Assembly: GCA_963702845.1 (NCBI GenBank)
Contig: OY969763.1
Span: 5,600,001-5,664,000 of the forward strand
Reading direction: 5' to 3'
Source of the DNA: an uncultured Verrucomicrobiae bacterium
Lineage (GTDB): Bacteria > Verrucomicrobiota > Verrucomicrobiia > Limisphaerales > Palsa-1400
Length of the DNA stretch: 64,000 nucleotides
This document shows, in pieces, positions 1 through 64,000 of the stretch. Under the pieces are notes generated by a model, which did no database searches, had not been told where the DNA came from, and saw nothing but the letters and a program-made list of their open reading frames with translations. Numbering within the stretch: position 1 is the first letter of the stretch; the number at the start of each line of letters is the position of its first letter. Position numbers and translations under genes: made by a program.

Positions 1-2192
1 ATTGGCGACGAACGCTTCGACGCCCATGCGGGTTTGCGGAAAACGGGTTTTGTATTTTTCGCCCCAGTTGGATTGTTTCACGTTTTCGCCGAGGGCGAAT
101 TTGATGCCCTGCGGTGCGGCGGCGAATTTCAGGTCTTCAGGGCTCGCGCCATCGCGCAGTTTGATGACGCAGTTTTGGCCGCCGATGGGATTGGCGGAAC
201 CGTGGAGCAGGTTGCAGGCGGTGACGCCGCCGGCAAGTTGCTCATATATATTCGGGGTTTCCGAATTGACGACGTCGCCGATGCGGACCATTGCCGTGCT
301 CGGGATGGTGCCTTCGTTGACGTCGCCCAGAATCATGCTGTGATTGTGGCAGTCGATGATGCCCGGGGTGACGTGTTCGCCTTTGGCGTCGACGACCAAC
401 TCGTCGCCATCACGGTCGTAATTGAATTGTCCGACTTCAGCAATTTTGCCGTCACGAATGAGGATGGAGGCGTTGGTCAGGATGCCGTCTTTGGCGCAGG
501 TCCAGATGGTCGCATGCTCAATCAAAACGGCTGGCGGATTTGTCAGCGCGCCGCGACCGTCTAAGGGCGAATGGGCGACACGCGGTTTTGGCGCTTCGGA
601 CTTTTTTGCCTTTCGCAGTTTTAGCTTTGGTTCCGTTTTCCGATTTCGCCTTCGCGATTTTCGTGGGTTTCTCTTTTTCGGCTTTCTCGGTTTCGGTTGG
701 TTCCGGTGCGGGAGATTTTTCTGGTTCGACAACTTTTGGTGTGGCGGGAGAAGTTTTGGTCGATTCTTCTTTTTTCTCGGTGGACGAGCAGGTTTGTATT
801 ACCGTCGGTTTTTGGTTCTTCGGAATCGGTGCGATAGAAGCGGCCATCGATCCAGACGCTCTGCACTTTGGATTCCGGATCGAAATAACCTTTGCCATTT
901 ACGACGGTGAGATTTGCGTATTTGCCGGCTTCGATCGTGCCGAGTTGGTTTTCCAATCCGCAGAGTGTTGCGGGAACAGTCGTCAATGCGGCGAGTGCGT
1001 CGGATTCGGAGAGGCCGCGTTGGATGGCGAGTTTGAGGTTTTTGCGGAAGGTTTTTTTGTCTTCCAACCCAAAAGTCGTCAGGGCGATTTCCAGTTTTTG
1101 GCGGCGTAGGAGGGCGGCGTTTTCTGGGGCCCAATCCCAGGCGCGGAGTTGGTCGAGGGAAACCTGGGTCCAATCGTCGTCGGTCGGGAGTTTCGGCGCT
1201 TCGGGAAAATTCAATGGGACGATGAATGGGGCGGCGGTGGCTTTCGCCAAATCCGGACGACGCCATTCCTGGCCGCTGGAGAGGATGCAGAAATCTAAAC
1301 CGATTTCGCGAGCAACACGGGCGGCGCGGTCGACCATCAACGCGCTACGGGGTTCGAAGGCGACGCGCATTTGTTTTTTGACGGCGGGTGCTAGCGCGTC
1401 GAGAGCTGGGTTGTACTCGGAGCCGTTTTCCATCCCTGAACTGCTGCGGACGTGGACGTCCGCACTCCGAAGGGCGTGTTGGGCGTCGAAGAAGGTTTGG
1501 CGGACGGCGGCGACGACGCCCATCAGAGATTCGGGATAGGCGTCTTCTTTCACGCCTTCTTCGAAGCCGACATGTTGGAATACATCGGGCCGGATGATGG
1601 CGCGATTGGGATCGGTATCGCCCAAAGCGACAAAAACGCTGGTGCCGCGAATGATGCCTTTGTCGGGCACGACATTGGCAGTGGTGAAGCCAAGTTCGCG
1701 CATGGCTTCAAGAGATTTTGCGTCGGGCGCGAAGGTCTTGGCCATGCGGCGCTCGGGAGTGATCGCGGGCAATTCTGAGCCGGGACCGGGAGCGCCGGGA
1801 TCGCGTTCGGAACCGGGGACGCCGAAGAATTTGATTCCGGCGGTAAGATCGTTGCGGTCTTTTTTGGCGCCGGGATCGGGAGAGCCGGTGGCTGAAAGTG
1901 TCAGGTAGGGGTCGATGAAGCCGGCGTAAATGGTGTTGCTCTTAAGGTTCCAAACACGAGCGTCGGGGGGGATGGAAATGTTCGCGCCGACTTTTTCGAT
2001 CTTGCCAGCGCGGATGACGACGGTGGCGTTGCTGATGACCTGGCCGGGTTTGACGACGACCGTCGCGCCGACAAGTGCATGGACACCAGCCGGAACAGGA
2101 CGGAAGCCGGGTGCGAGTAGTTCGGTGGCGGCATGTGCGCAGATCGCGAGGAGCGATACAGCGGCAATGAGCGTTTTGCGTAATGAAAACAT
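1..2192 (-). CDS. Secreted two-domain amidohydrolase-family protein (3' end outside window; two apparent frameshifts near 790 and 607)
   Basis: ATG at 2192 starts a signal peptide (MFSLRKTLIAAVSLLAICAHA). Domain 1 has YAGFIDPY and LGTIEAGKYANL; a K/E/P-rich linker follows in the next frame; domain 2 is in a third frame with HVTPGIIDCHNH, GSANPIGG and KFALGENVKQ. Confidence 0.8.
1445..1470. repeat. REP-like hairpin inside the amidohydrolase CDS
   Basis: TGCGGACGT-GG-ACGTCCGCA perfect stem; 13 nt (GTCCGCACTCCGA) identical to the intergenic palindrome at 44085-44097. Confidence 0.6.
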
Positions 2193-2465
2193 CAACAAAG
2201 GTTTTAGTGTGCGTGCGATGGGGGTGGTTTTCAAGCAGCGGGTTTTTAAAACACCAAGGCGCCAAGGCACCAAGGGGAGAATTGAAAACTTCAAATACCA
2301 AACTCCAAACTCCATAGAAACTCCAAAATCCAATATCCATGAGTGTTTCTGAGTGCGGAGAAAACGTGCGAAAATGGGGGTTAAAACAGCATGTGAAAAT
2401 TCACGAAGCGCAAGCGGGCGTGGATATTTTTGAGATTTGGACCCTTTGTATAAAACATTTTTTTT

Positions 2466-2510
2466 GGTGGCAATGGCCGGCAGTAGGTGACAGAGGGTGG
2501 CAGTAGGTGC
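2466..2510. repeat. Imperfect 4x10-bp tandem repeat next to a T-tract
   Basis: GGTGGCAATG/GCCGGCAGTA/GGTGACAGAG/GGTGGCAGTA/GGTGC, preceded by a run of T. Confidence 0.6.
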
Positions 2511-2752
2511 AATTTTCGATGGTTGAGGGTTGAGGGCTGGAAAGGATGCGTCGAGCTGCAGGTCCACGCGCACCATTCCAAAGCGGCAGGGGAGCTCAGC
2601 GTCTGCCTCGGGCACACGCGCTCCAAAACCTTCGATATCTTCGAGCATTTCCACATAACGAACCTTTCCATGTTTCCTCCTTCGCGTGAAGCTATGGAGG
2701 ACAGGCCGACGGGCGTGATTGCCCGGCGGGCACGCTCGTGCGTGCGGGTGGG

Positions 2753-2780
2753 ATTATGGCAGGAAGGCGCTACTCGTCAA
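2753..2780 (-). promoter_or_regulatory. Putative sigma70-type promoter
   Basis: Minus strand reads TTGACG-16 nt-CATAAT with an extended -10 (TGn). Confidence 0.45.
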
Positions 2781-2971
2781 AAAATGTAGGGAAAGGAGGG
2801 AAACCAGGGAAAGAAATGGCAGTTATTTGTCAGAAAAAGTGTCGATTTGAGAGGGGTGGCATGGAAGTTGAGCCAACGCAAAGGCGCGAGGATGCAAAGA
2901 CACAAAGAGGATTTGAAACACGGATGGAGAAACCACAGGGGCACAGAGACACAGCGCGCGTGGTGCGCGGT

Positions 2972-3826
2972 TTATCGACTTGCCACTGTGGTAACATTTG
3001 TGAGAGCGGCCCAGTCTTTGAGTCCGCCGGTTTGGCCCGCTATCCAACTTAGCGAAGGTGCTTCCTGGAGCCGGTAGGTTTCGACGTGACCGTCGGCAAA
3101 GGTTAGAGGATAGGAATTTGAGTGATGACGAGTCGGCAGGTCGAGTAGTCCACGTCGTGAAGTCGATTGCCCCATATCGACCAGAAACATGCCGTCATCA
3201 ACGCTGCTAGTATCTTCTTCAACAAAAACAAAAATACCCGCAGGTTTCGTAATCTGGTTTTGCCTCGTGAACAGTCTGAAGTTGCATTGGTCGATGGTCT
3301 GCGGGGAGAGCATGTTCACGTCGTAGGCTGTGCCAAAGGTCTGGCCGGCGAGATAGGAATTCATCGAATAGGTGCGGAGGATGGGCTGATTTTTGTACGG
3401 GCCAGTTATTTGAGTGGCGAGTCGTTTATCATCGGGACATTTATAAGGTGAAAGAGTTCGCACGTATGGCCAGAGGTCGCCGCGTTCGATGTCGAGCGGG
3501 TCTGCTCCTCGGTATGGATCCGTATAAATCGAACCTGCTTCATTACCCCAAACCCAACTATTCGTGTTGGTGGAGTAAATTGGATAACTGTAGACAAGTC
3601 TGTCGTTGTTCTGTGCGGGATACATGGCCCAGGCATAAGTCAGTTGGCGCAGGTTGTTCATCGACTGAACGAGTGAACTGTTGTTGTGGGTGCGGCCAAT
3701 GGCCGGTGCGACGATGATTGCGCAGAGAAAAACGATGGCGCCGGCGGCGAGCAGGTCGATGGCGGTGAAGCCCGACGCTGCGCGGCGCGTGATGCGCGAC
3801 TTATCGACTTGGAACTGTGGTAACAT
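2972..3826 (-). CDS. Prepilin-type N-terminal / H-X9-DG domain protein (paralog A)
   Basis: SG|FTAIDLL plus hydrophobic helix, SMNNLRQL, YKCPDD, YSMN and HSNSYPLTFADGH. The nearest in-frame ATG (3826) lies inside the upstream paralog. Confidence 0.8.
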   Translation of the reverse strand: MLPQFQVDKSRITRRAASGFTAIDLLAAGAIVFLCAIIVAPAIGRTHNNSSLVQSMNNLRQLTYAWAMYPAQNNDRLVYSYPIYSTNTNSWVWGNEAGSIYTDPYRGADPLDIERGDLWPYVRTLSPYKCPDDKRLATQITGPYKNQPILRTYSMNSYLAGQTFGTAYDVNMLSPQTIDQCNFRLFTRQNQITKPAGIFVFVEEDTSSVDDGMFLVDMGQSTSRRGLLDLPTRHHSNSYPLTFADGHVETYRLQEAPSLSWIAGQTGGLKDWAALTNVTTVASR

Positions 3827-4625
3827 TTGTGAGAGCGGCCCAGTCTCTGGTTCCACCCGGTTGCCCCGGCGCCCAATTTAGCGAATTTGCTTCCTGGAGC
3901 CGGTAGGTTTCGACGTGGCCGTCGGCAAACGCTAGAGGATAGGAGTTGGAGTGATGACGTACTGGGAGATCGAGAAACTTTCTCGCTCCGCCCATGTCCA
4001 TAATGAACATGCTGTCGTTGATGCTGGCGCCGTCCTCTTCGATGAGGACGTAAAGACCGGAAGGTTTAGAAAGTTGGCTTTCTTTAACAAACAAACGATA
4101 AGTGTCGCTATCCCAAGTTGACGGGCTTGTGATGGTAGCCAAACCAGGGTACGTCTCGCCAGCCATGTATGAGTTAACGGAATAGCTGCGGAGAATCAGT
4201 TGGTTCTTCAAGGCTCCGCTGGCCTGAGATGCCAAACGGTTGTCGGACGGACATCTGTAAGGTGAGAGCGAACGAACGTAAGGCCAGAGATCGCCACCTT
4301 CTATGCCGGCGGGATCCGCTCCGCCGTAACTGTATGAGCCGGCGGTGCCCGTCGAGTCAGCATTGCCTTTGCACCATGTGTTCTGATTGCCACCGAAGTT
4401 TGGATAGCTGTAAACGAGTCGGCCTCCGTTTTGCGCAGGATACATTGACCACGCGTTCATGAGTTGGCGCAGGTTGTTGATCGATTGGATAAGAGAATTG
4501 TTGCTGTGCGTGCGACCGAGCGCGGGAAGCACAATCAATGCGAAAATGAAAAGAGCAGCACACAGTGCAAGCAGATCAGCGCGAGTAAACGCGCCTCGGT
4601 CACGATGGATGGTTTTCGGTTTCAT
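3801..4625 (-). CDS. Prepilin-type N-terminal / H-X9-DG domain protein (paralog B)
   Basis: GA|FTRADLL plus hydrophobic helix, SINNLRQL, YRCPSD, YSVN and HSNSYPLAFADGH. Confidence 0.85.
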   Translation of the reverse strand: MKPKTIHRDRGAFTRADLLALCAALFIFALIVLPALGRTHSNNSLIQSINNLRQLMNAWSMYPAQNGGRLVYSYPNFGGNQNTWCKGNADSTGTAGSYSYGGADPAGIEGGDLWPYVRSLSPYRCPSDNRLASQASGALKNQLILRSYSVNSYMAGETYPGLATITSPSTWDSDTYRLFVKESQLSKPSGLYVLIEEDGASINDSMFIMDMGGARKFLDLPVRHHSNSYPLAFADGHVETYRLQEANSLNWAPGQPGGTRDWAALTNVTTVPSR

Positions 4626-4628
4626 GGC

Positions 4629-7600
4629 TTAGAAAGCGGCGACGCGGTAGATGCGGTGATCTCTGGTGGCAGAAGAGTCAGTGATCGACGCGAGATTGCC
4701 GGTGATGGTGATGGTGCCGTTGAGAATCTGCCAAGTCGCGTCGTCGATATTGTCTTTGTATTGGACGTGATAGGTCTGGCCCGGACTTGAAGGCCATGAA
4801 ATGGTTGTGCCGGTGTCTGAAACCGATACGGTTGCATAGAGGAACGCGAACTCGAAAACATCGGTGCCCTGGTTGAAGTCGCCGTTCACAAGATCGCTGC
4901 CGAAACTCGAGAACACGACGGTATGGCCATCCGCGGTGAACACGGGTGCGAACGAGCGGAGGTTGCCGCCGGATCTGGAGATGCGCCGGTGCTCAGGATG
5001 GAGTTTGTTCCAGTTTGCGTGTCGTAAACGAACAGGCGCGGGGCGCCGTTCGTGTCGGGAAATTCCATGTTCTGGACAAGGTTCGAAGAGGTGCTTCGAT
5101 AAACGATGTAGCGACCGTCAGCGCTAATATCCGGAAAGTCAGAAACGGCGCCGGCTGACTGGGTTGAATCGTATCGATGCGTGATCAAAGTGATGACGTG
5201 TTGGGCAAGGTCGTAGGTCATCAGGTCGGTCCCATTTCCATAAACCAACAGGCCGCCGCCGAAATGAGGAGCGTAGCGGGGCAATGCATTTGCTGAACCG
5301 ATAGCAGTGTCGATGCCGTGCGACAAAAGATGCAAAACGCCTGTTATGACATATGCGATTGAGGTTCCGTCCTCTGTGATCGCCAGACCCGGGGCTGAAG
5401 CGCTGGACGCCACAACAGTGCGAGAGCCTGTCGCCGATGACCAAAGCCAAAGTCCTGCGGTGCCGGAGAAGACTCCCGAGTAGACGACGAAGCGGCCGTT
5501 GTGTGTCATGGCTGCATCGACGAATGAGCTCGTGGTCAGCGCATAAATATTGGAGCTTTGCATGTCGCGCACGAATACGTTTTCACCGCTGAACCCAGTG
5601 TTGGTGGTGAGATTGTTGGCCTTGCTGCGGAAGAGAAGATATTTGCCATCGCCGCTGACGAACGGTGAATACGAATGGTTGTTTGCCTGTACGCCGGCAG
5701 CGGTTTGGCCTGCGAGAGTCATCGTTCCGGTTTGGAGATCCGCCACAAAAACGTTCTGATATCTGTTCGTGGCGCGAGTCATATTTGTCGAGTAACTGGT
5801 GAAGGCAACGTACCGACCATCGCCGCTGATGGACGGTTCGCTCGAGGCGCTATTGGCACTGACACCGTTGCTTGAGACGCTTACTAGTCGTGTCGTGCCG
5901 GTGAGCAAGTCGCGCACGAAAACATCGCGGCTGTTGTTGCTGTCGTTGGTGACGAGGTTTTCGGCCAGGCTGGAGAATGTGACAAAACGGCCGTCGGCAC
6001 TGACCGACCAGGGAGATAAGCTATTGAATCCGGCGGCGGTCGAACCAGCCGGCAAAGTTGGTTCGCGCGATGAGATTAGTTCGACGTAGCCGAGATTCAT
6101 GTCGCGCACAAAGATGTCGTGCGAACGGTTGTTGTCATCGGGAGTGAGTTGATTATCGAATGCATCGAATGCGATCGATCGCGCATCGCCGCTCAAGCTT
6201 GGCAGGGTCGTTGGTAACAGTGAAGCAATGGTACCGCTGGGGTTAATGTCAATTAACGTTGTGGTGTTCGATTGGAGATCATGAATGTAACAATGGAATC
6301 CCGCAGGCATGGCGTTGGTGACCAGATCGGGGGCATTGCTGATGAAGGTGACGAAGCGGCCGGTTGGGTCAATTGAAGGAGCGTCGCAAAGGTAATTAGT
6401 TGAGGGCGCGCCGTTGAGGTTGGCGCTCACCAAGGCGCTGACGCCGGTTTGCGCATCCCAGACTTTGATAGAGCTTCCCGGGATACCGGAGCCTGTACCG
6501 ACCATTCCAACCTTTGCCATGTAAACAACATATCGGCCGTCAGAAGTCATTTCGAGAGTGCGCACTTCTTCATTGGGACCGATAGGCGCGAACGCATTGG
6601 TCTCGATGATGTCGGTGATCGCGGTGGCGACGTTGTAGCGTAAAACGACGCCAGTAGGGCCAGTGGAACTTGAGACAGCTTGGGCGCTCTTGGCCTGAAA
6701 CGCGACGAATTGGCCGTCGGCGCTGATGCAGTGGTCGTAGGAAATGTTGTTGGGTGAGCCGGTATTGTTGGTCGCGACAATTGCATGGGCGTCGATGCTG
6801 GCGCAGATGGTCGTGCCGGCAACGGTGTCGCGGAGGTAGATTTCGCCAGCGTAATTTGTGATGGCGGAGACGAGGTTGGTCGCAGTGCTGTAGAAGGCGA
6901 CGTAACGGCCGTCGGGGGTGATTTCGGGTGATTCGGACGAATTAACAAACGGCGCTTGGGTGGTTGCCTTGGCTCCGACGCTGATCAGCGTCGTGGTGTT
7001 TGACCATGTGTCGCGCACGAATATGTCGGCAATGTTGTTGATGTCGCCAGAAACGAGATTGCTCGCGGCACTGACGAAGGCGATGTAGCGGCCGTCCGGC
7101 GTTATGACTGCGGAGCGCGATGCACCATTGGCAGTGCTTCCATCGGCGGCGACGCTGATCAAAGCGGTGGTGTTGCTTACAGCATCGCGCAGGAAAATGT
7201 CGGCGACGTTATTCGTGTCGTTTGGAACGAGGTCGCTGGCGCTGCTTTCAAAGGCGACGAATTGGCCGTTTGTCGAAATATCCGATGGAAGCGAATCGCC
7301 GTTGCCGCCGTTCAACTGAGATTGGTTGCCGCTAATTAACGTTGTCGCTCCTGAGGTTCGGTCGCGCAGAAAGACGTTTAGTTTGGCGGGGAATGTTTGC
7401 GAGAGCGGTGCGCCGTTGACGTTGGTTGCGAGGTTGGCGGCGGTGCTTGAGAACAGGACGAAACGGCCGTCGGGCGTCATCATCGGTGCCATCGAATCAC
7501 CGCCAGCGGAGGCTGGGACGAGGCTCGGGTCGGGAGCGGAAACGGTTTGGAATGGGCCGGCGGACAAATTCGCGCAAATGAGTCCTGTTGCTGACGCAAG

Positions 7601-7630
7601 CGCCAGTAGGGTTTTGGTATTCACTTTCAT
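4629..7630 (-). CDS. Large secreted TolB/PD40-like beta-propeller repeat protein with conserved C-terminal module (apparent frameshift near 4978)
   Basis: Signal peptide and many P-x-[IM]-[ST]-x-DGR-[FY]-V-x-F-x-S-x-A-x-NL repeats. The repeat pattern continues in ORF 4629..4943 after a 1-nt shift. Confidence 0.8.
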
Positions 7631-7847
7631 AATCCCACACCGAAAGGGGAGAGTCGGTCGAAAATGAGGCTGTCCCGACGGGTAATTTTTGTCAAACGCA
7701 GAACGGCGGCGGACGGACGGAGATTATTGAACAGAAGCAAACTAAGGGAACGAAGAGCGCGTTGTTACGAAGCATCATTGCCCTTGGTGGAGGACATGGG
7801 TATGCTTTACCTTTTGACAGCAAGCTAGAGACGCGAAACGTTTACAC

Positions 7848-8423
7848 ATGAAGGATTCTGAAAAAACGCAGCCAGCAACGGACACAGCCAATGATGGCAG
7901 CGTTCATGTTGAGGATTTGCCCGTCAACACGCCGCTGACAGCCCAGCAATTGGAAGATCTGAAGGAACGCGCTTCCAAAGCCGAGGAGTATTGGGACCGG
8001 TTGCTCCGGCAAACCGCCGATTTTGATAATTACAAAAAACGCGCGGCGCGCGAAAAGACCGACGCGATCAAATACGCCAACGAAGGTGTGCTGCAGAAGT
8101 TGATCCCGATTCTCGATAATTTTGAGATGGCACTCGCGGCGGTCTCGAATGACAAAGCGACCAATGCGTCGGCGCAGTCGTTGCAACAAGGTGTTTCGAT
8201 GATTCACTCGCAGTTGCGCAATGCGCTGCTTGATGCCGGTCTCGAGGAAATCGACGCCACCAACCAGGTTTTCGACCCCAATTTGCACGAAGCGGTTTCG
8301 CAAAAGGAAACGAACGAAGTTCCGGACGGGAACGTCGTCCAGCAAATGCGCAAAGGCTACAAGTTCCGCGAGCGATTGGTGCGTCCTGCCAGCGTTGTGG
8401 TGGCGAAGAAACCCGCCGCTTAA
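7848..8423 (+). CDS. grpE: Nucleotide exchange factor GrpE
   Basis: LRQTADFDNYKKR, LIPILDNFE, FDPNLHEAV, KGYKFRERLVRPASVVV. Confidence 0.97.
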   Translation: MKDSEKTQPATDTANDGSVHVEDLPVNTPLTAQQLEDLKERASKAEEYWDRLLRQTADFDNYKKRAAREKTDAIKYANEGVLQKLIPILDNFEMALAAVSNDKATNASAQSLQQGVSMIHSQLRNALLDAGLEEIDATNQVFDPNLHEAVSQKETNEVPDGNVVQQMRKGYKFRERLVRPASVVVAKKPAA

Positions 8424-8426
8424 ACT

Positions 8427-9560
8427 ATGGCAAAACGCGATTATTACGAAGTCCTCGGCGTCAGCCGCGGCGCTGAGGCGGAGGAAATCAAAAAGTCCTA
8501 TCGCAAGCTGGCCATTAAATTTCACCCGGACAAAAACCCCGGCGACAAAGCGGCTGAGGAAAGTTTCAAGGAGCTCGGCGAGGCTTACGAAGTCCTGGCC
8601 GATCCTCAGTCGCGCGCGGCCTATGATCAATATGGTCACGCGGCCTTTGATCCGCGGCAACGTGCCGGCGCGGGCCGTGGCGGCGGTGGATTCCATCGGC
8701 CTGAGGATATTTTCCGCGAGGTTTTCGGTGGCGGCAGTATTTTCGATGAGCTGTTCGGTGGCGGCGGGCGCGAAACGACCAATCGTGGATCGGACCTGCG
8801 CTATGACATGGAGATTTCGTTCGTCGAAGCGGCCCAGGGCACGGAGCGCGAGATCACTGTTAACAAGCCCGACGAGTGCGAGGTTTGTCATGGTTCTGGC
8901 GCGGAGAAGGGTGCCACGACTAAGAATTGCCCGACGTGCGGCGGTCGCGGCCAGGTGATCAGTTCGCGCGGAATTTTTAGCATCGCGCAGACGTGTCCGC
9001 GTTGCGAAGGGCGCGGCAAGGTGATCGATAAACCATGCCAATCATGTCGTGGACAAGGGCGCAAAGAAAAAACGTCGAAGATCAAAATCAAAATTCCGGC
9101 GGGTGTGGATACCGGATCGCGCTTGCGTTCCAGTGGAAATGGCGAGGCTGGTATTCGCGGTGGTCCGGCAGGTGATTTGTATGTCGTCCTGCACGTGAAG
9201 GAACACGAGATTTTCCAGCGCGAAGGGGATGATTTGATTTGTGAGGTGCCGATCAATTTTGTGCAGGCGGCGCTTGGGGCGGAGATCGATGTGCCTACAT
9301 TGAGCGGGACGGCGCAGATTCGAATTCCGCACGGGACGCAAAACGGCACGGTGTTTCGATTAAAGGGCAAAGGCGTCAAGAACGTGCAAGGGTATGGGTT
9401 TGGCGATTTGCTGGCGCGAGTGGCGGTGGAGGTTCCGAACAAGTTGAACAGCGCGCAGAAAGAGAAGCTGCAGGAATTTGCCGAGCTGTGCGACGAGAAC
9501 GTGCATCCGATTCGCAAAGGATTTTTCGACAAGGCGAAAGAGTTGTTTGGAGGGAAGTAA
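8427..9560 (+). CDS. dnaJ: Chaperone DnaJ
   Basis: J domain with HPD, G/F region, four CxxCxGxG motifs and C-terminal domain. Confidence 0.98.
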
Positions 9561-10316
9561 GTGCATCGCTTCTACGCGCCGAACACGTCAGCGACCGCTT
9601 CAGAGATAACTCTCGACGGCGACGAAGCGCATCATGCCGCGCAGGTGCTGCGCGTGCGTAAGGGTGAGCGGGTATCGGTGTTGAATGGCAAGGGCGACGA
9701 GTTCTTGTGCGACGTCGAAGAACCGACGCGCAAATCTGTGCGGTTAAAGGTGGCGGACATCCAGCAGTCGCCGACGCCGATTAGCGCAGTCACGCTTATC
9801 CAAGGGATTCCCAAGGGGAAGATTATCGAATCGATTATCCAGAAGGCGACTGAGTTGGGTGCGGCGCGCGTCGTGCCGCTTTTGTCGGAGCGCGTCGTCA
9901 CGCATCTGGACAACGACTCCGCCGAAGATAAACGCGATAAGTGGCAACGAGTCGCGATCGAAGCGTGCAAACAATGCGGCCAACGGTGGGTGCCGATGAT
10001 TGATGCGCCGATTACGACCACGGGTCTGCTGGCGCGTGGCGAGATTTTTGAGTTCGCGGTGGTGGGTTCGTTGGAAAAGGACGCTCGGCATTTGAAAGGC
10101 TATTTCAACGAATTTACATCGCGTGAAAAGCGGGTGCCGAAGACGGTGGCGGTTTGGATTGGGCCAGAAGGCGATTTGAGTCCCGGGGAATTGTCCGGAA
10201 TCAAACAATCGGGCGCGCATCCGATAACTTTCGGGCCACTGGTACTGCGTTCGGAAACGGCGGCGACTTACGCGTTGTCAAATATTAATCACGAGCTTCA
10301 GGCGGTTCTGCCCTGA
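9561..10316 (+). CDS. rsmE: 16S rRNA m3U1498 methyltransferase RsmE
   Basis: HAAQVLR, IQKATELG, EACKQC, IGPEGD, LRSETA; follows dnaJ directly. Confidence 0.95.
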   Translation: MHRFYAPNTSATASEITLDGDEAHHAAQVLRVRKGERVSVLNGKGDEFLCDVEEPTRKSVRLKVADIQQSPTPISAVTLIQGIPKGKIIESIIQKATELGAARVVPLLSERVVTHLDNDSAEDKRDKWQRVAIEACKQCGQRWVPMIDAPITTTGLLARGEIFEFAVVGSLEKDARHLKGYFNEFTSREKRVPKTVAVWIGPEGDLSPGELSGIKQSGAHPITFGPLVLRSETAATYALSNINHELQAVLP

Positions 10317-10454
10317 ATTCGGGCCGGTTTTTGGATTTTTCTTCATATCGTGCTGAAATACAGCCGTAAGCACGCGGTTTTTTGGAACCTTCTCCCTTGC
10401 TGGAGCGTCTCACTGTACGATATCTTATAGCAATAGGGACGGTGTTAAGCTGAA

Positions 10455-12098
10455 ATGAAAACGTGCTGCCGCTGCATGGCGTATCTCGTGTTTCTGCACG
10501 CCTGTTTTTTGGCAGCGTTCGCGGCCAAGGCAAACGTGTACGCCACGAATTTGCGCGTCAATCATTCGACGAACAACGCGGCCGTTTCCTCGCCTAACCC
10601 GGTTGAGATCAGTTATATCCTGAACGAAGACGCTTCGGGTGGAGTTACGGTTCAAATCCTTTCTAACACGAATCTGGTCACAGCTTTTGAGTTTGGTTCT
10701 GGTGGATTGGGAGCACTGCGCGGGACGAATTCGGTTTTTTGGAATGGAACAGATGATGATGGTGATCCGGTTGCGGAAGGACTTTATTCGGTTTCGGTGA
10801 CGGCGCGCTCGACGGGTTTTCTCACTTGGACGCAAACCACGGATGATAACAATGATGGGAACTTCGTTTTCGAACCGCGTGGTATCGCGGTGAATCAAAA
10901 CAGCAACAGCGCGTATTATGGTCGTGTGTTCGTCGGTAATGCCCATGCAAGTGGCGGCGCGATGGACAAACCCGGCGCGAACGTCGGCATTCTCAAGCTC
11001 AACGCGGACGGGAGCGGTGCGGATGAAGGCATCTTCAGCACGGGCGATTATCCGTGGGCCGGTGATTTTTATAGTCCGTGGAAGATTGAGGTCGCAGCAG
11101 ATGACAAGGTTTACATCAACGATTGGAATGCGCTGACCGAAGGAATCGTCATTGCGTTCGACGAGGAAATTTCGGCGAATCGCACGATCGTTTTGGCTGA
11201 CAGCAATTGGCCGAAGGATGGATTTGCGGATTTGAGCGGCCCTTACGTCACGGGCAGTGGGACAAACACACAGCTTTGGATGGCGGACGTCAGCACAAAC
11301 TTTGGCGGGAGCGTCGGGATTGTGGGATTTAATGTCGATACGAATGGCGTGGTGGCCGATGGCGATATGGGGTTCACCGCGGTTTCGGCGACGAATTCGG
11401 ATTTGGACATGGCGCCGTATGATGTGGCGCTGGATCGGGCGGGGAATTTTTACACGATTCAACGCGTCACCGATTTGGATTCTCCTGAAAATCGAGTGAT
11501 GCGGTTTCCGGCTTTTGACGGAACGAATGCGCTGACCGTGGCGGATTGGAAGGTGGGAACGAACGACGACACTTTAATAAATGCGTATGGTATCGCCGTT
11601 AACCCGAGTGGGACGTATGTGGCCGTGGCGGTGCGTGGTTACGGCGCAAGTGGGGAGTTCGAGAATGGGAACGTCTCGGTATTCGATGCGACGAACGGGA
11701 ATTTGGTGACGACCTTCAGCGATGGAACAAACTCCTATACGGACGTGGCGTGGGATAACGTTGGAAATCTTTATGCGACGGACGAGGCGACGAGCGTTTG
11801 GCGCGCTTTTTCGCCGCCGGATGCCAATCAAGCGACGACCGTTTCGGTGCCGTTGATCCAGGTCTATTCCGAAATTTTGCCGCCGCGATTCACCACTCCA
11901 GCGTTGAATGACACACAGGATGGATTGCAATTTTCGCTGATTGGCCAGAGCAACGTGACTTATCTCATTGAATCGACGACTGACCTTCAGGCGTGGTCGC
12001 CGGTGATTACGAATTACAGCAGCACATTGGCGGAGCGGCCAATCACCATCCCGCTCACCAACGACGTGATGTTCTTCAGGGCTTCAGTGCGTCCGTAA
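10455..12098 (+). CDS. Secreted protein: FlgD-like Ig domain, beta-propeller repeats and conserved C-terminal module
   Basis: Signal peptide; VFWNGTDDDGDPVAEGLY (FlgD-Ig-like); PRGIAV/PYDVAL/YGIAV/DVAWDNVGNLY repeats; ends in ...W...FFRA. Confidence 0.75.
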   Translation: MKTCCRCMAYLVFLHACFLAAFAAKANVYATNLRVNHSTNNAAVSSPNPVEISYILNEDASGGVTVQILSNTNLVTAFEFGSGGLGALRGTNSVFWNGTDDDGDPVAEGLYSVSVTARSTGFLTWTQTTDDNNDGNFVFEPRGIAVNQNSNSAYYGRVFVGNAHASGGAMDKPGANVGILKLNADGSGADEGIFSTGDYPWAGDFYSPWKIEVAADDKVYINDWNALTEGIVIAFDEEISANRTIVLADSNWPKDGFADLSGPYVTGSGTNTQLWMADVSTNFGGSVGIVGFNVDTNGVVADGDMGFTAVSATNSDLDMAPYDVALDRAGNFYTIQRVTDLDSPENRVMRFPAFDGTNALTVADWKVGTNDDTLINAYGIAVNPSGTYVAVAVRGYGASGEFENGNVSVFDATNGNLVTTFSDGTNSYTDVAWDNVGNLYATDEATSVWRAFSPPDANQATTVSVPLIQVYSEILPPRFTTPALNDTQDGLQFSLIGQSNVTYLIESTTDLQAWSPVITNYSSTLAERPITIPLTNDVMFFRASVRP

Positions 12099-12134
12099 CA
12101 AAGCACCGGTTGACGGGCGGCGCGGGGCTTTCTA

Positions 12135-12533
12135 ATGTCAATCATGCCAAAGAACGAAATTCGCGATCCCGAAAAGGAAAAGACCACAGGCGCATACTCC
12201 GCTGCTGTTGAAACGGACGGTTGGGTTTACTTGAGCGGGCAGGGGCCAATCGACCCGAAGACGGCGCAGGTTGTCCGCGGCACGATTGAAGAAGAAACGC
12301 AGCTCGTCTTGACCCATCTTGAACGCATTTTGAAAGCGGCGGGATGCACGCTCAATGATGTGGTAAAGAGCACGGTCCACCTTTCGGATATCAAAGAGTT
12401 CGACCGGTTCAACGGCGTTTACAAAAATTTCTTTAAAGATGTTGCGGTGCTGCCCGCGCGCACGACGGTGCAATCGGTTTTGTGGAATAACATCAAAGTC
12501 GAGATTGATGTCGTCGCGAAGAAGGCGAAGTAA
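12135..12533 (+). CDS. RidA/YjgF family protein
   Basis: GAYSAAV, YLSGQGP, DVVKSTVHL, PARTTV, VEIDVVA. Confidence 0.9.
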   Translation: MSIMPKNEIRDPEKEKTTGAYSAAVETDGWVYLSGQGPIDPKTAQVVRGTIEEETQLVLTHLERILKAAGCTLNDVVKSTVHLSDIKEFDRFNGVYKNFFKDVAVLPARTTVQSVLWNNIKVEIDVVAKKAK

Positions 12534-13535
12534 TCAGAGCGGTTTTACTTCAACAAACTGCGGTTTGGATTTGTCGATGCGGATGGGGTTGCGTAAGGGG
12601 CGGCCGAAACCTTCGAGTTGGATTTCCATCACGTCGCCGTCTTGCAATGCCACGCCGTCGCGAAAGCTGAAGACGTCGGCGCCGAGGAAATGGATGTGGG
12701 CATCGCCGGCACGACGGTGTGCGGGGTATTTGAAATGATGATGCTCGAGGTTGGTGACTGTGTGGCACATGTTCGATTCACCGGTTGAGAACGGCTCGCA
12801 CCAGATTGCTTTTCCGGCGCGTTCGATTTTTACAGTTCCGTGTGAGCCTTCGAGGCCGCCGCCGACCACGATTTCAGGACCGATGGAGCAGGTGCGCAGC
12901 TTCGAGTGCGCGAGATACAGATAGTTTTTCTTTTCGAAAACGTGGTCGGAAAATTCGTTGCCGATCATGAAACCGACGCGGCGCGGGATGCCGTTGGGAT
13001 CGACGAGATAGGCTCCTGCGACTTCGGCTTCTTCACCGCCGTCGTCAGCAAAGTTGGGAACGTCGAGCGTTTCGTTATGGGCACGGACGATGGTGCCGCA
13101 GCCTTTGTAAAACCATTCGGGCGAAGCGCCGATTGTGCCTGGTGCAGGTCGGCCGCCTTCGACACCCCAGCGATACATTTTCATGCTGTCGGTCAATTCG
13201 GCATCGGCCTTGGCGTGCATGGCCTGGCGATTTGCGGCGCTGGCCTGATGAGTCAAACCTGTGCCAGTGACCAAGCAACGGGCGGACTCGTGCGGGTGAT
13301 CGAATGGGGGCAACAAACGCCATTCCGATTGGCCGTTGTAGACGCTGTCGTAATTGATTTCTTCAGCGGTGTTGCTGGTTTCGGCGAGGTCCTTGATTGA
13401 TTTCTTCAGCGCAATGGCAGCGAGGGCTAACTCGAAAACGGATTGATGTTCGGCGACGAGAACGAGAGCTTTGCCATTGACGATTGCGATGTGGCGACCG
13501 CGTTTTGGGTGCTTGATTTGGACCAGGCGGAGCAT
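12534..13535 (-). CDS. AraD1/GguC-like fumarylacetoacetate-hydrolase-family protein
   Basis: MLRLVQ start, GTGLTH, PEWFYKG, GNEFSDH, YLAHSKLR, LEHHHFKY, FGRPLRNP. Confidence 0.8.
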   Translation of the reverse strand: MLRLVQIKHPKRGRHIAIVNGKALVLVAEHQSVFELALAAIALKKSIKDLAETSNTAEEINYDSVYNGQSEWRLLPPFDHPHESARCLVTGTGLTHQASAANRQAMHAKADAELTDSMKMYRWGVEGGRPAPGTIGASPEWFYKGCGTIVRAHNETLDVPNFADDGGEEAEVAGAYLVDPNGIPRRVGFMIGNEFSDHVFEKKNYLYLAHSKLRTCSIGPEIVVGGGLEGSHGTVKIERAGKAIWCEPFSTGESNMCHTVTNLEHHHFKYPAHRRAGDAHIHFLGADVFSFRDGVALQDGDVMEIQLEGFGRPLRNPIRIDKSKPQFVEVKPL

Positions 13536-13708
13536 GTCGAAATCATAACCAAGTGCCGCCAAAGTGGAAGCAGGGAATCAACGCGGCTGCGCGATCGCTC
13601 GTTCGGTCAAAGGGGTGATTGCAGGAAACCTGTCGTCGCGTTTACAGCATTTCACCGATTGAGTAACTGCCCGTGCGATGAAACGGTTTGCAAAGGAAGA
13701 TAACCATT

Positions 13709-13978
13709 ATGAAAAAACTATTAGCGATAGCGAGTGCAGCAGTCTTGTTCGTCGGCTGCAGTGGCAGTGACCAGGGAACCAGTGGGTCATCATCGAGTGG
13801 CTCATCGAGTTCACGCGGCAGCATCAATGAGCCGTCAGGTTCCTCCACGAGCACGAACATGAACATGAACACCAATTCAAGTAGCGGGGCTCAGGGTTCG
13901 AGTAGTTCGCCTGCGGCACCCAGCAGTTCACCAAGCAGCAGCGGGTCGTCGAGTGGCAGCTCTCACAGCACTCCGTAA
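13709..13978 (+). CDS. Small Ser-rich lipoprotein
   Basis: MKKLLAIASAAVLFVG-C lipobox, upstream AAGGAAG, low-complexity S/G/P body. Confidence 0.75.
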   Translation: MKKLLAIASAAVLFVGCSGSDQGTSGSSSSGSSSSRGSINEPSGSSTSTNMNMNTNSSSGAQGSSSSPAAPSSSPSSSGSSSGSSHSTP

Positions 13979-13999
13979 CGCAGTGTTTGTAGCATTGAG

Positions 14000-14031
14000 A
14001 GGCGGTCGGGCATTTGGCTCGACCGCCTTTT
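14000..14031 (+). terminator. Intrinsic terminator between convergent genes
   Basis: AGGCGGTCGGG-loop-CTCGACCGCCT followed by T residues. Confidence 0.7.
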
Positions 14032-14058
14032 GCCCTTCAGGCGAGTCGGTTGACTTTG

Positions 14059-15285
14059 TTATTGGAGTCGATAGACGTGGACGTCGAATTGGCTGAATCG
14101 ATCGCTGAATGTGCCATTGCTGACCGCAACGTTTCGTCCGGGTTCATAGAGAACCGCACCGCTCGTTATGCTTGCCGGCAGGCCGCTGAAGGTGACGGTT
14201 GCATCGCCGTGATTTCGTTTGCACGCGAGTAGGAAAATTTCTGTGCCTACCTGGCGCACGCAGTATTCGATATCAGGCACGTTCGCTTTTACAGGCAAGT
14301 TTGAGTTCGGTTCAAGCAGCGCGGGGTATAACGGACCTTTGGCACCAATCTGCGCGACGACCGGGCGAAGGACATTGTTCCAAAACGTCCAGTTCCAGCC
14401 GAGTTGCGCATCGCGACGGTTCATCGCTTGTGTCACGTTGCCGCCGAAATAAAGCAACGCGTTCGCGCCGTTAATGATCGCTTCGTAGGTCATGAAGCGT
14501 TCTTCTTTGAAATTCGGGAACACTAATTTTTTTCCCGGTTTTACCACGCCACTCCACGCGATTTGTAGGACCATCCACACTGGCATTTTGCCGCCGCCGA
14601 CCTTCTCCATGATGCGGGTGTAATCGCCGACCATGCTGATTTCCGTGTTGGTCTTGAATTGCGAATGGATGCCCGGCGGCACGCTGATGGGATAAATGTC
14701 CGCGCCGACAACATCAGCGGTGACATTGTATTTGCGCATGCTTTCAATCGTGCCGCGCGGTGCCTGGATCAGAACCATCGGATGGTTTGGATCAAGCTCG
14801 CGCACGATTTCCCGCACCCGAATCAACGGCGCTACGGGGTGGTTGCCCCATTCTGGTTCGTCTTCGCCTTTCCAGGCACCGAACCCGGGATGGTTTTTGA
14901 AATGGTTGACGACATTGCGCAGCATGGCTTCGCGCTGCGTTTCGCCGGGTTTGATGCTGGCGATATCGCCGAGGTAAACGAGGCAATGCATGCCGTTACG
15001 TGCAGCGGCGTCTTCGTATTTTTGCTCGTAGGCGATTTCCTCTTTGTTCCATTTGCCCTTGCCGGTGCGCATGAACGTCGCGCCGGCCTCGGCAAGTTCC
15101 TGGATGCCATTTTTTCCAGTGGGAGTCTTGCCATCGGGCGGCGGCGGTGTAGTGAAGCCTATGGGGAAAACTTTTTTTCCATCAATTTGAAAAACGAGAT
15201 CGGGGCCGTAGGTCGTTTTCGTGGCAAAACACGCAGACGACGCTAACAGCCACGCAACGATAAGGGGCACAACTTTTCGTATCAT
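14059..15285 (-). CDS. Secreted protein, possible glycoside-hydrolase-like TIM barrel
   Basis: Signal peptide; KNHPGFGAWKGEDEPEW, DPNHP, ADVVGADIYP resemble clan GH-A-like motifs. Confidence 0.6.
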   Translation of the reverse strand: MIRKVVPLIVAWLLASSACFATKTTYGPDLVFQIDGKKVFPIGFTTPPPPDGKTPTGKNGIQELAEAGATFMRTGKGKWNKEEIAYEQKYEDAAARNGMHCLVYLGDIASIKPGETQREAMLRNVVNHFKNHPGFGAWKGEDEPEWGNHPVAPLIRVREIVRELDPNHPMVLIQAPRGTIESMRKYNVTADVVGADIYPISVPPGIHSQFKTNTEISMVGDYTRIMEKVGGGKMPVWMVLQIAWSGVVKPGKKLVFPNFKEERFMTYEAIINGANALLYFGGNVTQAMNRRDAQLGWNWTFWNNVLRPVVAQIGAKGPLYPALLEPNSNLPVKANVPDIEYCVRQVGTEIFLLACKRNHGDATVTFSGLPASITSGAVLYEPGRNVAVSNGTFSDRFSQFDVHVYRLQ

Positions 15286-15427
15286 GACGCGGAACTACTA
15301 CGTTTCTATTCGGCAAAACCCAAACTAGCAATCGCAATCGCGCAAGTGGAGAAACAGATTAGTTTGCGATTAGTATTCGCCCCGTAGCATTTCCTGCTTC
15401 CAGCGGTACATTGTTTCAGGAGGGAAT

Positions 15428-15670
15428 ATGGTGGTTGTTGAAGTCATCATGCAGGCGAAAATGATTCTGGTCGGACCGTTCGAGAATCACAATCAGGCGC
15501 TTTACTGGGTCCAGCAGATGTTGAAAGAGAATCCAGGGAAGACGACCATCATTGCGATTAATGACAACGAGCCGGATACGATCCGAGCGTATGTTGGAGA
15601 TCCAGAGGAAGTTCCGTCAGAGTTGCTCGCACCTGCGTTTGATTTGTTTAAAGAATTTCAGGAGCATTAG
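15428..15670 (+). CDS. Hypothetical protein (80 aa)
   Basis: Strong RBS (AGGAGG) before ATG; fills the gap between genes. Confidence 0.6.
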   Translation: MVVVEVIMQAKMILVGPFENHNQALYWVQQMLKENPGKTTIIAINDNEPDTIRAYVGDPEEVPSELLAPAFDLFKEFQEH

Positions 15671-16455
15671 GCGCTCAAATCTTCTTCCCCGGTGAGGCCC
15701 CAGCGGCGGCGGATTTTTGTTTCAATGATTCCGAAGAGGAACCGATCCAGGAATAGCCCGAAGACAATCGTCATAAGCATGATGCCGATGACTTGAGCGG
15801 CGTCGTTCAGCTCACGGCCCATGGCGAGGAGGAATCCAAGGCCGATGCTGGATTTGATCAATTCCGCGGAAACTGCGCCATGCCAGCCCAAGGTCCATCC
15901 CAGCTTTAGGCCGGTCACCACGTTCGGCAACGAAGCAGGCACAATGACGCGTCCGTACATGGCCCATCGTGGAGTGCCCAGCGTTCGTGCGGCGCGCAGG
16001 TAGATGGGCGGGATGTTCAGAATGCCATCGGCGGTGGCAATGGCCACGGCGGATGTCGAACTCATAATGACGACGAAATAAAATCCTTTGTCGCTCAGGC
16101 CGAAAATCAACAGCGATAGAGGGACCCACGCAGCCGTGGGCAACATTTGCAGGCCGAGAAAAAGTGATTTGAGCGTTTTATTGATGACCCAGCTTGTGCC
16201 CATCGCAATGCCGACAACTAAACCGATGGCCGCGGCGAGAAGGAAACCGAAGACCATGCGAAGGAGTGTGGTCTTGACGCTGGGCCATAGCAGATTGTCC
16301 TGGCCCAGTTCGATCAGCCGGTGGATAACTTGCACCGGCGTCGGAAGTAAATAATCCGGCGCGACACGCAGCGAAGCGAGCGCCTGCCAAAGAACCAAGA
16401 GCGAGAAATAGAAGCCCGCGACCAGCCATCCGCTTTTTTTCGACGTGGTTTTCAT
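15667..16455 (-). CDS. Sulfonate/nitrate-type ABC transporter permease (SsuC/TauC-like)
   Basis: LLPTP, RAARTLG EAA-type loop, VSAELI...GLG. Confidence 0.9.
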   Translation of the reverse strand: MKTTSKKSGWLVAGFYFSLLVLWQALASLRVAPDYLLPTPVQVIHRLIELGQDNLLWPSVKTTLLRMVFGFLLAAAIGLVVGIAMGTSWVINKTLKSLFLGLQMLPTAAWVPLSLLIFGLSDKGFYFVVIMSSTSAVAIATADGILNIPPIYLRAARTLGTPRWAMYGRVIVPASLPNVVTGLKLGWTLGWHGAVSAELIKSSIGLGFLLAMGRELNDAAQVIGIMLMTIVFGLFLDRFLFGIIETKIRRRWGLTGEEDLSA

Positions 16456-17240
16456 GGCCGGTTTGCCTGAAGTCGCGTTATCAGATCCTGCGCGTAGGAT
16501 TGCACCTGCGGGTCGCTGTAATTGCGCGGACGAGGCAGGTCAATTCGCATCTCGTGAATGACGCTGCCGGGACTTCCCGAGAAAACCATGACGCGATCTC
16601 CCAGGCAGGCGGCTTCCTGCATTTCGTGAGTGACGAAGATAATCGTCTTCCGAGTTTCCTGGTGAATGCGTTGCAACTCCGCGTAGAGCTCAAGACGAAC
16701 CACCGTGTCCAAAGCCGAAAATGGTTCGTCGATTAAGAGCAGGCGTGGGTCGGGAGCCAGCGCTCGCGCCAGGGCGACGCGTTGCTTCATCCCGCCGGAG
16801 AGTTCGTGAATATTGGCTTTTTCATATTGTTCGAGGTGCATCATGCGCAACAGGGACCTCGCCTTTTCACGGCGCGCGATGGGATGCAGCCAATTACGCT
16901 TCAGGCCGTACGAGACGTTGTCGATGACATTGAGCCACGGGAACAGCGCGTGCTCCTGGAACATCATCAAGCGCTCGGATCCCGGTTTGACCACATCTTT
17001 GCCATCGAGCGTAATTTTTCCTGAGCTGGGTTGGATGAAGCCGGCAATCAAGTTTAGCAGGGTCGATTTCCCGCAACCCGATGGCCCGACGAACACGACC
17101 AGTTCGCCCTTTTCAACATCCATGCTGACCGGGGCAAGCGCTGGCACGGATTTTTGCGCATTCGTTTCGAAAGTCTTCGAGACGCGGTCGACCACGAGTG
17201 TGATCTCCTTGCCATTACTTTGTGGGGCGGCGGTGGTCAT
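16452..17240 (-). CDS. Sulfonate/nitrate-type ABC transporter ATPase
   Basis: GPSGCGKST, FQEHALFPW, LSGGMKQR, LLLIDEPFSALD. Confidence 0.93.
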   Translation of the reverse strand: MTTAAPQSNGKEITLVVDRVSKTFETNAQKSVPALAPVSMDVEKGELVVFVGPSGCGKSTLLNLIAGFIQPSSGKITLDGKDVVKPGSERLMMFQEHALFPWLNVIDNVSYGLKRNWLHPIARREKARSLLRMMHLEQYEKANIHELSGGMKQRVALARALAPDPRLLLIDEPFSALDTVVRLELYAELQRIHQETRKTIIFVTHEMQEAACLGDRVMVFSGSPGSVIHEMRIDLPRPRNYSDPQVQSYAQDLITRLQANRP

Positions 17241-18271
17241 TTGGTGCCTGCGGCAACAGGCGGCAAATTCTTCTGATGCAAAACCTCGTTCAACAAACCC
17301 AGTTCGTAAATACCTCGCAGGTCGGGCTGTTGCCGCAAAAAATGGATCGTGTGCGCTGCTTGCGCCTGTTTATCCAACGAGCTCGCAATCGGATCCCACG
17401 TCAACTCGACCCGGTCGAGCGCTCGTTTAATGACGTCCTCGCGGAGGGCGCGACTGGTTTCCTTGCGGATTTGTTCGTTCAGAATGACAGCGGCTTTGGC
17501 TTTGTTGGAATTAATCATCTGGGTCAGTTGAACGTTGGCTTCCAATAGTTTTCGAACGGTGTCGGGTTGTTCTTTGAGAAATTTGCGAGTGACGACCAGA
17601 TGTGTTGTTACATATTTGCCCTCGGGCCAAAGCGTCTTCTCTTCCAGAAAAATTTTGCCGTTCGCTTCGATTTCCAATCGTGATACCCAAGGCTCAATGG
17701 TCCAGGCGGCGTCGATTTGTTTGGTCTTGAACATTGTGACCTGGTCGGGATTGGAAAGCGGGATTATGTCGACGGTGCCGCCTTGGACTTTCGGCTGGAG
17801 CTTATTTTCCAACAGCCAAATACGCGCAGCGACGTCTTGTGAGTTCCCAAGTTGCGGCGTGGCCAGTGTTTTTCCTTTGAAGTCGGGGATGTTCTGAATT
17901 CCCGAATCACTCCGAACCACCAACGCCGACCCGCCACTAGCTGCGCCAGAAATGATGACGAACTTTTCGCCGTGCGATTTAACGTAGCCGTTGATGGTTG
18001 GACTTGGGCCGATATAGGTGGCGTCGATGGCATCCGCGAACAGCGCTTCGATTGCGGTCGGACCGGCATTGAACGATTGCCAGTGGACCTCGACACCGTT
18101 GTTTTCTAAATAGCGTGTTGCGCGCGCATAAAGCGCCTGGGCGTGGGTGACGTTTGGGAAAAAGCCCAGCCGGATTTCAGCCGCATTTGAATCGTTCACG
18201 GCAATGAGCCACGCCATCGCTCCAAAAAGAACGACACGTAGACGTTGCAGTTGCGGGTGCGCACGGGTCAT
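17237..18271 (-). CDS. Sulfonate-type ABC substrate-binding protein (SsuA-like)
   Basis: Signal peptide, RLGFFPNVTHA, FNAGP, ATPQLGNSQD, IEPW. Confidence 0.88.
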   Translation of the reverse strand: MTRAHPQLQRLRVVLFGAMAWLIAVNDSNAAEIRLGFFPNVTHAQALYARATRYLENNGVEVHWQSFNAGPTAIEALFADAIDATYIGPSPTINGYVKSHGEKFVIISGAASGGSALVVRSDSGIQNIPDFKGKTLATPQLGNSQDVAARIWLLENKLQPKVQGGTVDIIPLSNPDQVTMFKTKQIDAAWTIEPWVSRLEIEANGKIFLEEKTLWPEGKYVTTHLVVTRKFLKEQPDTVRKLLEANVQLTQMINSNKAKAAVILNEQIRKETSRALREDVIKRALDRVELTWDPIASSLDKQAQAAHTIHFLRQQPDLRGIYELGLLNEVLHQKNLPPVAAGTK

Positions 18272-18409
18272 TAACCAAACAACAGTAACTCAAGCTGTTC
18301 GTTTGACAAACCTCAGCCGGCTTTGCTGCTTTCCCTGAGGGCAGCTCTTTGGAATTACGAGTCGTGCCAACTTGCATTTCGGCTTGAGCCAGAGCAACTT
18401 TCCTTTGCT

Positions 18410-18970
18410 ATGCAGCAGCCTGTCTCGTCCGTTGAACTTACTCGTGACTGTGAAGCCGTCCAAATTCCGGCCGGCACCACCGTGACTTTAAAGGCGGGCA
18501 CGCCAGTTGATATCACCCAGACCCTCGGCGGAAGTTATACCGTGCATTGCAGCGGCGGCCTCTATCGCATCGCGCCGAAAGACGCCGATGCACTCGGCAT
18601 AACCGAAGCAAAGAGCCTGGCAGAAATGGTTGCCGAACGGCCGCAGGCTTCCGGACCGGTCGATGAAAAATTGGTCTGGGATACTTTAAAGAGCTGTTTC
18701 GATCCAGAAATTCCCGTGAACATCGTCGATCTTGGACTGGTTTACGACATGCACATTGAACCGATGCCGAGCGGTAATAGCCAAGTGAAAGTGAAGATGA
18801 CTTTGACGGCGCCGGGTTGCGGTATGGGAACCATCATCGCGTCGGATGCGCAGCAGAAATTACTTTATCTCCCCGGAGTCGAAGAAGCGTCGGTTGAAAT
18901 CATTTGGGATCCTCCGTGGCATCAATCGATGATCACCGCGGATGGTCGAAGAATCCTTGGTTTGGAATAA
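18410..18970 (+). CDS. sufT: Putative Fe-S cluster assembly protein SufT
   Basis: RDCEAVQIPAG, ITQTLGGSYTV, FDPEIPVNIVDLGLVY, MTLTAPGCGMG, WDPPW. Confidence 0.88.
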   Translation: MQQPVSSVELTRDCEAVQIPAGTTVTLKAGTPVDITQTLGGSYTVHCSGGLYRIAPKDADALGITEAKSLAEMVAERPQASGPVDEKLVWDTLKSCFDPEIPVNIVDLGLVYDMHIEPMPSGNSQVKVKMTLTAPGCGMGTIIASDAQQKLLYLPGVEEASVEIIWDPPWHQSMITADGRRILGLE

Positions 18971-18974
18971 GCAT

Positions 18975-19748
18975 ATGAAAACACTTCTCACGTTGGTCGC
19001 CTGTCTTTTCGTCGCGCTGTCAAGCAATGCCCAGGACTGGGCCAAAGCGCGTCTCGCCAAATCGCCACGTCATCCGGAATGGGCGAAGGTGAAACATGGG
19101 AACCGGACCATCGACTGTTTCATCGTTTATCCAGAGGTGAAGGACAAGGCGACCGCGGTTCTCGTCGTCCCCGAGGTGTTCGGAATGACCGATTGGGTGC
19201 GCAGTGCGGCGGACCAGGTCGCTGCTGCTGGCTACATCGCGATAGTGCCGGATCTATGGTCGGGAAAACAATATGAGGATGTGAACGGCGCAATTAAAGC
19301 GACTTACGCTCTGCCGGAAAAACAAGTCACAGCCGATTTAGACGCAGCGGCCAAATATGTTCTCAGTTTGCCGTCGTATAACGGACAGCTCGTCGTCGCG
19401 GGATTTTGCTGGGGCGGCGGACAGTCGTTTAAATATGCGACGCACAATACGAAGGTGAAGGCGTCGTTCGTTTTCTACGGATCGCCCGCGGACAAGAAAG
19501 AGATGGCGAAGATTCAATGCCCGATTTACGGATTCTACGGCGGCAATGACAACCGCATCACGTCGACGGTGAAATCTACTGAGGAACAAATGAAGGCGTT
19601 GGGCAAGGATTACGAACCGGTGGTTTATGAGGGCGCCGGCCACGGTTTCATGCGCGCAGGCGAAGCTCCTGATGCCAAGCCCGCTGACAAAAAAGCCCAC
19701 GACGAAGCCTGGCTGCGTTTGAAGGACTTGCTCAGCAAATATAAATAG
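18975..19748 (+). CDS. Secreted dienelactone hydrolase family protein
   Basis: Signal peptide, EVFG, GFCWGG, AGHGF. Confidence 0.9.
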   Translation: MKTLLTLVACLFVALSSNAQDWAKARLAKSPRHPEWAKVKHGNRTIDCFIVYPEVKDKATAVLVVPEVFGMTDWVRSAADQVAAAGYIAIVPDLWSGKQYEDVNGAIKATYALPEKQVTADLDAAAKYVLSLPSYNGQLVVAGFCWGGGQSFKYATHNTKVKASFVFYGSPADKKEMAKIQCPIYGFYGGNDNRITSTVKSTEEQMKALGKDYEPVVYEGAGHGFMRAGEAPDAKPADKKAHDEAWLRLKDLLSKYK

Positions 19749-19755
19749 GCGCGGA

Positions 19756-20388
19756 TTAACCTTCGGTAATCGAAGCAACCTTTGCCGCTGCGGCTTTGGG
19801 GAAGGCGACTAAAGCCCGGAACGTCCATTCTTTATGCGCATCAATAAACTGCGCGTAATCAGTCGTGGTTCCGAGCTTTTCCCCCTGCGCGTCTAGAATG
19901 TCCAAAGTGACTTTGACACCAAACCGCTGTTTATCGGTGTCGTTGCGAATCGTGGCGACGGCGTAAATCAGGCGGCTCTTTGGAGATTTTTCGATCGTGA
20001 CCGGGCCAGGTTTGAGGCCGTTCCATAAATCCGGTTCCGGCTCAAGCTTTGGATGTGTCGCTACTACGCTCGTCGATTTTAATTTGGTATCTATTAGTTC
20101 CGTCTGTTGTCGCCGTAACTCGCCAAATCGCTTCAACAAAACGAATCCCCCAACGAAAACCAATACCACGACGGCGATGATGATCCAGATCAGGGGCCTG
20201 GACGACTTTGGGGTTGCGGCGATTAGTTCTTGATCCGGCAGCGTGACTGTTTGCGCAGAGCTGGCCAATTGTGTTTTCTCCCCGCAATGCGGACACCGAA
20301 TCCATATGCCCACACCTTCGGATGGAAACTCAATGTGTCCGCCGCAGTGCTGGCATAAACATTTCGAATGAAGCTTGGTTTCAGACAT
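19756..20388 (-). CDS. Zinc-ribbon, single-TM protein with FxLYD-like C-terminal Ig domain
   Basis: CQHC...CPHC, one TM segment, VTLDILDAQGEKLG. Confidence 0.7.
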   Translation of the reverse strand: MSETKLHSKCLCQHCGGHIEFPSEGVGIWIRCPHCGEKTQLASSAQTVTLPDQELIAATPKSSRPLIWIIIAVVVLVFVGGFVLLKRFGELRRQQTELIDTKLKSTSVVATHPKLEPEPDLWNGLKPGPVTIEKSPKSRLIYAVATIRNDTDKQRFGVKVTLDILDAQGEKLGTTTDYAQFIDAHKEWTFRALVAFPKAAAAKVASITEG

Positions 20389-20391
20389 CGA

Positions 20392-21576
20392 CTATTTTCT
20401 TAGACGGAAATACTGCGGCACTGGTGACATCGGCAACGCCACGACAAATTGCGAACCGCTGTTGGCCGGTGAATTCGTCACCGCGCTCCAGTTGTTGGTC
20501 GATGAAAGATTGGTCGACGTTTGCAGGCTAAAGCCGGTCGATGGAGTGGGCCACGCGATTTGAATTTGGGTGCTCGTGTTGGTTATCTGCAACGTCGGAA
20601 CCGGCACGGGCTGCGTTGCCAGCCACAATGACGCGTTTAAAATGAGAATGCCTGCGGTCGTGCTGGAATCGGCGTAGCCCTGGCTGAAAAACAATGAGTC
20701 GCCGGGGTCGCCTGTGCCGTCGTCAAATGGCGAACTGTCGCCCGAAGCGACGACTTTGCCGCTGCCATACGTCGCATAGACGATCACGCCATTGTTATTG
20801 CCGTGTGTAGAACTGCTCCACATCGCAATTCTGGCACTTGAATTTTGCGCGGTATTAATCGTGATGCTTGAGCCGTTGTTATACGGGAAGTCGACGCCGG
20901 TTCCGGTCGGCCCATGCGTGATAGGATCTGACGCGTTGGAATCGGCCTGCGCAAAGTCACCAGTGAGATTGTCGCCGTTGAAAGAAATGCCGAACGGATT
21001 GTTCGCGACCGAATTTGTCATCAGGGCGTTGAGCACCTGAACGGCATCTGCGCCGTCGTTATTGCGATCGGACGCTCCATGGTCGGATACGATAAACAAA
21101 CCGCCGCCGTCATGAACGAAACTCACAATGGCAGCCTTTTCAGTCGCTGTGAAAAGTATATTCGGTTCGACAAGCACGAACACATTGTAATTGGTAAGGT
21201 CCTGTGGATTGGTGCCGTCCTTGTAAGTGATGTGACCGTTGTAAGGCAACGTTTCGATGCTGTGCCCGTGCTTCACCAAATCGACCGCCCACGCCGAAAG
21301 GGCGCCTTCCCAATATGTTTCCGCCGTGTTCGCGGTGATGCCCGAGGCTGCAGGCGTGGGATAGCGTTGCGGATTGGATTCGGAACCGGCTCCGGGTGTG
21401 CCCGAGCCATCGCTCGCGGCGCTAATTTTTAAATTGTGCAGATCGGCATCGATGACCCAGTCGGCATTGCCGGCCATTTCAGCCTTGGTCGCGTCAAAGA
21501 GAAAAACGGCGGCAGAACATGGGATGGCAGCCGTAATAAGTAAGACGAAAGCAAGGGCAAAGGACAACGACCGCAT
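20392..21576 (-). CDS. Secreted GATase1-like domain protein with conserved C-terminal module
   Basis: Signal peptide, FLFDATKAEMAGNADW, FVHDGGGLFIVSDH, GKVVASGDSS; ends in ...W...YFRL. Confidence 0.7.
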   Translation of the reverse strand: MRSLSFALAFVLLITAAIPCSAAVFLFDATKAEMAGNADWVIDADLHNLKISAASDGSGTPGAGSESNPQRYPTPAASGITANTAETYWEGALSAWAVDLVKHGHSIETLPYNGHITYKDGTNPQDLTNYNVFVLVEPNILFTATEKAAIVSFVHDGGGLFIVSDHGASDRNNDGADAVQVLNALMTNSVANNPFGISFNGDNLTGDFAQADSNASDPITHGPTGTGVDFPYNNGSSITINTAQNSSARIAMWSSSTHGNNNGVIVYATYGSGKVVASGDSSPFDDGTGDPGDSLFFSQGYADSSTTAGILILNASLWLATQPVPVPTLQITNTSTQIQIAWPTPSTGFSLQTSTNLSSTNNWSAVTNSPANSGSQFVVALPMSPVPQYFRLRK

Positions 21577-21707
21577 CTGGCGATTTTGGGCTAAATTCCC
21601 ATCAACTTCAATGTTTCCCAGCGCAAAGTTAGGTCATCTGGATAAGTGAGCGCGCCAAAAGCTTTGCCATTGCCCCGTTAGCCGATTATATACACCCAAC
21701 TAAATTT

Positions 21708-24700
21708 ATGCCGCCACGCGACGATTCTGCCTCAAAACCAACGGGCCATAGTTCGGGACTAGCCACTCGGACTGGGAAAAAACTTCTCGTCGCCAACCGC
21801 AGCGAAATCGCCATTCGCGTTTTTCGTGCCGCCACCGAACTCGGCTTGCGCACCGTCGCGATTTACGCGCAGGAAGATCGCCTCAGCATTCATCGTTTTA
21901 AAGCGGACGAAGCGTATCTGGTTGGCGTCGGCAAAGGGCCGGTCGGCGCTTATCTCGACATCCCCGGAATCGTGGCGCTCGCGAAGGAGCATCAAGTCGA
22001 TCTCATTCATCCTGGTTACGGTTTTCTTGCTGAGAACGCTGAGTTCGCCCGCGCTTGTCGTGCGGCAGGCATTGAGTTCGTTGGCCCGCGCGCGGATTTG
22101 CTGGAGTTGATGGGTGACAAAGTTGCCGCGCGCGCCCTCGCCAAACGTGTCGGCGTGCCAACACTTCCCGGCACGGAAGAGCCTGTCGAAGACCGCACCA
22201 AGGCGTTGAAGATCGCCAAAGAAATTGGGTTCCCGCTGATTATTAAAGCGGCATTCGGCGGCGGCGGTCGCGGCATGCGCGTTGTCCACAAAGCCGAAGA
22301 TCTCGAACATCTTCTCGATGAAGCTCAAGGCGAAGCCGGCCGCGCATTCGGTAATCCGGCGGTTTTCCTCGAAAAATACATTCCGCGCGCCAAGCACATC
22401 GAAGTGCAGATTTTGGGTGACCGTCACGGCAACGTGCTCCATTTGCATGAGCGCGATTGCTCGGTCCAACGCCGTCACCAAAAGGTTGTCGAGATTGCTC
22501 CATCAGTTGGCCTTGACGACAAGGTCCGTCGCGAACTTTGCGAAGCGTCCGTCCACATGGCGCGCGAAGCCAAATACGACAACGCCGGCACCGTCGAGTT
22601 CCTTTACGATATCGATTCGAAAAATTGGTATTTCATCGAAGTCAATCCGCGCATCCAGGTCGAACACACCGTCACTGAAGTCATCACTGGCGTTGACCTC
22701 GTGCGCTCGCAGATTTTGATCGCGCAAGGCCACACCTTGCACGACGCCCAGGTCAATCTTCCGCAACAAGGTCAGATTCCGCGCATCGGCTGCGCTGTCC
22801 AATGCCGCGTCACGACCGAGGATCCGGAAAATAAATTTACTCCCGACTACGGCAAGATTCTCAATTATCGTTCGGCTGGTGGGCTCGGCATTCGTCTCGA
22901 CGGCGGCATGGGCGATTCCGGTTCTGTTATCACGCCGTTTTACGATTCCTTGCTCGTCAAAATTACAGCTTCGGGCGCCAGTTTCGAAATGGCACTCGCG
23001 CGCATGGATCGTGCGTTGCGCGAATTCCGTATCCGCGGCGTCAAGACGAACATCCCGTTTCTCGAAAACGTTATCTCCAATCCAATTTTTCTTTCCGGTC
23101 AGGCAACAACGACCTTGATCGATACCACGCCGGAATTATTCACGTTCAAAGGACGCCGCGATCGTGCGACCAAACTTTTGAATTTCCTTTCCGACGTTGT
23201 CGTTAACGGCAATCCGACGGCCAAAGGTTACGTGCCCAAAAGCGCTCTGCTCTCCGCGACCGCGCCGTATAGCGATCGCAAACAAACTCCGCCCGCAGGC
23301 ACGCGCCAGTTGTTGTTGGAACTTGGGCCCAAAAAATTTGCCGAGTGGACACGCAAACAAAAGCGTCTTCTCATCACCGACACGACCTTCCGCGACGGCC
23401 ATCAATCCTTGCTCGCGACCCGCGTTCGCACCTATGACATGCTGGAGATTGCCGACGCTGTCGCGCGACTCACGCCTAAATTGTTCAGCCTCGAAATGTG
23501 GGGCGGTGCGACCTTCGACACGTCCATGCGTTTCCTCCATGAAGATCCGTGGGAACGTCTTCGCCAACTGCGTGCCCGCATTCCGAACATCTGTTTCCAG
23601 ATGCTTTTCCGCGGTTCCAATGCCGTCGGCTACTCAAATTATCCCGACAATGTTTGCGCCGGGTTCGTCAAACACGCCGCCGCAAATGGCATCGATATTT
23701 TCCGGATTTTCGATTCGCTCAACTACGCGCCGAATTTGAAAGTCGCCATGGAAGCCGTGCAAGACACGCACGCCATTTGCGAAGCAGCGATCTGTTACAC
23801 GGGCGACATCCTTGATCCGAAGCGCACGAAGTATTCGCTCAAATATTACATCAATTTCGCGAAGGAATTGGAAAAGATGGGCGCGCACTTCCTCGCCATC
23901 AAAGACATGGCCGGTCTCTGCCGTCCGTTCGCGGCTTATACTTTGGTCAAAGCGCTGAAGGAAGAAGTCGGCCTGCCAATCCATTTCCACACGCACGACA
24001 CCAGCGGCATCAACTCCGGTTCGATCGTCAAAGCGAGCGAAGCGAACGTCGACGTTGTAGATCTAGCGATCGCTTCGATGAGCGGTTCGACCAGCCAGCC
24101 GAACTTAAACGCCATCGTCGCCACGCTCGCCAACACCCCGCGCGACACAGGTCTGGACCTCAATGCGCTGAACAAGTTTTCCGATTATTGGGAGCACGTC
24201 ACCACGTTCTACGCTCCTTTCGACACCGCGCCGCGCAGTGGCAGCGCCGAAGTTTACGAGCACGAAATGCCCGGTGGCCAATACACCAATTTGAAGGAGC
24301 AGGCCGCGAGCATGGGCCTGGGCCAACGTTGGCACGAAATCGCCCGCACCTACGCCGAAGTCAACGAGCTGTTTGGCGACATCGTCAAGGTCACGCCGAG
24401 CAGCAAAGTCGTCGGCGACATGGCCATGTTCCTCATCACGCGCGGCATCAAGCCCGCCGATGTCTTGAATCTCGACCCCGGCACCACGCCGTTCCCCTCG
24501 TCCGTCATCGACATGTTAATGGGCAATCTCGGCCAACCGGTCGGCGGCTGGCCGAAGAAGGTGCAGAAAATTGTCCTCGGCGATCGCAAACCGTTACGCG
24601 GCCGCCCCGGCGCAAGCCTCAAGCCGTTGAACCTCGACAAAGTTCGCGACGAGGTTGCTGCAAAAACAAAACGCCCGGCCGGCGACGACGATCTCTACAG

Positions 24701-25214
24701 CCATCTAATGTATCCGGAAGTGTTCACCGAGTTCGCCCGATTCGCGCGCGACTACAGTGACGTCAGCGTCTTGCCGACGACTGCATTTTTCTACGGCCTC
24801 AAGCCCGGTGAAGAAATTTCTGTCGACATCGAAGAAGGCAAAACCCTTTTCATCAAACTGATCAACGTCGGCGCGCCCGACAAAGACGGCCGTCGCACCG
24901 TGACTTACGAGTTGAACGGCATGTCGCGCGAAGCAACCGTTGTCGACAAATCTCTCGGCATTAAAGCGAAAGCCCGCGCCAAAGCCGATCCAGCCGATCC
25001 ACAGCAACTCGGCGCACCGATCCCCGGCCTGATCACCGCGTTGTCTGCCACCGTCGGAGCGAAAGTCGCGAAAGGCGAAAAACTGGTCACTCTCGAAGCG
25101 ATGAAGATGCAGACTACCATTTACGCTGCGACAGACGGAACTGTGGATAAGGTTTTTGTCGCGGTTGGGGACACAGTGGAGAGCAAAGATTTGTTGGTGA
25201 AGCTGCGCGCCTGA
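21708..25214 (+). CDS. pyc: Pyruvate carboxylase
   Basis: LLVANRSEIA, HPGYGFLAEN, RDCSVQRRHQK, FRDGHQSL, HEMPGGQYTNL and the AMKM biotin site. Confidence 0.98.
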   Translation: MPPRDDSASKPTGHSSGLATRTGKKLLVANRSEIAIRVFRAATELGLRTVAIYAQEDRLSIHRFKADEAYLVGVGKGPVGAYLDIPGIVALAKEHQVDLIHPGYGFLAENAEFARACRAAGIEFVGPRADLLELMGDKVAARALAKRVGVPTLPGTEEPVEDRTKALKIAKEIGFPLIIKAAFGGGGRGMRVVHKAEDLEHLLDEAQGEAGRAFGNPAVFLEKYIPRAKHIEVQILGDRHGNVLHLHERDCSVQRRHQKVVEIAPSVGLDDKVRRELCEASVHMAREAKYDNAGTVEFLYDIDSKNWYFIEVNPRIQVEHTVTEVITGVDLVRSQILIAQGHTLHDAQVNLPQQGQIPRIGCAVQCRVTTEDPENKFTPDYGKILNYRSAGGLGIRLDGGMGDSGSVITPFYDSLLVKITASGASFEMALARMDRALREFRIRGVKTNIPFLENVISNPIFLSGQATTTLIDTTPELFTFKGRRDRATKLLNFLSDVVVNGNPTAKGYVPKSALLSATAPYSDRKQTPPAGTRQLLLELGPKKFAEWTRKQKRLLITDTTFRDGHQSLLATRVRTYDMLEIADAVARLTPKLFSLEMWGGATFDTSMRFLHEDPWERLRQLRARIPNICFQMLFRGSNAVGYSNYPDNVCAGFVKHAAANGIDIFRIFDSLNYAPNLKVAMEAVQDTHAICEAAICYTGDILDPKRTKYSLKYYINFAKELEKMGAHFLAIKDMAGLCRPFAAYTLVKALKEEVGLPIHFHTHDTSGINSGSIVKASEANVDVVDLAIASMSGSTSQPNLNAIVATLANTPRDTGLDLNALNKFSDYWEHVTTFYAPFDTAPRSGSAEVYEHEMPGGQYTNLKEQAASMGLGQRWHEIARTYAEVNELFGDIVKVTPSSKVVGDMAMFLITRGIKPADVLNLDPGTTPFPSSVIDMLMGNLGQPVGGWPKKVQKIVLGDRKPLRGRPGASLKPLNLDKVRDEVAAKTKRPAGDDDLYSHLMYPEVFTEFARFARDYSDVSVLPTTAFFYGLKPGEEISVDIEEGKTLFIKLINVGAPDKDGRRTVTYELNGMSREATVVDKSLGIKAKARAKADPADPQQLGAPIPGLITALSATVGAKVAKGEKLVTLEAMKMQTTIYAATDGTVDKVFVAVGDTVESKDLLVKLRA

Positions 25215-25215
25215 G

Positions 25216-26988
25216 CTATCTCAAGCCTGCTGGTTGATTGACCATTATGGGCCGGTGCACAGAACGCCAAACTTTCCGAAAAATCAGAAAAATGGGAGGA
25301 GCAGAGGTCACGATACCGAGGCCAATCCAAATGGCGGTCAGCAGATGATCGCCGCCACGGTTCTTTAGCCACTCCGGCATCGCGGGGCTCATCGCGAAAA
25401 GTTTGAAGCCCGCGAACCAGCCAAAGAATATTATTCCAGCGACAGCCAGCATCGGGAACAGCAACGCGTCAAACACCGCAAGACCCAAGCCATATATCGT
25501 CCCTGCCGATTGCCGAATCTTAGAAATCGCAACCCAGCCGCACAGGGTTACTCCAATCGGTGCGCTACCTGTGACAAGCAGGAGTATCCAATTTGATCGC
25601 AAGGCAAACCGCCATGTCGGCTCGATTGAAGTGTTCGAAGGAATTGGCATCGAGACTGTGTGCCAAAAAACTGGGATCAAAATGATCGGCACCATCAACA
25701 CAAACAACACAGCCCAGACGGCACCCATAATCGCCGACCGTGAAAAGTGTGGTGTTGCCGGCCAGTTCGCCCATCGCTCCGCGTTCTGCCCTGAAATGTG
25801 TTTCTGTTGAGCCCACCACGGGCGCGACTCATCGGCAGACTTCGCCGAAGCAGATGGAGCTTTGCTTTGAGCGCCCGGCGAGCTGACAACCGTCTCTACC
25901 TGGGTCTTCAGTTCACTTGCCTGCTGATACCGCAACTCCGGTTCTTTCTCCAACGTGCGCAAAACAATTTCATCGAGGCGAATGTCGATCTGGACCTTTT
26001 TCGATGGCGCAGGAAAACGCCCCAGCGGCAATTCGCCCGTGAGCATTTCGTAAAACACGACGCCGAGCGAATAAATATCCGCGCGGTGATCCACTTCGAG
26101 CGGCTTCTCCAATTGCTCCGGCGCCATGTATTGCGGCGTGCCCATCATGCCGCGGCTTTGCGTCAGGCCGAGACCGGTGATTTCGCGGCCCAACATTTTG
26201 GCCAGACCGAAATCAGCGATCTTCACGCGCCCCTTTTTATCGACGAGGATGTTTGCTGGTTTGATGTCACGATGAACGACGCCTTCGTCGTGCGCATATT
26301 GAAGCGCGTCGCAAATTTTTGGAACGATAGCAAACGCCTCTTCCGGCGTGAGTCGCTTCTTCGCGAATTGCATCTGCGACAGATTCAACCCGTCGACGAA
26401 TTCCATGACGAGATAGTAAAGCTCTCCGGCTTTCCCAGATTCGTAAACGGCGACAATGTTTGGATGGTTCAAGCGCGCGAGGGCGCGAGCTTCGCGCGCG
26501 AAACGTTCCGCGAATGCCGGGTCGCGACTGAGTTCAGGTGAAAGGATTTTCAGCGCAACAAATCGATCAAGCTGCGGCTGGCGTGCTTTGTAAACCATGC
26601 CCATGCCGCCCTGGCCGAGAAGTTCGATAATCTCGAATTGCGGAAAAACTTTTGTGATTTCCGAAATCGGCAGTGCTGAAGACCGATGGTCCGCAGCGCC
26701 TGCCGCCTGCGTTTCGAAAGCCGCCCGCGCAAGGCACTGCGGGCACAGCCCTTGCGGGGCATCCGGTGCCATTTCGGTTCGACACTGTGGACAGATGCGA
26801 CGTGTGGCCGATGGCATGATCGGAGGCGTTGCGTTGTTGGACGAACCGATGCGTCTCCAAAACATCACGATTACGACAATCGCCACAATCGCAAGCGTGG
26901 CCATCACCACTAACGAAAACAAAATGATGACTAGTTCCCCGCCGCTGAGCCCCAGGACGCCCATGATTGGATTCAATTGCATAACCAA
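25216..26988 (-). CDS. Membrane Ser/Thr protein kinase
   Basis: N-terminal TM, CPQC..CPQC, GQGGMG, HRDIKPAN, DFG, GTPQYMAPE; C-terminal TM helices. Confidence 0.93.
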   Translation of the reverse strand: MVMQLNPIMGVLGLSGGELVIILFSLVVMATLAIVAIVVIVMFWRRIGSSNNATPPIMPSATRRICPQCRTEMAPDAPQGLCPQCLARAAFETQAAGAADHRSSALPISEITKVFPQFEIIELLGQGGMGMVYKARQPQLDRFVALKILSPELSRDPAFAERFAREARALARLNHPNIVAVYESGKAGELYYLVMEFVDGLNLSQMQFAKKRLTPEEAFAIVPKICDALQYAHDEGVVHRDIKPANILVDKKGRVKIADFGLAKMLGREITGLGLTQSRGMMGTPQYMAPEQLEKPLEVDHRADIYSLGVVFYEMLTGELPLGRFPAPSKKVQIDIRLDEIVLRTLEKEPELRYQQASELKTQVETVVSSPGAQSKAPSASAKSADESRPWWAQQKHISGQNAERWANWPATPHFSRSAIMGAVWAVLFVLMVPIILIPVFWHTVSMPIPSNTSIEPTWRFALRSNWILLLVTGSAPIGVTLCGWVAISKIRQSAGTIYGLGLAVFDALLFPMLAVAGIIFFGWFAGFKLFAMSPAMPEWLKNRGGDHLLTAIWIGLGIVTSAPPIFLIFRKVWRSVHRPIMVNQPAGLR

Positions 26989-27032
26989 GTGTTTCCCGGC
27001 ATTCGATGCCGGAGTTTATCTCTTTCCACCCC

Positions 27033-27061
27033 TTACAGAAGAAAATCCGGTCGAAGGTTAC
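27033..27061 (-). promoter_or_regulatory. Candidate ECF-type promoter for the kinase gene
   Basis: Minus strand GTAACC...CTTCTGTAA between the sigma stop and the kinase start; AAC-containing -35-like box. Confidence 0.3.
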
Positions 27062-27082
27062 GAAGTTTTTTCAATTTGTTTG

Positions 27083-27853
27083 CTACGAGAGGCTGAGTGC
27101 GGAAAACAGATGCCTCAGTTCTTCTTCAACTTCCTCGCGCGTGTTTACCGTTTCCGCAATTTCCGATCGCAGCACTTCGCGGTAACGCTGCCGTAGGCGA
27201 TGAGCTGCCACTTTGATTGCGCCTTCGCTGCTATCGAGCCGTTTCGCGATCGTTGCGTAAGCGGCGCCTCCCTGATCCCCGCTGATCGTCGACTTTAATT
27301 CCTCGTACAGTTGCCGCTTGCCCTCAGATTCGTATTCGGCGGCCAATCGTTGTAACGTTCGGTCCAGCAAAGTCATTGCCCAACGCCGTTCGAAAATCTT
27401 GTCCGCGCTCAGGCTATCCGCTGGTTCGAAACGATACGTATTCTCCGCCGCATCCCGATCAATCGAGATCACCGTCTTGCCGCCTCCGCGCTTCTGCGCA
27501 TTCGCGCGGTCCCATTCGTTCGCTAAAAAATGTTTCAACGCCGCGACCAAAAACGATCGGAACTTCCCTTTGGCCTGATCGACGTCAGCGAGGTAATTGC
27601 GCTCGAGCAATCGCGCGAAAAACGCCTGCGTCAAATCCTCCGCATCGTGCGGATTGCGACCTTGCCGCCGCACGAAGGCATAGAGTGGATACCAATAATT
27701 CCGGCACAACGTCTCCAGTGCTTCGCTCGATTGCGGCGAATGCTGGTCACGCGCCGACAGAACCACCGACCATCGCGTCGCCGCGAATGGAGCGCGCCCG
27801 GAAGATTTAGGTTTAGTTGTGGTCACTGCTTGGGTTAGTTGGTCAGTCGACAC
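27083..27853 (-). CDS. ECF-type sigma-70 factor (kinase-associated type)
   Basis: FAATRWSVV, YWYPLYAF, DAEDLTQ, FRSFL, region-4 HTH YATIAKRL..SEGAIKVAAHRLR. Confidence 0.92.
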   Translation of the reverse strand: MSTDQLTQAVTTTKPKSSGRAPFAATRWSVVLSARDQHSPQSSEALETLCRNYWYPLYAFVRRQGRNPHDAEDLTQAFFARLLERNYLADVDQAKGKFRSFLVAALKHFLANEWDRANAQKRGGGKTVISIDRDAAENTYRFEPADSLSADKIFERRWAMTLLDRTLQRLAAEYESEGKRQLYEELKSTISGDQGGAAYATIAKRLDSSEGAIKVAAHRLRQRYREVLRSEIAETVNTREEVEEELRHLFSALSLS

Positions 27854-27926
27854 TAGAGAACGGCCTCACTAAGTTCAAACCGGATTTTGATTGAGACTTC
27901 TCCGCAACGTGCTCTCCTCTTGAACG

Positions 27927-28793
27927 ATGAACAAATTCACAACCACCATTTTGTTCGCTCTTATTCTCTGCACGTCCATGCGCGCCGCCGAATGCTTCGA
28001 GAAATACACCTTGGGTTATGACGCGCCGACCGACGCCAAACTCCAAGCCGCACTCGAAAAAATCGATTCCACACTCCGCACGCAACTCGAAATAAAACCG
28101 GACCAGCGCTCCGTCGGCATTCTCGACTTGAAAACCTGCCGCCTCGCCATGATCGATCCCGACCGTGGTGACTATGCTGCCAGCGTCGCCAAAGTCGGTA
28201 TTCTACTTGCCTATTTCCAGCTCCACCCCGAAGCGGCCACCAACATCGACCCCATCGCCAAACACGAACTCGGCCGCATGGCTAAAGCGTCCGACAACGA
28301 AATGGCCTCAAAATACTCCCACGAGCTCGGCCTCAAAAAAATCCAATCCATCCTGAACAGCTACGACCTCTACAATACCAACCACGGCGGCGGCATCTGG
28401 GTCGGCAAACATTACGGTAAAGGCACCGAACGGTTCGGCGACCCCATCGGCGACAACTCACATGCCGCGACCATTCGCCAACTCCTGCGCTACTTCCTCT
28501 GGCTCGAACAAGGCAAACTCGTTTCCCCCGCCGCGAGCAAAACCATGCGCGACATTTTCGCCTCTCCCGATATTCCGCATGACGACATCAAGTTCGTGAA
28601 AGGCCTCGCCGGTCGCAATCTGCAGATCATCCGCAAATGGGGCACCTGGCAGGATTGGCTCCACGACAGCGCCATCGTTACCGGCGCGAATCGTCATTAC
28701 ATTTTGGTCGCCATGACCCGCAACCCAAAAGGCGACGATTACCTCGTCGAACTCTCGAAACGAATCGACGACACGTTAAGCGCGTCTCAATAA
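27927..28793 (+). CDS. Class A beta-lactamase-related serine hydrolase
   Basis: Signal peptide; SxxK (ASVAK), SDN and KWG motifs. Confidence 0.85.
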   Translation: MNKFTTTILFALILCTSMRAAECFEKYTLGYDAPTDAKLQAALEKIDSTLRTQLEIKPDQRSVGILDLKTCRLAMIDPDRGDYAASVAKVGILLAYFQLHPEAATNIDPIAKHELGRMAKASDNEMASKYSHELGLKKIQSILNSYDLYNTNHGGGIWVGKHYGKGTERFGDPIGDNSHAATIRQLLRYFLWLEQGKLVSPAASKTMRDIFASPDIPHDDIKFVKGLAGRNLQIIRKWGTWQDWLHDSAIVTGANRHYILVAMTRNPKGDDYLVELSKRIDDTLSASQ

Positions 28794-28804
28794 TAATAAT
28801 AACT

Positions 28805-30859
28805 ATGAACCGTCTTCGGTCATTCATCGTATGCTTGTTACTGCCGTTGTGCATGCAGGCAAAGGACCTCTATCCCATTCGACCATTGTCGGAGAAAGAA
28901 TTGTTACAGACTTACACGATGATGCTGCGGGACGCCTGCCGACACGGCGACCAATTCTTTACCAATGTAGCCACTGATCCACGCATGGGCCGCTGGTACA
29001 CGGGGGCTAGCGGCGAGCAAGGCATTCGTCCCATGTGTGGAATGGTCCTGGCCAACGCCGCGCTTTTGAAATATTCCGACATCCTCACCCCAGCCGAACG
29101 CGAGGAATACAAAAGCAAAACTCTCGCCACACTCCGTTACCTTACCTCCACTCATGTGACCGGCACGCAAAAATGTCCCGACGGCAAGCCATGGGGCAAT
29201 CATTGGCAGTCCGCATTTTGGGACGCAACGGCCACTTTTGGCGCGTGGCTAATCTGGGACGATCTCGATGCCCAGTTACAAAAAGACGTCGAACGCGTCA
29301 TCGCTCACGAATCCGACCGCTTCCTCCCCACCAAACCGCCCGGTGGCAGTTTCAACGATACCAAAGCCGAAGAAAACGGTTGGAATCTCACCTGCATTGC
29401 CATGGCCGCGAACATGTTTCCCAATCATCCACACGCGTCGCAATGGAACCAAAAAGCCATCGAATACATGATGAACACTTTGTCCGCGCCGCAAGACGCC
29501 AAGGACAACACGATCGTCGACGGCCGTCCGGTCCGTGAATGGTTTTCCGGTGCCAATGTCCATTCCGACTTCACCTTGGAAAACCACGGCTTCTTTCATC
29601 CGTCTTACATCGCCTGCAGCTCCTATTTCCTGACGCAAACCGCGATGTATTACACCTACGCGCATCAATCCGTCCCGCAGGCGGCCAACCATCATCTCCT
29701 CGACACATGGCACCTGTACCAAAAATTCATCCTGCCCAATGGCGAAGCCGCCTATCCGCAAGGCATGGATTGGGAACTTCACAATTTGCCTTACTTTAAC
29801 CTATTCGCATCACTTGCCAGCTATCAGAAAGATCCGCTGGCTGCGCGCCTGGAGTCCCAATCGCTTCAACTCTTCCACGCCTGGCAAGAAATGTCTGACG
29901 ACGGTAGCCTCACCTTTCTTGGCTCGAGATTCGGCTTCACCCGACACGCCTGCACCATCGATCAGCTCACCTGGGCCTTTCTCGCCCACAAAATTTTCGG
30001 CCCAGCAACTCGGGAAGTTTCCGCGAAAAAAGCCGAATCGATCGTGGACGGCGTGCATTCTTACGATGACGTCAAACTCATCACCCAACGCAGCGACAAG
30101 GAATTCGTCTCATTTTCCTGGACCAACTACGTCATGGGCATGCTCGTCCCCATTGCCGCAGGCCACGAAACAAATCCGGACTTCACCGCTCCGATCCGCG
30201 ACGGATTCGTCGGCACCTTCGAACCTTTGCCGAAACGTTCGAAACCCGTCGCTATCGAACACAGTTGGAAAAAGACCAAAAAAGGATTTGAAACATCAGG
30301 AGTCCTGCTCCTGAACGACGGCGCTTTGAAACAACAGCTTGGCGTTACCACTGTTGGCAAACAAACCGTCGTCTATCAAGATCGCGTCACCGCCGTTCAC
30401 AACGTGAAAATCAACGAGGAACACGGCATCGCCCTCGGCATAGAAAATGACCAAATCACCGGTGGCACGAGAGTCGTTTACCATCAAAGCGGCTCAACCA
30501 CTTTCAACCAGGCTTCACCGCAAATCCCAACCGTCATTCCCGGTTCATGGGCAAACGTCGACAGCCGCCTCGGCCTCGTCATCATTTCCGGCTCCGGCAT
30601 ATGCTATAAGCAGGCCCAAGGCTATTCGCCCGGTATCTCGATTTGTCAGGACATCCTCTACGGTTCGTTCGCGGTTCATCCAGGACAGTTCAAAGCCGGC
30701 GAAGAAGTCGCCCACCGCGTCGCCATTCTTTGCGCCGAAGTCACTCCGGAACAAACCGCTGCCATTGCTCGATCCGCCCATTTGGAACAGCGCGGAAACA
30801 AACAAATCCTTCGCTTCAAGCTTCCCGAAGGCACATCCACGGAACTTCAATTGCAATAA
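28805..30859 (+). CDS. Large secreted hypothetical protein, possibly lyase-like
   Basis: Signal peptide MNRLRSFIVCLLLPLCMQA; helical N-half and beta-rich C-half; function uncertain. Confidence 0.6.
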   Translation: MNRLRSFIVCLLLPLCMQAKDLYPIRPLSEKELLQTYTMMLRDACRHGDQFFTNVATDPRMGRWYTGASGEQGIRPMCGMVLANAALLKYSDILTPAEREEYKSKTLATLRYLTSTHVTGTQKCPDGKPWGNHWQSAFWDATATFGAWLIWDDLDAQLQKDVERVIAHESDRFLPTKPPGGSFNDTKAEENGWNLTCIAMAANMFPNHPHASQWNQKAIEYMMNTLSAPQDAKDNTIVDGRPVREWFSGANVHSDFTLENHGFFHPSYIACSSYFLTQTAMYYTYAHQSVPQAANHHLLDTWHLYQKFILPNGEAAYPQGMDWELHNLPYFNLFASLASYQKDPLAARLESQSLQLFHAWQEMSDDGSLTFLGSRFGFTRHACTIDQLTWAFLAHKIFGPATREVSAKKAESIVDGVHSYDDVKLITQRSDKEFVSFSWTNYVMGMLVPIAAGHETNPDFTAPIRDGFVGTFEPLPKRSKPVAIEHSWKKTKKGFETSGVLLLNDGALKQQLGVTTVGKQTVVYQDRVTAVHNVKINEEHGIALGIENDQITGGTRVVYHQSGSTTFNQASPQIPTVIPGSWANVDSRLGLVIISGSGICYKQAQGYSPGISICQDILYGSFAVHPGQFKAGEEVAHRVAILCAEVTPEQTAAIARSAHLEQRGNKQILRFKLPEGTSTELQLQ

Positions 30860-30901
30860 AGTGCGTGTCACGCCGAGCCCGCGTAAACGTATTCGGCCTT
30901 C

Positions 30902-32142
30902 TTACTTGTTAGTTGCCGTCGTCCAAACCGGCGCCAGCCACGCCACTGGCTGCTTTGGATTCGCTTTCGGAACATCGCCGCCACCAGCACTCCACACCCG
31001 TACAAAAAATAGCGCGCGTTCGCATCCTGAATGGTCGGGCTCCAATGCACTGCAAAGGTTGGTTCGGGGCTGAAACTTTTCACAACCTTCCCGCCGTCCT
31101 TTACGATATCGATTTTCGTGATCTTATCCTTTGCACGCGTCGTGTCTGGATCGCTCACTTCAATCTCAAACTGAAAACTGTTCGACTTGTCGAGGGTCGA
31201 GCCCATGATCGCGCCGTTCACGGTATAACGACATTGGATGTTGCGATCCAGTGCCGCATATGTGCGCCGGTTTTTCATCCCGTCCAGAATCGCCGCCTTC
31301 GTTTTATTGGTCGCTAACACAAACGTCCGCGACACCAGGCTGACGATTCCCTCCGTGCCATGGTTGTCATGCCCGCACACCGGAGAAACTTTCCAGCCAT
31401 GATCCAGCGCAGCAATAAAGCCCGCGTAATGAATGTGGTCCTGCCCGTTGATCACCTCCAACATCGTGATTACATCGGTTACCGCGTTGTCGCGATGCGA
31501 CCAATTGTCGTATTGATGCTCGCCCGGATGATTAAACGTCGCGACCACCGGCCCGTCGCCATTCGGTTTCGCCGTCGCCAGCCATTTATATAAGAACGGC
31601 AGATCAACACCCGGGGAAAACGCATTCAAGTAAGCCGCCGAATTGATGACGTTGATGTGTCCCTTGCCGCCGGGTCCGTTGTTCTCCGAGTGCTCATAAC
31701 CGGCGATCGCTACAAAATCACAGTCCGTCGCCTCTTGTGCCTGCCGTTTCGTCGCGGTCCATGCTGCGTTCGTAGGACTGACGGGGTGAAAGGGCGTGTC
31801 TTGCGAATGATCGCTGGTGACGTAAAAATCGTAACCATTCTTTCTCGCAATCGCGTAATGAACCGACGGCGGTCCTTGAACTTTCTGCCAGTCGGGTCGC
31901 AGGACCATGTTTTTTGTCGCTGTCTGCACGCCGTCTTTCGAAACCTGGACTAAAGACTCCTTCGGGCCCGGCGCCGTGTTCTTGGCCCGCTTGAATTGCG
32001 CCCCGTGCGACGTCGTAAAGGAGGTATGCGCATGTGTGCTCCCCACGTAAATCTGGTAAGCGGTAATGGGCAAATTCGTCTGTCCGGCGGATAACTGGAC
32101 GCCCACAACACACGCCAGAAAAACAAAAACAATTCTAATCAC
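30902..32142 (-). CDS. Secreted PHP / CehA-McbA-like metallohydrolase (apparent frameshift in the homopolymer at 31004-31009)
   Basis: HAHTS, TSDH, GYE, GHIN, FNHPG, GHDNH. Adding one T gives YFFVRVW...AWLAPVW and a stop at 30902. Confidence 0.8.
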
Positions 32143-32235
32143 GACTATTGAGACGAAAGCATAGACTGCTTGGTTGCGAAACTATGTGGTCGGATCGAAA
32201 AACTCGGAGAAGCCGAGTCGAAAGCGAGTGAAAAG

Positions 32236-32311
<76 letters not shown>

Positions 32312-32630
32312 CCGGTCGTTGAAGTCTACGAGTCAAAATTCAAACTGCAAGGAGCAAAGTAAGTTGCGCGATTCGTCGCGAGTTCGGAAAAACGAATTAC
32401 CGACCTCATTGACGGAAAAAACGAAAACACCCGTTCACCGCTCGCGCGGCTCCGTCGAGCCCGGTTATTGCTTCCCATTGAACTTGCGGTTGACAATTTA
32501 TACTGTTTACAACCAGTGACTTGCGTCAAAAACGGCCTTTTCCCTGTTGACGGTGCGTTCAACCGGCCCGTAAGCTATATTCTTATAGCGGCGTGGCTTG
32601 CCCAATTGCAGTTGCTGCCGCGATAATTTT

Positions 32631-32846
32631 ATGTCTGAAGGATACTGTGTTAAATGCAAGGCGAAGAAAGAGATCTCTGACGGCAAAGAAGAGATCATGA
32701 AGAACGGTCGCAGGGCCATCAAAGGCAAATGCCCCACTTGTGGCACCGTTATGTTTAAAATTTTGGGTGGCAAAGCCACTCCGGCACCGGCTGCGGCTCC
32801 GGCACCGGCAGTCGTAGATAACAAAACTGGAAACGTGCCGAGCTGA
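32631..32846 (+). CDS. Small basic zinc-ribbon protein (DUF5679-like)
   Basis: YCVKCK...KNGR.A.KGKCPTCGT.MFKI plus Ala/Pro tail. Confidence 0.8.
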   Translation: MSEGYCVKCKAKKEISDGKEEIMKNGRRAIKGKCPTCGTVMFKILGGKATPAPAAAPAPAVVDNKTGNVPS

Positions 32847-32869
32847 ACGAACGAATTTTACCGATCGAT

Positions 32870-34043
32870 ATGTCCCAACAACTGGCTTACGTCATCATTA
32901 CACCTTACACGCTGCACAAGTCCCGCACTGGCGGGATCCTGGCACGTTTGATCACCCGCACCGGTCTCGAACTCGTCGGCGCGCGCATGTTTTCGCCCAG
33001 CGCGGAGCTAGTGAAGCAATATTCCGAAGTCATCATTTCCGCCAACGACCCGCAGGATCGCAAAATCCAGGAACTGATTCGCGATTACATCCTGCAAAAT
33101 CTTTCGCCCGATCCGAAGACCGGCAAGCGTCGCCGCGTCATGATGCTTTTGTTCCGGGGCGAAGAAGCCGTCCGCAAAGTCCGCAGCGTCATCGGCAACA
33201 TCAGCGCCGAGCGTCGTGGTGGCGAAACAATTCGCGATACCTACGGCGACCTTATCATCGACGAGCAGGGCAGCGTGAAATACTTCGAGCCCGCCGTCCT
33301 TGCCGCTCCGAACGTCGAAGAAGCCGAAGTGAAGCTTAAGCTTTGGGCCAAGTTTTCCGATGCCGACGGCGGCCTCGACTGATAAGACCTTGACCTATCT
33401 CCCTGAGGAGAAACCGCAGCGCACCCTGGTGCTCATCAAGCCGGACAACTTCCGTTTCGCCACCGGCCGTCCGGGTAACGTCATCGATTTCTTGTCCCGC
33501 ACCGGCCTCTACATCATCGGCATCAAAGTGCTGCGCATGAGCGTCGCCGACGCCGTGGATTTCTACGGCCCCGTCCGCGAAGTCCTGCGCACCAAGTTGA
33601 AAGACATGGTCGCCTCCAAATCGAAGGTTGCGTTGGAAAAAGAATTTGGTTTCAAAATCAGCGCGAACGAGGAAAAGCAACTCGGCGACATCCTCGGGCC
33701 TGTTTTCGGCGACAACCAATTCGAGAACATCGTCAAATTCATGTCCGGCCGCGCCCCGAGCGAAACCGACGAAGCCGGTCAGAAAAAGCCCGGCACCGAA
33801 AAGTGCATCGCGTTGATCTACGAAGGCGTCGAAGCCGTCCGCAAAATCCGCGACGTCCTCGGGCCGACCGATCCGTCGAAAGCGCCTCCGGGTTCCATCC
33901 GTAAAGAATTCGGTTCGAACATCATGGTCAATGCCGCTCACGCGAGCGATTCGGAAGAAAGCTCCGCGCGCGAAATGAAGATCGTGAAAGTGGACGAGAA
34001 CAACTTTCGTCCGGTCGTCGAAGAATTCTTCGGCAAGCTCTAG
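32870..34043 (+). CDS. ndk: Two-domain nucleoside diphosphate kinase (apparent +1 frameshift near 33378)
   Basis: The C-domain has TLVLIKPD, GPTDP..APPGSIR.EFG and NAAHASDS. The N-domain is NDK-like but lacks the catalytic His motif, and the second ORF has no convincing own start. Confidence 0.85.
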
Positions 34044-34060
34044 TTGTTGAATCAAATCTC

Positions 34061-34099
34061 AGCGCGCGTCTTTCTTTGAGGGACGCGCGCTTTTGTTTT
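34061..34099 (+). terminator. Intrinsic terminator
   Basis: AGCGCGCGTC...GACGCGCGCT followed by TTTGTTTT. Confidence 0.75.
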
Positions 34100-34203
34100 G
34101 TTCCAATAGCTCTTGAGCCATTGGAAAAGAGTAATGCAGGAACCTCGCGAGCAAGTTCGCTTACTTTAGCCTTCAGCCTTCAGCGTTTTGCCTTTTGGAA
34201 AGG

Positions 34204-34279
34204 TGGGGTGGCCGACGGGACTCGAACCCGCAACAACCAGAACCACAATCTGGGGATCTACCATTGATCTACGACCACC
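34204..34279 (-). tRNA. tRNA-His(GTG)
   Basis: Cloverleaf with G-1, anticodon loop TTGTGGT, GGTTCGAGTCC and encoded CCA. Confidence 0.96.
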
Positions 34280-34329
34280 AACCAAGGCCGAACAAGGTAT
34301 GTTTCCCGCACCCCATCGTCAAGCCCGTC

Positions 34330-35067
34330 CTACCAATCAAAAACGGTAATCGCGTCGAGATCTTTCAGTTTATCGCCAACTTTGATCTTCGGCGTCGTCC
34401 GCCCGTCATAATCCAAGACGCGGTGTCGCCCACCTTTCTCGACCGTGAAAAACAACGGATCGACGATGGCCGATAGAAAAAAGCTCGACGGCTCCATCTT
34501 GATGAGGATCACGGGCAGGCCCCTCGCCGTCGTTTCGCCCACCTTCATAAACTGAATTCCGACGGTTTCCGCACGCGACAAAGCGATGTAGCGGCACTTT
34601 ACAGCTTTCCCGCTCATCAGTTCATTCCAATGCGCGACCAGGCATGGATTGACCATGTCATTACTAACTGTGTCCGCTGTAAACGTCTCACTGCCCGTTT
34701 TGTGTTTGGTGCCGGAAACATAGTCGAAAACAATCTTCGTCTCGTCGCCCTCGCGCACTACTTTCGCTGAACCCCTGCCGTCGGCCTGCAAATCGTCCAC
34801 CTCGCACGAAACCAATTGGTCGCCTTGATAAGTCACACGTTCCCGTGCGGCAACCTTGCCCTGTGGCGTGGTGAATTCGCGCGCGACCTTTACCAAATTG
34901 CCGGCCTCGCTGAAAGTTCGCGTGAGCTTATAAAGCACAACTTTGCGATTCGAGTTGCGCGCGTAAATTGTCGCCGTCCGAAACTCCGGTTGCTCGTATT
35001 TTGACGTCTTTTCGTCGGCAACCACGGTCCATGCAACTATCAACAGCAATACCATCACAAATCTCAT
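34330..35067 (-). CDS. Secreted hypothetical protein
   Basis: Signal peptide [17 protein letters not shown]; beta-rich body. Confidence 0.7.
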
Positions 35068-35171
35068 CGCTGTTTCAATCGGCCATTTTGGCAATCATTG
35101 CAATCGAAAATCGCCCCTGTTTGCTTGTAATGGAGAACCACCTGTCGCAAATTGGGAATACCGCTCCTGTT

Positions 35172-36059
35172 ATGACAGTGCCCAAACGTGTTTCGAGCCG
35201 AGCCCCGTCCGGCTTCACCCTCATCGAACTTCTGGTCGTAATCGCCATCATCGCGATCCTTGCCTCGATGCTGTTGCCCGCACTCGGCCGCGCCAAAGAC
35301 AAAGCCAAGCGCATTGCCTGCCTCAACGACACCAAGCAAATGGGCATCGGCAGCCAGCTTTACGCCGATGACGATTATCGCGGTGCATTGACCGGCGTCG
35401 GCAACTTCATCGACGACGATTTGAATTGGCTCTACCCGAGCTATGTTAAGAACCTCAAAACGTTCATTTGTCCCGGCACCCAGAACGTCATCGCCAACAA
35501 ACCAACTCCTTGTCAGGGCTTCGGCGACCCCAACAACGGCACCGGCCTCTCGCCGAATCCGGGTCCTGCGGTGCCGTTCTATTCGGCGAACCGCAGCGTT
35601 CCGGACCGCATGCACGAGTATCCTAACTACATCACGCAACTTTCGGACAACGCGTTAAAGGGGCGCGAAGACAAGACCGGCGGACACAGCTATGAAGTTG
35701 GTGGATTCTTGCACGCTCAATCGTTGACTGGGCCGGTTGGGACCCGCAAAACGCAACGCTCTGTCGTCGGCTACACCTATCAACTCAACTACACCGTTTA
35801 TCCTCAGTACAACGTCTTCAACACGCGCGCGGGCGCTTCGGATATTTGGTTGATGTACGATGCTGATGACGGCGATCCGGCCGACCCGACCCGATTGAAC
35901 GAAGACTTTCCTGACCAGGGCGATAATCACGGAATTCTCGGCGGCAACGTTATTTTCGCGGACGGTCACGCGCAATGGGTGACCCGCAAGCAGTATCTGC
36001 CATCGTTCATCCGGGGTTGCGACGAAAATCACGGCGCGATTATCGGCGGTCTGCCTTGA
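35172..36059 (+). CDS. Prepilin-type N-terminal cleavage/methylation protein with H-X9-DG-like C-terminus
   Basis: [52 protein letters not shown]. Confidence 0.9.
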
Positions 36060-36060
36060 G

Positions 36061-36240
36061 GGTAGGGCGCCTGCTCCGCGCGCGCCGGTTCGTTGAACGT
36101 TCGATATTGGACGTTGGAAGTTCGACGTCGTCTTCCTCTGCAGTGCTATCTGCAAAAGTTGCGCACTTTTTGCAAAGCTTTTCCAAATGGCTATCGGTTT
36201 CGCTTTTGGCTCTCGACTTTCGACCTTCGACCCTTCGACT
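36061..36240. repeat. GTAG-type REP-like hairpin plus heptamer repeat tracts
   Basis: GGTAGGGCGC..GCGCC; TTGAACG/TTCGATA/TTGGACG/TTGGAAG/TTCGACG; CTCGACT/TTCGACC/TTCGACC/CTTCGACT. Confidence 0.65.
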
Positions 36241-36287
36241 TGCGTTGCGGCTTGGCCGCGCTGCGCCGCAGTGGTGAGTTCAGCTCC

Positions 36288-37583
36288 CTAGTAGTACTTG
36301 TTCCGGTAGTAGGTGATCTTCAACTGCTCATCTGGCGGATACATCGCCGAGAACGCGTCGACCATATCGGGAATTCTCATCAACATCCACGGCGACAGAT
36401 AATGCCCGCCGTTCTTGGTGTAAACGATGTTGTCCGCGACATAGACCGACGAGTGGATGATCTCGCCGTTCGGCTTGGAGAGAAACACCAGGTCGCCGTA
36501 GCGAGCATCGGTGAAAACCGGGTAATAATCGGTTTCCAACGTCTTGCGCACCACCGCCGCATTTGTAAACGCGTTGTCTGGAGGGTCCTTGAAAAAGTTA
36601 AACGACGTCCAATGACAGTTGTCGTGCTCGAGCGGTTCCATCGACGGAAACGCGAACGTGTAAAGCCGTGATGACGGCGCGGGCGGCAACAAGTTGATTA
36701 AAGAAATGCGCGCTCCGCCGGGAACTTTCGTCAGCGATTCGAACAATGGCCGTAAATCTTTCTCCAGGCCGGCGTGTCCCCAATATTTTAACAACTCGTC
36801 CACATTCGAGTTCGCGTCGATGGACAATTTCAAGAGCAACGTCGACCGGCGCGAGACCGCTTTTGCTAAACGCCGCTTGTCATCGTAGGTCTGCAGCTTG
36901 CGCAACACCAAAGGCAGGTCCGCAAAAAACTGCAGCTTGCCGTGCGGGTAACAAAGTTGTTTCACCAACGCGATCGTCTCGTCCGACACCCCGCTCTTGT
37001 CGAAGAACGTCTTCATGTCATCCGACGGGAAGAAGAACACGTCTTGTTGCGACGAATTTTCCTGCCATTGCCCAAGCATTTTGTAGATGGCCTCGCGCGC
37101 CGGCGGACGCAGCGAAATGATCGTATCCATCGGTGCGGTTACGAACACGCCGTTCTGCACGGTGTCCCACTTTGCATTCGCAAGCTGGCTGTGCTCAGAC
37201 GCCGTGATGCCGGCGCGGTCCAGAAGCGCGAGGGCCGTGTCGCGATTCATGCCGCCGAAGAACCAGCGCGAGTCAGTCGATTCAAACGCCTGGATCGACA
37301 GAAACTCTTCCGGCGTTTCGATCTTGATCGGAATGTATTCCAGTTTTCCCCATGGACCTGGGTTACAAGGCGTGGCTCCTTCCGAGGAGGCTCTGGCGCT
37401 CCCTGAGTCGGTGAGGTGGCGCCAATCGTACTTCGCCAGAAAAAATCCGGCGGCGATGAAGTAAGGGATGATCAGCACCAACAGCAGCACCAACAAACCT
37501 TTACGAGGAATCTCGATGTGGATGCGGCATCCGCCGGAACCAGCGTCTGCTTTCTTACGTTCGTTGGACTGACTTTTAACCAT
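36288..37583 (-). CDS. Membrane-anchored hypothetical protein with candidate Cys-His catalytic C-terminus
   Basis: N-terminal TM; DNCHWTS...IIHSSVY..YTKNG. Confidence 0.7.
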   Translation of the reverse strand: MVKSQSNERKKADAGSGGCRIHIEIPRKGLLVLLLVLIIPYFIAAGFFLAKYDWRHLTDSGSARASSEGATPCNPGPWGKLEYIPIKIETPEEFLSIQAFESTDSRWFFGGMNRDTALALLDRAGITASEHSQLANAKWDTVQNGVFVTAPMDTIISLRPPAREAIYKMLGQWQENSSQQDVFFFPSDDMKTFFDKSGVSDETIALVKQLCYPHGKLQFFADLPLVLRKLQTYDDKRRLAKAVSRRSTLLLKLSIDANSNVDELLKYWGHAGLEKDLRPLFESLTKVPGGARISLINLLPPAPSSRLYTFAFPSMEPLEHDNCHWTSFNFFKDPPDNAFTNAAVVRKTLETDYYPVFTDARYGDLVFLSKPNGEIIHSSVYVADNIVYTKNGGHYLSPWMLMRIPDMVDAFSAMYPPDEQLKITYYRNKYY

Positions 37584-37655
37584 CTTCTCTTGGCGACGAA
37601 AAAAGCAGGGTAGCTACCACCTCACGCCGCCACAAGGGAAAACCCTACCAGCTTT

Positions 37656-37721
37656 GTAGCCGCCGACGTAAGTCGGCGGATTCGCAACGCGCCCTCGACC
37701 TTCGACTATCGACCCTCGACC
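37656..37721. repeat. REP-like hairpin plus TCGAC heptamer tract
   Basis: GTAG-CCGCCGAC-GTAA-GTCGGCGG; CCTCGAC/CTTCGAC/TATCGAC/CCTCGAC. Confidence 0.65.
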
Positions 37722-38240
37722 TTATTTCGCCCCTTGATCAATCCACGCGCGCAACACACCGACTTGTTCCGCCGTCAACGGCTTTGGCGGAGTGAAATTG
37801 TGTCCACCAGGGCCACCTTGGCCATTCGGACGAGCTTGGCCATTTTGACCAGCACCACCACCGGGACCACCAGGCCCGCGATTCTTGCGTTTCGGCGGCA
37901 TCGCGACGTCCTCGTTCACTTGCGCGGCGGCGGCGACCATCAAGCTTTTCTTACTGTCACCGGGCACGACGATCTTGCCGTCGTCACCACCTTTGAGAAT
38001 GGCTTCTTTACTGTCGAGGCGCAGATGCGCTTTCGGCCGTTCGGAGCCGTGACAGCGGACGCAGGAGGCCTTCAACAGCGGCGCGACATCCTTTTCGTAG
38101 GCCAGGCCTGTTTTGTCGGACGCAGGCGGCAACTTGCTCACGTCAATTTTCGAAATGTCCCAGGCCTCATCATGCTCAGCGGCGAAATTCGATGTGGCGG
38201 CCGCAATCAACAGACCGATCGTCAAAAATGTCTTCTTCAT
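37722..38240 (-). CDS. Planctomycete-type cytochrome c domain protein
   Basis: Signal peptide, YEKDVAPLL..SCVRCHG, LRLD, VVPGDSKKS, MPP, WIDQGAK. Confidence 0.88.
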   Translation of the reverse strand: MKKTFLTIGLLIAAATSNFAAEHDEAWDISKIDVSKLPPASDKTGLAYEKDVAPLLKASCVRCHGSERPKAHLRLDSKEAILKGGDDGKIVVPGDSKKSLMVAAAAQVNEDVAMPPKRKNRGPGGPGGGAGQNGQARPNGQGGPGGHNFTPPKPLTAEQVGVLRAWIDQGAK

Positions 38241-38432
38241 AAACTTAGTAAGCTGCGTATTGAGAGTTATTTAAGCACAACATGCGTTGTAAATCAAACA
38301 GCAACCGGTAACGCCGACTGGCAGTCGGCTGTATCGCTCGCCGTCCTCTTCCCACTGTGCCTCTTGCGAACCGGACGTTCCGGTGCCTCTGTGGTGAATC
38401 CTCCCACCTTGGTGTTCTTGGTGCCTTGGTGG

Positions 38433-39284
38433 TTAATTTCCCACAAACTCCAACTCCATCCGCTTCGGAATCAGCCCCGCCTCAAACGCCTGCCCGAGAA
38501 ACCTTCGGATCGCCTCGCGCCCCTTATCGCCATAATCCAGCGTCCAATGATTCACATACATCCCGACAAACTGATCCGCGAGCTCCTTGCCCATGTCGCG
38601 CGCATACTGCAACGCGTGCTGCACCGCTTCCGCGCGATGATCCAGGCTGTATTGAATACTGTTGGTGAGAATGTTCGAAATCGCGCGACGCTCCGCCACC
38701 GGAAACCGTTTATGAATCACATTACCGCCGAGCGGCAACGGCAACCCATCGTTGTTGCTCTTGAACCACGCGCCAAGATCCTCGCAAAGCTCCAGCCCTT
38801 CGTTTTTAAAAGTGAGCTGGCCTTCGTGAATGATGAGGCCGACTTCGGCTTGGCCGGCGCGAACCGCCGCAAAAATCTGGTCAAACGGAACGACGACGTA
38901 ATTGATATCCTTAGCCGGTTTGCCGAGCCAAAGTTGCAACGCCAGAAACGCACTCGTCATCGTGCCGGGCACCGCGATTTTTTTCGTAGCGATCTCCGCT
39001 TTCGAAAACTTCTGTTTCGCCACCAACATCGGGCCGTAACCATCGCCCATGCTCGCCCCGCTCGGCAGCAGCGCGTATTTATCGCTCACATACGCGTAGG
39101 CATGGATGCTGATCGCCGTCACATCCAGCTCCCCGCGCGTGGCCCGTTCATTGAGCGTCTGGATATCCTGAAGAATGTGTTCGAATTTATATCCACCGGC
39201 GGCAATGCGATCCTTGGCCAACCCAAAAAACATAAAAGCATCATCCGGATCCGGCGAATGCCCTAGAGTTATCACTTGCGACAT
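38433..39284 (-). CDS. mqnD: 1,4-dihydroxy-6-naphthoate synthase (futalosine menaquinone pathway)
   Basis: LGHSPDPDDAFMF, DIQTLNERA, GDGYGP, IIHEGQ, LPLPLG, MYVN. Confidence 0.88.
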   Translation of the reverse strand: MSQVITLGHSPDPDDAFMFFGLAKDRIAAGGYKFEHILQDIQTLNERATRGELDVTAISIHAYAYVSDKYALLPSGASMGDGYGPMLVAKQKFSKAEIATKKIAVPGTMTSAFLALQLWLGKPAKDINYVVVPFDQIFAAVRAGQAEVGLIIHEGQLTFKNEGLELCEDLGAWFKSNNDGLPLPLGGNVIHKRFPVAERRAISNILTNSIQYSLDHRAEAVQHALQYARDMGKELADQFVGMYVNHWTLDYGDKGREAIRRFLGQAFEAGLIPKRMELEFVGN

Positions 39285-39297
39285 AAAGGCAAAATTA

Positions 39298-39595
39298 GGT
39301 AGGGACGACCGGCTCGGTCGTCCGCTGCCGCCAGTCTGAGGCCGGCGAGTGGAAGTTTCAAGTTTCCTCCCGAACGCTTCGCATCGGATTAAGCGTCGAT
39401 ACGGCGAAGCTTTTGGAGTGCGCCAGTCCCCTGGCGCTTTTTTGAACGGACTAACATTCGGTCCGGCATCGAAGTCGTCCAATAGCGAATGCCACGACGC
39501 GACCTTTGTCCATTCGGGACTTATTCAATCCCGATTCCTTACCCGGCGTTTCAACGCCGGGCTGCATCTGTTGTGCCTTCGGCACAGAACGTTTC
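39298..39595. repeat. Cluster of REP-like hairpins
   Basis: GGTAG-GGACGACCG-GCT-CGGTCGTCC; GGAGTGCGCCAG..CTGGCGC; CCCGGCG-TTTCAA-CGCCGGG; GTGCC-TTC-GGCAC. Confidence 0.6.
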
Positions 39596-39652
39596 CCTCG
39601 CCAAGTAACGTATTGAAACCAACCACGCCCCGCCACATCCTGCGCGACGGGC

Positions 39653-40312
39653 ATGGAATCCAATCCGCAAAACGACACACATTCGAAACGGCGCAAGAAA
39701 CTCATCCTCGTTCTCTCCCTGTTCATCGTCGCGTTGATGGCGGTGGCGGTGGCCATGATTTTCGACGCGGACGACTCGTCTTCACCCATCCAATTCACGG
39801 TGGCACCCTTGCGCTCACCAGATGTTCTCAAGCCGACTTTTAACATCACCAACCTTTGCGACAGAGGCGTGCTATTAAACCTGCGTTTGGAATGTCAGAC
39901 CAATGGCCAATGGGTCGCCTGGCCGTTTCAAGCGCCCGATGCGGGCACCATATGGTCGAGCATCCAGCTCTCAAAGTGGAAAGTGATGCTCAAAAAGCAC
40001 GATGTCACTTCGACCCTTCCTTTCGAGGCTCCAGAAAACTCCATATCGAACCCGCTGCGTATGCACCCACTGCGTGTGCGTGGTTTTGTGGCCAGAGAAA
40101 CGGTCGGCCTGCCCAAACTCGGCGAACGTGTGCAAACCTATTTTCAATACCACAATTCAACGAATTCGTCGTTGAGGCAAATGGCGTGGAGCCCGTATTT
40201 CCGCTCGTATCCCGCGCCCGCGGAATTCGTCACCTCGCCCTTCTATATGACCAACGCTCCAACGACCTTGACCATCACCATGGGCGAAAAATTGTACGTC
40301 AATAAACCCTAG
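39653..40312 (+). CDS. Membrane-anchored hypothetical protein
   Basis: Basic patch plus N-terminal TM; 219-aa ORF. Confidence 0.6.
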   Translation: MESNPQNDTHSKRRKKLILVLSLFIVALMAVAVAMIFDADDSSSPIQFTVAPLRSPDVLKPTFNITNLCDRGVLLNLRLECQTNGQWVAWPFQAPDAGTIWSSIQLSKWKVMLKKHDVTSTLPFEAPENSISNPLRMHPLRVRGFVARETVGLPKLGERVQTYFQYHNSTNSSLRQMAWSPYFRSYPAPAEFVTSPFYMTNAPTTLTITMGEKLYVNKP

Positions 40313-40407
40313 CAATGAAGTAGCACCAAGCGCCTGCGCTCGCCCCTTCCAAAACCGTCCGTCAATTATAATAGACCCTCACAAACGCTGCCCATACGAT
40401 AAGCTTC

Positions 40408-40500
40408 GTGTCAGGATTCTTCCTCATTTGCTTCACCTTATGCTGGTCTGCCGGAGCGCTGTTCTTTGATGGTCTTATCGTTCGCTCCAACTACAAGCTT
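40408..40500 (+). pseudogene. Truncated 5' remnant of a paralog of the downstream DUF3592-like gene
   Basis: SAGALFFDGLIVRSNYK aligns with SAIVLFFDGHVAYSAYK; the upstream ~75 bp are also duplicated. Confidence 0.6.
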
Positions 40501-40591
40501 CGGGACGTGAACCACCCCTGCGCTCGATCTCTTCCAAAATCCTCCGCCATTTATAATAGACCCGACCAAGGGCGGCTCCTACGATGGGATC

Positions 40592-41641
40592 GTGCCGGTT
40601 TTAGTTGCATTATTTTTGTCTGCAATTGTGCTGTTTTTCGACGGACACGTCGCTTACAGCGCGTACAAACAGCATGAAGCTGCCTCCTACCAGACAGTGA
40701 CGGGTACCATCACGCATAGCATCGTTAGCGCCCGGCGCGGTTCCAAAGGCGGCACCACCTATTCAGCGGATATCGGTTACAGTTACCAGGTCGGTGAGCA
40801 AAAGTATTTCGGACAGAAAGTGCGCTTTGGCTTCAACATGGACGATCGTTCTCATGCTTATCAAATCGTGCACAGCCATCCGCCGGGCTCCGAGGCCACG
40901 GTTTATTACAATACCATGAATCCGGATGAAGCCATCCTTGAACCCGGATTCGACGGCAGCGACCTGATGATTGTACTGATTCTCACGCCCTTTAACGCGC
41001 TGATGATTTGGCTCTGCGGCAGGGCGATCGATTGGTTACGCGCCAGGAAGTTCCACCCCATTGCCGGGGGCGCAAAACTGATTTTCGATGACCTGACCAT
41101 CCGCGCGCGCCTGCCGCGATATGGACCCTTGGTGTGGGGCCTCGTCGCCACTGGCGGGCTTGGCTTGATTTCATTTTTTGTGCTAGAGGGTTTCATCGGC
41201 ATGCACCCGAGCTGGACGGTTGGGACCTCGGTAATTGCCGGAGTTTACGCGGCGGGTGTGATCGCTTATTTCTGGCAATGGCGCGTCGTGTCTTCAGGCG
41301 CGGACGATCTGGTCATCAACAAATATACCCGGACGTTGTCGCTGCCGACGACCTTCGGCCGCAAAAATCCGATTACCGTGGACATATCCGATATCCAATC
41401 CATCTGGGTGGAAACGATCGAGCACCGCGGCAGCAGAGGCGGTGCAACCTATAGTTACGCACCGACCTTGCGCCTGTTACGCAGCAACCATTCGGACCAA
41501 AAACTCGCCGACTGGCGCGATAGCTTGAGAGCCGACAACTTCGCCCAATGGCTCGGCAAAGAAATCGGCGTGGCCGTCGAACTGAGCGATCGGTCAAGCC
41601 CGACCATTGCTCCTAAATCGGGAACTGATATTGCGAAATAA
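40592..41641 (+). CDS. DUF3592-like membrane protein
   Basis: TM, VTGTITHS, YSYQVG..Y, VYYN..NPDEAIL, further TMs. Confidence 0.75.
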   Translation: MPVLVALFLSAIVLFFDGHVAYSAYKQHEAASYQTVTGTITHSIVSARRGSKGGTTYSADIGYSYQVGEQKYFGQKVRFGFNMDDRSHAYQIVHSHPPGSEATVYYNTMNPDEAILEPGFDGSDLMIVLILTPFNALMIWLCGRAIDWLRARKFHPIAGGAKLIFDDLTIRARLPRYGPLVWGLVATGGLGLISFFVLEGFIGMHPSWTVGTSVIAGVYAAGVIAYFWQWRVVSSGADDLVINKYTRTLSLPTTFGRKNPITVDISDIQSIWVETIEHRGSRGGATYSYAPTLRLLRSNHSDQKLADWRDSLRADNFAQWLGKEIGVAVELSDRSSPTIAPKSGTDIAK

Positions 41642-41846
41642 ACAGAACGCGCCGCCTCACAGCGTTTGTGATTCGAATCGAAATCCTATATTCAGTTGAC
41701 ATGGCTTCCCAGATGGAAATACGGACATTTCGTGAGTTTGTGCCTGATCCGGAACTTCGTTACTGGGCGCGCTACTCTTTCGCACATGGAAAAGGGTCGG
41801 TTCTTAGTATTGACAAGTAAAAGCCCCTTTCTCGATCGAGTGATTC

Positions 41847-41874
41847 TTGACGTCCGCAACAAAACAATTAAACT
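41847..41874 (+). promoter_or_regulatory. Putative sigma70-type promoter
   Basis: TTGACG-16 nt-TAAACT. Confidence 0.35.
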
Positions 41875-42134
41875 ACTTCACATCAATCTAAGTAGATTGT
41901 GAATAGACGGAAATGGAAATCGACACGATTAAGAATGCAACCCGCAACAAAAACGCGAACGAAGATCAACTTCGTCCTGTCCGCCAACCTGAAGGTGGAC
42001 ACGGCGAAGATCGCGCTTTCGTGCCCTCCTGTCCTGCGTAGCCTTGGCGAAGCAGGATCGTGCGTTGATGCGGTCGCGGACGTTGGCGTTGCTGTTGTGC
42101 CTGAGGCTCGTGGGGGCCGGAACTTCCGCCAGGA

Positions 42135-42174
42135 AAATATCACTAAATATCACCACCTATCACTAAATATCACC
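42135..42174. repeat. 4x10-bp tandem repeat followed by A-tract
   Basis: AAATATCACT/AAATATCACC/ACCTATCACT/AAATATCACC, then A7 at 42181. Confidence 0.75.
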
Positions 42175-42389
42175 CAAACTAAAAAAATTCAGCGCGTTCG
42201 GTTTGGCCGAATGCAAACGAGCTCACATCTTCCGTATCGTTAATCCGCCCAAGCCACCGTTGCAGAACCGCAACAAAAGTAGAAACATTTCCTTCTACAA
42301 AGTTTCTCCACTTGGCAACTAATTGCCAGAAGTTGAAGGAAGTTGCCGGAAGTAGAAACATTCCCGCGATATTTTTGCAGAGTGTGGAC

Positions 42390-44006
42390 TCAGAATCTAC
42401 TGACCGCGACGGTTCGAAATTGAGTGGTAATGTTTCGGCGGGCCTTGATGCTCGTGACCAAGCTCACCACTGCTCCCATTGCCAACCAACTACCGATGAC
42501 CAGCGCCGGACCTTCATTCCCCATTCGTGGTTCGCAGATGATGAGAAAGAAAGTCAGCAGCCAGCCGGGCGCCAGAATTTGCAGGATGGTTATGATGACG
42601 GCGTAATGGTGCTTGCGCGATTTGATCGCGCGCCACATCGCCAGCCAGGCCAGCCCGGGAAAATCGAACGCCAGCGCGAACATCCCGCCGAAGAAAATCA
42701 TCCCGAACGCCATGAGCGTCTCGTTGCCGGTCGTGTGCAATTGTTTCGAGAAATTGATAACGCAAAACATCATGGCTGCGTTCATGGCACACAGCACAAC
42801 GAGCACTCCGCGAAATTGCCGTTTCAACGCCGCGAATTGGCCTATGAGGATTTCTTTGATCTGGATCGGTGTGACGAGGAGAAGTTCGAGCGCGCCGCTT
42901 TGGCGGTCTTCGGCGAAACGGCGGCTGGCTTCGAGTGCGATGAAGATTTTCGTCGCGAGATGAGCGGCATAGGCGGTGAAAAAAGCGGCACAAAACAAAG
43001 CTTCGTTGCCGGACTTTCGCGTGACGGACAGGAACAGAAAGCCAAGCCAGATCGGCACGAGAATTATCAATGTGGTGCGCACCTGCCGGCGCGTCCGGGA
43101 GTCGTGCATGCACAAGTTGAAGATTGGGTTGGCGTTGTCGAAGCGCGGCCTTGAGCCCGCTGCTCTGCGAAATAGGGATTTGAAACGGGACAGCAAATTC
43201 GGCGTGTTTGCTTCGTTGTGCCATACGCGCGGAAGCAAGAACGTCGCGACGGCGAGGCAAGCCAGGGAAATACCGAGCAAGGTCCACAGAGACGACCAAT
43301 AAGCAGGCAAACCGTAGCGAGTAGTGTAGCCCGATGAGAAGGCTTTGATGTAGGTGTAAACGGGACAGGGCCAGAGCAGAAAATTGAAGGCGTTATCGGA
43401 CGGGATTCCGGTTGTTCCTTTTTGGGTAGCGAGCGCGATCAACCACCAAAGCGCCGGCATCAATACGGAGAAAATAAACATCGCGGCAACGGCCGCGGTG
43501 AGGGCGTCCTTGGCCTCGCGGCTGAGAACGGATGCGAGCAGGCCAATGCTCAATGAGAAAAATGCGGCGAAGGCGAAGGCGAGTAAGAGTCGCGCAAATT
43601 CGGAGCCGGTAACGCCGCCGACCAGAATCGGTAAAGCAAGCACTGGAAAAACGGCGAGTAGTCCGAAGAGAGCGTTGAGGGATGAGCCGGCGAGTTTACC
43701 GAACAGCACATCGTAAGGTTTTAAATCGGTGAGGAAGAGCAGGCCGATGGTGCCGTCGCGTTTTTCGGAGGAGATGCAATCGGCGGTTAAAAACAAACCG
43801 GAGATGATGGTGAAGGCCAGGGCCAGCATACCACAGGCATTGAGCAGACGTTGGCCGATGACGTGTTGAGAGACGTTGCCGCTTACTATGAGAACGAGGG
43901 TGAACATCGCGACCATCACCGCCGCCGCACCGGCGCGTGTGCGGTAGGTGGACGGTTGGCGCGCTTTAACGATCAGCTCTCTGGCGACGACAGGGAGAAA
44001 GGTCAT
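42390..44006 (-). CDS. ABC-2-type transporter permease (two permease-like halves)
   Basis: LPVVAREL, ISSEKRDGTIGLLFLT, FAEDRQSGALELLLVTP; many TMs. Confidence 0.85.
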   Translation of the reverse strand: MTFLPVVARELIVKARQPSTYRTRAGAAAVMVAMFTLVLIVSGNVSQHVIGQRLLNACGMLALAFTIISGLFLTADCISSEKRDGTIGLLFLTDLKPYDVLFGKLAGSSLNALFGLLAVFPVLALPILVGGVTGSEFARLLLAFAFAAFFSLSIGLLASVLSREAKDALTAAVAAMFIFSVLMPALWWLIALATQKGTTGIPSDNAFNFLLWPCPVYTYIKAFSSGYTTRYGLPAYWSSLWTLLGISLACLAVATFLLPRVWHNEANTPNLLSRFKSLFRRAAGSRPRFDNANPIFNLCMHDSRTRRQVRTTLIILVPIWLGFLFLSVTRKSGNEALFCAAFFTAYAAHLATKIFIALEASRRFAEDRQSGALELLLVTPIQIKEILIGQFAALKRQFRGVLVVLCAMNAAMMFCVINFSKQLHTTGNETLMAFGMIFFGGMFALAFDFPGLAWLAMWRAIKSRKHHYAVIITILQILAPGWLLTFFLIICEPRMGNEGPALVIGSWLAMGAVVSLVTSIKARRNITTQFRTVAVSRF

Positions 44007-44071
44007 TTGCTGTCGCTTAATGTCTCAACTGTAAAATGAATGGGAAGGGTGAAGTTTGCGGGGAACTTCTG

Positions 44072-44167
44072 CGGAGTGCGGACTGTCCGCACTCCGATGG
44101 AGAAAGGCGGACGACGCAGCGCGTCGTCCCTACCGCGAAGCGGCGCTCGCGGAGCGATCGCCCTACC
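44072..44167. repeat. Three REP-like palindromes downstream of metG
   Basis: CGGAGTGCGGAC-T-GTCCGCACTCCG; GGACGACGC-AGC-GCGTCGTCC-CTACC; GGCGCTCGC..GCGATCGCC-CTACC. Confidence 0.7.
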
Positions 44168-44170
44168 TAC

Positions 44171-45727
44171 CTACGCCGGCTTCTGGTCTTTGCGCGGGAA
44201 TAGCGGGACCGCGTCGTTGACAACGTGGCCGACCGGCAAGGTCTTCGCCAAGTCGGAGAACAGGTGCGTTGGTTGTGCGATGCCGAGTTGTTGTTGAATT
44301 TTTTCCGACGCGCCGGGCAGGACGGGCCAGAGCAGAATCGCGATGACGCGGGCGGCGTCGGCCAAGGTGTACATGACGTTGTCGAGCGCTGCGGCTTTGG
44401 CGGGGTCTTTGGCCATTTTGAATGGCTCTGTCTGTTGAATGTATTGGTTGGCGCGCGTGACCAATGCGTTGATGTGGACCAGGGCGTCTTGCAGGGCGTG
44501 CTTGCGATAGCACTCGATGACGTCGGTTTGGGCTTTGGTGATTTCGGTGGCCAACTCGTTCTTGCCCGCGGGCAAGGCGCCATTGCGATATTTTTTGATC
44601 ATCGTCAGCGAACGGTTGAGCAGGTTGCCGATGCCGTTGGCCAACTCAGCCTGGTAACGCGCCTGGAAACTGGCGTCGGTCCAATTGCCGTCGGGTCCGA
44701 TGTCGAGTTCGCGCACGACGTAATAGCGGAAGGCGTCGAGGCCCCATTCGTCGATGATGGCGATCGGGTCGACGACGTTGCCAGTGGTCTTGCTCATTCT
44801 CGCGCCGTTCTTTTGCCACCAACCGTGCGCGAGGATCTGTTTGGGTAAGGGCAGGCCCAAAGCTTTGAGCATGATGGGCCAATAGACGGCGTGGAATTTA
44901 ACGATGTCTTTGCCGATCAAATGAATATCTGCCGGCCAGAGTTCGGTTTTCGGTGCGGAAGGCGGCGCGGCTTTTAGGACGCTGAGATTGGGATCGCCGA
45001 GTCCGCCGGGGACGGTGATGTAGTTTACAAGGGCGTCGAACCAGACGTAGGTGACGTAGTTAGTGTCGAACGGGACTTGGATACCCCAGGTCAGGCGCTC
45101 TTTTGGGCGGGTGACGCAAAGGTCTTCGAGTTTCTCTTTTTTGAGGAAGCCGAGGACTTCGTTGCGGCGGTAGCTGGGTTGGACGAAGTCGGGGTTGGTC
45201 TCGATGTAGTTGATGAGCCAGTCCTGGTGCGGCGCGAGTTTGAAGTAGTAGTTTTGTTCTTCGAGCTCGATGACTTTGCCGTAGAAGGGATCGAAGGTGC
45301 CGTCCGGCAAGCGGTCTTTCTCAGTGAGAAAGGTTTCCTGGCTCGGCGAATACCAGCCTTTGTAGATCTCTTTGTAGAATTGGCCGTTGTCGAAAAGGTA
45401 TTGGAGGATGGCCTGAACGACAGCTTGATGGCGTTGTTGGGTGGTGCGGATGAAGTCGTCGTTGGAGAGGCCGAGTTTGGTGGCGAGTGCTTCCCAGCTT
45501 TTGGAGAGTTCGTCGCAGTAGGCTTGTGCGGTTTTGCCTTCTTTTTCGGCGGCTTGCTGGACTTTTTGGCCGTGTTCGTCGAGGCCGGTGAGGAAGTAAA
45601 CTTCTTCGCCGAGGGAGCGATGGGCGCGGGCAATCACGTCGGCGATGACTTTTTCATAGGCGTGGCCGAGGTGCGGCTGGCCGTTGACGTAGTCGATCGC
45701 GGTCGTGATGTAGAAGCGTTTGCTCAT
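44171..45727 (-). CDS. metG: Methionine--tRNA ligase
   Basis: FYITTAIDYVNGQPHLGHAY, TGLDEHGQK, YVWFDAL, GKDIVKFH, RMSKT, LFPR. Confidence 0.97.
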   Translation of the reverse strand: MSKRFYITTAIDYVNGQPHLGHAYEKVIADVIARAHRSLGEEVYFLTGLDEHGQKVQQAAEKEGKTAQAYCDELSKSWEALATKLGLSNDDFIRTTQQRHQAVVQAILQYLFDNGQFYKEIYKGWYSPSQETFLTEKDRLPDGTFDPFYGKVIELEEQNYYFKLAPHQDWLINYIETNPDFVQPSYRRNEVLGFLKKEKLEDLCVTRPKERLTWGIQVPFDTNYVTYVWFDALVNYITVPGGLGDPNLSVLKAAPPSAPKTELWPADIHLIGKDIVKFHAVYWPIMLKALGLPLPKQILAHGWWQKNGARMSKTTGNVVDPIAIIDEWGLDAFRYYVVRELDIGPDGNWTDASFQARYQAELANGIGNLLNRSLTMIKKYRNGALPAGKNELATEITKAQTDVIECYRKHALQDALVHINALVTRANQYIQQTEPFKMAKDPAKAAALDNVMYTLADAARVIAILLWPVLPGASEKIQQQLGIAQPTHLFSDLAKTLPVGHVVNDAVPLFPRKDQKPA

Positions 45728-45920
45728 TTGCTGTTGATACTGTGGCGAACGGTGTTGCAGTTGGCAAGGGGGGAGGAGGTCGAAGGGCGAGGGTCGAAAG
45801 TCGAGAGGCTAGCAATCAAACAAAGGCTTGCAGTTTGGGGCGTGATTTGGAGAATACGCGCCGCAACAACCAAAGCGGTGAGCCTGTGTCCGGCCTGCCA
45901 CTGACAATGCAAATGTTTAA

Positions 45921-46691
45921 ATGAAAAACCTGTTATCCCTTCGATCACAATTCGTCCTTATCACAGCCGCTACACTGGCCATCCAAGTTTCAACTCGCGC
46001 TCAAGATCCGACACCGGCTTCGAAAGGGCCGACGTGGCAAAGCAGCGCTGCCGCCGGCTTGACGCTCACGAGCGGTAACAGCGATACGGTGCTGGCGACG
46101 CTCGCCGCAACGACGGGCAAGAAATGGACAAATAATGAAGTAGCGTTCGGCGCGGACGGCGCTTACGGGAACTCTAAGGTAAATGGTGTCGAGTCGAAAA
46201 ACGCGGCGAACATTCACGGGTTCGGCCAATACAATCGGTTGTTTAACGAGCGCCTCTACGCGTATGCGCGCGTGGAAGGGCTGCACGATGATATTGCAAA
46301 AATCCGCTATCGCCTGACGCTCAGCCCCGGTGCTGGTTATTATTTCATCAAAAACAAAACCACGGATCTGTGCGGCGAAGTCGGTCCAGGCTTCGTGGCA
46401 CAACGTCTGGGGGTGGAAACGAAGGATTATTTTACGCTGCGTCTCGGCGAAAAATTTAATCACAAGTTGAGCGACCGCGCGCGCATTTGGCAAACGGCTG
46501 AGTTCCTCCCGCAGGTCGATAACTTGAGCAATTACATCATCAATTTCGAGATCGGTATTGAAGCGGATATCACAAAGGATAAGAAGTTGTCGCTGCGCAG
46601 TTATTTGCAAGATACCTACAACAGCATTCCGGCAGAGGGCCGTAAGAAGAATGACATGAAGCTGGTGACGGGAATCGCCTATAAGTTCTAA
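45921..46691 (+). CDS. DUF481/YdiY-like outer-membrane beta-barrel protein
   Basis: Signal peptide, GLTLTSGNSDT, amphipathic strands, terminal GIAYKF. Confidence 0.85.
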   Translation: MKNLLSLRSQFVLITAATLAIQVSTRAQDPTPASKGPTWQSSAAAGLTLTSGNSDTVLATLAATTGKKWTNNEVAFGADGAYGNSKVNGVESKNAANIHGFGQYNRLFNERLYAYARVEGLHDDIAKIRYRLTLSPGAGYYFIKNKTTDLCGEVGPGFVAQRLGVETKDYFTLRLGEKFNHKLSDRARIWQTAEFLPQVDNLSNYIINFEIGIEADITKDKKLSLRSYLQDTYNSIPAEGRKKNDMKLVTGIAYKF

Positions 46692-46710
46692 ACATTATCA
46701 AGCACTCCTC

Positions 46711-46746
46711 AACCCTCTCTGCTTCGGCAGGGAGGGTTTTTTATTT
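46711..46746 (+). terminator. Intrinsic terminator
   Basis: AACCCTCTCTGC-TTCG-GCAGGGAGGGTT followed by a T-tract. Confidence 0.85.
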
Positions 46747-47067
46747 GTGGATGGCACGCGCGGAGCCGGAACGTCCGGTTCGCCAACGCGCCCTACCTGC
46801 CGCGGCTGAGCTGCCGATGAATGATGGCAAGTTAATTGCTAGATTTTGATTATCAGGTGGATGCGACAGGTCATAAATAATTCTCATGGCATGAATATGG
46901 CTGACTTTAGTCGTTATTTATTTTGCGAACTAACTCGGAGGCTTTTTGCCTCACGCTGCATATTTGACGCATGTTACTGTCAATTAGACAGTTAGGTGCG
47001 ATATGTGGAAGTTTTGTCTTTATAGGTATTTGCAGCCGTGATACAGTCGGCGGCTTTTTAAAATTTT

Positions 47068-50000
47068 ATGGAAAACCAGATGATGGTTATCGGGGAAACT
47101 AATGTGGACATTAACAGGAATGTTACTGTCCAGAAAACGGGCTGCTTAACCTTCGCCGAGCGCGTGCGTGGCAAATTTGCGACGCTGCTGCTCGTGGTGG
47201 TGGCCGTTTTTTCGTCTGCTCAGGTCGTGCATGCCGCCGTGACGTATTCGTTGGACGGGCAGGTCAATGGCAGTTCGACGTGGGGTAACAAACTCAGTGG
47301 CTACAAGGAATTGGACTGTATGCCGTGTCGTGTGGACATGATCGGCGGGCCAGGGACGAATCTTGTGATTACGATTAATTTTCCTCGAGACAATGGGACG
47401 ACGCCGTGCATTCAGGATCTTTATAGCTGGTCGTATTCGTCGAATGTCGTTGTGGTTTCGCCGCCTGCTTTGACGGTCTCAACCGGTAGCATATGGACAT
47501 ATTCATTAACGGTTACGGTAACGAACGGCGCGGAGGCGGACGTGTATTTCTGTGCGAGGTTGGCGGCTGGAGCCCATGGCATTCCGGGCACGTCGGAGAA
47601 AATAACCGGGACGGGCGGGTCGGTGCAGATTGTCAAACCAGGGGCGGGCTCCGGCACGCCGGATTTGTCTATCGTAAAAACCGGACCCTCATTGATTAAC
47701 GCAGGATCATTTGTCACCTATACGCTTACTTGGTCGAACACGACCGCCAGCACTGCCGGTGGTGTTCAAATCACGGACTTTTTGCCAACCAATGCAGTAT
47801 TCGTTAGCTGCAGCGGAGGTTGCACCGGCAACACGAATAACAGCACAATCGTCTGGGACCTAGGGTTGCTCGCAAAGGGAGCGAGCGGCATCGTTTCTTA
47901 TACGATGTTTGTTTCTACCAACACCCTGAACGGAAGTTCCGTGGTGAATACCGCGACAATTCTTACGGCCGACAACGATTCAAATAGCGCGAACAATACT
48001 TCTACGGTCACGAGCACGGTCACGAGCGGCTGCGTGGCCGCGTCTATCGGCGCCCAACCTGTTTCGATTGTTGTATGTCCCGGGACGGCGGCGACCGTCA
48101 GCGTTGGCGCAAACGGGACGACGCCATACGCGTATCAGTGGCAAAAGAACGGAACGAATATTTCGGGAGCAACCGCGAGCGCGTATACGATTGCGTCAGC
48201 GTCGGCTGCGGATGTTGCCTCCTACTCGGTGGTTGTGACGAATGGTTGCGGTTCGGTGACGTCGTCCGCTGCTACGGTGACGCTCTACACGGCCACGACT
48301 GCTTCGGCTTTGACCAACCAGATTGCTTGCCCGAGCAATAGCGTCGCATTCGCCACGACCGCATCGGGTACCGGGCCGTTTACGTATCAGTGGCAGAAAA
48401 ATGGTTCGAACCTCACGACTCAGACCAACAGCAGTATAGCTTTGACGAACGTGTCGGCAGCTGATTCGGCCACGTATAGCGTGCTCGTGACTGGCAATTG
48501 TAATTCAGTGACCAACAGCGCAACGTTGACCGTCAATACACTGGCGAGCTCGGCTGGCTTGACCAGCATTACGAATAATTGTTCGGGGACGACCGCAGCG
48601 TTCACGGAAGTCGTCTCAGGAACGGGACCGTTTACGTATGTGTGGAAGAAGAACGGCGCAGTAGTGAGTGGACAGACGAGCAGTTCGTTTGTGATTCCGG
48701 CGACGGCCACGACGGACTCGGGAACCTACGCCGTTGAGGTGACCGGGTCGTGCAATAGTATTACCAACAGCGCAACGCTCGTGGTCAGCACGGGAACGTT
48801 TGGGACGGCGCTGACCAATTTGGTGCTTTGCCCAGGTAACTCGGCAAGCTTTAGCACGGTTGCATCGGGCGCGGCTCCGTTTTCTTATCAATGGCGAAAG
48901 AACGGCGCCAATATTTCGGGGCAAACCACCAGCGCATATAATATCGGTTCTGTTTCGATCACGGACGCGGGAACGTATTCGGTCGAGATTACCGGCAACT
49001 GCAATAAGATCACAAATAGCGCGACGCTGGCGGTCAACACACTTTTGAGTGGTGGGTCGTTCGGCGGCCAAACGGTGTGTGTCGGCCAGAGCGCGACGTT
49101 CACGACCGTGCCGGCAGGTAGTGCTCCTTTCACTTACGTATGGAAAAAGGACGGGGTCGTCCAGGGCATTACGTCTAATTTGCTTACGGTTGTTTCAGCT
49201 ACGACTGGCGATGCCGGAACGTATACTGTTGAAATCAACGGGCCTTGTAATTCGATTACAAACAGCGGAACTCTCACGGTGAACTCGGCGACGACCGCGT
49301 CGGCGTTGATCAGTCTGACGAATTGTCCCGGACAAAGTGCGACATTCAGCACGGTGGCTTCTGGAACTAGTCCGTTCACGTATGTTTGGAAAAAGGACGG
49401 CGTCGTTCAGAGCAGCACGAGCAGTTCGCTGACTGTGGCGTCTGTTTCGGGTGGTGACGCGGGAACTTACACCGTCGTGGTGATGGGCGCGTGCAATTCA
49501 GTAACGAATAGCGCGATGCTGGCGGTGAACACCGCGACGGCGGCGACTGCTTTGAATGATTTAACGAACTGCGTCGGGCAGAGCGTCGCCTTTACGACAG
49601 CCGCTTCCGGCACTGGACCTTTTACATACGTGTGGAAAAAAGACGGCATTGTGCAGGGCAGCACATCGAACACGTTGAGCGTTGCGTCTATTGCAACGGG
49701 GGATGCCGGATCTTACACGGTAGAGATTACCGGCACGTGCAACAGCGTGACGAACAGCGCGACGTTAATGGTGAACACGCTCACCACCGCAACGGCATTG
49801 ACACCAATTATCACCTGCGAAGGTCAGAGCGCGACTTTCAGCACGACTGGTGCCGGCGCTGGGCCATTGACATACGTGTGGAAGAAAAACGGCGTGAACC
49901 TCGGCAACAGCTCCAGCTCGTTGACGATTGCGTCGACGGCGATCGCGGATTCTGGAACTTACACCGTTGAAGTCACGGGCGTGTGCAATAGTGTGACGAA

Positions 50001-53000
50001 CAGTGCGACGTTAACGGTTAATGCGCTCGCGACTGCGTCGGCTTTGAATAATTTGACAAACTGCGTTGGGCAAAGCGTTGCCTTTTCGACAGTCGCTTCC
50101 GGCACTGGGCTATTTTCATATGTGTGGAAAAAAGATGGCGTCGTCCAGGGGAGCACGTCGAACACGTTGAGCGTTGCGTCTATTGCAATGGCGGATGCTG
50201 GATCTTACACGGTAGAGATTACCGGCACGTGCAACAGCGTGACGAACAGCGCGACATTGACGGTGAATTCGCCGACAACGGCTTCGCTGTTGACGAGCCT
50301 GGTGCTGTGTCCGGGGCAGAGCGCGAGTTTCACAACGACTCCTTCGGGCAGTGGGCCGTTTACTTATGTGTGGAAGAAAGACGGCATCATCCAAAGCAGC
50401 GCTTCGGATACTTTGACGATCGGGTCGGTCGCGAGCGGTGATGCCGGCACATACACGGTGGAAGTGACCGGCACGTGCAACAGCGTGACCAATACCGCGA
50501 CCTTAACGGTGAACGATCCGACGACGGCAACAGTGTTGAATAGTTTGACGATTTGCCCTGGCCAGAGTGCAGCGTTTGGGACGACGGCTTCTGGCACTGG
50601 ACCGTTCACATATGTTTGGAAAAAGGACGGCGTCGTTCAGGCCAGCACGACTAATTTATTGACGATCGCTTCAGCGACGAGCGCGGATGCGGGCAGTTTT
50701 ACAGTCGAGGTCGCCGGCGCGTGTAACAGTGTGACGAACAGCGCGACTTTGACGGTGAACGCTAGCACGGGCGCGACTGGCCTCGTGGATCTGGTGCTTT
50801 GTTCTGGCCAATCCGCCACGTTCAGCACGACGGCTTCCGGCACGGGTCCGTTTAGTTATGTTTGGAAAAAGGACGGCGTTGTGATGGGCACAACAACGAA
50901 CACGTTGACGATTGCTTCAGTTGCGACGGCTGATGGCGGCATTTACACGGTTGAAGTCAGCGGTGCATGCAACACTGTGACGAACAGCGCAACTTTAACA
51001 GTCAACGAATTGACGACAGCGACGCCGTTGATCGACGTGGTAACGTGCGGACAAAGCGCGACATTTAGCACGGTGGTTTCGGGTGCGGGACCGTTTACTT
51101 ACATTTGGAAAAAGAACGGCGTCGTCCAAAGCAGCGCGACGAATTCGTTGACGGTTCCGTCGGTGACGAGCGCGGACGCGGGCACATACACAGTGGAGGT
51201 CAGCGGCAGTTGCAACAGCGTGACCAATAGCGCGATGTTGACTGTCAACGCGGACACGAGCGCGGCGGCTTTGAATAATCAGGTTGTCTGCCCGGGACAA
51301 AGCGCGACGTTCAGCACGGTGGCATCGGGCAGCGGACCGTTCACTTACGTTTGGAAGAAGGATGGCGCAGTGCAAAGCAGCACCTCTAGTTCGCTGACGA
51401 TTGCGTCTGTCGCGAGCGGCGATGCGGGAACATACACCGTTGAGGTGAACGGCGCGTGCAACAGCGCCACCAACAGCGCGACGCTCGCGGTCAACACGCC
51501 CACGAGCACGAGCGTCTTGAGCAGTTTGGTGGTTTGCCCTGGTCAAAGTGCCACGTTCACGACTGTGCCGTCGGGCACCGGTCCGTTTGTATATGTGTGG
51601 AAGAAGGACGGCGTTATCCAAGCGATTACCATGAATGTTGTGACAATTGCATCTGCCGCAGCTGCGGACGGCGGAACGTATACGGTCGAAGTGTCTGGTG
51701 TTTGCAACTCGGTCACTAACAGCGCCACGTTGACGGTGAGCGAAAACACGGTGGCAACAAGCCTCACGGATATCGTCCTTTGCCCAAGTCAGTCGGCAAC
51801 ATTTACGACGACTGTGTCGGGCACTGGACCGTTTGGATATGTCTGGAAGAAGGATGGTGTGGTGTTGGTTGGCGAATCCACAAACACGATCAGCATCGCC
51901 TCGGTGAGTGCAGCGAATGCGGGAAGTTACACGTTGGAAGTCACTGGGGTTTGCAATGCGGTTACGAACACGGCGACTTTGACAGTGAATGAGAATGTGA
52001 GTGCGACAGCGCTCAGCGATGTTGTGGTTTGTGAAAATCAACCGGCAGCATTTACGACGACGGCATCTGGCACAGGTCCGTTTGCTTATGTGTGGAAGAA
52101 GGACGGCAGCGTTCTGCCGGGTCAAACCGATAGCAGCGTCAGCATTGCATCGACTCAGGTAAGTGACGCGGGAATATACACAGTGGAAGTAACTGGCCTT
52201 TGCACGAGCGTGACGAACATTGCGACTTTGACGGTCAATCGCTTAACCACGACTTCTGATTTGACGAGCCTGGTTGTTTGCCCGGGCCAAAGCGCGACCT
52301 TCACGACCGTTGCTTCCGGCGCTGGTCCGTTCAGCTACGTGTGGAGCAAGGATGGTCAAACGATTGCCACTGAAACGGCCGACCACATCACGCTGGACAA
52401 TGTCGCGGCAGCAAACGCGGGCACATACAGCGTCCACGTCACTGGCATCTGCAACAGCGCTGACAAGAGCGCGACGCTGACCGTTAATGAAAACACAGCA
52501 GCAACGAGTTTGACGGATCTCGTTCTGTGTCCCGGTCAGTCGGCAGCATTTACGACGGCTGTGTCCGGTACTGGACCGTTTGGATACGTGTGGAAGAAGG
52601 ATGGGGTGGTGTTGACTGGTGAGACTACAAACACCATCAGCATCGGATCTGTGACGGCGGGCAATGCGGGAGCTTACACGGTTGAAGTCACTGGCGTCTG
52701 CAAGAGCGTGACAAACACGGCGACTTTGACGGTCAATGAAAACGTGAGCGCGACAGCGCTGAGCGATGTGGTGGTTTGTGAAAACCAATTGGCGGCGTTC
52801 TCGACGACGGCGTCGGGGGCTGGTCCGTTGGCTTACGTGTGGAAGAAGGACGGTAGTGTTCTGTCGGGCCAAACCGACAGCAGCATTAGCATTGCGTCGG
52901 CTCAAGTTGCCAACGCCGGGACTTACACAGTGGAAGTCACTGGTCTTTGCACGAGTGTTACGAACAGTGCGACGTTGACAGTGAATCGTCTGACGGCCAC

Positions 53001-56000
53001 ATCTGATTTGACGAGCATGGTTGTGTGCCCAACCCAGAGCGCCACGTTTACGACGGTTCCTTCCGGTACTGGACCGTTCAGCTATCTGTGGAGCAAAGAT
53101 GGTCAGGTGATCGCAAGTGAAACGACTGATCACATCACGTTGAACAACGTGACTGCTGCAAATGCCGGCACCTATAGCGTTCATGTCACTGGTATCTGCA
53201 ACAGCGTCGACAAGAGCGCGACGTTGATCGTGAATGAAAATACGGCGGCGACTGCTTTGACGGATATCGTGCTCTGCCCTGGTCAAGCGATGACGTTTGC
53301 GACGGTGGTTTCTGGCACTGGTCCGTTTGGTTTCGTGTGGAAGAAGGATGGTGTCGTTCTGGATGGCCAAACGACAAATAGCTTCAACATCGGTCCGGTT
53401 GCTGCGATTGACGCGGGAACTTATACGGTTGAAGTGACGGGCGTTTGCAACAGCGTGACCAATAGTGCGGTTGTCACAATTAATCAGAACGTTAGTTCGA
53501 GCGCCTTGACGGATCTGGTCGTTTGCCAAGGTGCACCGGCGATATTCTCAACAACGCCGGCTGGCACTGGACCATATACATATGTGTGGAAGAAAGACGG
53601 CGCGGTGTTGTCGGGCGAAACGCAAAACAGCCTGACAATTGCGTCGGCGGATCTGGGCAATGCGGGAACATATTCAGTGGAAGTGGCTGGCGTTTGCACT
53701 GCGGTGACGAATAGCGCGACGTTGATCGTCAATACCACGACGACGACTACGGATTTGACGAGTCTGACATTGTGCCCCGGCCAAAACGCGTCGTTTGGCA
53801 CGATTCCTTCGGGGACTGGACCGTTTACATATGTGTGGACCAAGGACGGTCAGGTGATGGCGAGTGAAACAGCGGATCACATCACCGTCAATGGAGTCGC
53901 AGCGGCGAACGCGGGTACTTACAGCGTGCACGTGACCGGCACATGCAACGGCGTGGATAAGAGTGCGACATTGACAGTGAATGAAAACACGGCGGCAACA
54001 AGTTTGACTGATCTCGTTTTGTGTCCCGGCCAATCGGCAGCATTTACGACGGCAGTCTCTGGCACCGGACCGTTTGGATATGTGTGGAAGAAGGATGGTG
54101 GGGTGTTGACTGGTGAGACTACGAACACGATCAGCATTGCAACGGTCACTGCGGTCAATGCTGGGACTTACACGGTCGAAGTCACTGGTGTTTGCAATAG
54201 CGTGACGAATACGGCGACCTTGACGGTGAACAAAAATGTGAGCGCGACGGCGCTCAGCGATGTGGTGGTTTGCGAAAATCAATCGGCGGTATTTACGACG
54301 ACCGCGTCGGGCACTGGGCCGTTGGCTTACGTGTGGAAGAAGGACGGTAGTGTTTTGCCGAGTCAAACCGACAGCAGCGTCAGCATTGCATCGGCTCAGG
54401 TAAGTGACGCGGGAATATACACAGTGGAAGTTACTGGTGTTTGCACGAGCGTCACGAACAGCGCGACTTTGACGGTCAATCGCTTAACCACGACTTCTGA
54501 TTTGACGAGCCTGGTTGTTTGTCCGAGCCAAAGTGCGACCTTCACGACCGTTCCTTCTGGTACCGGACCGTTCAGCTACGTGTGGAGCAAGGATGGTCAA
54601 ACGATCGCCTCTGAAACGGCTGACCACATCACGCTGAACAATGTGACTGCGGCCAATGCGGGCACCTACAGCGTGCATGTGACCGGGACATGCAACAGCG
54701 TGGATAAGAGCGCGACGTTGACCGTAAATGAAAATACGACGACGACGGCACTGACGAGTTTGGTGTTGTGCCCTGGTCAAACGGCGACGTTTACGACCAT
54801 AGCTTCTGGCACTGGCCCCTTGAGCTACGTGTGGAAGAAGGATGGCGTGGTGCAAGGCAGCGCGTCCGACACATTGACGATTGGTGCGGTCGCGAGTGGC
54901 GATGCGGGAACTTATAGTGTGGAAGTGACCGGAACGTGCACGAGCGTGACGAACACGGCGACGTTGACGGTGAATGAAAATGCTACTGCGACAGCACTGA
55001 CGAGTTTGGTGCTCTGCCCTGGGCAGCCTGCAACCTTCACGACCGTTGCTTCCGGCACTGGTCCATTGACGTATGTATGGAAGAAGGACGGTGTTGTGCA
55101 AGGCAGCGCAACCAACGCGCTGACGATTGCGGCTGTCACGAGCGCTGACGCGGGCACTTACACAATTGAAGTCATCGGAACATGCACGAGCGTGACAAAT
55201 TCTGCGACGTTGACCGTGAACGAAAACACGGCGGCGACGAGTTTGACTGATCTCATTTTGTGCCCTGGCCAATCCGCAGCATTTGCGACGACTGTGTCCG
55301 GCACTGGACCGTTTGGGTTCGTGTGGAAGAAGGATGACGTGGTCTTGCTTGGCGAGACCACTAACACCATCAGCATCGCAACGGTCACTGCGGCGAATGC
55401 CGGCATCTACACGGTTGAAGTCAGCGGTGTGTGCAACGCGGTGACGAACACGGCGACTTTGACGGTGAACGAGAATGTGAGTGCGACAGCGCTAAGTGAC
55501 GTTGTGGTTTGCGAAAATCAATCGGCGGCGTTCTCGACGACGGCGTCGGGCACGGGTCCTTTGACTTACGTGTGGAAGAAGGACGGCAGCGTTCTGCCAG
55601 GTCAAACTGATAGCAGCATCAGCATCGCATCGGCGCAGGTAAGTGATGCGGGAATGTACACAGTGGAAGTCACGGGTCTTTGCACGAGTGCGACGAACAG
55701 CGCCACGTTGACTGTTAATCGTCTGACGACGACATCTGATTTGACGAGCCTTGTCGTCTGCCCAACTCAGAGCGCCACGTTTACAACGGTTCCTTCAGGC
55801 GCCGGACCGTTCAGCTTTGTCTGGAGCAAAGATGGTCAGGTAATCGCAACCGAAACCAGTGCTCACATCACGTTGAACAACGTCACTGCTGCCGACGCAG
55901 GCACATACAGCGTCCATGTCACCGGCATTTGCAACAGTGCTGACAAGAGCGCCACGCTGACCGTTAATGAAAACACGGCGGCAACAAGTTTAACTGATCT

Positions 56001-59000
56001 CGTTTTGTGCCCCGGCCAATTGGCCGTATTTACGACGACGGTGTCTGGCACCGGACCGTTTGGGTTTGTGTGGAAGAAAGATGGCGTGGTGTTGCCGGGC
56101 GAAACCACCAACACAATCAACATCGCCTCGGTGACAGCGACGAATGCGGGGAGTTACACGGTGGAAGTCAATGGCGTTTGCAACAGCGTTACGAACACGG
56201 CCACTTTAACGGTGAACGCAAACGTGAGTGCCACAGCGTTAACGGATGTTGTGGTTTGTGAAAATCAACCCGCAACCTTCTCGACGACGGCATCCGGCAC
56301 CGGGCCGTTGGCTTACGTGTGGAAAAAGGACGGAACTGTTCTGCCAAGTCAAACCGACAGCAGCATCAGCATTGCATCGGCTCAGGTAAGTGACGCGGGA
56401 ATGTACACAGTGGAAGTCACTGGTCTTTGCACCAGCATGACGAACAGCGCCACGTTGACCGTTAATCGCCTCACGACCACATCTGATTTGACGAGCCTTG
56501 TCGTCTGCCCAACTCAGAGCGCCACGTTTACAACGGTTCCTTCTGGTAGCGGACCGTTTAGCTTCGTCTGGAGCAAGGATGGCCAGGTGATCGCAACCGA
56601 AACCACTGACCATATCACGTTGAATAATGTGATTGCTGCAAATGCGGGCACCTACAGCGTCCATGTCACTGGAACCTGCAACAGCGCTGACAAGAGCGCC
56701 ACCTTGACGGTGAATGAAAATACGGCGGCGACTGCTTTGACGGATATCGTGCTCTGCCCGGGTCAGCCGGCCACGTTCTTAACCATTCCTAGTGGCACTG
56801 GTCCGTTCGCCTACGTGTGGAAGAAAAATGGAATTGCGCAAAACAGCACGTCTAATTCATTGATTGTTCTGTCGATCACCAGTGGCGACGCGGGCACGTA
56901 TACTGTTGAAGTTTCCGGCACGTGCACCAGTGTGACAAATTCTGCGACGCTGACCGTGAACACGAACACATCGGCGACGGCGTTGGTGGATATCGTCCGG
57001 TGCCCCGGCAGTTCCGCTGTATTTAGCACGGTTGCGAGCGGCACTGGGCCGTTTACATATTTGTGGCGCAAGAATGGCACCGTGGTGAATGGCCAATCCG
57101 GCAGTTCGCTCACGATCGCTGCTGCCACGTCAACTGACGCTGCCGCGTATAGTGTTGAAGTCAGTGGCGTTTGCCATAGCGTCACAAACACCGCATCGCT
57201 TGTTGTGAATACGAACGTCAGTGCCACTCCGCTGACCGGCATCAACGCCTGCCCCGGCACGACCGCTACTTTCAGCACTGTCGCTACCGGCACCGGTCCC
57301 ATTACTTACGTTTGGAAAAAGAACGGCCAGATTCTCAACGCCCAAACAAATCCGTCGCTGTCGCTGACACTAGTTAGCGCGAGCGATTCGGGCACGTATT
57401 CGGTTGAGGTTTCCGGAACGTGCAACAGTGTCACAAACAGTGCGATGCTCAGTGTGGACACCCTGGTGGCGACGCCATTGATCAATACAACTACTTGCCA
57501 GAATCAACCGGTGACGTTCTCAACAGTCGCCAATGGCACCGGACCGTTCAGCTACGTGTGGAATAAAAATGGCGCAATCATCGCGGCCGCGACCATCAGT
57601 TCCTACACCATTCCGAGCGCGCAAACATCTGACGCTGGCACTTATAGCGTTGTGGTCAGTTCGAGTTGTTCGTCGATTACGAATACGGCAACGCTATCGG
57701 TGGGGCAATCGTTGACGGCGAGCGCGCTGGTCCCAGTGACCCGTTGCCCTGGGCAATCGGCCACGTTCACCACTGCTGTCAGCGGTGGCGGTCCGTTTGT
57801 ATTCGTGTGGAAACAGAACGGCCAGATTCTCGCAGGCCAAACCACTAACTCACTCACCTTCAGTTCGCTTGCGAACGGCAACAGCGGAACGTATTCCATC
57901 GAAGTCACGGGTACCTGCAATAGCGTGACCAACAGTGCAATCTTGACGGTGAAGACGAACGCCAGTGCCACGCCGGTTGGTGATTACACAGTGTGCTCGG
58001 GCCAAAGCGTTACATTCACCACGACTGCTTCCGGCACGGCGCCGTTCGCCTATCGTTGGCGCAGAAACGGCAGCGTTATATCCGGGGCAACAGCCAGTGT
58101 GCTGACGATTGCGTCGGCCACTACGACCAATACTGGAACCTATAGCGTCGAAGTGACCGGTACATGCAATACTGCAACCAACTTCGGTTCGTTGACAGTG
58201 GCCACGCAAACGACCATCACAGCGCTCGCCGATCAGAATATTTGCTCCGGCGAAAACGTGATTGTATTCAGCACGACTCCTTCGGGCGGCGCGCCGTTCG
58301 CTTTCACGTGGAAGACTAACGGAACTGTGATTAGCGGTCAGACAACTAACGTGCTGACGCTGACCAACGTGCCTCCTTCGACCAATGCTTACATCGTGTC
58401 TGTTGACGTGACGGGTGGTTGCGGCAGCGCGTCGAGCACAGCGAACCTGATGGTTTACGGAGTTACCAATGTCCCTGGTGCGATCACGTTCGGCTCCGGC
58501 CAGGATATCAAAATCAACGACAACCAACCGGCGACGCCATACCCGGCCAACATTTTCGTGCATTGTATTCCCGGTATTCCGAAGAAAGTGACGGTCACGC
58601 TGCGCAACGTCACACATTCTTATCCAAGAGACATTAATGCGATGTTGGTTAGTCCAAGCGGGCAAGCTGTGCCGCTGATGATTGAATGCGGCGGCGCCGG
58701 TCCGATATCATTTGTGACGTTAACCTTTGATGATGCAGCCGCGTCGTCACTGCCGCAAAACGACCAAATCATCAGCGGCACCTACAAGCCGACGTCGTAT
58801 CTGTCGAATCCGGAGTTCCCGGTGCCTGCGCCGCAGCCGAATGCAGTTGGTTTAAGCTCTCTCGCGGGCCGAGATCCGACCGGCACGTGGTCGCTCTACG
58901 TGCTCGACGACGATATTATTGACGACGGCTTCATGAAAGGCGGTTGGGAACTAACGTTATTCTACGGTGACGACGTCGCGCCGAAGTTCGTCAACTGGGG

Positions 59001-59196
59001 CTGCCTCGACGACGGAACGTTCCAAACCACGTTGATTGGCACCGCTGGATTGACACACGTCGTGCAGTCCTCGACCGACCTGGTGAACTGGACTTCAGTC
59101 GCGACGAACACGTTGCCAGAGGGAAGTTTCCTGTTCACAACGCCTGTGCCGACGACGGGAGTGAAACAATTCTATCGCGCCATCCGGACGCCGTAG
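47068..59196 (+). CDS. Giant secreted Ig-repeat surface protein (DUF11-like domain, 42 Ig-like repeats, proprotein-convertase P-like domain, conserved C-terminal module)
   Basis: 4042-aa uninterrupted ORF with signal peptide; DLSIVKTGP...VTYTL; 42 counted Y/F-x-W-x-K-[DN]-G...DAGTYTV repeats; HSYPRDI.AMLVSPSG...GTWSLYV; ends ...W...FYRA. Confidence 0.92.
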   Translation: MENQMMVIGETNVDINRNVTVQKTGCLTFAERVRGKFATLLLVVVAVFSSAQVVHAAVTYSLDGQVNGSSTWGNKLSGYKELDCMPCRVDMIGGPGTNLVITINFPRDNGTTPCIQDLYSWSYSSNVVVVSPPALTVSTGSIWTYSLTVTVTNGAEADVYFCARLAAGAHGIPGTSEKITGTGGSVQIVKPGAGSGTPDLSIVKTGPSLINAGSFVTYTLTWSNTTASTAGGVQITDFLPTNAVFVSCSGGCTGNTNNSTIVWDLGLLAKGASGIVSYTMFVSTNTLNGSSVVNTATILTADNDSNSANNTSTVTSTVTSGCVAASIGAQPVSIVVCPGTAATVSVGANGTTPYAYQWQKNGTNISGATASAYTIASASAADVASYSVVVTNGCGSVTSSAATVTLYTATTASALTNQIACPSNSVAFATTASGTGPFTYQWQKNGSNLTTQTNSSIALTNVSAADSATYSVLVTGNCNSVTNSATLTVNTLASSAGLTSITNNCSGTTAAFTEVVSGTGPFTYVWKKNGAVVSGQTSSSFVIPATATTDSGTYAVEVTGSCNSITNSATLVVSTGTFGTALTNLVLCPGNSASFSTVASGAAPFSYQWRKNGANISGQTTSAYNIGSVSITDAGTYSVEITGNCNKITNSATLAVNTLLSGGSFGGQTVCVGQSATFTTVPAGSAPFTYVWKKDGVVQGITSNLLTVVSATTGDAGTYTVEINGPCNSITNSGTLTVNSATTASALISLTNCPGQSATFSTVASGTSPFTYVWKKDGVVQSSTSSSLTVASVSGGDAGTYTVVVMGACNSVTNSAMLAVNTATAATALNDLTNCVGQSVAFTTAASGTGPFTYVWKKDGIVQGSTSNTLSVASIATGDAGSYTVEITGTCNSVTNSATLMVNTLTTATALTPIITCEGQSATFSTTGAGAGPLTYVWKKNGVNLGNSSSSLTIASTAIADSGTYTVEVTGVCNSVTNSATLTVNALATASALNNLTNCVGQSVAFSTVASGTGLFSYVWKKDGVVQGSTSNTLSVASIAMADAGSYTVEITGTCNSVTNSATLTVNSPTTASLLTSLVLCPGQSASFTTTPSGSGPFTYVWKKDGIIQSSASDTLTIGSVASGDAGTYTVEVTGTCNSVTNTATLTVNDPTTATVLNSLTICPGQSAAFGTTASGTGPFTYVWKKDGVVQASTTNLLTIASATSADAGSFTVEVAGACNSVTNSATLTVNASTGATGLVDLVLCSGQSATFSTTASGTGPFSYVWKKDGVVMGTTTNTLTIASVATADGGIYTVEVSGACNTVTNSATLTVNELTTATPLIDVVTCGQSATFSTVVSGAGPFTYIWKKNGVVQSSATNSLTVPSVTSADAGTYTVEVSGSCNSVTNSAMLTVNADTSAAALNNQVVCPGQSATFSTVASGSGPFTYVWKKDGAVQSSTSSSLTIASVASGDAGTYTVEVNGACNSATNSATLAVNTPTSTSVLSSLVVCPGQSATFTTVPSGTGPFVYVWKKDGVIQAITMNVVTIASAAAADGGTYTVEVSGVCNSVTNSATLTVSENTVATSLTDIVLCPSQSATFTTTVSGTGPFGYVWKKDGVVLVGESTNTISIASVSAANAGSYTLEVTGVCNAVTNTATLTVNENVSATALSDVVVCENQPAAFTTTASGTGPFAYVWKKDGSVLPGQTDSSVSIASTQVSDAGIYTVEVTGLCTSVTNIATLTVNRLTTTSDLTSLVVCPGQSATFTTVASGAGPFSYVWSKDGQTIATETADHITLDNVAAANAGTYSVHVTGICNSADKSATLTVNENTAATSLTDLVLCPGQSAAFTTAVSGTGPFGYVWKKDGVVLTGETTNTISIGSVTAGNAGAYTVEVTGVCKSVTNTATLTVNENVSATALSDVVVCENQLAAFSTTASGAGPLAYVWKKDGSVLSGQTDSSISIASAQVANAGTYTVEVTGLCTSVTNSATLTVNRLTATSDLTSMVVCPTQSATFTTVPSGTGPFSYLWSKDGQVIASETTDHITLNNVTAANAGTYSVHVTGICNSVDKSATLIVNENTAATALTDIVLCPGQAMTFATVVSGTGPFGFVWKKDGVVLDGQTTNSFNIGPVAAIDAGTYTVEVTGVCNSVTNSAVVTINQNVSSSALTDLVVCQGAPAIFSTTPAGTGPYTYVWKKDGAVLSGETQNSLTIASADLGNAGTYSVEVAGVCTAVTNSATLIVNTTTTTTDLTSLTLCPGQNASFGTIPSGTGPFTYVWTKDGQVMASETADHITVNGVAAANAGTYSVHVTGTCNGVDKSATLTVNENTAATSLTDLVLCPGQSAAFTTAVSGTGPFGYVWKKDGGVLTGETTNTISIATVTAVNAGTYTVEVTGVCNSVTNTATLTVNKNVSATALSDVVVCENQSAVFTTTASGTGPLAYVWKKDGSVLPSQTDSSVSIASAQVSDAGIYTVEVTGVCTSVTNSATLTVNRLTTTSDLTSLVVCPSQSATFTTVPSGTGPFSYVWSKDGQTIASETADHITLNNVTAANAGTYSVHVTGTCNSVDKSATLTVNENTTTTALTSLVLCPGQTATFTTIASGTGPLSYVWKKDGVVQGSASDTLTIGAVASGDAGTYSVEVTGTCTSVTNTATLTVNENATATALTSLVLCPGQPATFTTVASGTGPLTYVWKKDGVVQGSATNALTIAAVTSADAGTYTIEVIGTCTSVTNSATLTVNENTAATSLTDLILCPGQSAAFATTVSGTGPFGFVWKKDDVVLLGETTNTISIATVTAANAGIYTVEVSGVCNAVTNTATLTVNENVSATALSDVVVCENQSAAFSTTASGTGPLTYVWKKDGSVLPGQTDSSISIASAQVSDAGMYTVEVTGLCTSATNSATLTVNRLTTTSDLTSLVVCPTQSATFTTVPSGAGPFSFVWSKDGQVIATETSAHITLNNVTAADAGTYSVHVTGICNSADKSATLTVNENTAATSLTDLVLCPGQLAVFTTTVSGTGPFGFVWKKDGVVLPGETTNTINIASVTATNAGSYTVEVNGVCNSVTNTATLTVNANVSATALTDVVVCENQPATFSTTASGTGPLAYVWKKDGTVLPSQTDSSISIASAQVSDAGMYTVEVTGLCTSMTNSATLTVNRLTTTSDLTSLVVCPTQSATFTTVPSGSGPFSFVWSKDGQVIATETTDHITLNNVIAANAGTYSVHVTGTCNSADKSATLTVNENTAATALTDIVLCPGQPATFLTIPSGTGPFAYVWKKNGIAQNSTSNSLIVLSITSGDAGTYTVEVSGTCTSVTNSATLTVNTNTSATALVDIVRCPGSSAVFSTVASGTGPFTYLWRKNGTVVNGQSGSSLTIAAATSTDAAAYSVEVSGVCHSVTNTASLVVNTNVSATPLTGINACPGTTATFSTVATGTGPITYVWKKNGQILNAQTNPSLSLTLVSASDSGTYSVEVSGTCNSVTNSAMLSVDTLVATPLINTTTCQNQPVTFSTVANGTGPFSYVWNKNGAIIAAATISSYTIPSAQTSDAGTYSVVVSSSCSSITNTATLSVGQSLTASALVPVTRCPGQSATFTTAVSGGGPFVFVWKQNGQILAGQTTNSLTFSSLANGNSGTYSIEVTGTCNSVTNSAILTVKTNASATPVGDYTVCSGQSVTFTTTASGTAPFAYRWRRNGSVISGATASVLTIASATTTNTGTYSVEVTGTCNTATNFGSLTVATQTTITALADQNICSGENVIVFSTTPSGGAPFAFTWKTNGTVISGQTTNVLTLTNVPPSTNAYIVSVDVTGGCGSASSTANLMVYGVTNVPGAITFGSGQDIKINDNQPATPYPANIFVHCIPGIPKKVTVTLRNVTHSYPRDINAMLVSPSGQAVPLMIECGGAGPISFVTLTFDDAAASSLPQNDQIISGTYKPTSYLSNPEFPVPAPQPNAVGLSSLAGRDPTGTWSLYVLDDDIIDDGFMKGGWELTLFYGDDVAPKFVNWGCLDDGTFQTTLIGTAGLTHVVQSSTDLVNWTSVATNTLPEGSFLFTTPVPTTGVKQFYRAIRTP

Positions 59197-59208
59197 TCCG
59201 GAGGCGCG

Positions 59209-60630
59209 TTACCGGATACGCTCCGCCAACTCCGCGGCTGGGTAAGTCCAGATTTCGGCCAACGTGGGGTGATAGTGCGGCATCGCCGCGAGTTGGTTAA
59301 CCGTCATGCGATTGTGCATCGCAGTGATGATCTCGTGAATTAATTCGCCCGCGACCGGGCCGACGCAAGCACCACCAATGATTTCGCCCGATTCCGGATT
59401 GGCGAGCAGTTTCACGAAGCCGTCTTTAGCATCCATAATCATGGACTTACCGTGATCGCTGAAAGGATAGGACGCGACTACGAATGGCACACCGCGCGCG
59501 CTCGCTTCGCGTTCTGTTAATCCAACGGTAGCAATTTGCGGATCGGTGAAGACCACACTCGTCAGTAAACGATAATCCATCGCGCGCTTGCGTCGCGGAT
59601 AAGCAATGTTGTTGGCCGCTACCTCGCCTTGCTCAATGCCGATGTGGACGATTTCGTAGGGGCCGGAACAATCGCCCGCCGCATATATGTGCGGCGCGCT
59701 GGTTTGCATTTCCAGCGTGGTAACAATGCGGCCGTATTCTGTTTCTACTCCTGAGTTTTCGAGGCCAAGCGAAGCTGTGTTCGGCACGCGGCCGAGCGCA
59801 AATAGAATTTCCTGCGCTGCGACTTTGTGCGTTGAATCGTCGTGCTCGAATTGTATTTGCTTCAATCGCCCACGCCGCGCGGCACTCAGCAAACGGGTAT
59901 TGCTGATGACGCGGACATTTTCACGACGGAAAACTTTTGTGAGCACTTGAGCGGCGTCGATGTCGAAGTCGCGCAACAGATGTTCGCTGCGTTGAATGAC
60001 CGTGACCTCGACATCAAACCGCACAAAAAACTGCGCGAGTTCGACTGCGATCGCTCCACCGCCAAGGACTATGAGTGATTTCGGCGGCTTTTCCAACGAG
60101 AGCGCTTCGTCGCTGGTGAGAAAGCCGACTTCGTTCAGGTGCGGCAGCGGTGATGGCGCAATCGTTGATCCGGTGGTGATGACGAAGTTTTTGGCTGTGA
60201 TCGTCTTCGGAACACGTTGTTTGGATTCGCTTGGCAGGGCGGTGAGTTCCAGCGTGTGTGGGTCCCGAAAACGCGCGAGCGCCCGGATAAAAGTGAATCG
60301 GCCCTTTTCCAACTGCTCGTGCCGGTAGTTCGCGAAATCGGCGATCATCTCGGCTTTGCGCGCCATGACGGCTTTGAAATCGAAACCGATCTTCGGGATT
60401 TTCAGGCCCCAGGTTTTGCCGCTACGCGCAAGATGTAAAACATGCGCTGCGTGCAGCAACGCTTTGCTCGGCATACACCCGCGCAGGATGCAGAGACCGC
60501 CCACTTCCTTGCCGCCTTCGATGACAACGACGCGCAATTTTGCATCAGCCGCGCTGCGTGCCGCGGCGTAACCGGCGCTGCCGCCGCCAATCACCGCGAC
60601 ATCAAAGTCAAATGAACTCGATCGTTTCAT
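59209..60630 (-). CDS. Dihydrolipoyl-dehydrogenase-family pyridine nucleotide-disulfide oxidoreductase
   Basis: GGGSAG, GGLCILRGCMPSK, GGGAIA.E, AAGD, HPTLAE. Confidence 0.9.
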   Translation of the reverse strand: MKRSSSFDFDVAVIGGGSAGYAAARSAADAKLRVVVIEGGKEVGGLCILRGCMPSKALLHAAHVLHLARSGKTWGLKIPKIGFDFKAVMARKAEMIADFANYRHEQLEKGRFTFIRALARFRDPHTLELTALPSESKQRVPKTITAKNFVITTGSTIAPSPLPHLNEVGFLTSDEALSLEKPPKSLIVLGGGAIAVELAQFFVRFDVEVTVIQRSEHLLRDFDIDAAQVLTKVFRRENVRVISNTRLLSAARRGRLKQIQFEHDDSTHKVAAQEILFALGRVPNTASLGLENSGVETEYGRIVTTLEMQTSAPHIYAAGDCSGPYEIVHIGIEQGEVAANNIAYPRRKRAMDYRLLTSVVFTDPQIATVGLTEREASARGVPFVVASYPFSDHGKSMIMDAKDGFVKLLANPESGEIIGGACVGPVAGELIHEIITAMHNRMTVNQLAAMPHYHPTLAEIWTYPAAELAERIR

Positions 60631-60676
60631 TCAACTCAACATGCCTCCACATGTGAGTTGTCCAAGTGGAAAAATT

Positions 60677-61744
60677 TTAGGCGGGTTGTTCGCTGAGCCG
60701 TGGCCGGTCGCTAAGCCGTATCGGCAGCTTGGACGAATAAAATAAAACGAGCAGGTTCGCGGCGGTGATCAATCCACCACCGGTCAGCAAGTGCATCGTA
60801 ATTTTTTCATTGGCATATGCAATTCCCGCGAACGCAGAAAAGAGCCCGGGAATGAACAATGCAAAGATGCTCGTGAACAGGGGTTCGCAGCAGTAAATCA
60901 GGCTGGCATGCGTCGCGCAGATATGGCGCTGCCAATAATTCATCAGACCGTAAGCGAGCAGGGTGCACCCGAGCGTTAGGAAGACAATCAGCCCAATCGC
61001 TGGCGGGGAATTGTAACTTACCAGCCACTGGCTTGGATGTCCCCCGGTGACAGCGACTACCGGCAACATGATCAGCGCGATGCTCGCGAACATGATTGTC
61101 GTCGTTGGACCGCTGCGATTCTCCGTATACCTGGGCCGTTCCAGCCAAAGGATCTGGCCGGTGAAAAAGAGCGATGCCAAAATAGATTCCGCTTCACCGC
61201 GACCGAGGGTGAGTTGCGTCCAGTTAAAGTTGGACAGCAAGGCGACTCCGCTCGTCACCATCAAACAGCTCATCACTACAATTTTGGACGGCCAGCAACG
61301 TTTGCGTAGCGCAACGTAGATGGGAATGAAAATGCAATAGCACTGCGTCAGAAATGCGGAGGCCGATGCCGTCGTGTGCAACACGCCATCCATTTGGAAA
61401 AGAATCCCGAGTCCGCCGAACAATCCGAGGACCAACCCCTGCTTGAACTCCAGCCGGGTGATGTTGCGAACGCTGCGTGCACTACAAATCGCCGTTACCA
61501 CTGCGGCAATCCCGAAGCGCAACAGCAACGACATTGCCGATAAAAACCACGTGCTCGCATTCGGAAGAACCTGCCGCTGGCAATCGCTCAGCGATTTCAT
61601 CGCCACGAAACTGGCACCCCAGAAAGCTGTAGCGAAGAACAACAGCGCAACAGCTTTTGCAGATTTTTCCGACTTAACCAAAAACACCGGCCAACGATAG
61701 CACAGAATCAGAAACCCACAAATGGAGGCGCTCCTTTTTTGCAT
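60677..61744 (-). CDS. DMT/EamA family transporter (start may be ~55 nt downstream)
   Basis: FWGASF, LRF, ASAFLT, ASLIYCCEPLF; about 10 TMs. Confidence 0.88.
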   Translation of the reverse strand: MQKRSASICGFLILCYRWPVFLVKSEKSAKAVALLFFATAFWGASFVAMKSLSDCQRQVLPNASTWFLSAMSLLLRFGIAAVVTAICSARSVRNITRLEFKQGLVLGLFGGLGILFQMDGVLHTTASASAFLTQCYCIFIPIYVALRKRCWPSKIVVMSCLMVTSGVALLSNFNWTQLTLGRGEAESILASLFFTGQILWLERPRYTENRSGPTTTIMFASIALIMLPVVAVTGGHPSQWLVSYNSPPAIGLIVFLTLGCTLLAYGLMNYWQRHICATHASLIYCCEPLFTSIFALFIPGLFSAFAGIAYANEKITMHLLTGGGLITAANLLVLFYSSKLPIRLSDRPRLSEQPA

Positions 61745-62162
61745 GCCGCTTTAGCGGGGCGGCTACCGCACGTTTTTCTTCACCGGAAGCGAAAATTCGA
61801 GGCAATGTTTCAACACTTCAGTTACTGTTTCAGAGCGCTGCATTAATTCGGGCAACGTATAACCGGTTAATTGTTGTTCGATATATCTAGGGCTCCGACG
61901 TGCGGTCCCCGTGGTTTGCCTTTGTATGTGTGTGCATTCGATCTTACTGGTTTCTGCGGCTTTCATACTAGCAATGAATCAGCGTTCCAGCGCTGGCGCT
62001 TTGCGAGAATTGCGAAAATTTTTACCGCAATTGCCTGTTTCGCTTCAGTACAGCAACAAGGCGCGTTTTTTCAAACGCGCCCAGGTCGTTGCCATCTAAG
62101 TTTCCGGCAATGCTCAGTAGGAATGAGCGTTGGTAAGAGCCGGGTTTGCAGCCACCTCCCTG

Positions 62163-62381
62163 TCAGATTTTTTTGAAACGGCGCCCCGTGGAGGTCTGTT
62201 CGGTAGCGAGTTGTTGATCAAAAAGGTCAGACTCTTTTTCAAGTACGGTGGTGATTAGAAATAGTCCGAAGAAAATTGCAGCCATTGGACGGCCGAGGTC
62301 GAGATACATCGAATCACCAGCCGTGAAGCCCAAAACTGCACAAATAAGAGTTAAGATTAAGAAAACGTATTTTGCTCGCAC
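62163..62381 (-). CDS. Small two-TM membrane protein
   Basis: Two hydrophobic segments and a charged tail. Confidence 0.55.
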   Translation of the reverse strand: MRAKYVFLILTLICAVLGFTAGDSMYLDLGRPMAAIFFGLFLITTVLEKESDLFDQQLATEQTSTGRRFKKI

Positions 62382-62465
62382 GTCATCAATGTGGAGCGGA
62401 TGGGCGGCTCGCGCTCACCATTTATTGCCGAATGTCATCCGTATTTTGCCTACCCACCGGATCAA

Positions 62466-62927
62466 CTATTTGCGCCCTATTAAGCGAACAATCTTTAGAT
62501 CGACGGCATTCGCGTTGGTCGCGAGGACCTGAATTTTTGCGGCTTCTTTAGGTTGTATCTCACCCGCGCTGTTTGTCACCCAGCCGACTGGCTTGCCGGC
62601 TTTGTCGAGGACTGCGAGTTGGGCGAACGGAGCGATAGCGCGAGTCCCGACGTTGGTGACGAAAAATGTTCCTGCTAGACCGTCGATTTTGCCAAACAAC
62701 TTAATTGGTGATGGCTTTAGGTCAGCTTCGATCGCCGGCGCTTGAGCGGCAGGTTTGGCGACCGCGGCCGAGGCAGCCGGAGGACCCGGCTTGGTCAAAT
62801 CCGGTCGCGGGGCGGGCGGGATGATGCCTTGTTTGCTCAACGGCTGAAGGGCGCGACGCGCGGTGACCTGCGCCGAGGCTGAAAGGACCAGCGCGAGCAA
62901 AAGAGCAAAAATGATAGGAATCTTCAT
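62466..62927 (-). CDS. Secreted hypothetical protein with Pro/Ala linker
   Basis: Signal peptide MKIPIIFALLLALVLSASA; Ig-like beta C-terminus. Confidence 0.65.
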   Translation of the reverse strand: MKIPIIFALLLALVLSASAQVTARRALQPLSKQGIIPPAPRPDLTKPGPPAASAAVAKPAAQAPAIEADLKPSPIKLFGKIDGLAGTFFVTNVGTRAIAPFAQLAVLDKAGKPVGWVTNSAGEIQPKEAAKIQVLATNANAVDLKIVRLIGRK

Positions 62928-63169
62928 AGTTCTTATATTCATCCGCAATGGGCCTTGTGACAAGCGTTGGCCAGTACCCGGTAGCAACTCGGATTGAAAG
63001 CATCGTCAGGGTCACTCATATGAGCGATAGACGATTTTGAGCGGTTTTGACACGTTCAGTCTGAACACTACGGAAACTGCATTCAAAGCACCAATCACCG
63101 CGTACGAGTTAACACTAACGGTTAAAAGTTTGATTTGATTGCCCGTTCAACCAAATCCATTCGGATCCT

Positions 63170-64000
63170 ATGAAAAAAAACCTCGCCTCAATAATGTTTT
63201 TGTTTGTGCTTTTTGCGGTATGCAGTGTGGCTACCGCCGCGAGCCCTATGTTCTGGTCGGCTAATGGTTCCACTTTGGGTGGAACTGGCACATGGGACGC
63301 CACAACCGCGAATCGCTTTGGCACGTCGTCCGCTGGCCCGTTTACGTCCGCATGGAATAACGCCAACGGCGATACTGGGGTCCTTGCTGGTAGTCCCGGG
63401 ACGGTTACAATCTCGAGTGTGACTGCCGGTGGTCTCACGATGACGAACTCGACATCCGCCGCGTGGGCTTTTGGAACCACTGGCACGTTGACCCTGTCGG
63501 GGAGCGCTCCGACCGTTTTCCTAGATGGCGCCAACAACAGCAATGCAACAACTAACTCGGTCCAAATGAAGTTTATCATCAGTTGCGCTGGCACGTTTAC
63601 CAAGACTGGTGGCGGCTCGTTGGCTGTAAATAATACAGGCAATACCATTGCAAAGCTGGTGCTAAATGGTGGTTCGATGGTTACAGGAGCTAACACGATA
63701 GGAAGTGATAGTCTCAAGGCAATTATTGGAACGGCCCCAGCGTTGTTGACGACTGATTGTATTATACTAAACGGTGGGGGCATAGGTTACACGGCTGCCG
63801 CTACCATTCCGAACCAGCTGACAGGCACGAATCGTGGAATTACTCTTGGGGCAAACGGCGGTTGGTTTGGGTTTAATCGCTCGGGGTTTGGCGTCACGAT
63901 CGACGGCCCGATCACAGGAGTAGGTGATCTTATTTTCCCAGGCAAGACTGAGTGGCCCGGCCAAGCTCTTGACAGTTCCTCGTCTCTTTTCACAATTGCT
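63170..64000 (+). CDS. Secreted beta-strand-repeat (autotransporter-associated repeat-like) protein, 5' part
   Basis: Not in the ORF track because it runs off the window. Manual translation: MKKNLASIMFLFVLFAVCSVATA, GGTGTWD, FTKTGGGSL, NRGITLGANGG, ITGVGDL. Confidence 0.8.
   Translation, partial: MKKNLASIMFLFVLFAVCSVATAASPMFWSANGSTLGGTGTWDATTANRFGTSSAGPFTSAWNNANGDTGVLAGSPGTVTISSVTAGGLTMTNSTSAAWAFGTTGTLTLSGSAPTVFLDGANNSNATTNSVQMKFIISCAGTFTKTGGGSLAVNNTGNTIAKLVLNGGSMVTGANTIGSDSLKAIIGTAPALLTTDCIILNGGGIGYTAAATIPNQLTGTNRGITLGANGGWFGFNRSGFGVTIDGPITGVGDLIFPGKTEWPGQALDSSSSLFTIA

Follow-up and report, generated by a model that had tools for sequence, protein, structure and literature searches.

A C-terminal FnIII-type module predicted to lack strand G, and its putative docking to TIGR02597-family adaptors in Verrucomicrobiota

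The tail shared by four otherwise unrelated proteins of an uncultured Verrucomicrobiae bacterium is a real, widespread and uncatalogued terminal domain that resembles a sorting tag, and its function is predicted here. Protein fusions, structure models, motif retention and co-occurrence converge on docking of a split FnIII domain with the TIGR02597 family. We lean slightly towards the reading that the tail is a socket into which a TIGR02597-family adaptor would insert its first strand as the missing one; some 130 likely secreted proteins would in this way become attached to the adaptor and, probably via its PEP-CTERM partner, be held at the cell surface. Strand capture in some form, be it by an anchor, a carrier or a pilus, is probable, while the wider proposal that Verrucomicrobiota own a general, phylum-wide, cellulosome-like display system made of a split FnIII domain whose six-stranded part is borne by up to 100 or more enzymes and adhesins per genome, a TIGR02597 adaptor that gives the seventh strand and a PEP-CTERM anchor is evenly poised.

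Verrucomicrobiota are regarded as major polysaccharide degraders. A passage of PMC4951047 also bears on this activity of the phylum and has nothing on the module. It is not established by what means these bacteria keep large enzymes and adhesins on their exterior, and the T9SS-like route put forward in a 2025 preprint is no more than a guess. If true, the docking reading would describe a new protein-sorting system, and the wider proposal would provide a function for the orphan TIGR02597 family as well as for a class of PEP-CTERM proteins. What the analysis provides is a named signal together with a partner family, a candidate for the anchor and a precise prediction at residue level. Likely surface proteins, amounting here to about 122,000 codons of open reading frame, can also be picked out with the profile, and a naturally split FnIII pair might be turned into a protein-coupling tool.

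Four terminal modules in the window

The window, i.e. the whole stretch of 64,000 nucleotides that was analysed, had been described in an initial annotation as holding four signal-peptide proteins with different bodies that end alike. Inspection of the open reading frames (ORFs) agrees with this description, as all four tails lie where they had been placed and fit the consensus proposed for them, with the stop 2-5 residues past an aromatic-aromatic-Arg motif. A signal-peptide-like N-terminal segment was recognised by eye on all four bodies, which are mutually unrelated (a PD40/TolB-like propeller, a FlgD-Ig plus propeller-like protein, a DUF4350-like protein and an I-set Ig protein). The features are as follows.

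4629..4850, minus strand: terminal module 1 (predicted FnIII strands A-F, no G) of the propeller protein, profile iE 1.3e-15
4629-4943, minus strand: 104-aa ORF holding module 1
4886..7630, minus strand: cargo body 1, signal peptide and PD40/TolB-like beta-propellers, in another frame than its tail
10455..12098, plus strand: cargo 2 (547 aa), signal peptide, FlgD-Ig domain, propeller-like region, terminal module
11868-12095, plus strand: terminal module of cargo 2, profile iE 2.3e-8
20392..21576, minus strand: cargo 3 (394 aa), signal peptide, DUF4350/GIFT-like domain (match under the Pfam cut-off), terminal module
20395-20607, minus strand: terminal module of cargo 3
47068..59196, plus strand: cargo 4 (4042 aa), DUF11, 40 I-set Ig domains, P-proprotein domain, terminal module
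58969..59193, plus strand: terminal module of cargo 4, the copy used for folding, profile iE 1.1e-13

The first tail had been taken as part of one protein; it is indeed present, but it lies in a separate ORF behind a frameshift near 4960-5000, which divides cargo body 1 from its tail and is either an assembly error or a sign of a broken gene. In all five relatives examined, body and tail are within a single ORF of about 1020-1530 aa with the module at its end.

Distribution of the module in the genome and the phylum

The genome is a single contig of 6.03 Mb, and close homologues are named as Limisphaerales or Verrucomicrobiales bacteria, Limisphaerales being an order of Verrucomicrobiota. A profile of the four tails alone, searched against 86,195 stop-to-stop ORFs at iE<1e-3, gave 33 matches, 30 of them no more than 10 aa from the stop. 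At the same threshold the iterated profile recovered 149 domains in 149 ORFs, which confirms the expectation that many more copies exist genome-wide; in 128 of the 149 the stop follows the domain end by no more than 10 aa and in 19 it is over 30 aa away, while reversed ORFs, used as a control, yielded no match at iE<0.1. According to a crude heuristic, a signal peptide was scored in 94 of 114 tail ORFs of at least 250 aa, compared with 1161 of 2920 background ORFs. The C-terminal position and the accompanying signal peptide, both noticed initially on four proteins, recur across the genome. Many tail ORFs without a scored signal peptide look like frameshifted fragments.

The cargo is diverse. 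A random draw of 20 from the 108 cargo proteins with a length of 250-2500 aa gave 13 that matched Pfam at 1e-5 and seven that did not; the domains found include a sulfatase, two GDSL hydrolases, autotransporter-type repeats, LamG lectin domains, a beta-helix and Ig repeats. The terminal copies themselves share a median identity of 21%. As to gene order, the clustering of module genes with each other (35, against a random maximum of 42) is not clearly above random.

When 64 tails (the four of the window and 60 spread over the ranking) were compared with Pfam and NCBIfam, no family was matched better than E 0.002, and a search of the ESM Atlas yielded only unnamed Verrucomicrobiota clusters. A sequence search of the PDB with the tail gave a weak match to a contactin FnIII domain. 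A weak PDB sequence match to a chitosanase binding module (E 5e-5) was rejected as the family of the module, with the central strand motif alone in common; matches of this kind recur as internal false positives in genus g6. A literature search, with most subscription papers outside its scope, returned no description of the tail or of its pairing with TIGR02597.

Beyond this genome, profile matches were found in 81 of 200 other genomes of the phylum, with a patchy distribution. Absences in this search are soft, because at most 29 candidates were scored per genome and a real module in genome G026 was missed. In a library clustered at 50%, 87,705 clusters were matched, an upper figure that includes true FnIII arrays. 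Among the top 150 library matches, which are biased to repeats, the last copy lies within 12 aa of the end in 130, and tandem arrays of 2-10 module copies from other genomes are common.

Predicted fold of the module

The module at 58969..59193 was modelled with six strands at a pLDDT of 93 (residues 6-12, 18-23, 29-35, 42-48, 53-57 and 68-73 of the structure model). Because it was modelled in isolation with this confidence, the lone module may be stable by itself. Structural matches at Z 6-7.6 were obtained with FnIII domains and bacterial Ig domains. In FnIII domains the model covers the initial 75-80 residues, and these matches end about 15 residues short of the end of the chain or domain. 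The fold is thus predicted to be of FnIII type, on matches of middling Z that come from many concordant rows. In FnIII terms, the strands are presumably A, B, C, C', E and F, with G absent. The strands number six rather than seven, and Pfam fn3 matched none of the 64 tails. The distance from the strand F motif to the stop is 3-6 residues in 111 of 123 matched terminal copies.

An adjacent aromatic pair occurs on strand F in 110 of the 128 terminal copies. Since one of two adjacent residues on a strand must face outward, such a pair is as would be expected of a binding surface.

Fusions with TIGR02597 and the predicted donor strand

Of the 19 internal module copies, 13 directly precede a domain of about 325 aa that belongs to TIGR02597, an NCBIfam family with no function given, for which a literature search returned no paper naming it. 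The genome has 14 TIGR02597 domains, of which 13 come after a module and the remaining one after a stretch that reads as a complete FnIII domain. In a protein collection, a module lies directly upstream in 87 of 90 long TIGR02597 proteins (seven from this genome, most from one clade), and three more module-TIGR02597 fusions were found in genome G222 of another family.

One natural fusion of a module with TIGR02597 was modelled (pLDDT 96, pTM 0.92). Its FnIII matches reach model residues 82-85, and their Z scores rise by about 2 relative to those of the lone module. The extent of the aligned FnIII domain, from lone module to fusion, changes as follows.

1oww: 1..77 to 2..93 of 93, Z 6.0 to 7.6
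1cfb: ..692 to ..707, Z 6.5 to 8.7
6rpx: ..253 to ..268, Z 6.8 to 8.8
3uto: ..83 to ..98, Z 6.4 to 8.0
6gvl: 1650 to 1663

The residues added in these matches are the start of TIGR02597, with the motif D-P-V-G-F, which means that in the fusion model the first strand of the partner takes the place of strand G of the module. This predicted placement is seen within a covalent fusion, a linkage that favours such pairing. Foldseek gave no full-length match for the fusion model.

The D-P-V-G-F motif is also located just after the signal peptide in the 21 stand-alone TIGR02597 genes examined (20 loci). In this genome, the only free partner is a 212-aa short form (G000:C1:353834-354472), which starts with a signal peptide followed by the motif Y-S-x-N-x-V-G-Y. 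At least 1974 homologues of the short form exist, all hypothetical where they bear a name, and the motif of this family is nearly invariant, with S, N, V and G at 100% in 120 close homologues. It matched nothing in Pfam or NCBIfam and had no significant relative in the PDB; a profile comparison revealed remote homology of the short family to TIGR02597 (93.8%, E 1.8e-7). Fusions of short-family domains with modules exist as well.

Retention of the donor motif

A natural control is offered by 31 long proteins with short-form domains, in which 48 domains could be anchored and two more had no anchor. Where a module directly precedes the short-form domain, the donor motif is kept in 11 of 12 cases. 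It is kept in 5 of 25 that follow a domain of another kind and in 2 of 11 that open a multidomain protein, i.e. 7 of 36 away from modules overall. On inspection by eye, the five motif-bearing domains after other domains include two from stand-alone genes whose start was mis-called and two preceded by a module below the score cut-off. For TIGR02597 behind a complete FnIII domain, Gly is present at the donor position in one of two cases and also in the copy of this genome, in a comparison where 8 of 90 rows had no anchor and four were mis-anchored.

Co-occurrence of module and partner

TIGR02597 was detected in 29 and the short form in 33 of the 200 sampled genomes, with either in 59. At least two modules were present in 49 of these 59 genomes, compared with 20 of the 141 without the partner family, and in family f5 TIGR02597 occurs in 20 of 21 genomes with at least two modules and in 7 of 50 others; these counts ignore kinship, and related genomes are not independent. 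With the cut at one module or more, the figures for f5 are 21 of 29 and 6 of 42, and 6 of its 27 TIGR02597 genomes have no module.

The correspondence is incomplete on both sides. No partner match was obtained in 20 of the 69 genomes with at least two modules, some of them with over 20 copies, and 10 of the 59 partner-positive genomes have fewer than two modules. A deeper look covered five of the nine partner-positive, module-negative genomes. In G026, the short-form gene is directly preceded by a 3678-aa ORF that ends in a clear module, and in G119 a diverged module is present, while G116 has an array of partner and PEP-CTERM pairs with no module match, the deeper look included. Module genes seldom adjoin a free partner (5 of 20 loci, 1 of 20 and 5 of 52 in three sets).

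PEP-CTERM pairing and secretion genes

A PEP-CTERM gene of about 200 aa lies directly downstream of the free TIGR02597 gene in 17 of 21 cases and such a gene follows the short-form gene at 20 of 20 loci. The same order was found in 40 of 44 further stand-alone partner cases with room for it, and in three of the four exceptions a module gene lies alongside the partner. Pairs of partner and PEP-CTERM gene also occur in arrays. In this genome, two PEP-CTERM genes follow the free partner, out of about four identified genome-wide by pattern, and two exosortases are present. The PEP-CTERM partner has no significant relative in the PDB and is not related to the module. PEP-CTERM proteins have been reported from Verrucomicrobiota (PMC1569441, PMC4960237), and in the portions of these papers that concern them the pairing with the partner is unmentioned.

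Among the common neighbours of the partner at 98 loci there is no conserved barrel gene, and no usher or chaperone is listed. The genome possesses four secretin-like loci, one of which (G000 212-214 kb) is flanked by module genes. For 19 of 144 module genes, a prepilin-motif gene is no more than two genes away, compared with a mean of 7.1 and a maximum of 16 in 300 random draws. For H-X9-DG genes, adjacency to module genes (3, against 5 at random) is not clearly above random.

Proposed mechanism and alternatives

Terminal position, copy number, fusions, co-occurrence, gene pairing and motif retention can be read directly from the sequences. Models predict the six strands of the fold and, in a natural fusion, a strand G that the TIGR02597 motif provides. 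We propose that cargo and adaptor would cross the inner membrane via their signal peptides, and that removal of the signal peptide would bare the N-terminus of the adaptor, whose exposed first strand might then pair in the same way with a separate protein and complete the cargo tail, like the donor strands in the part of PMC10628683 on chaperone-usher systems. Judged from gene order, the adaptor body may be bound and held by the PEP-CTERM protein encoded next to it, which in turn could be anchored by exosortase, and the fused proteins would be cargo that has taken the adaptor on board. Passage through the outer membrane by a secretin system like those of type II secretion or type IV pili would be the weakest step. 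Anchoring is better supported than export as the putative role of the tail. Several observations count against docking: the strand was placed in a covalent fusion, where the linkage favours it, most of the 90 fusions come from one clade, the lone module may be stable by itself, module genes seldom adjoin a free partner, tandem arrays of 2-10 modules exist without a donor, the one free adaptor gene here must serve 128 diverse terminal modules with a median identity of 21%, and there are module-rich genomes without a partner match as well as some arrays of partner and PEP-CTERM pairs without a module match.

The last but one of these points would suit a different role of the adaptor, since one free gene for 128 clients is what a recycled carrier would need. 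The adaptor might be a transient periplasmic chaperone or export carrier that lends strand G, brings the cargo to a secretin-based exporter and is then released, with the tail as a secretion signal. The same structural and co-occurrence data fit this, and so do the four secretin-like loci, one flanked by module genes, and the enrichment of prepilin-motif genes near module genes. However, 14 genes here and the 90 long proteins have the adaptor as a permanent part of the cargo, and the constant neighbour of the adaptor is an exosortase substrate and no secretion gene, so we consider a carrier unlikely. A tail that acts autonomously, as a T9SS-like signal read directly by a putative outer-membrane translocon with the TIGR02597 link being secondary, is somewhat less likely again. 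It would agree with the single terminal copy on very different cargo, with the 20 module-rich genomes in which no partner was detected and with an Akkermansia surface sulfatase whose terminal domain is T9SS-like, for which a comparable system was suggested in the sections of a preprint that treat it (10.1101/2025.09.11.675649). Yet the tail matches no T9SS tail model, internal and tandem copies occur, no conserved barrel gene is found among the common neighbours of the partner at 98 loci, and it would be left unexplained why the partner motif is kept after the module and mostly lost elsewhere.

The confident model in isolation, the tandem arrays, the Ig-rich cargo and the distant likeness to ordinary FnIII and Ig domains would all be expected if the module were a self-sufficient six-stranded cap, a spacer or a weak surface-binding domain spread by shuffling, with no sorting role. 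This is improbable, as 128 of 149 copies are single and terminal and both co-occurrence and motif retention point to one specific partner family. Finally, the partner could polymerise as a fimbria by head-to-tail strand exchange, with the tail proteins as interchangeable tips and the PEP-CTERM protein as the base. The geometry is that of a chaperone-usher tip adhesin with an incomplete Ig fold, as far as the relevant part of PMC10628683 describes it, and partner and PEP-CTERM pairs are found in arrays; nevertheless, nothing points to an acceptor groove of the partner's own, no full-length structural match to a solved pilin appears among the rows listed, and donor-less partner domains occur inside cargo proteins, which makes a fimbria the most improbable of these possibilities.

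Comparison with known systems

The tail belongs to none of the T9SS, PEP-CTERM and dockerin families. According to the portion of PMC7468200 on the subject, the T9SS C-terminal signal of Bacteroidota (TIGR04183) has about 70-80 aa and is present on ten to more than 100 unrelated signal-peptide proteins per genome. Like this signal, which is linked to surface display, the module is a terminal domain of similar size on many unrelated signal-peptide proteins. Unlike it, the module is six-stranded with an FnIII-type open edge, has tandem and internal copies and is associated with a TIGR02597 and PEP-CTERM partner, while cleavage and LPS conjugation are not indicated for it. T9SS tail models in Pfam and NCBIfam matched none of the 64 tails at E<=0.1. 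TIGR04183 had no match in the genome, with control genomes silent too, and SprA (TIGR04189) had none either, in a genome that is 89.8% complete and with no positive control. The initial suggestion of a T9SS analogue is in part supported, for a terminal beta-sandwich on diverse cargo, and finds no support in the T9SS tail models, which are unmatched, or in the tandem and internal copies. The results favour docking on a TIGR02597-family partner and, via gene pairing, the PEP-CTERM/exosortase system over a T9SS-like translocon. Among the best 50 structural matches, which are those listed, no T9SS tail is named, and this excludes no such match. Within the same phylum, the Akkermansia sulfatase Amuc0953, a surface-bound enzyme, ends in a domain similar to the T9SS signal, and the relevant sections of the preprint (10.1101/2025.09.11.675649) raise the possibility of a comparable system. 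Those sections cover one protein and give no family, partner or mechanism.

In the chaperone-usher system, Caf1 is an Ig-like domain without strand G that is completed by the N-terminal strand of another protein, as described in part of PMC10628683. The module is similarly predicted to be an incomplete Ig-like fold without strand G. It differs in being of FnIII type and in serving as a tag on more than 100 enzymes and adhesins, not on the few pilins of one operon, and its predicted donor is from an unrelated family, so far placed within the fusion model.

In the cellulosome, small terminal dockerin tags on many enzymes dock non-covalently on a scaffold that is anchored via a sorting signal, the dockerin being a duplicated calcium-binding segment and a helical tag. 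The module is likewise a small terminal tag on many enzymes; in contrast to the dockerin, it is all-beta in the model and would act in a Gram-negative envelope, by strand insertion instead of as a calcium-binding helical tag. Dockerin families were absent from the matches of the 64 tails at E<=0.1.

The PEP-CTERM/exosortase system is represented by TIGR02595 and PF09721, as set out in portions of PMC1569441 and PMC12188702. The module itself has no PEP motif, transmembrane helix or basic tail and no match in Pfam or NCBIfam, so the initial judgement that it is not PEP-CTERM stands. The fused and the free long partners are members of TIGR02597, a family that is given a predicted role here, while the genes paired with the adaptor are PEP-CTERM members in a genome with two exosortases. 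Through the module, the reach of a few anchored PEP-CTERM proteins would be widened indirectly to many cargo proteins.

Genes flanking the cargo proteins

Two loci in the window adjoin genes for cargo, the proteins that bear the C-terminal module:
2972-4625 (-), a pair of prepilin-like genes that bear an H-x9-D-G motif, immediately after the first cargo gene, which encodes a propeller protein
45921-46691 (+), a gene for a signal-peptide protein whose last residue is Phe, just 5' of the gene for the 4042-aa cargo

Genes with the prepilin motif are over-represented near module genes across the whole genome. The product of the gene at 45921-46691, judged by the appearance of its sequence, looks like an outer-membrane beta-barrel.

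In family f5, three genomes have open frames of 6400-6500 aa that end in the module and lie just 5' of TIGR02597 genes, at:
L061
G274:C41:104568
G275:C1:791346

Domains and arrays of the partner proteins

The partner occurs as the long TIGR02597 form and as a shorter homologous form, which lacks the middle domain of the former (residues 101-188 of the model of L081). This domain structurally matches the phage tail-tip/baseplate domains 8vjh_D, 8gtc_P, and 8iyk_J (Z 7.9-8.0, rmsd 2.3-2.4, 72-75 residues aligned). Among long proteins (P0372-P0391), many contain short-form domains in which the donor motif, the predicted first strand of the partner, is missing, and these proteins have the module as their own C-terminus; the short-form body may be an independent binding or lattice domain. 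Diverged short-form genes, each paired with a PEP-CTERM gene, form arrays of four to five pairs in genomes without a clear module, and these may provide a variable surface coat:
G116:C9:55000-69000 (L114)
G134:C12:16000-30000 (L115)

Minor observations

An amidohydrolase-like gene leaves frame at 1-2654 (-) of the window, and a secretin gene is fragmented at C1:212362-214133 of the same genome; these additional apparent frameshifts suggest indel errors in the assembly. Two weak module-like matches in this genome (C1:310386-312137 and 5879542-5882295; iE 0.015-0.04) lie in the N-terminal vicinity of secreted-looking proteins. A coiled-coil plus TPR protein was found repeatedly near the partner and PEP-CTERM pair (L183:6566-8467 and relatives), in a cluster of 15 loci joined partly through TPR similarity and in eight loci by direct BLAST. 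Its gene in the genome of the window, at C1:4165982-4167910, is located away from that pair.
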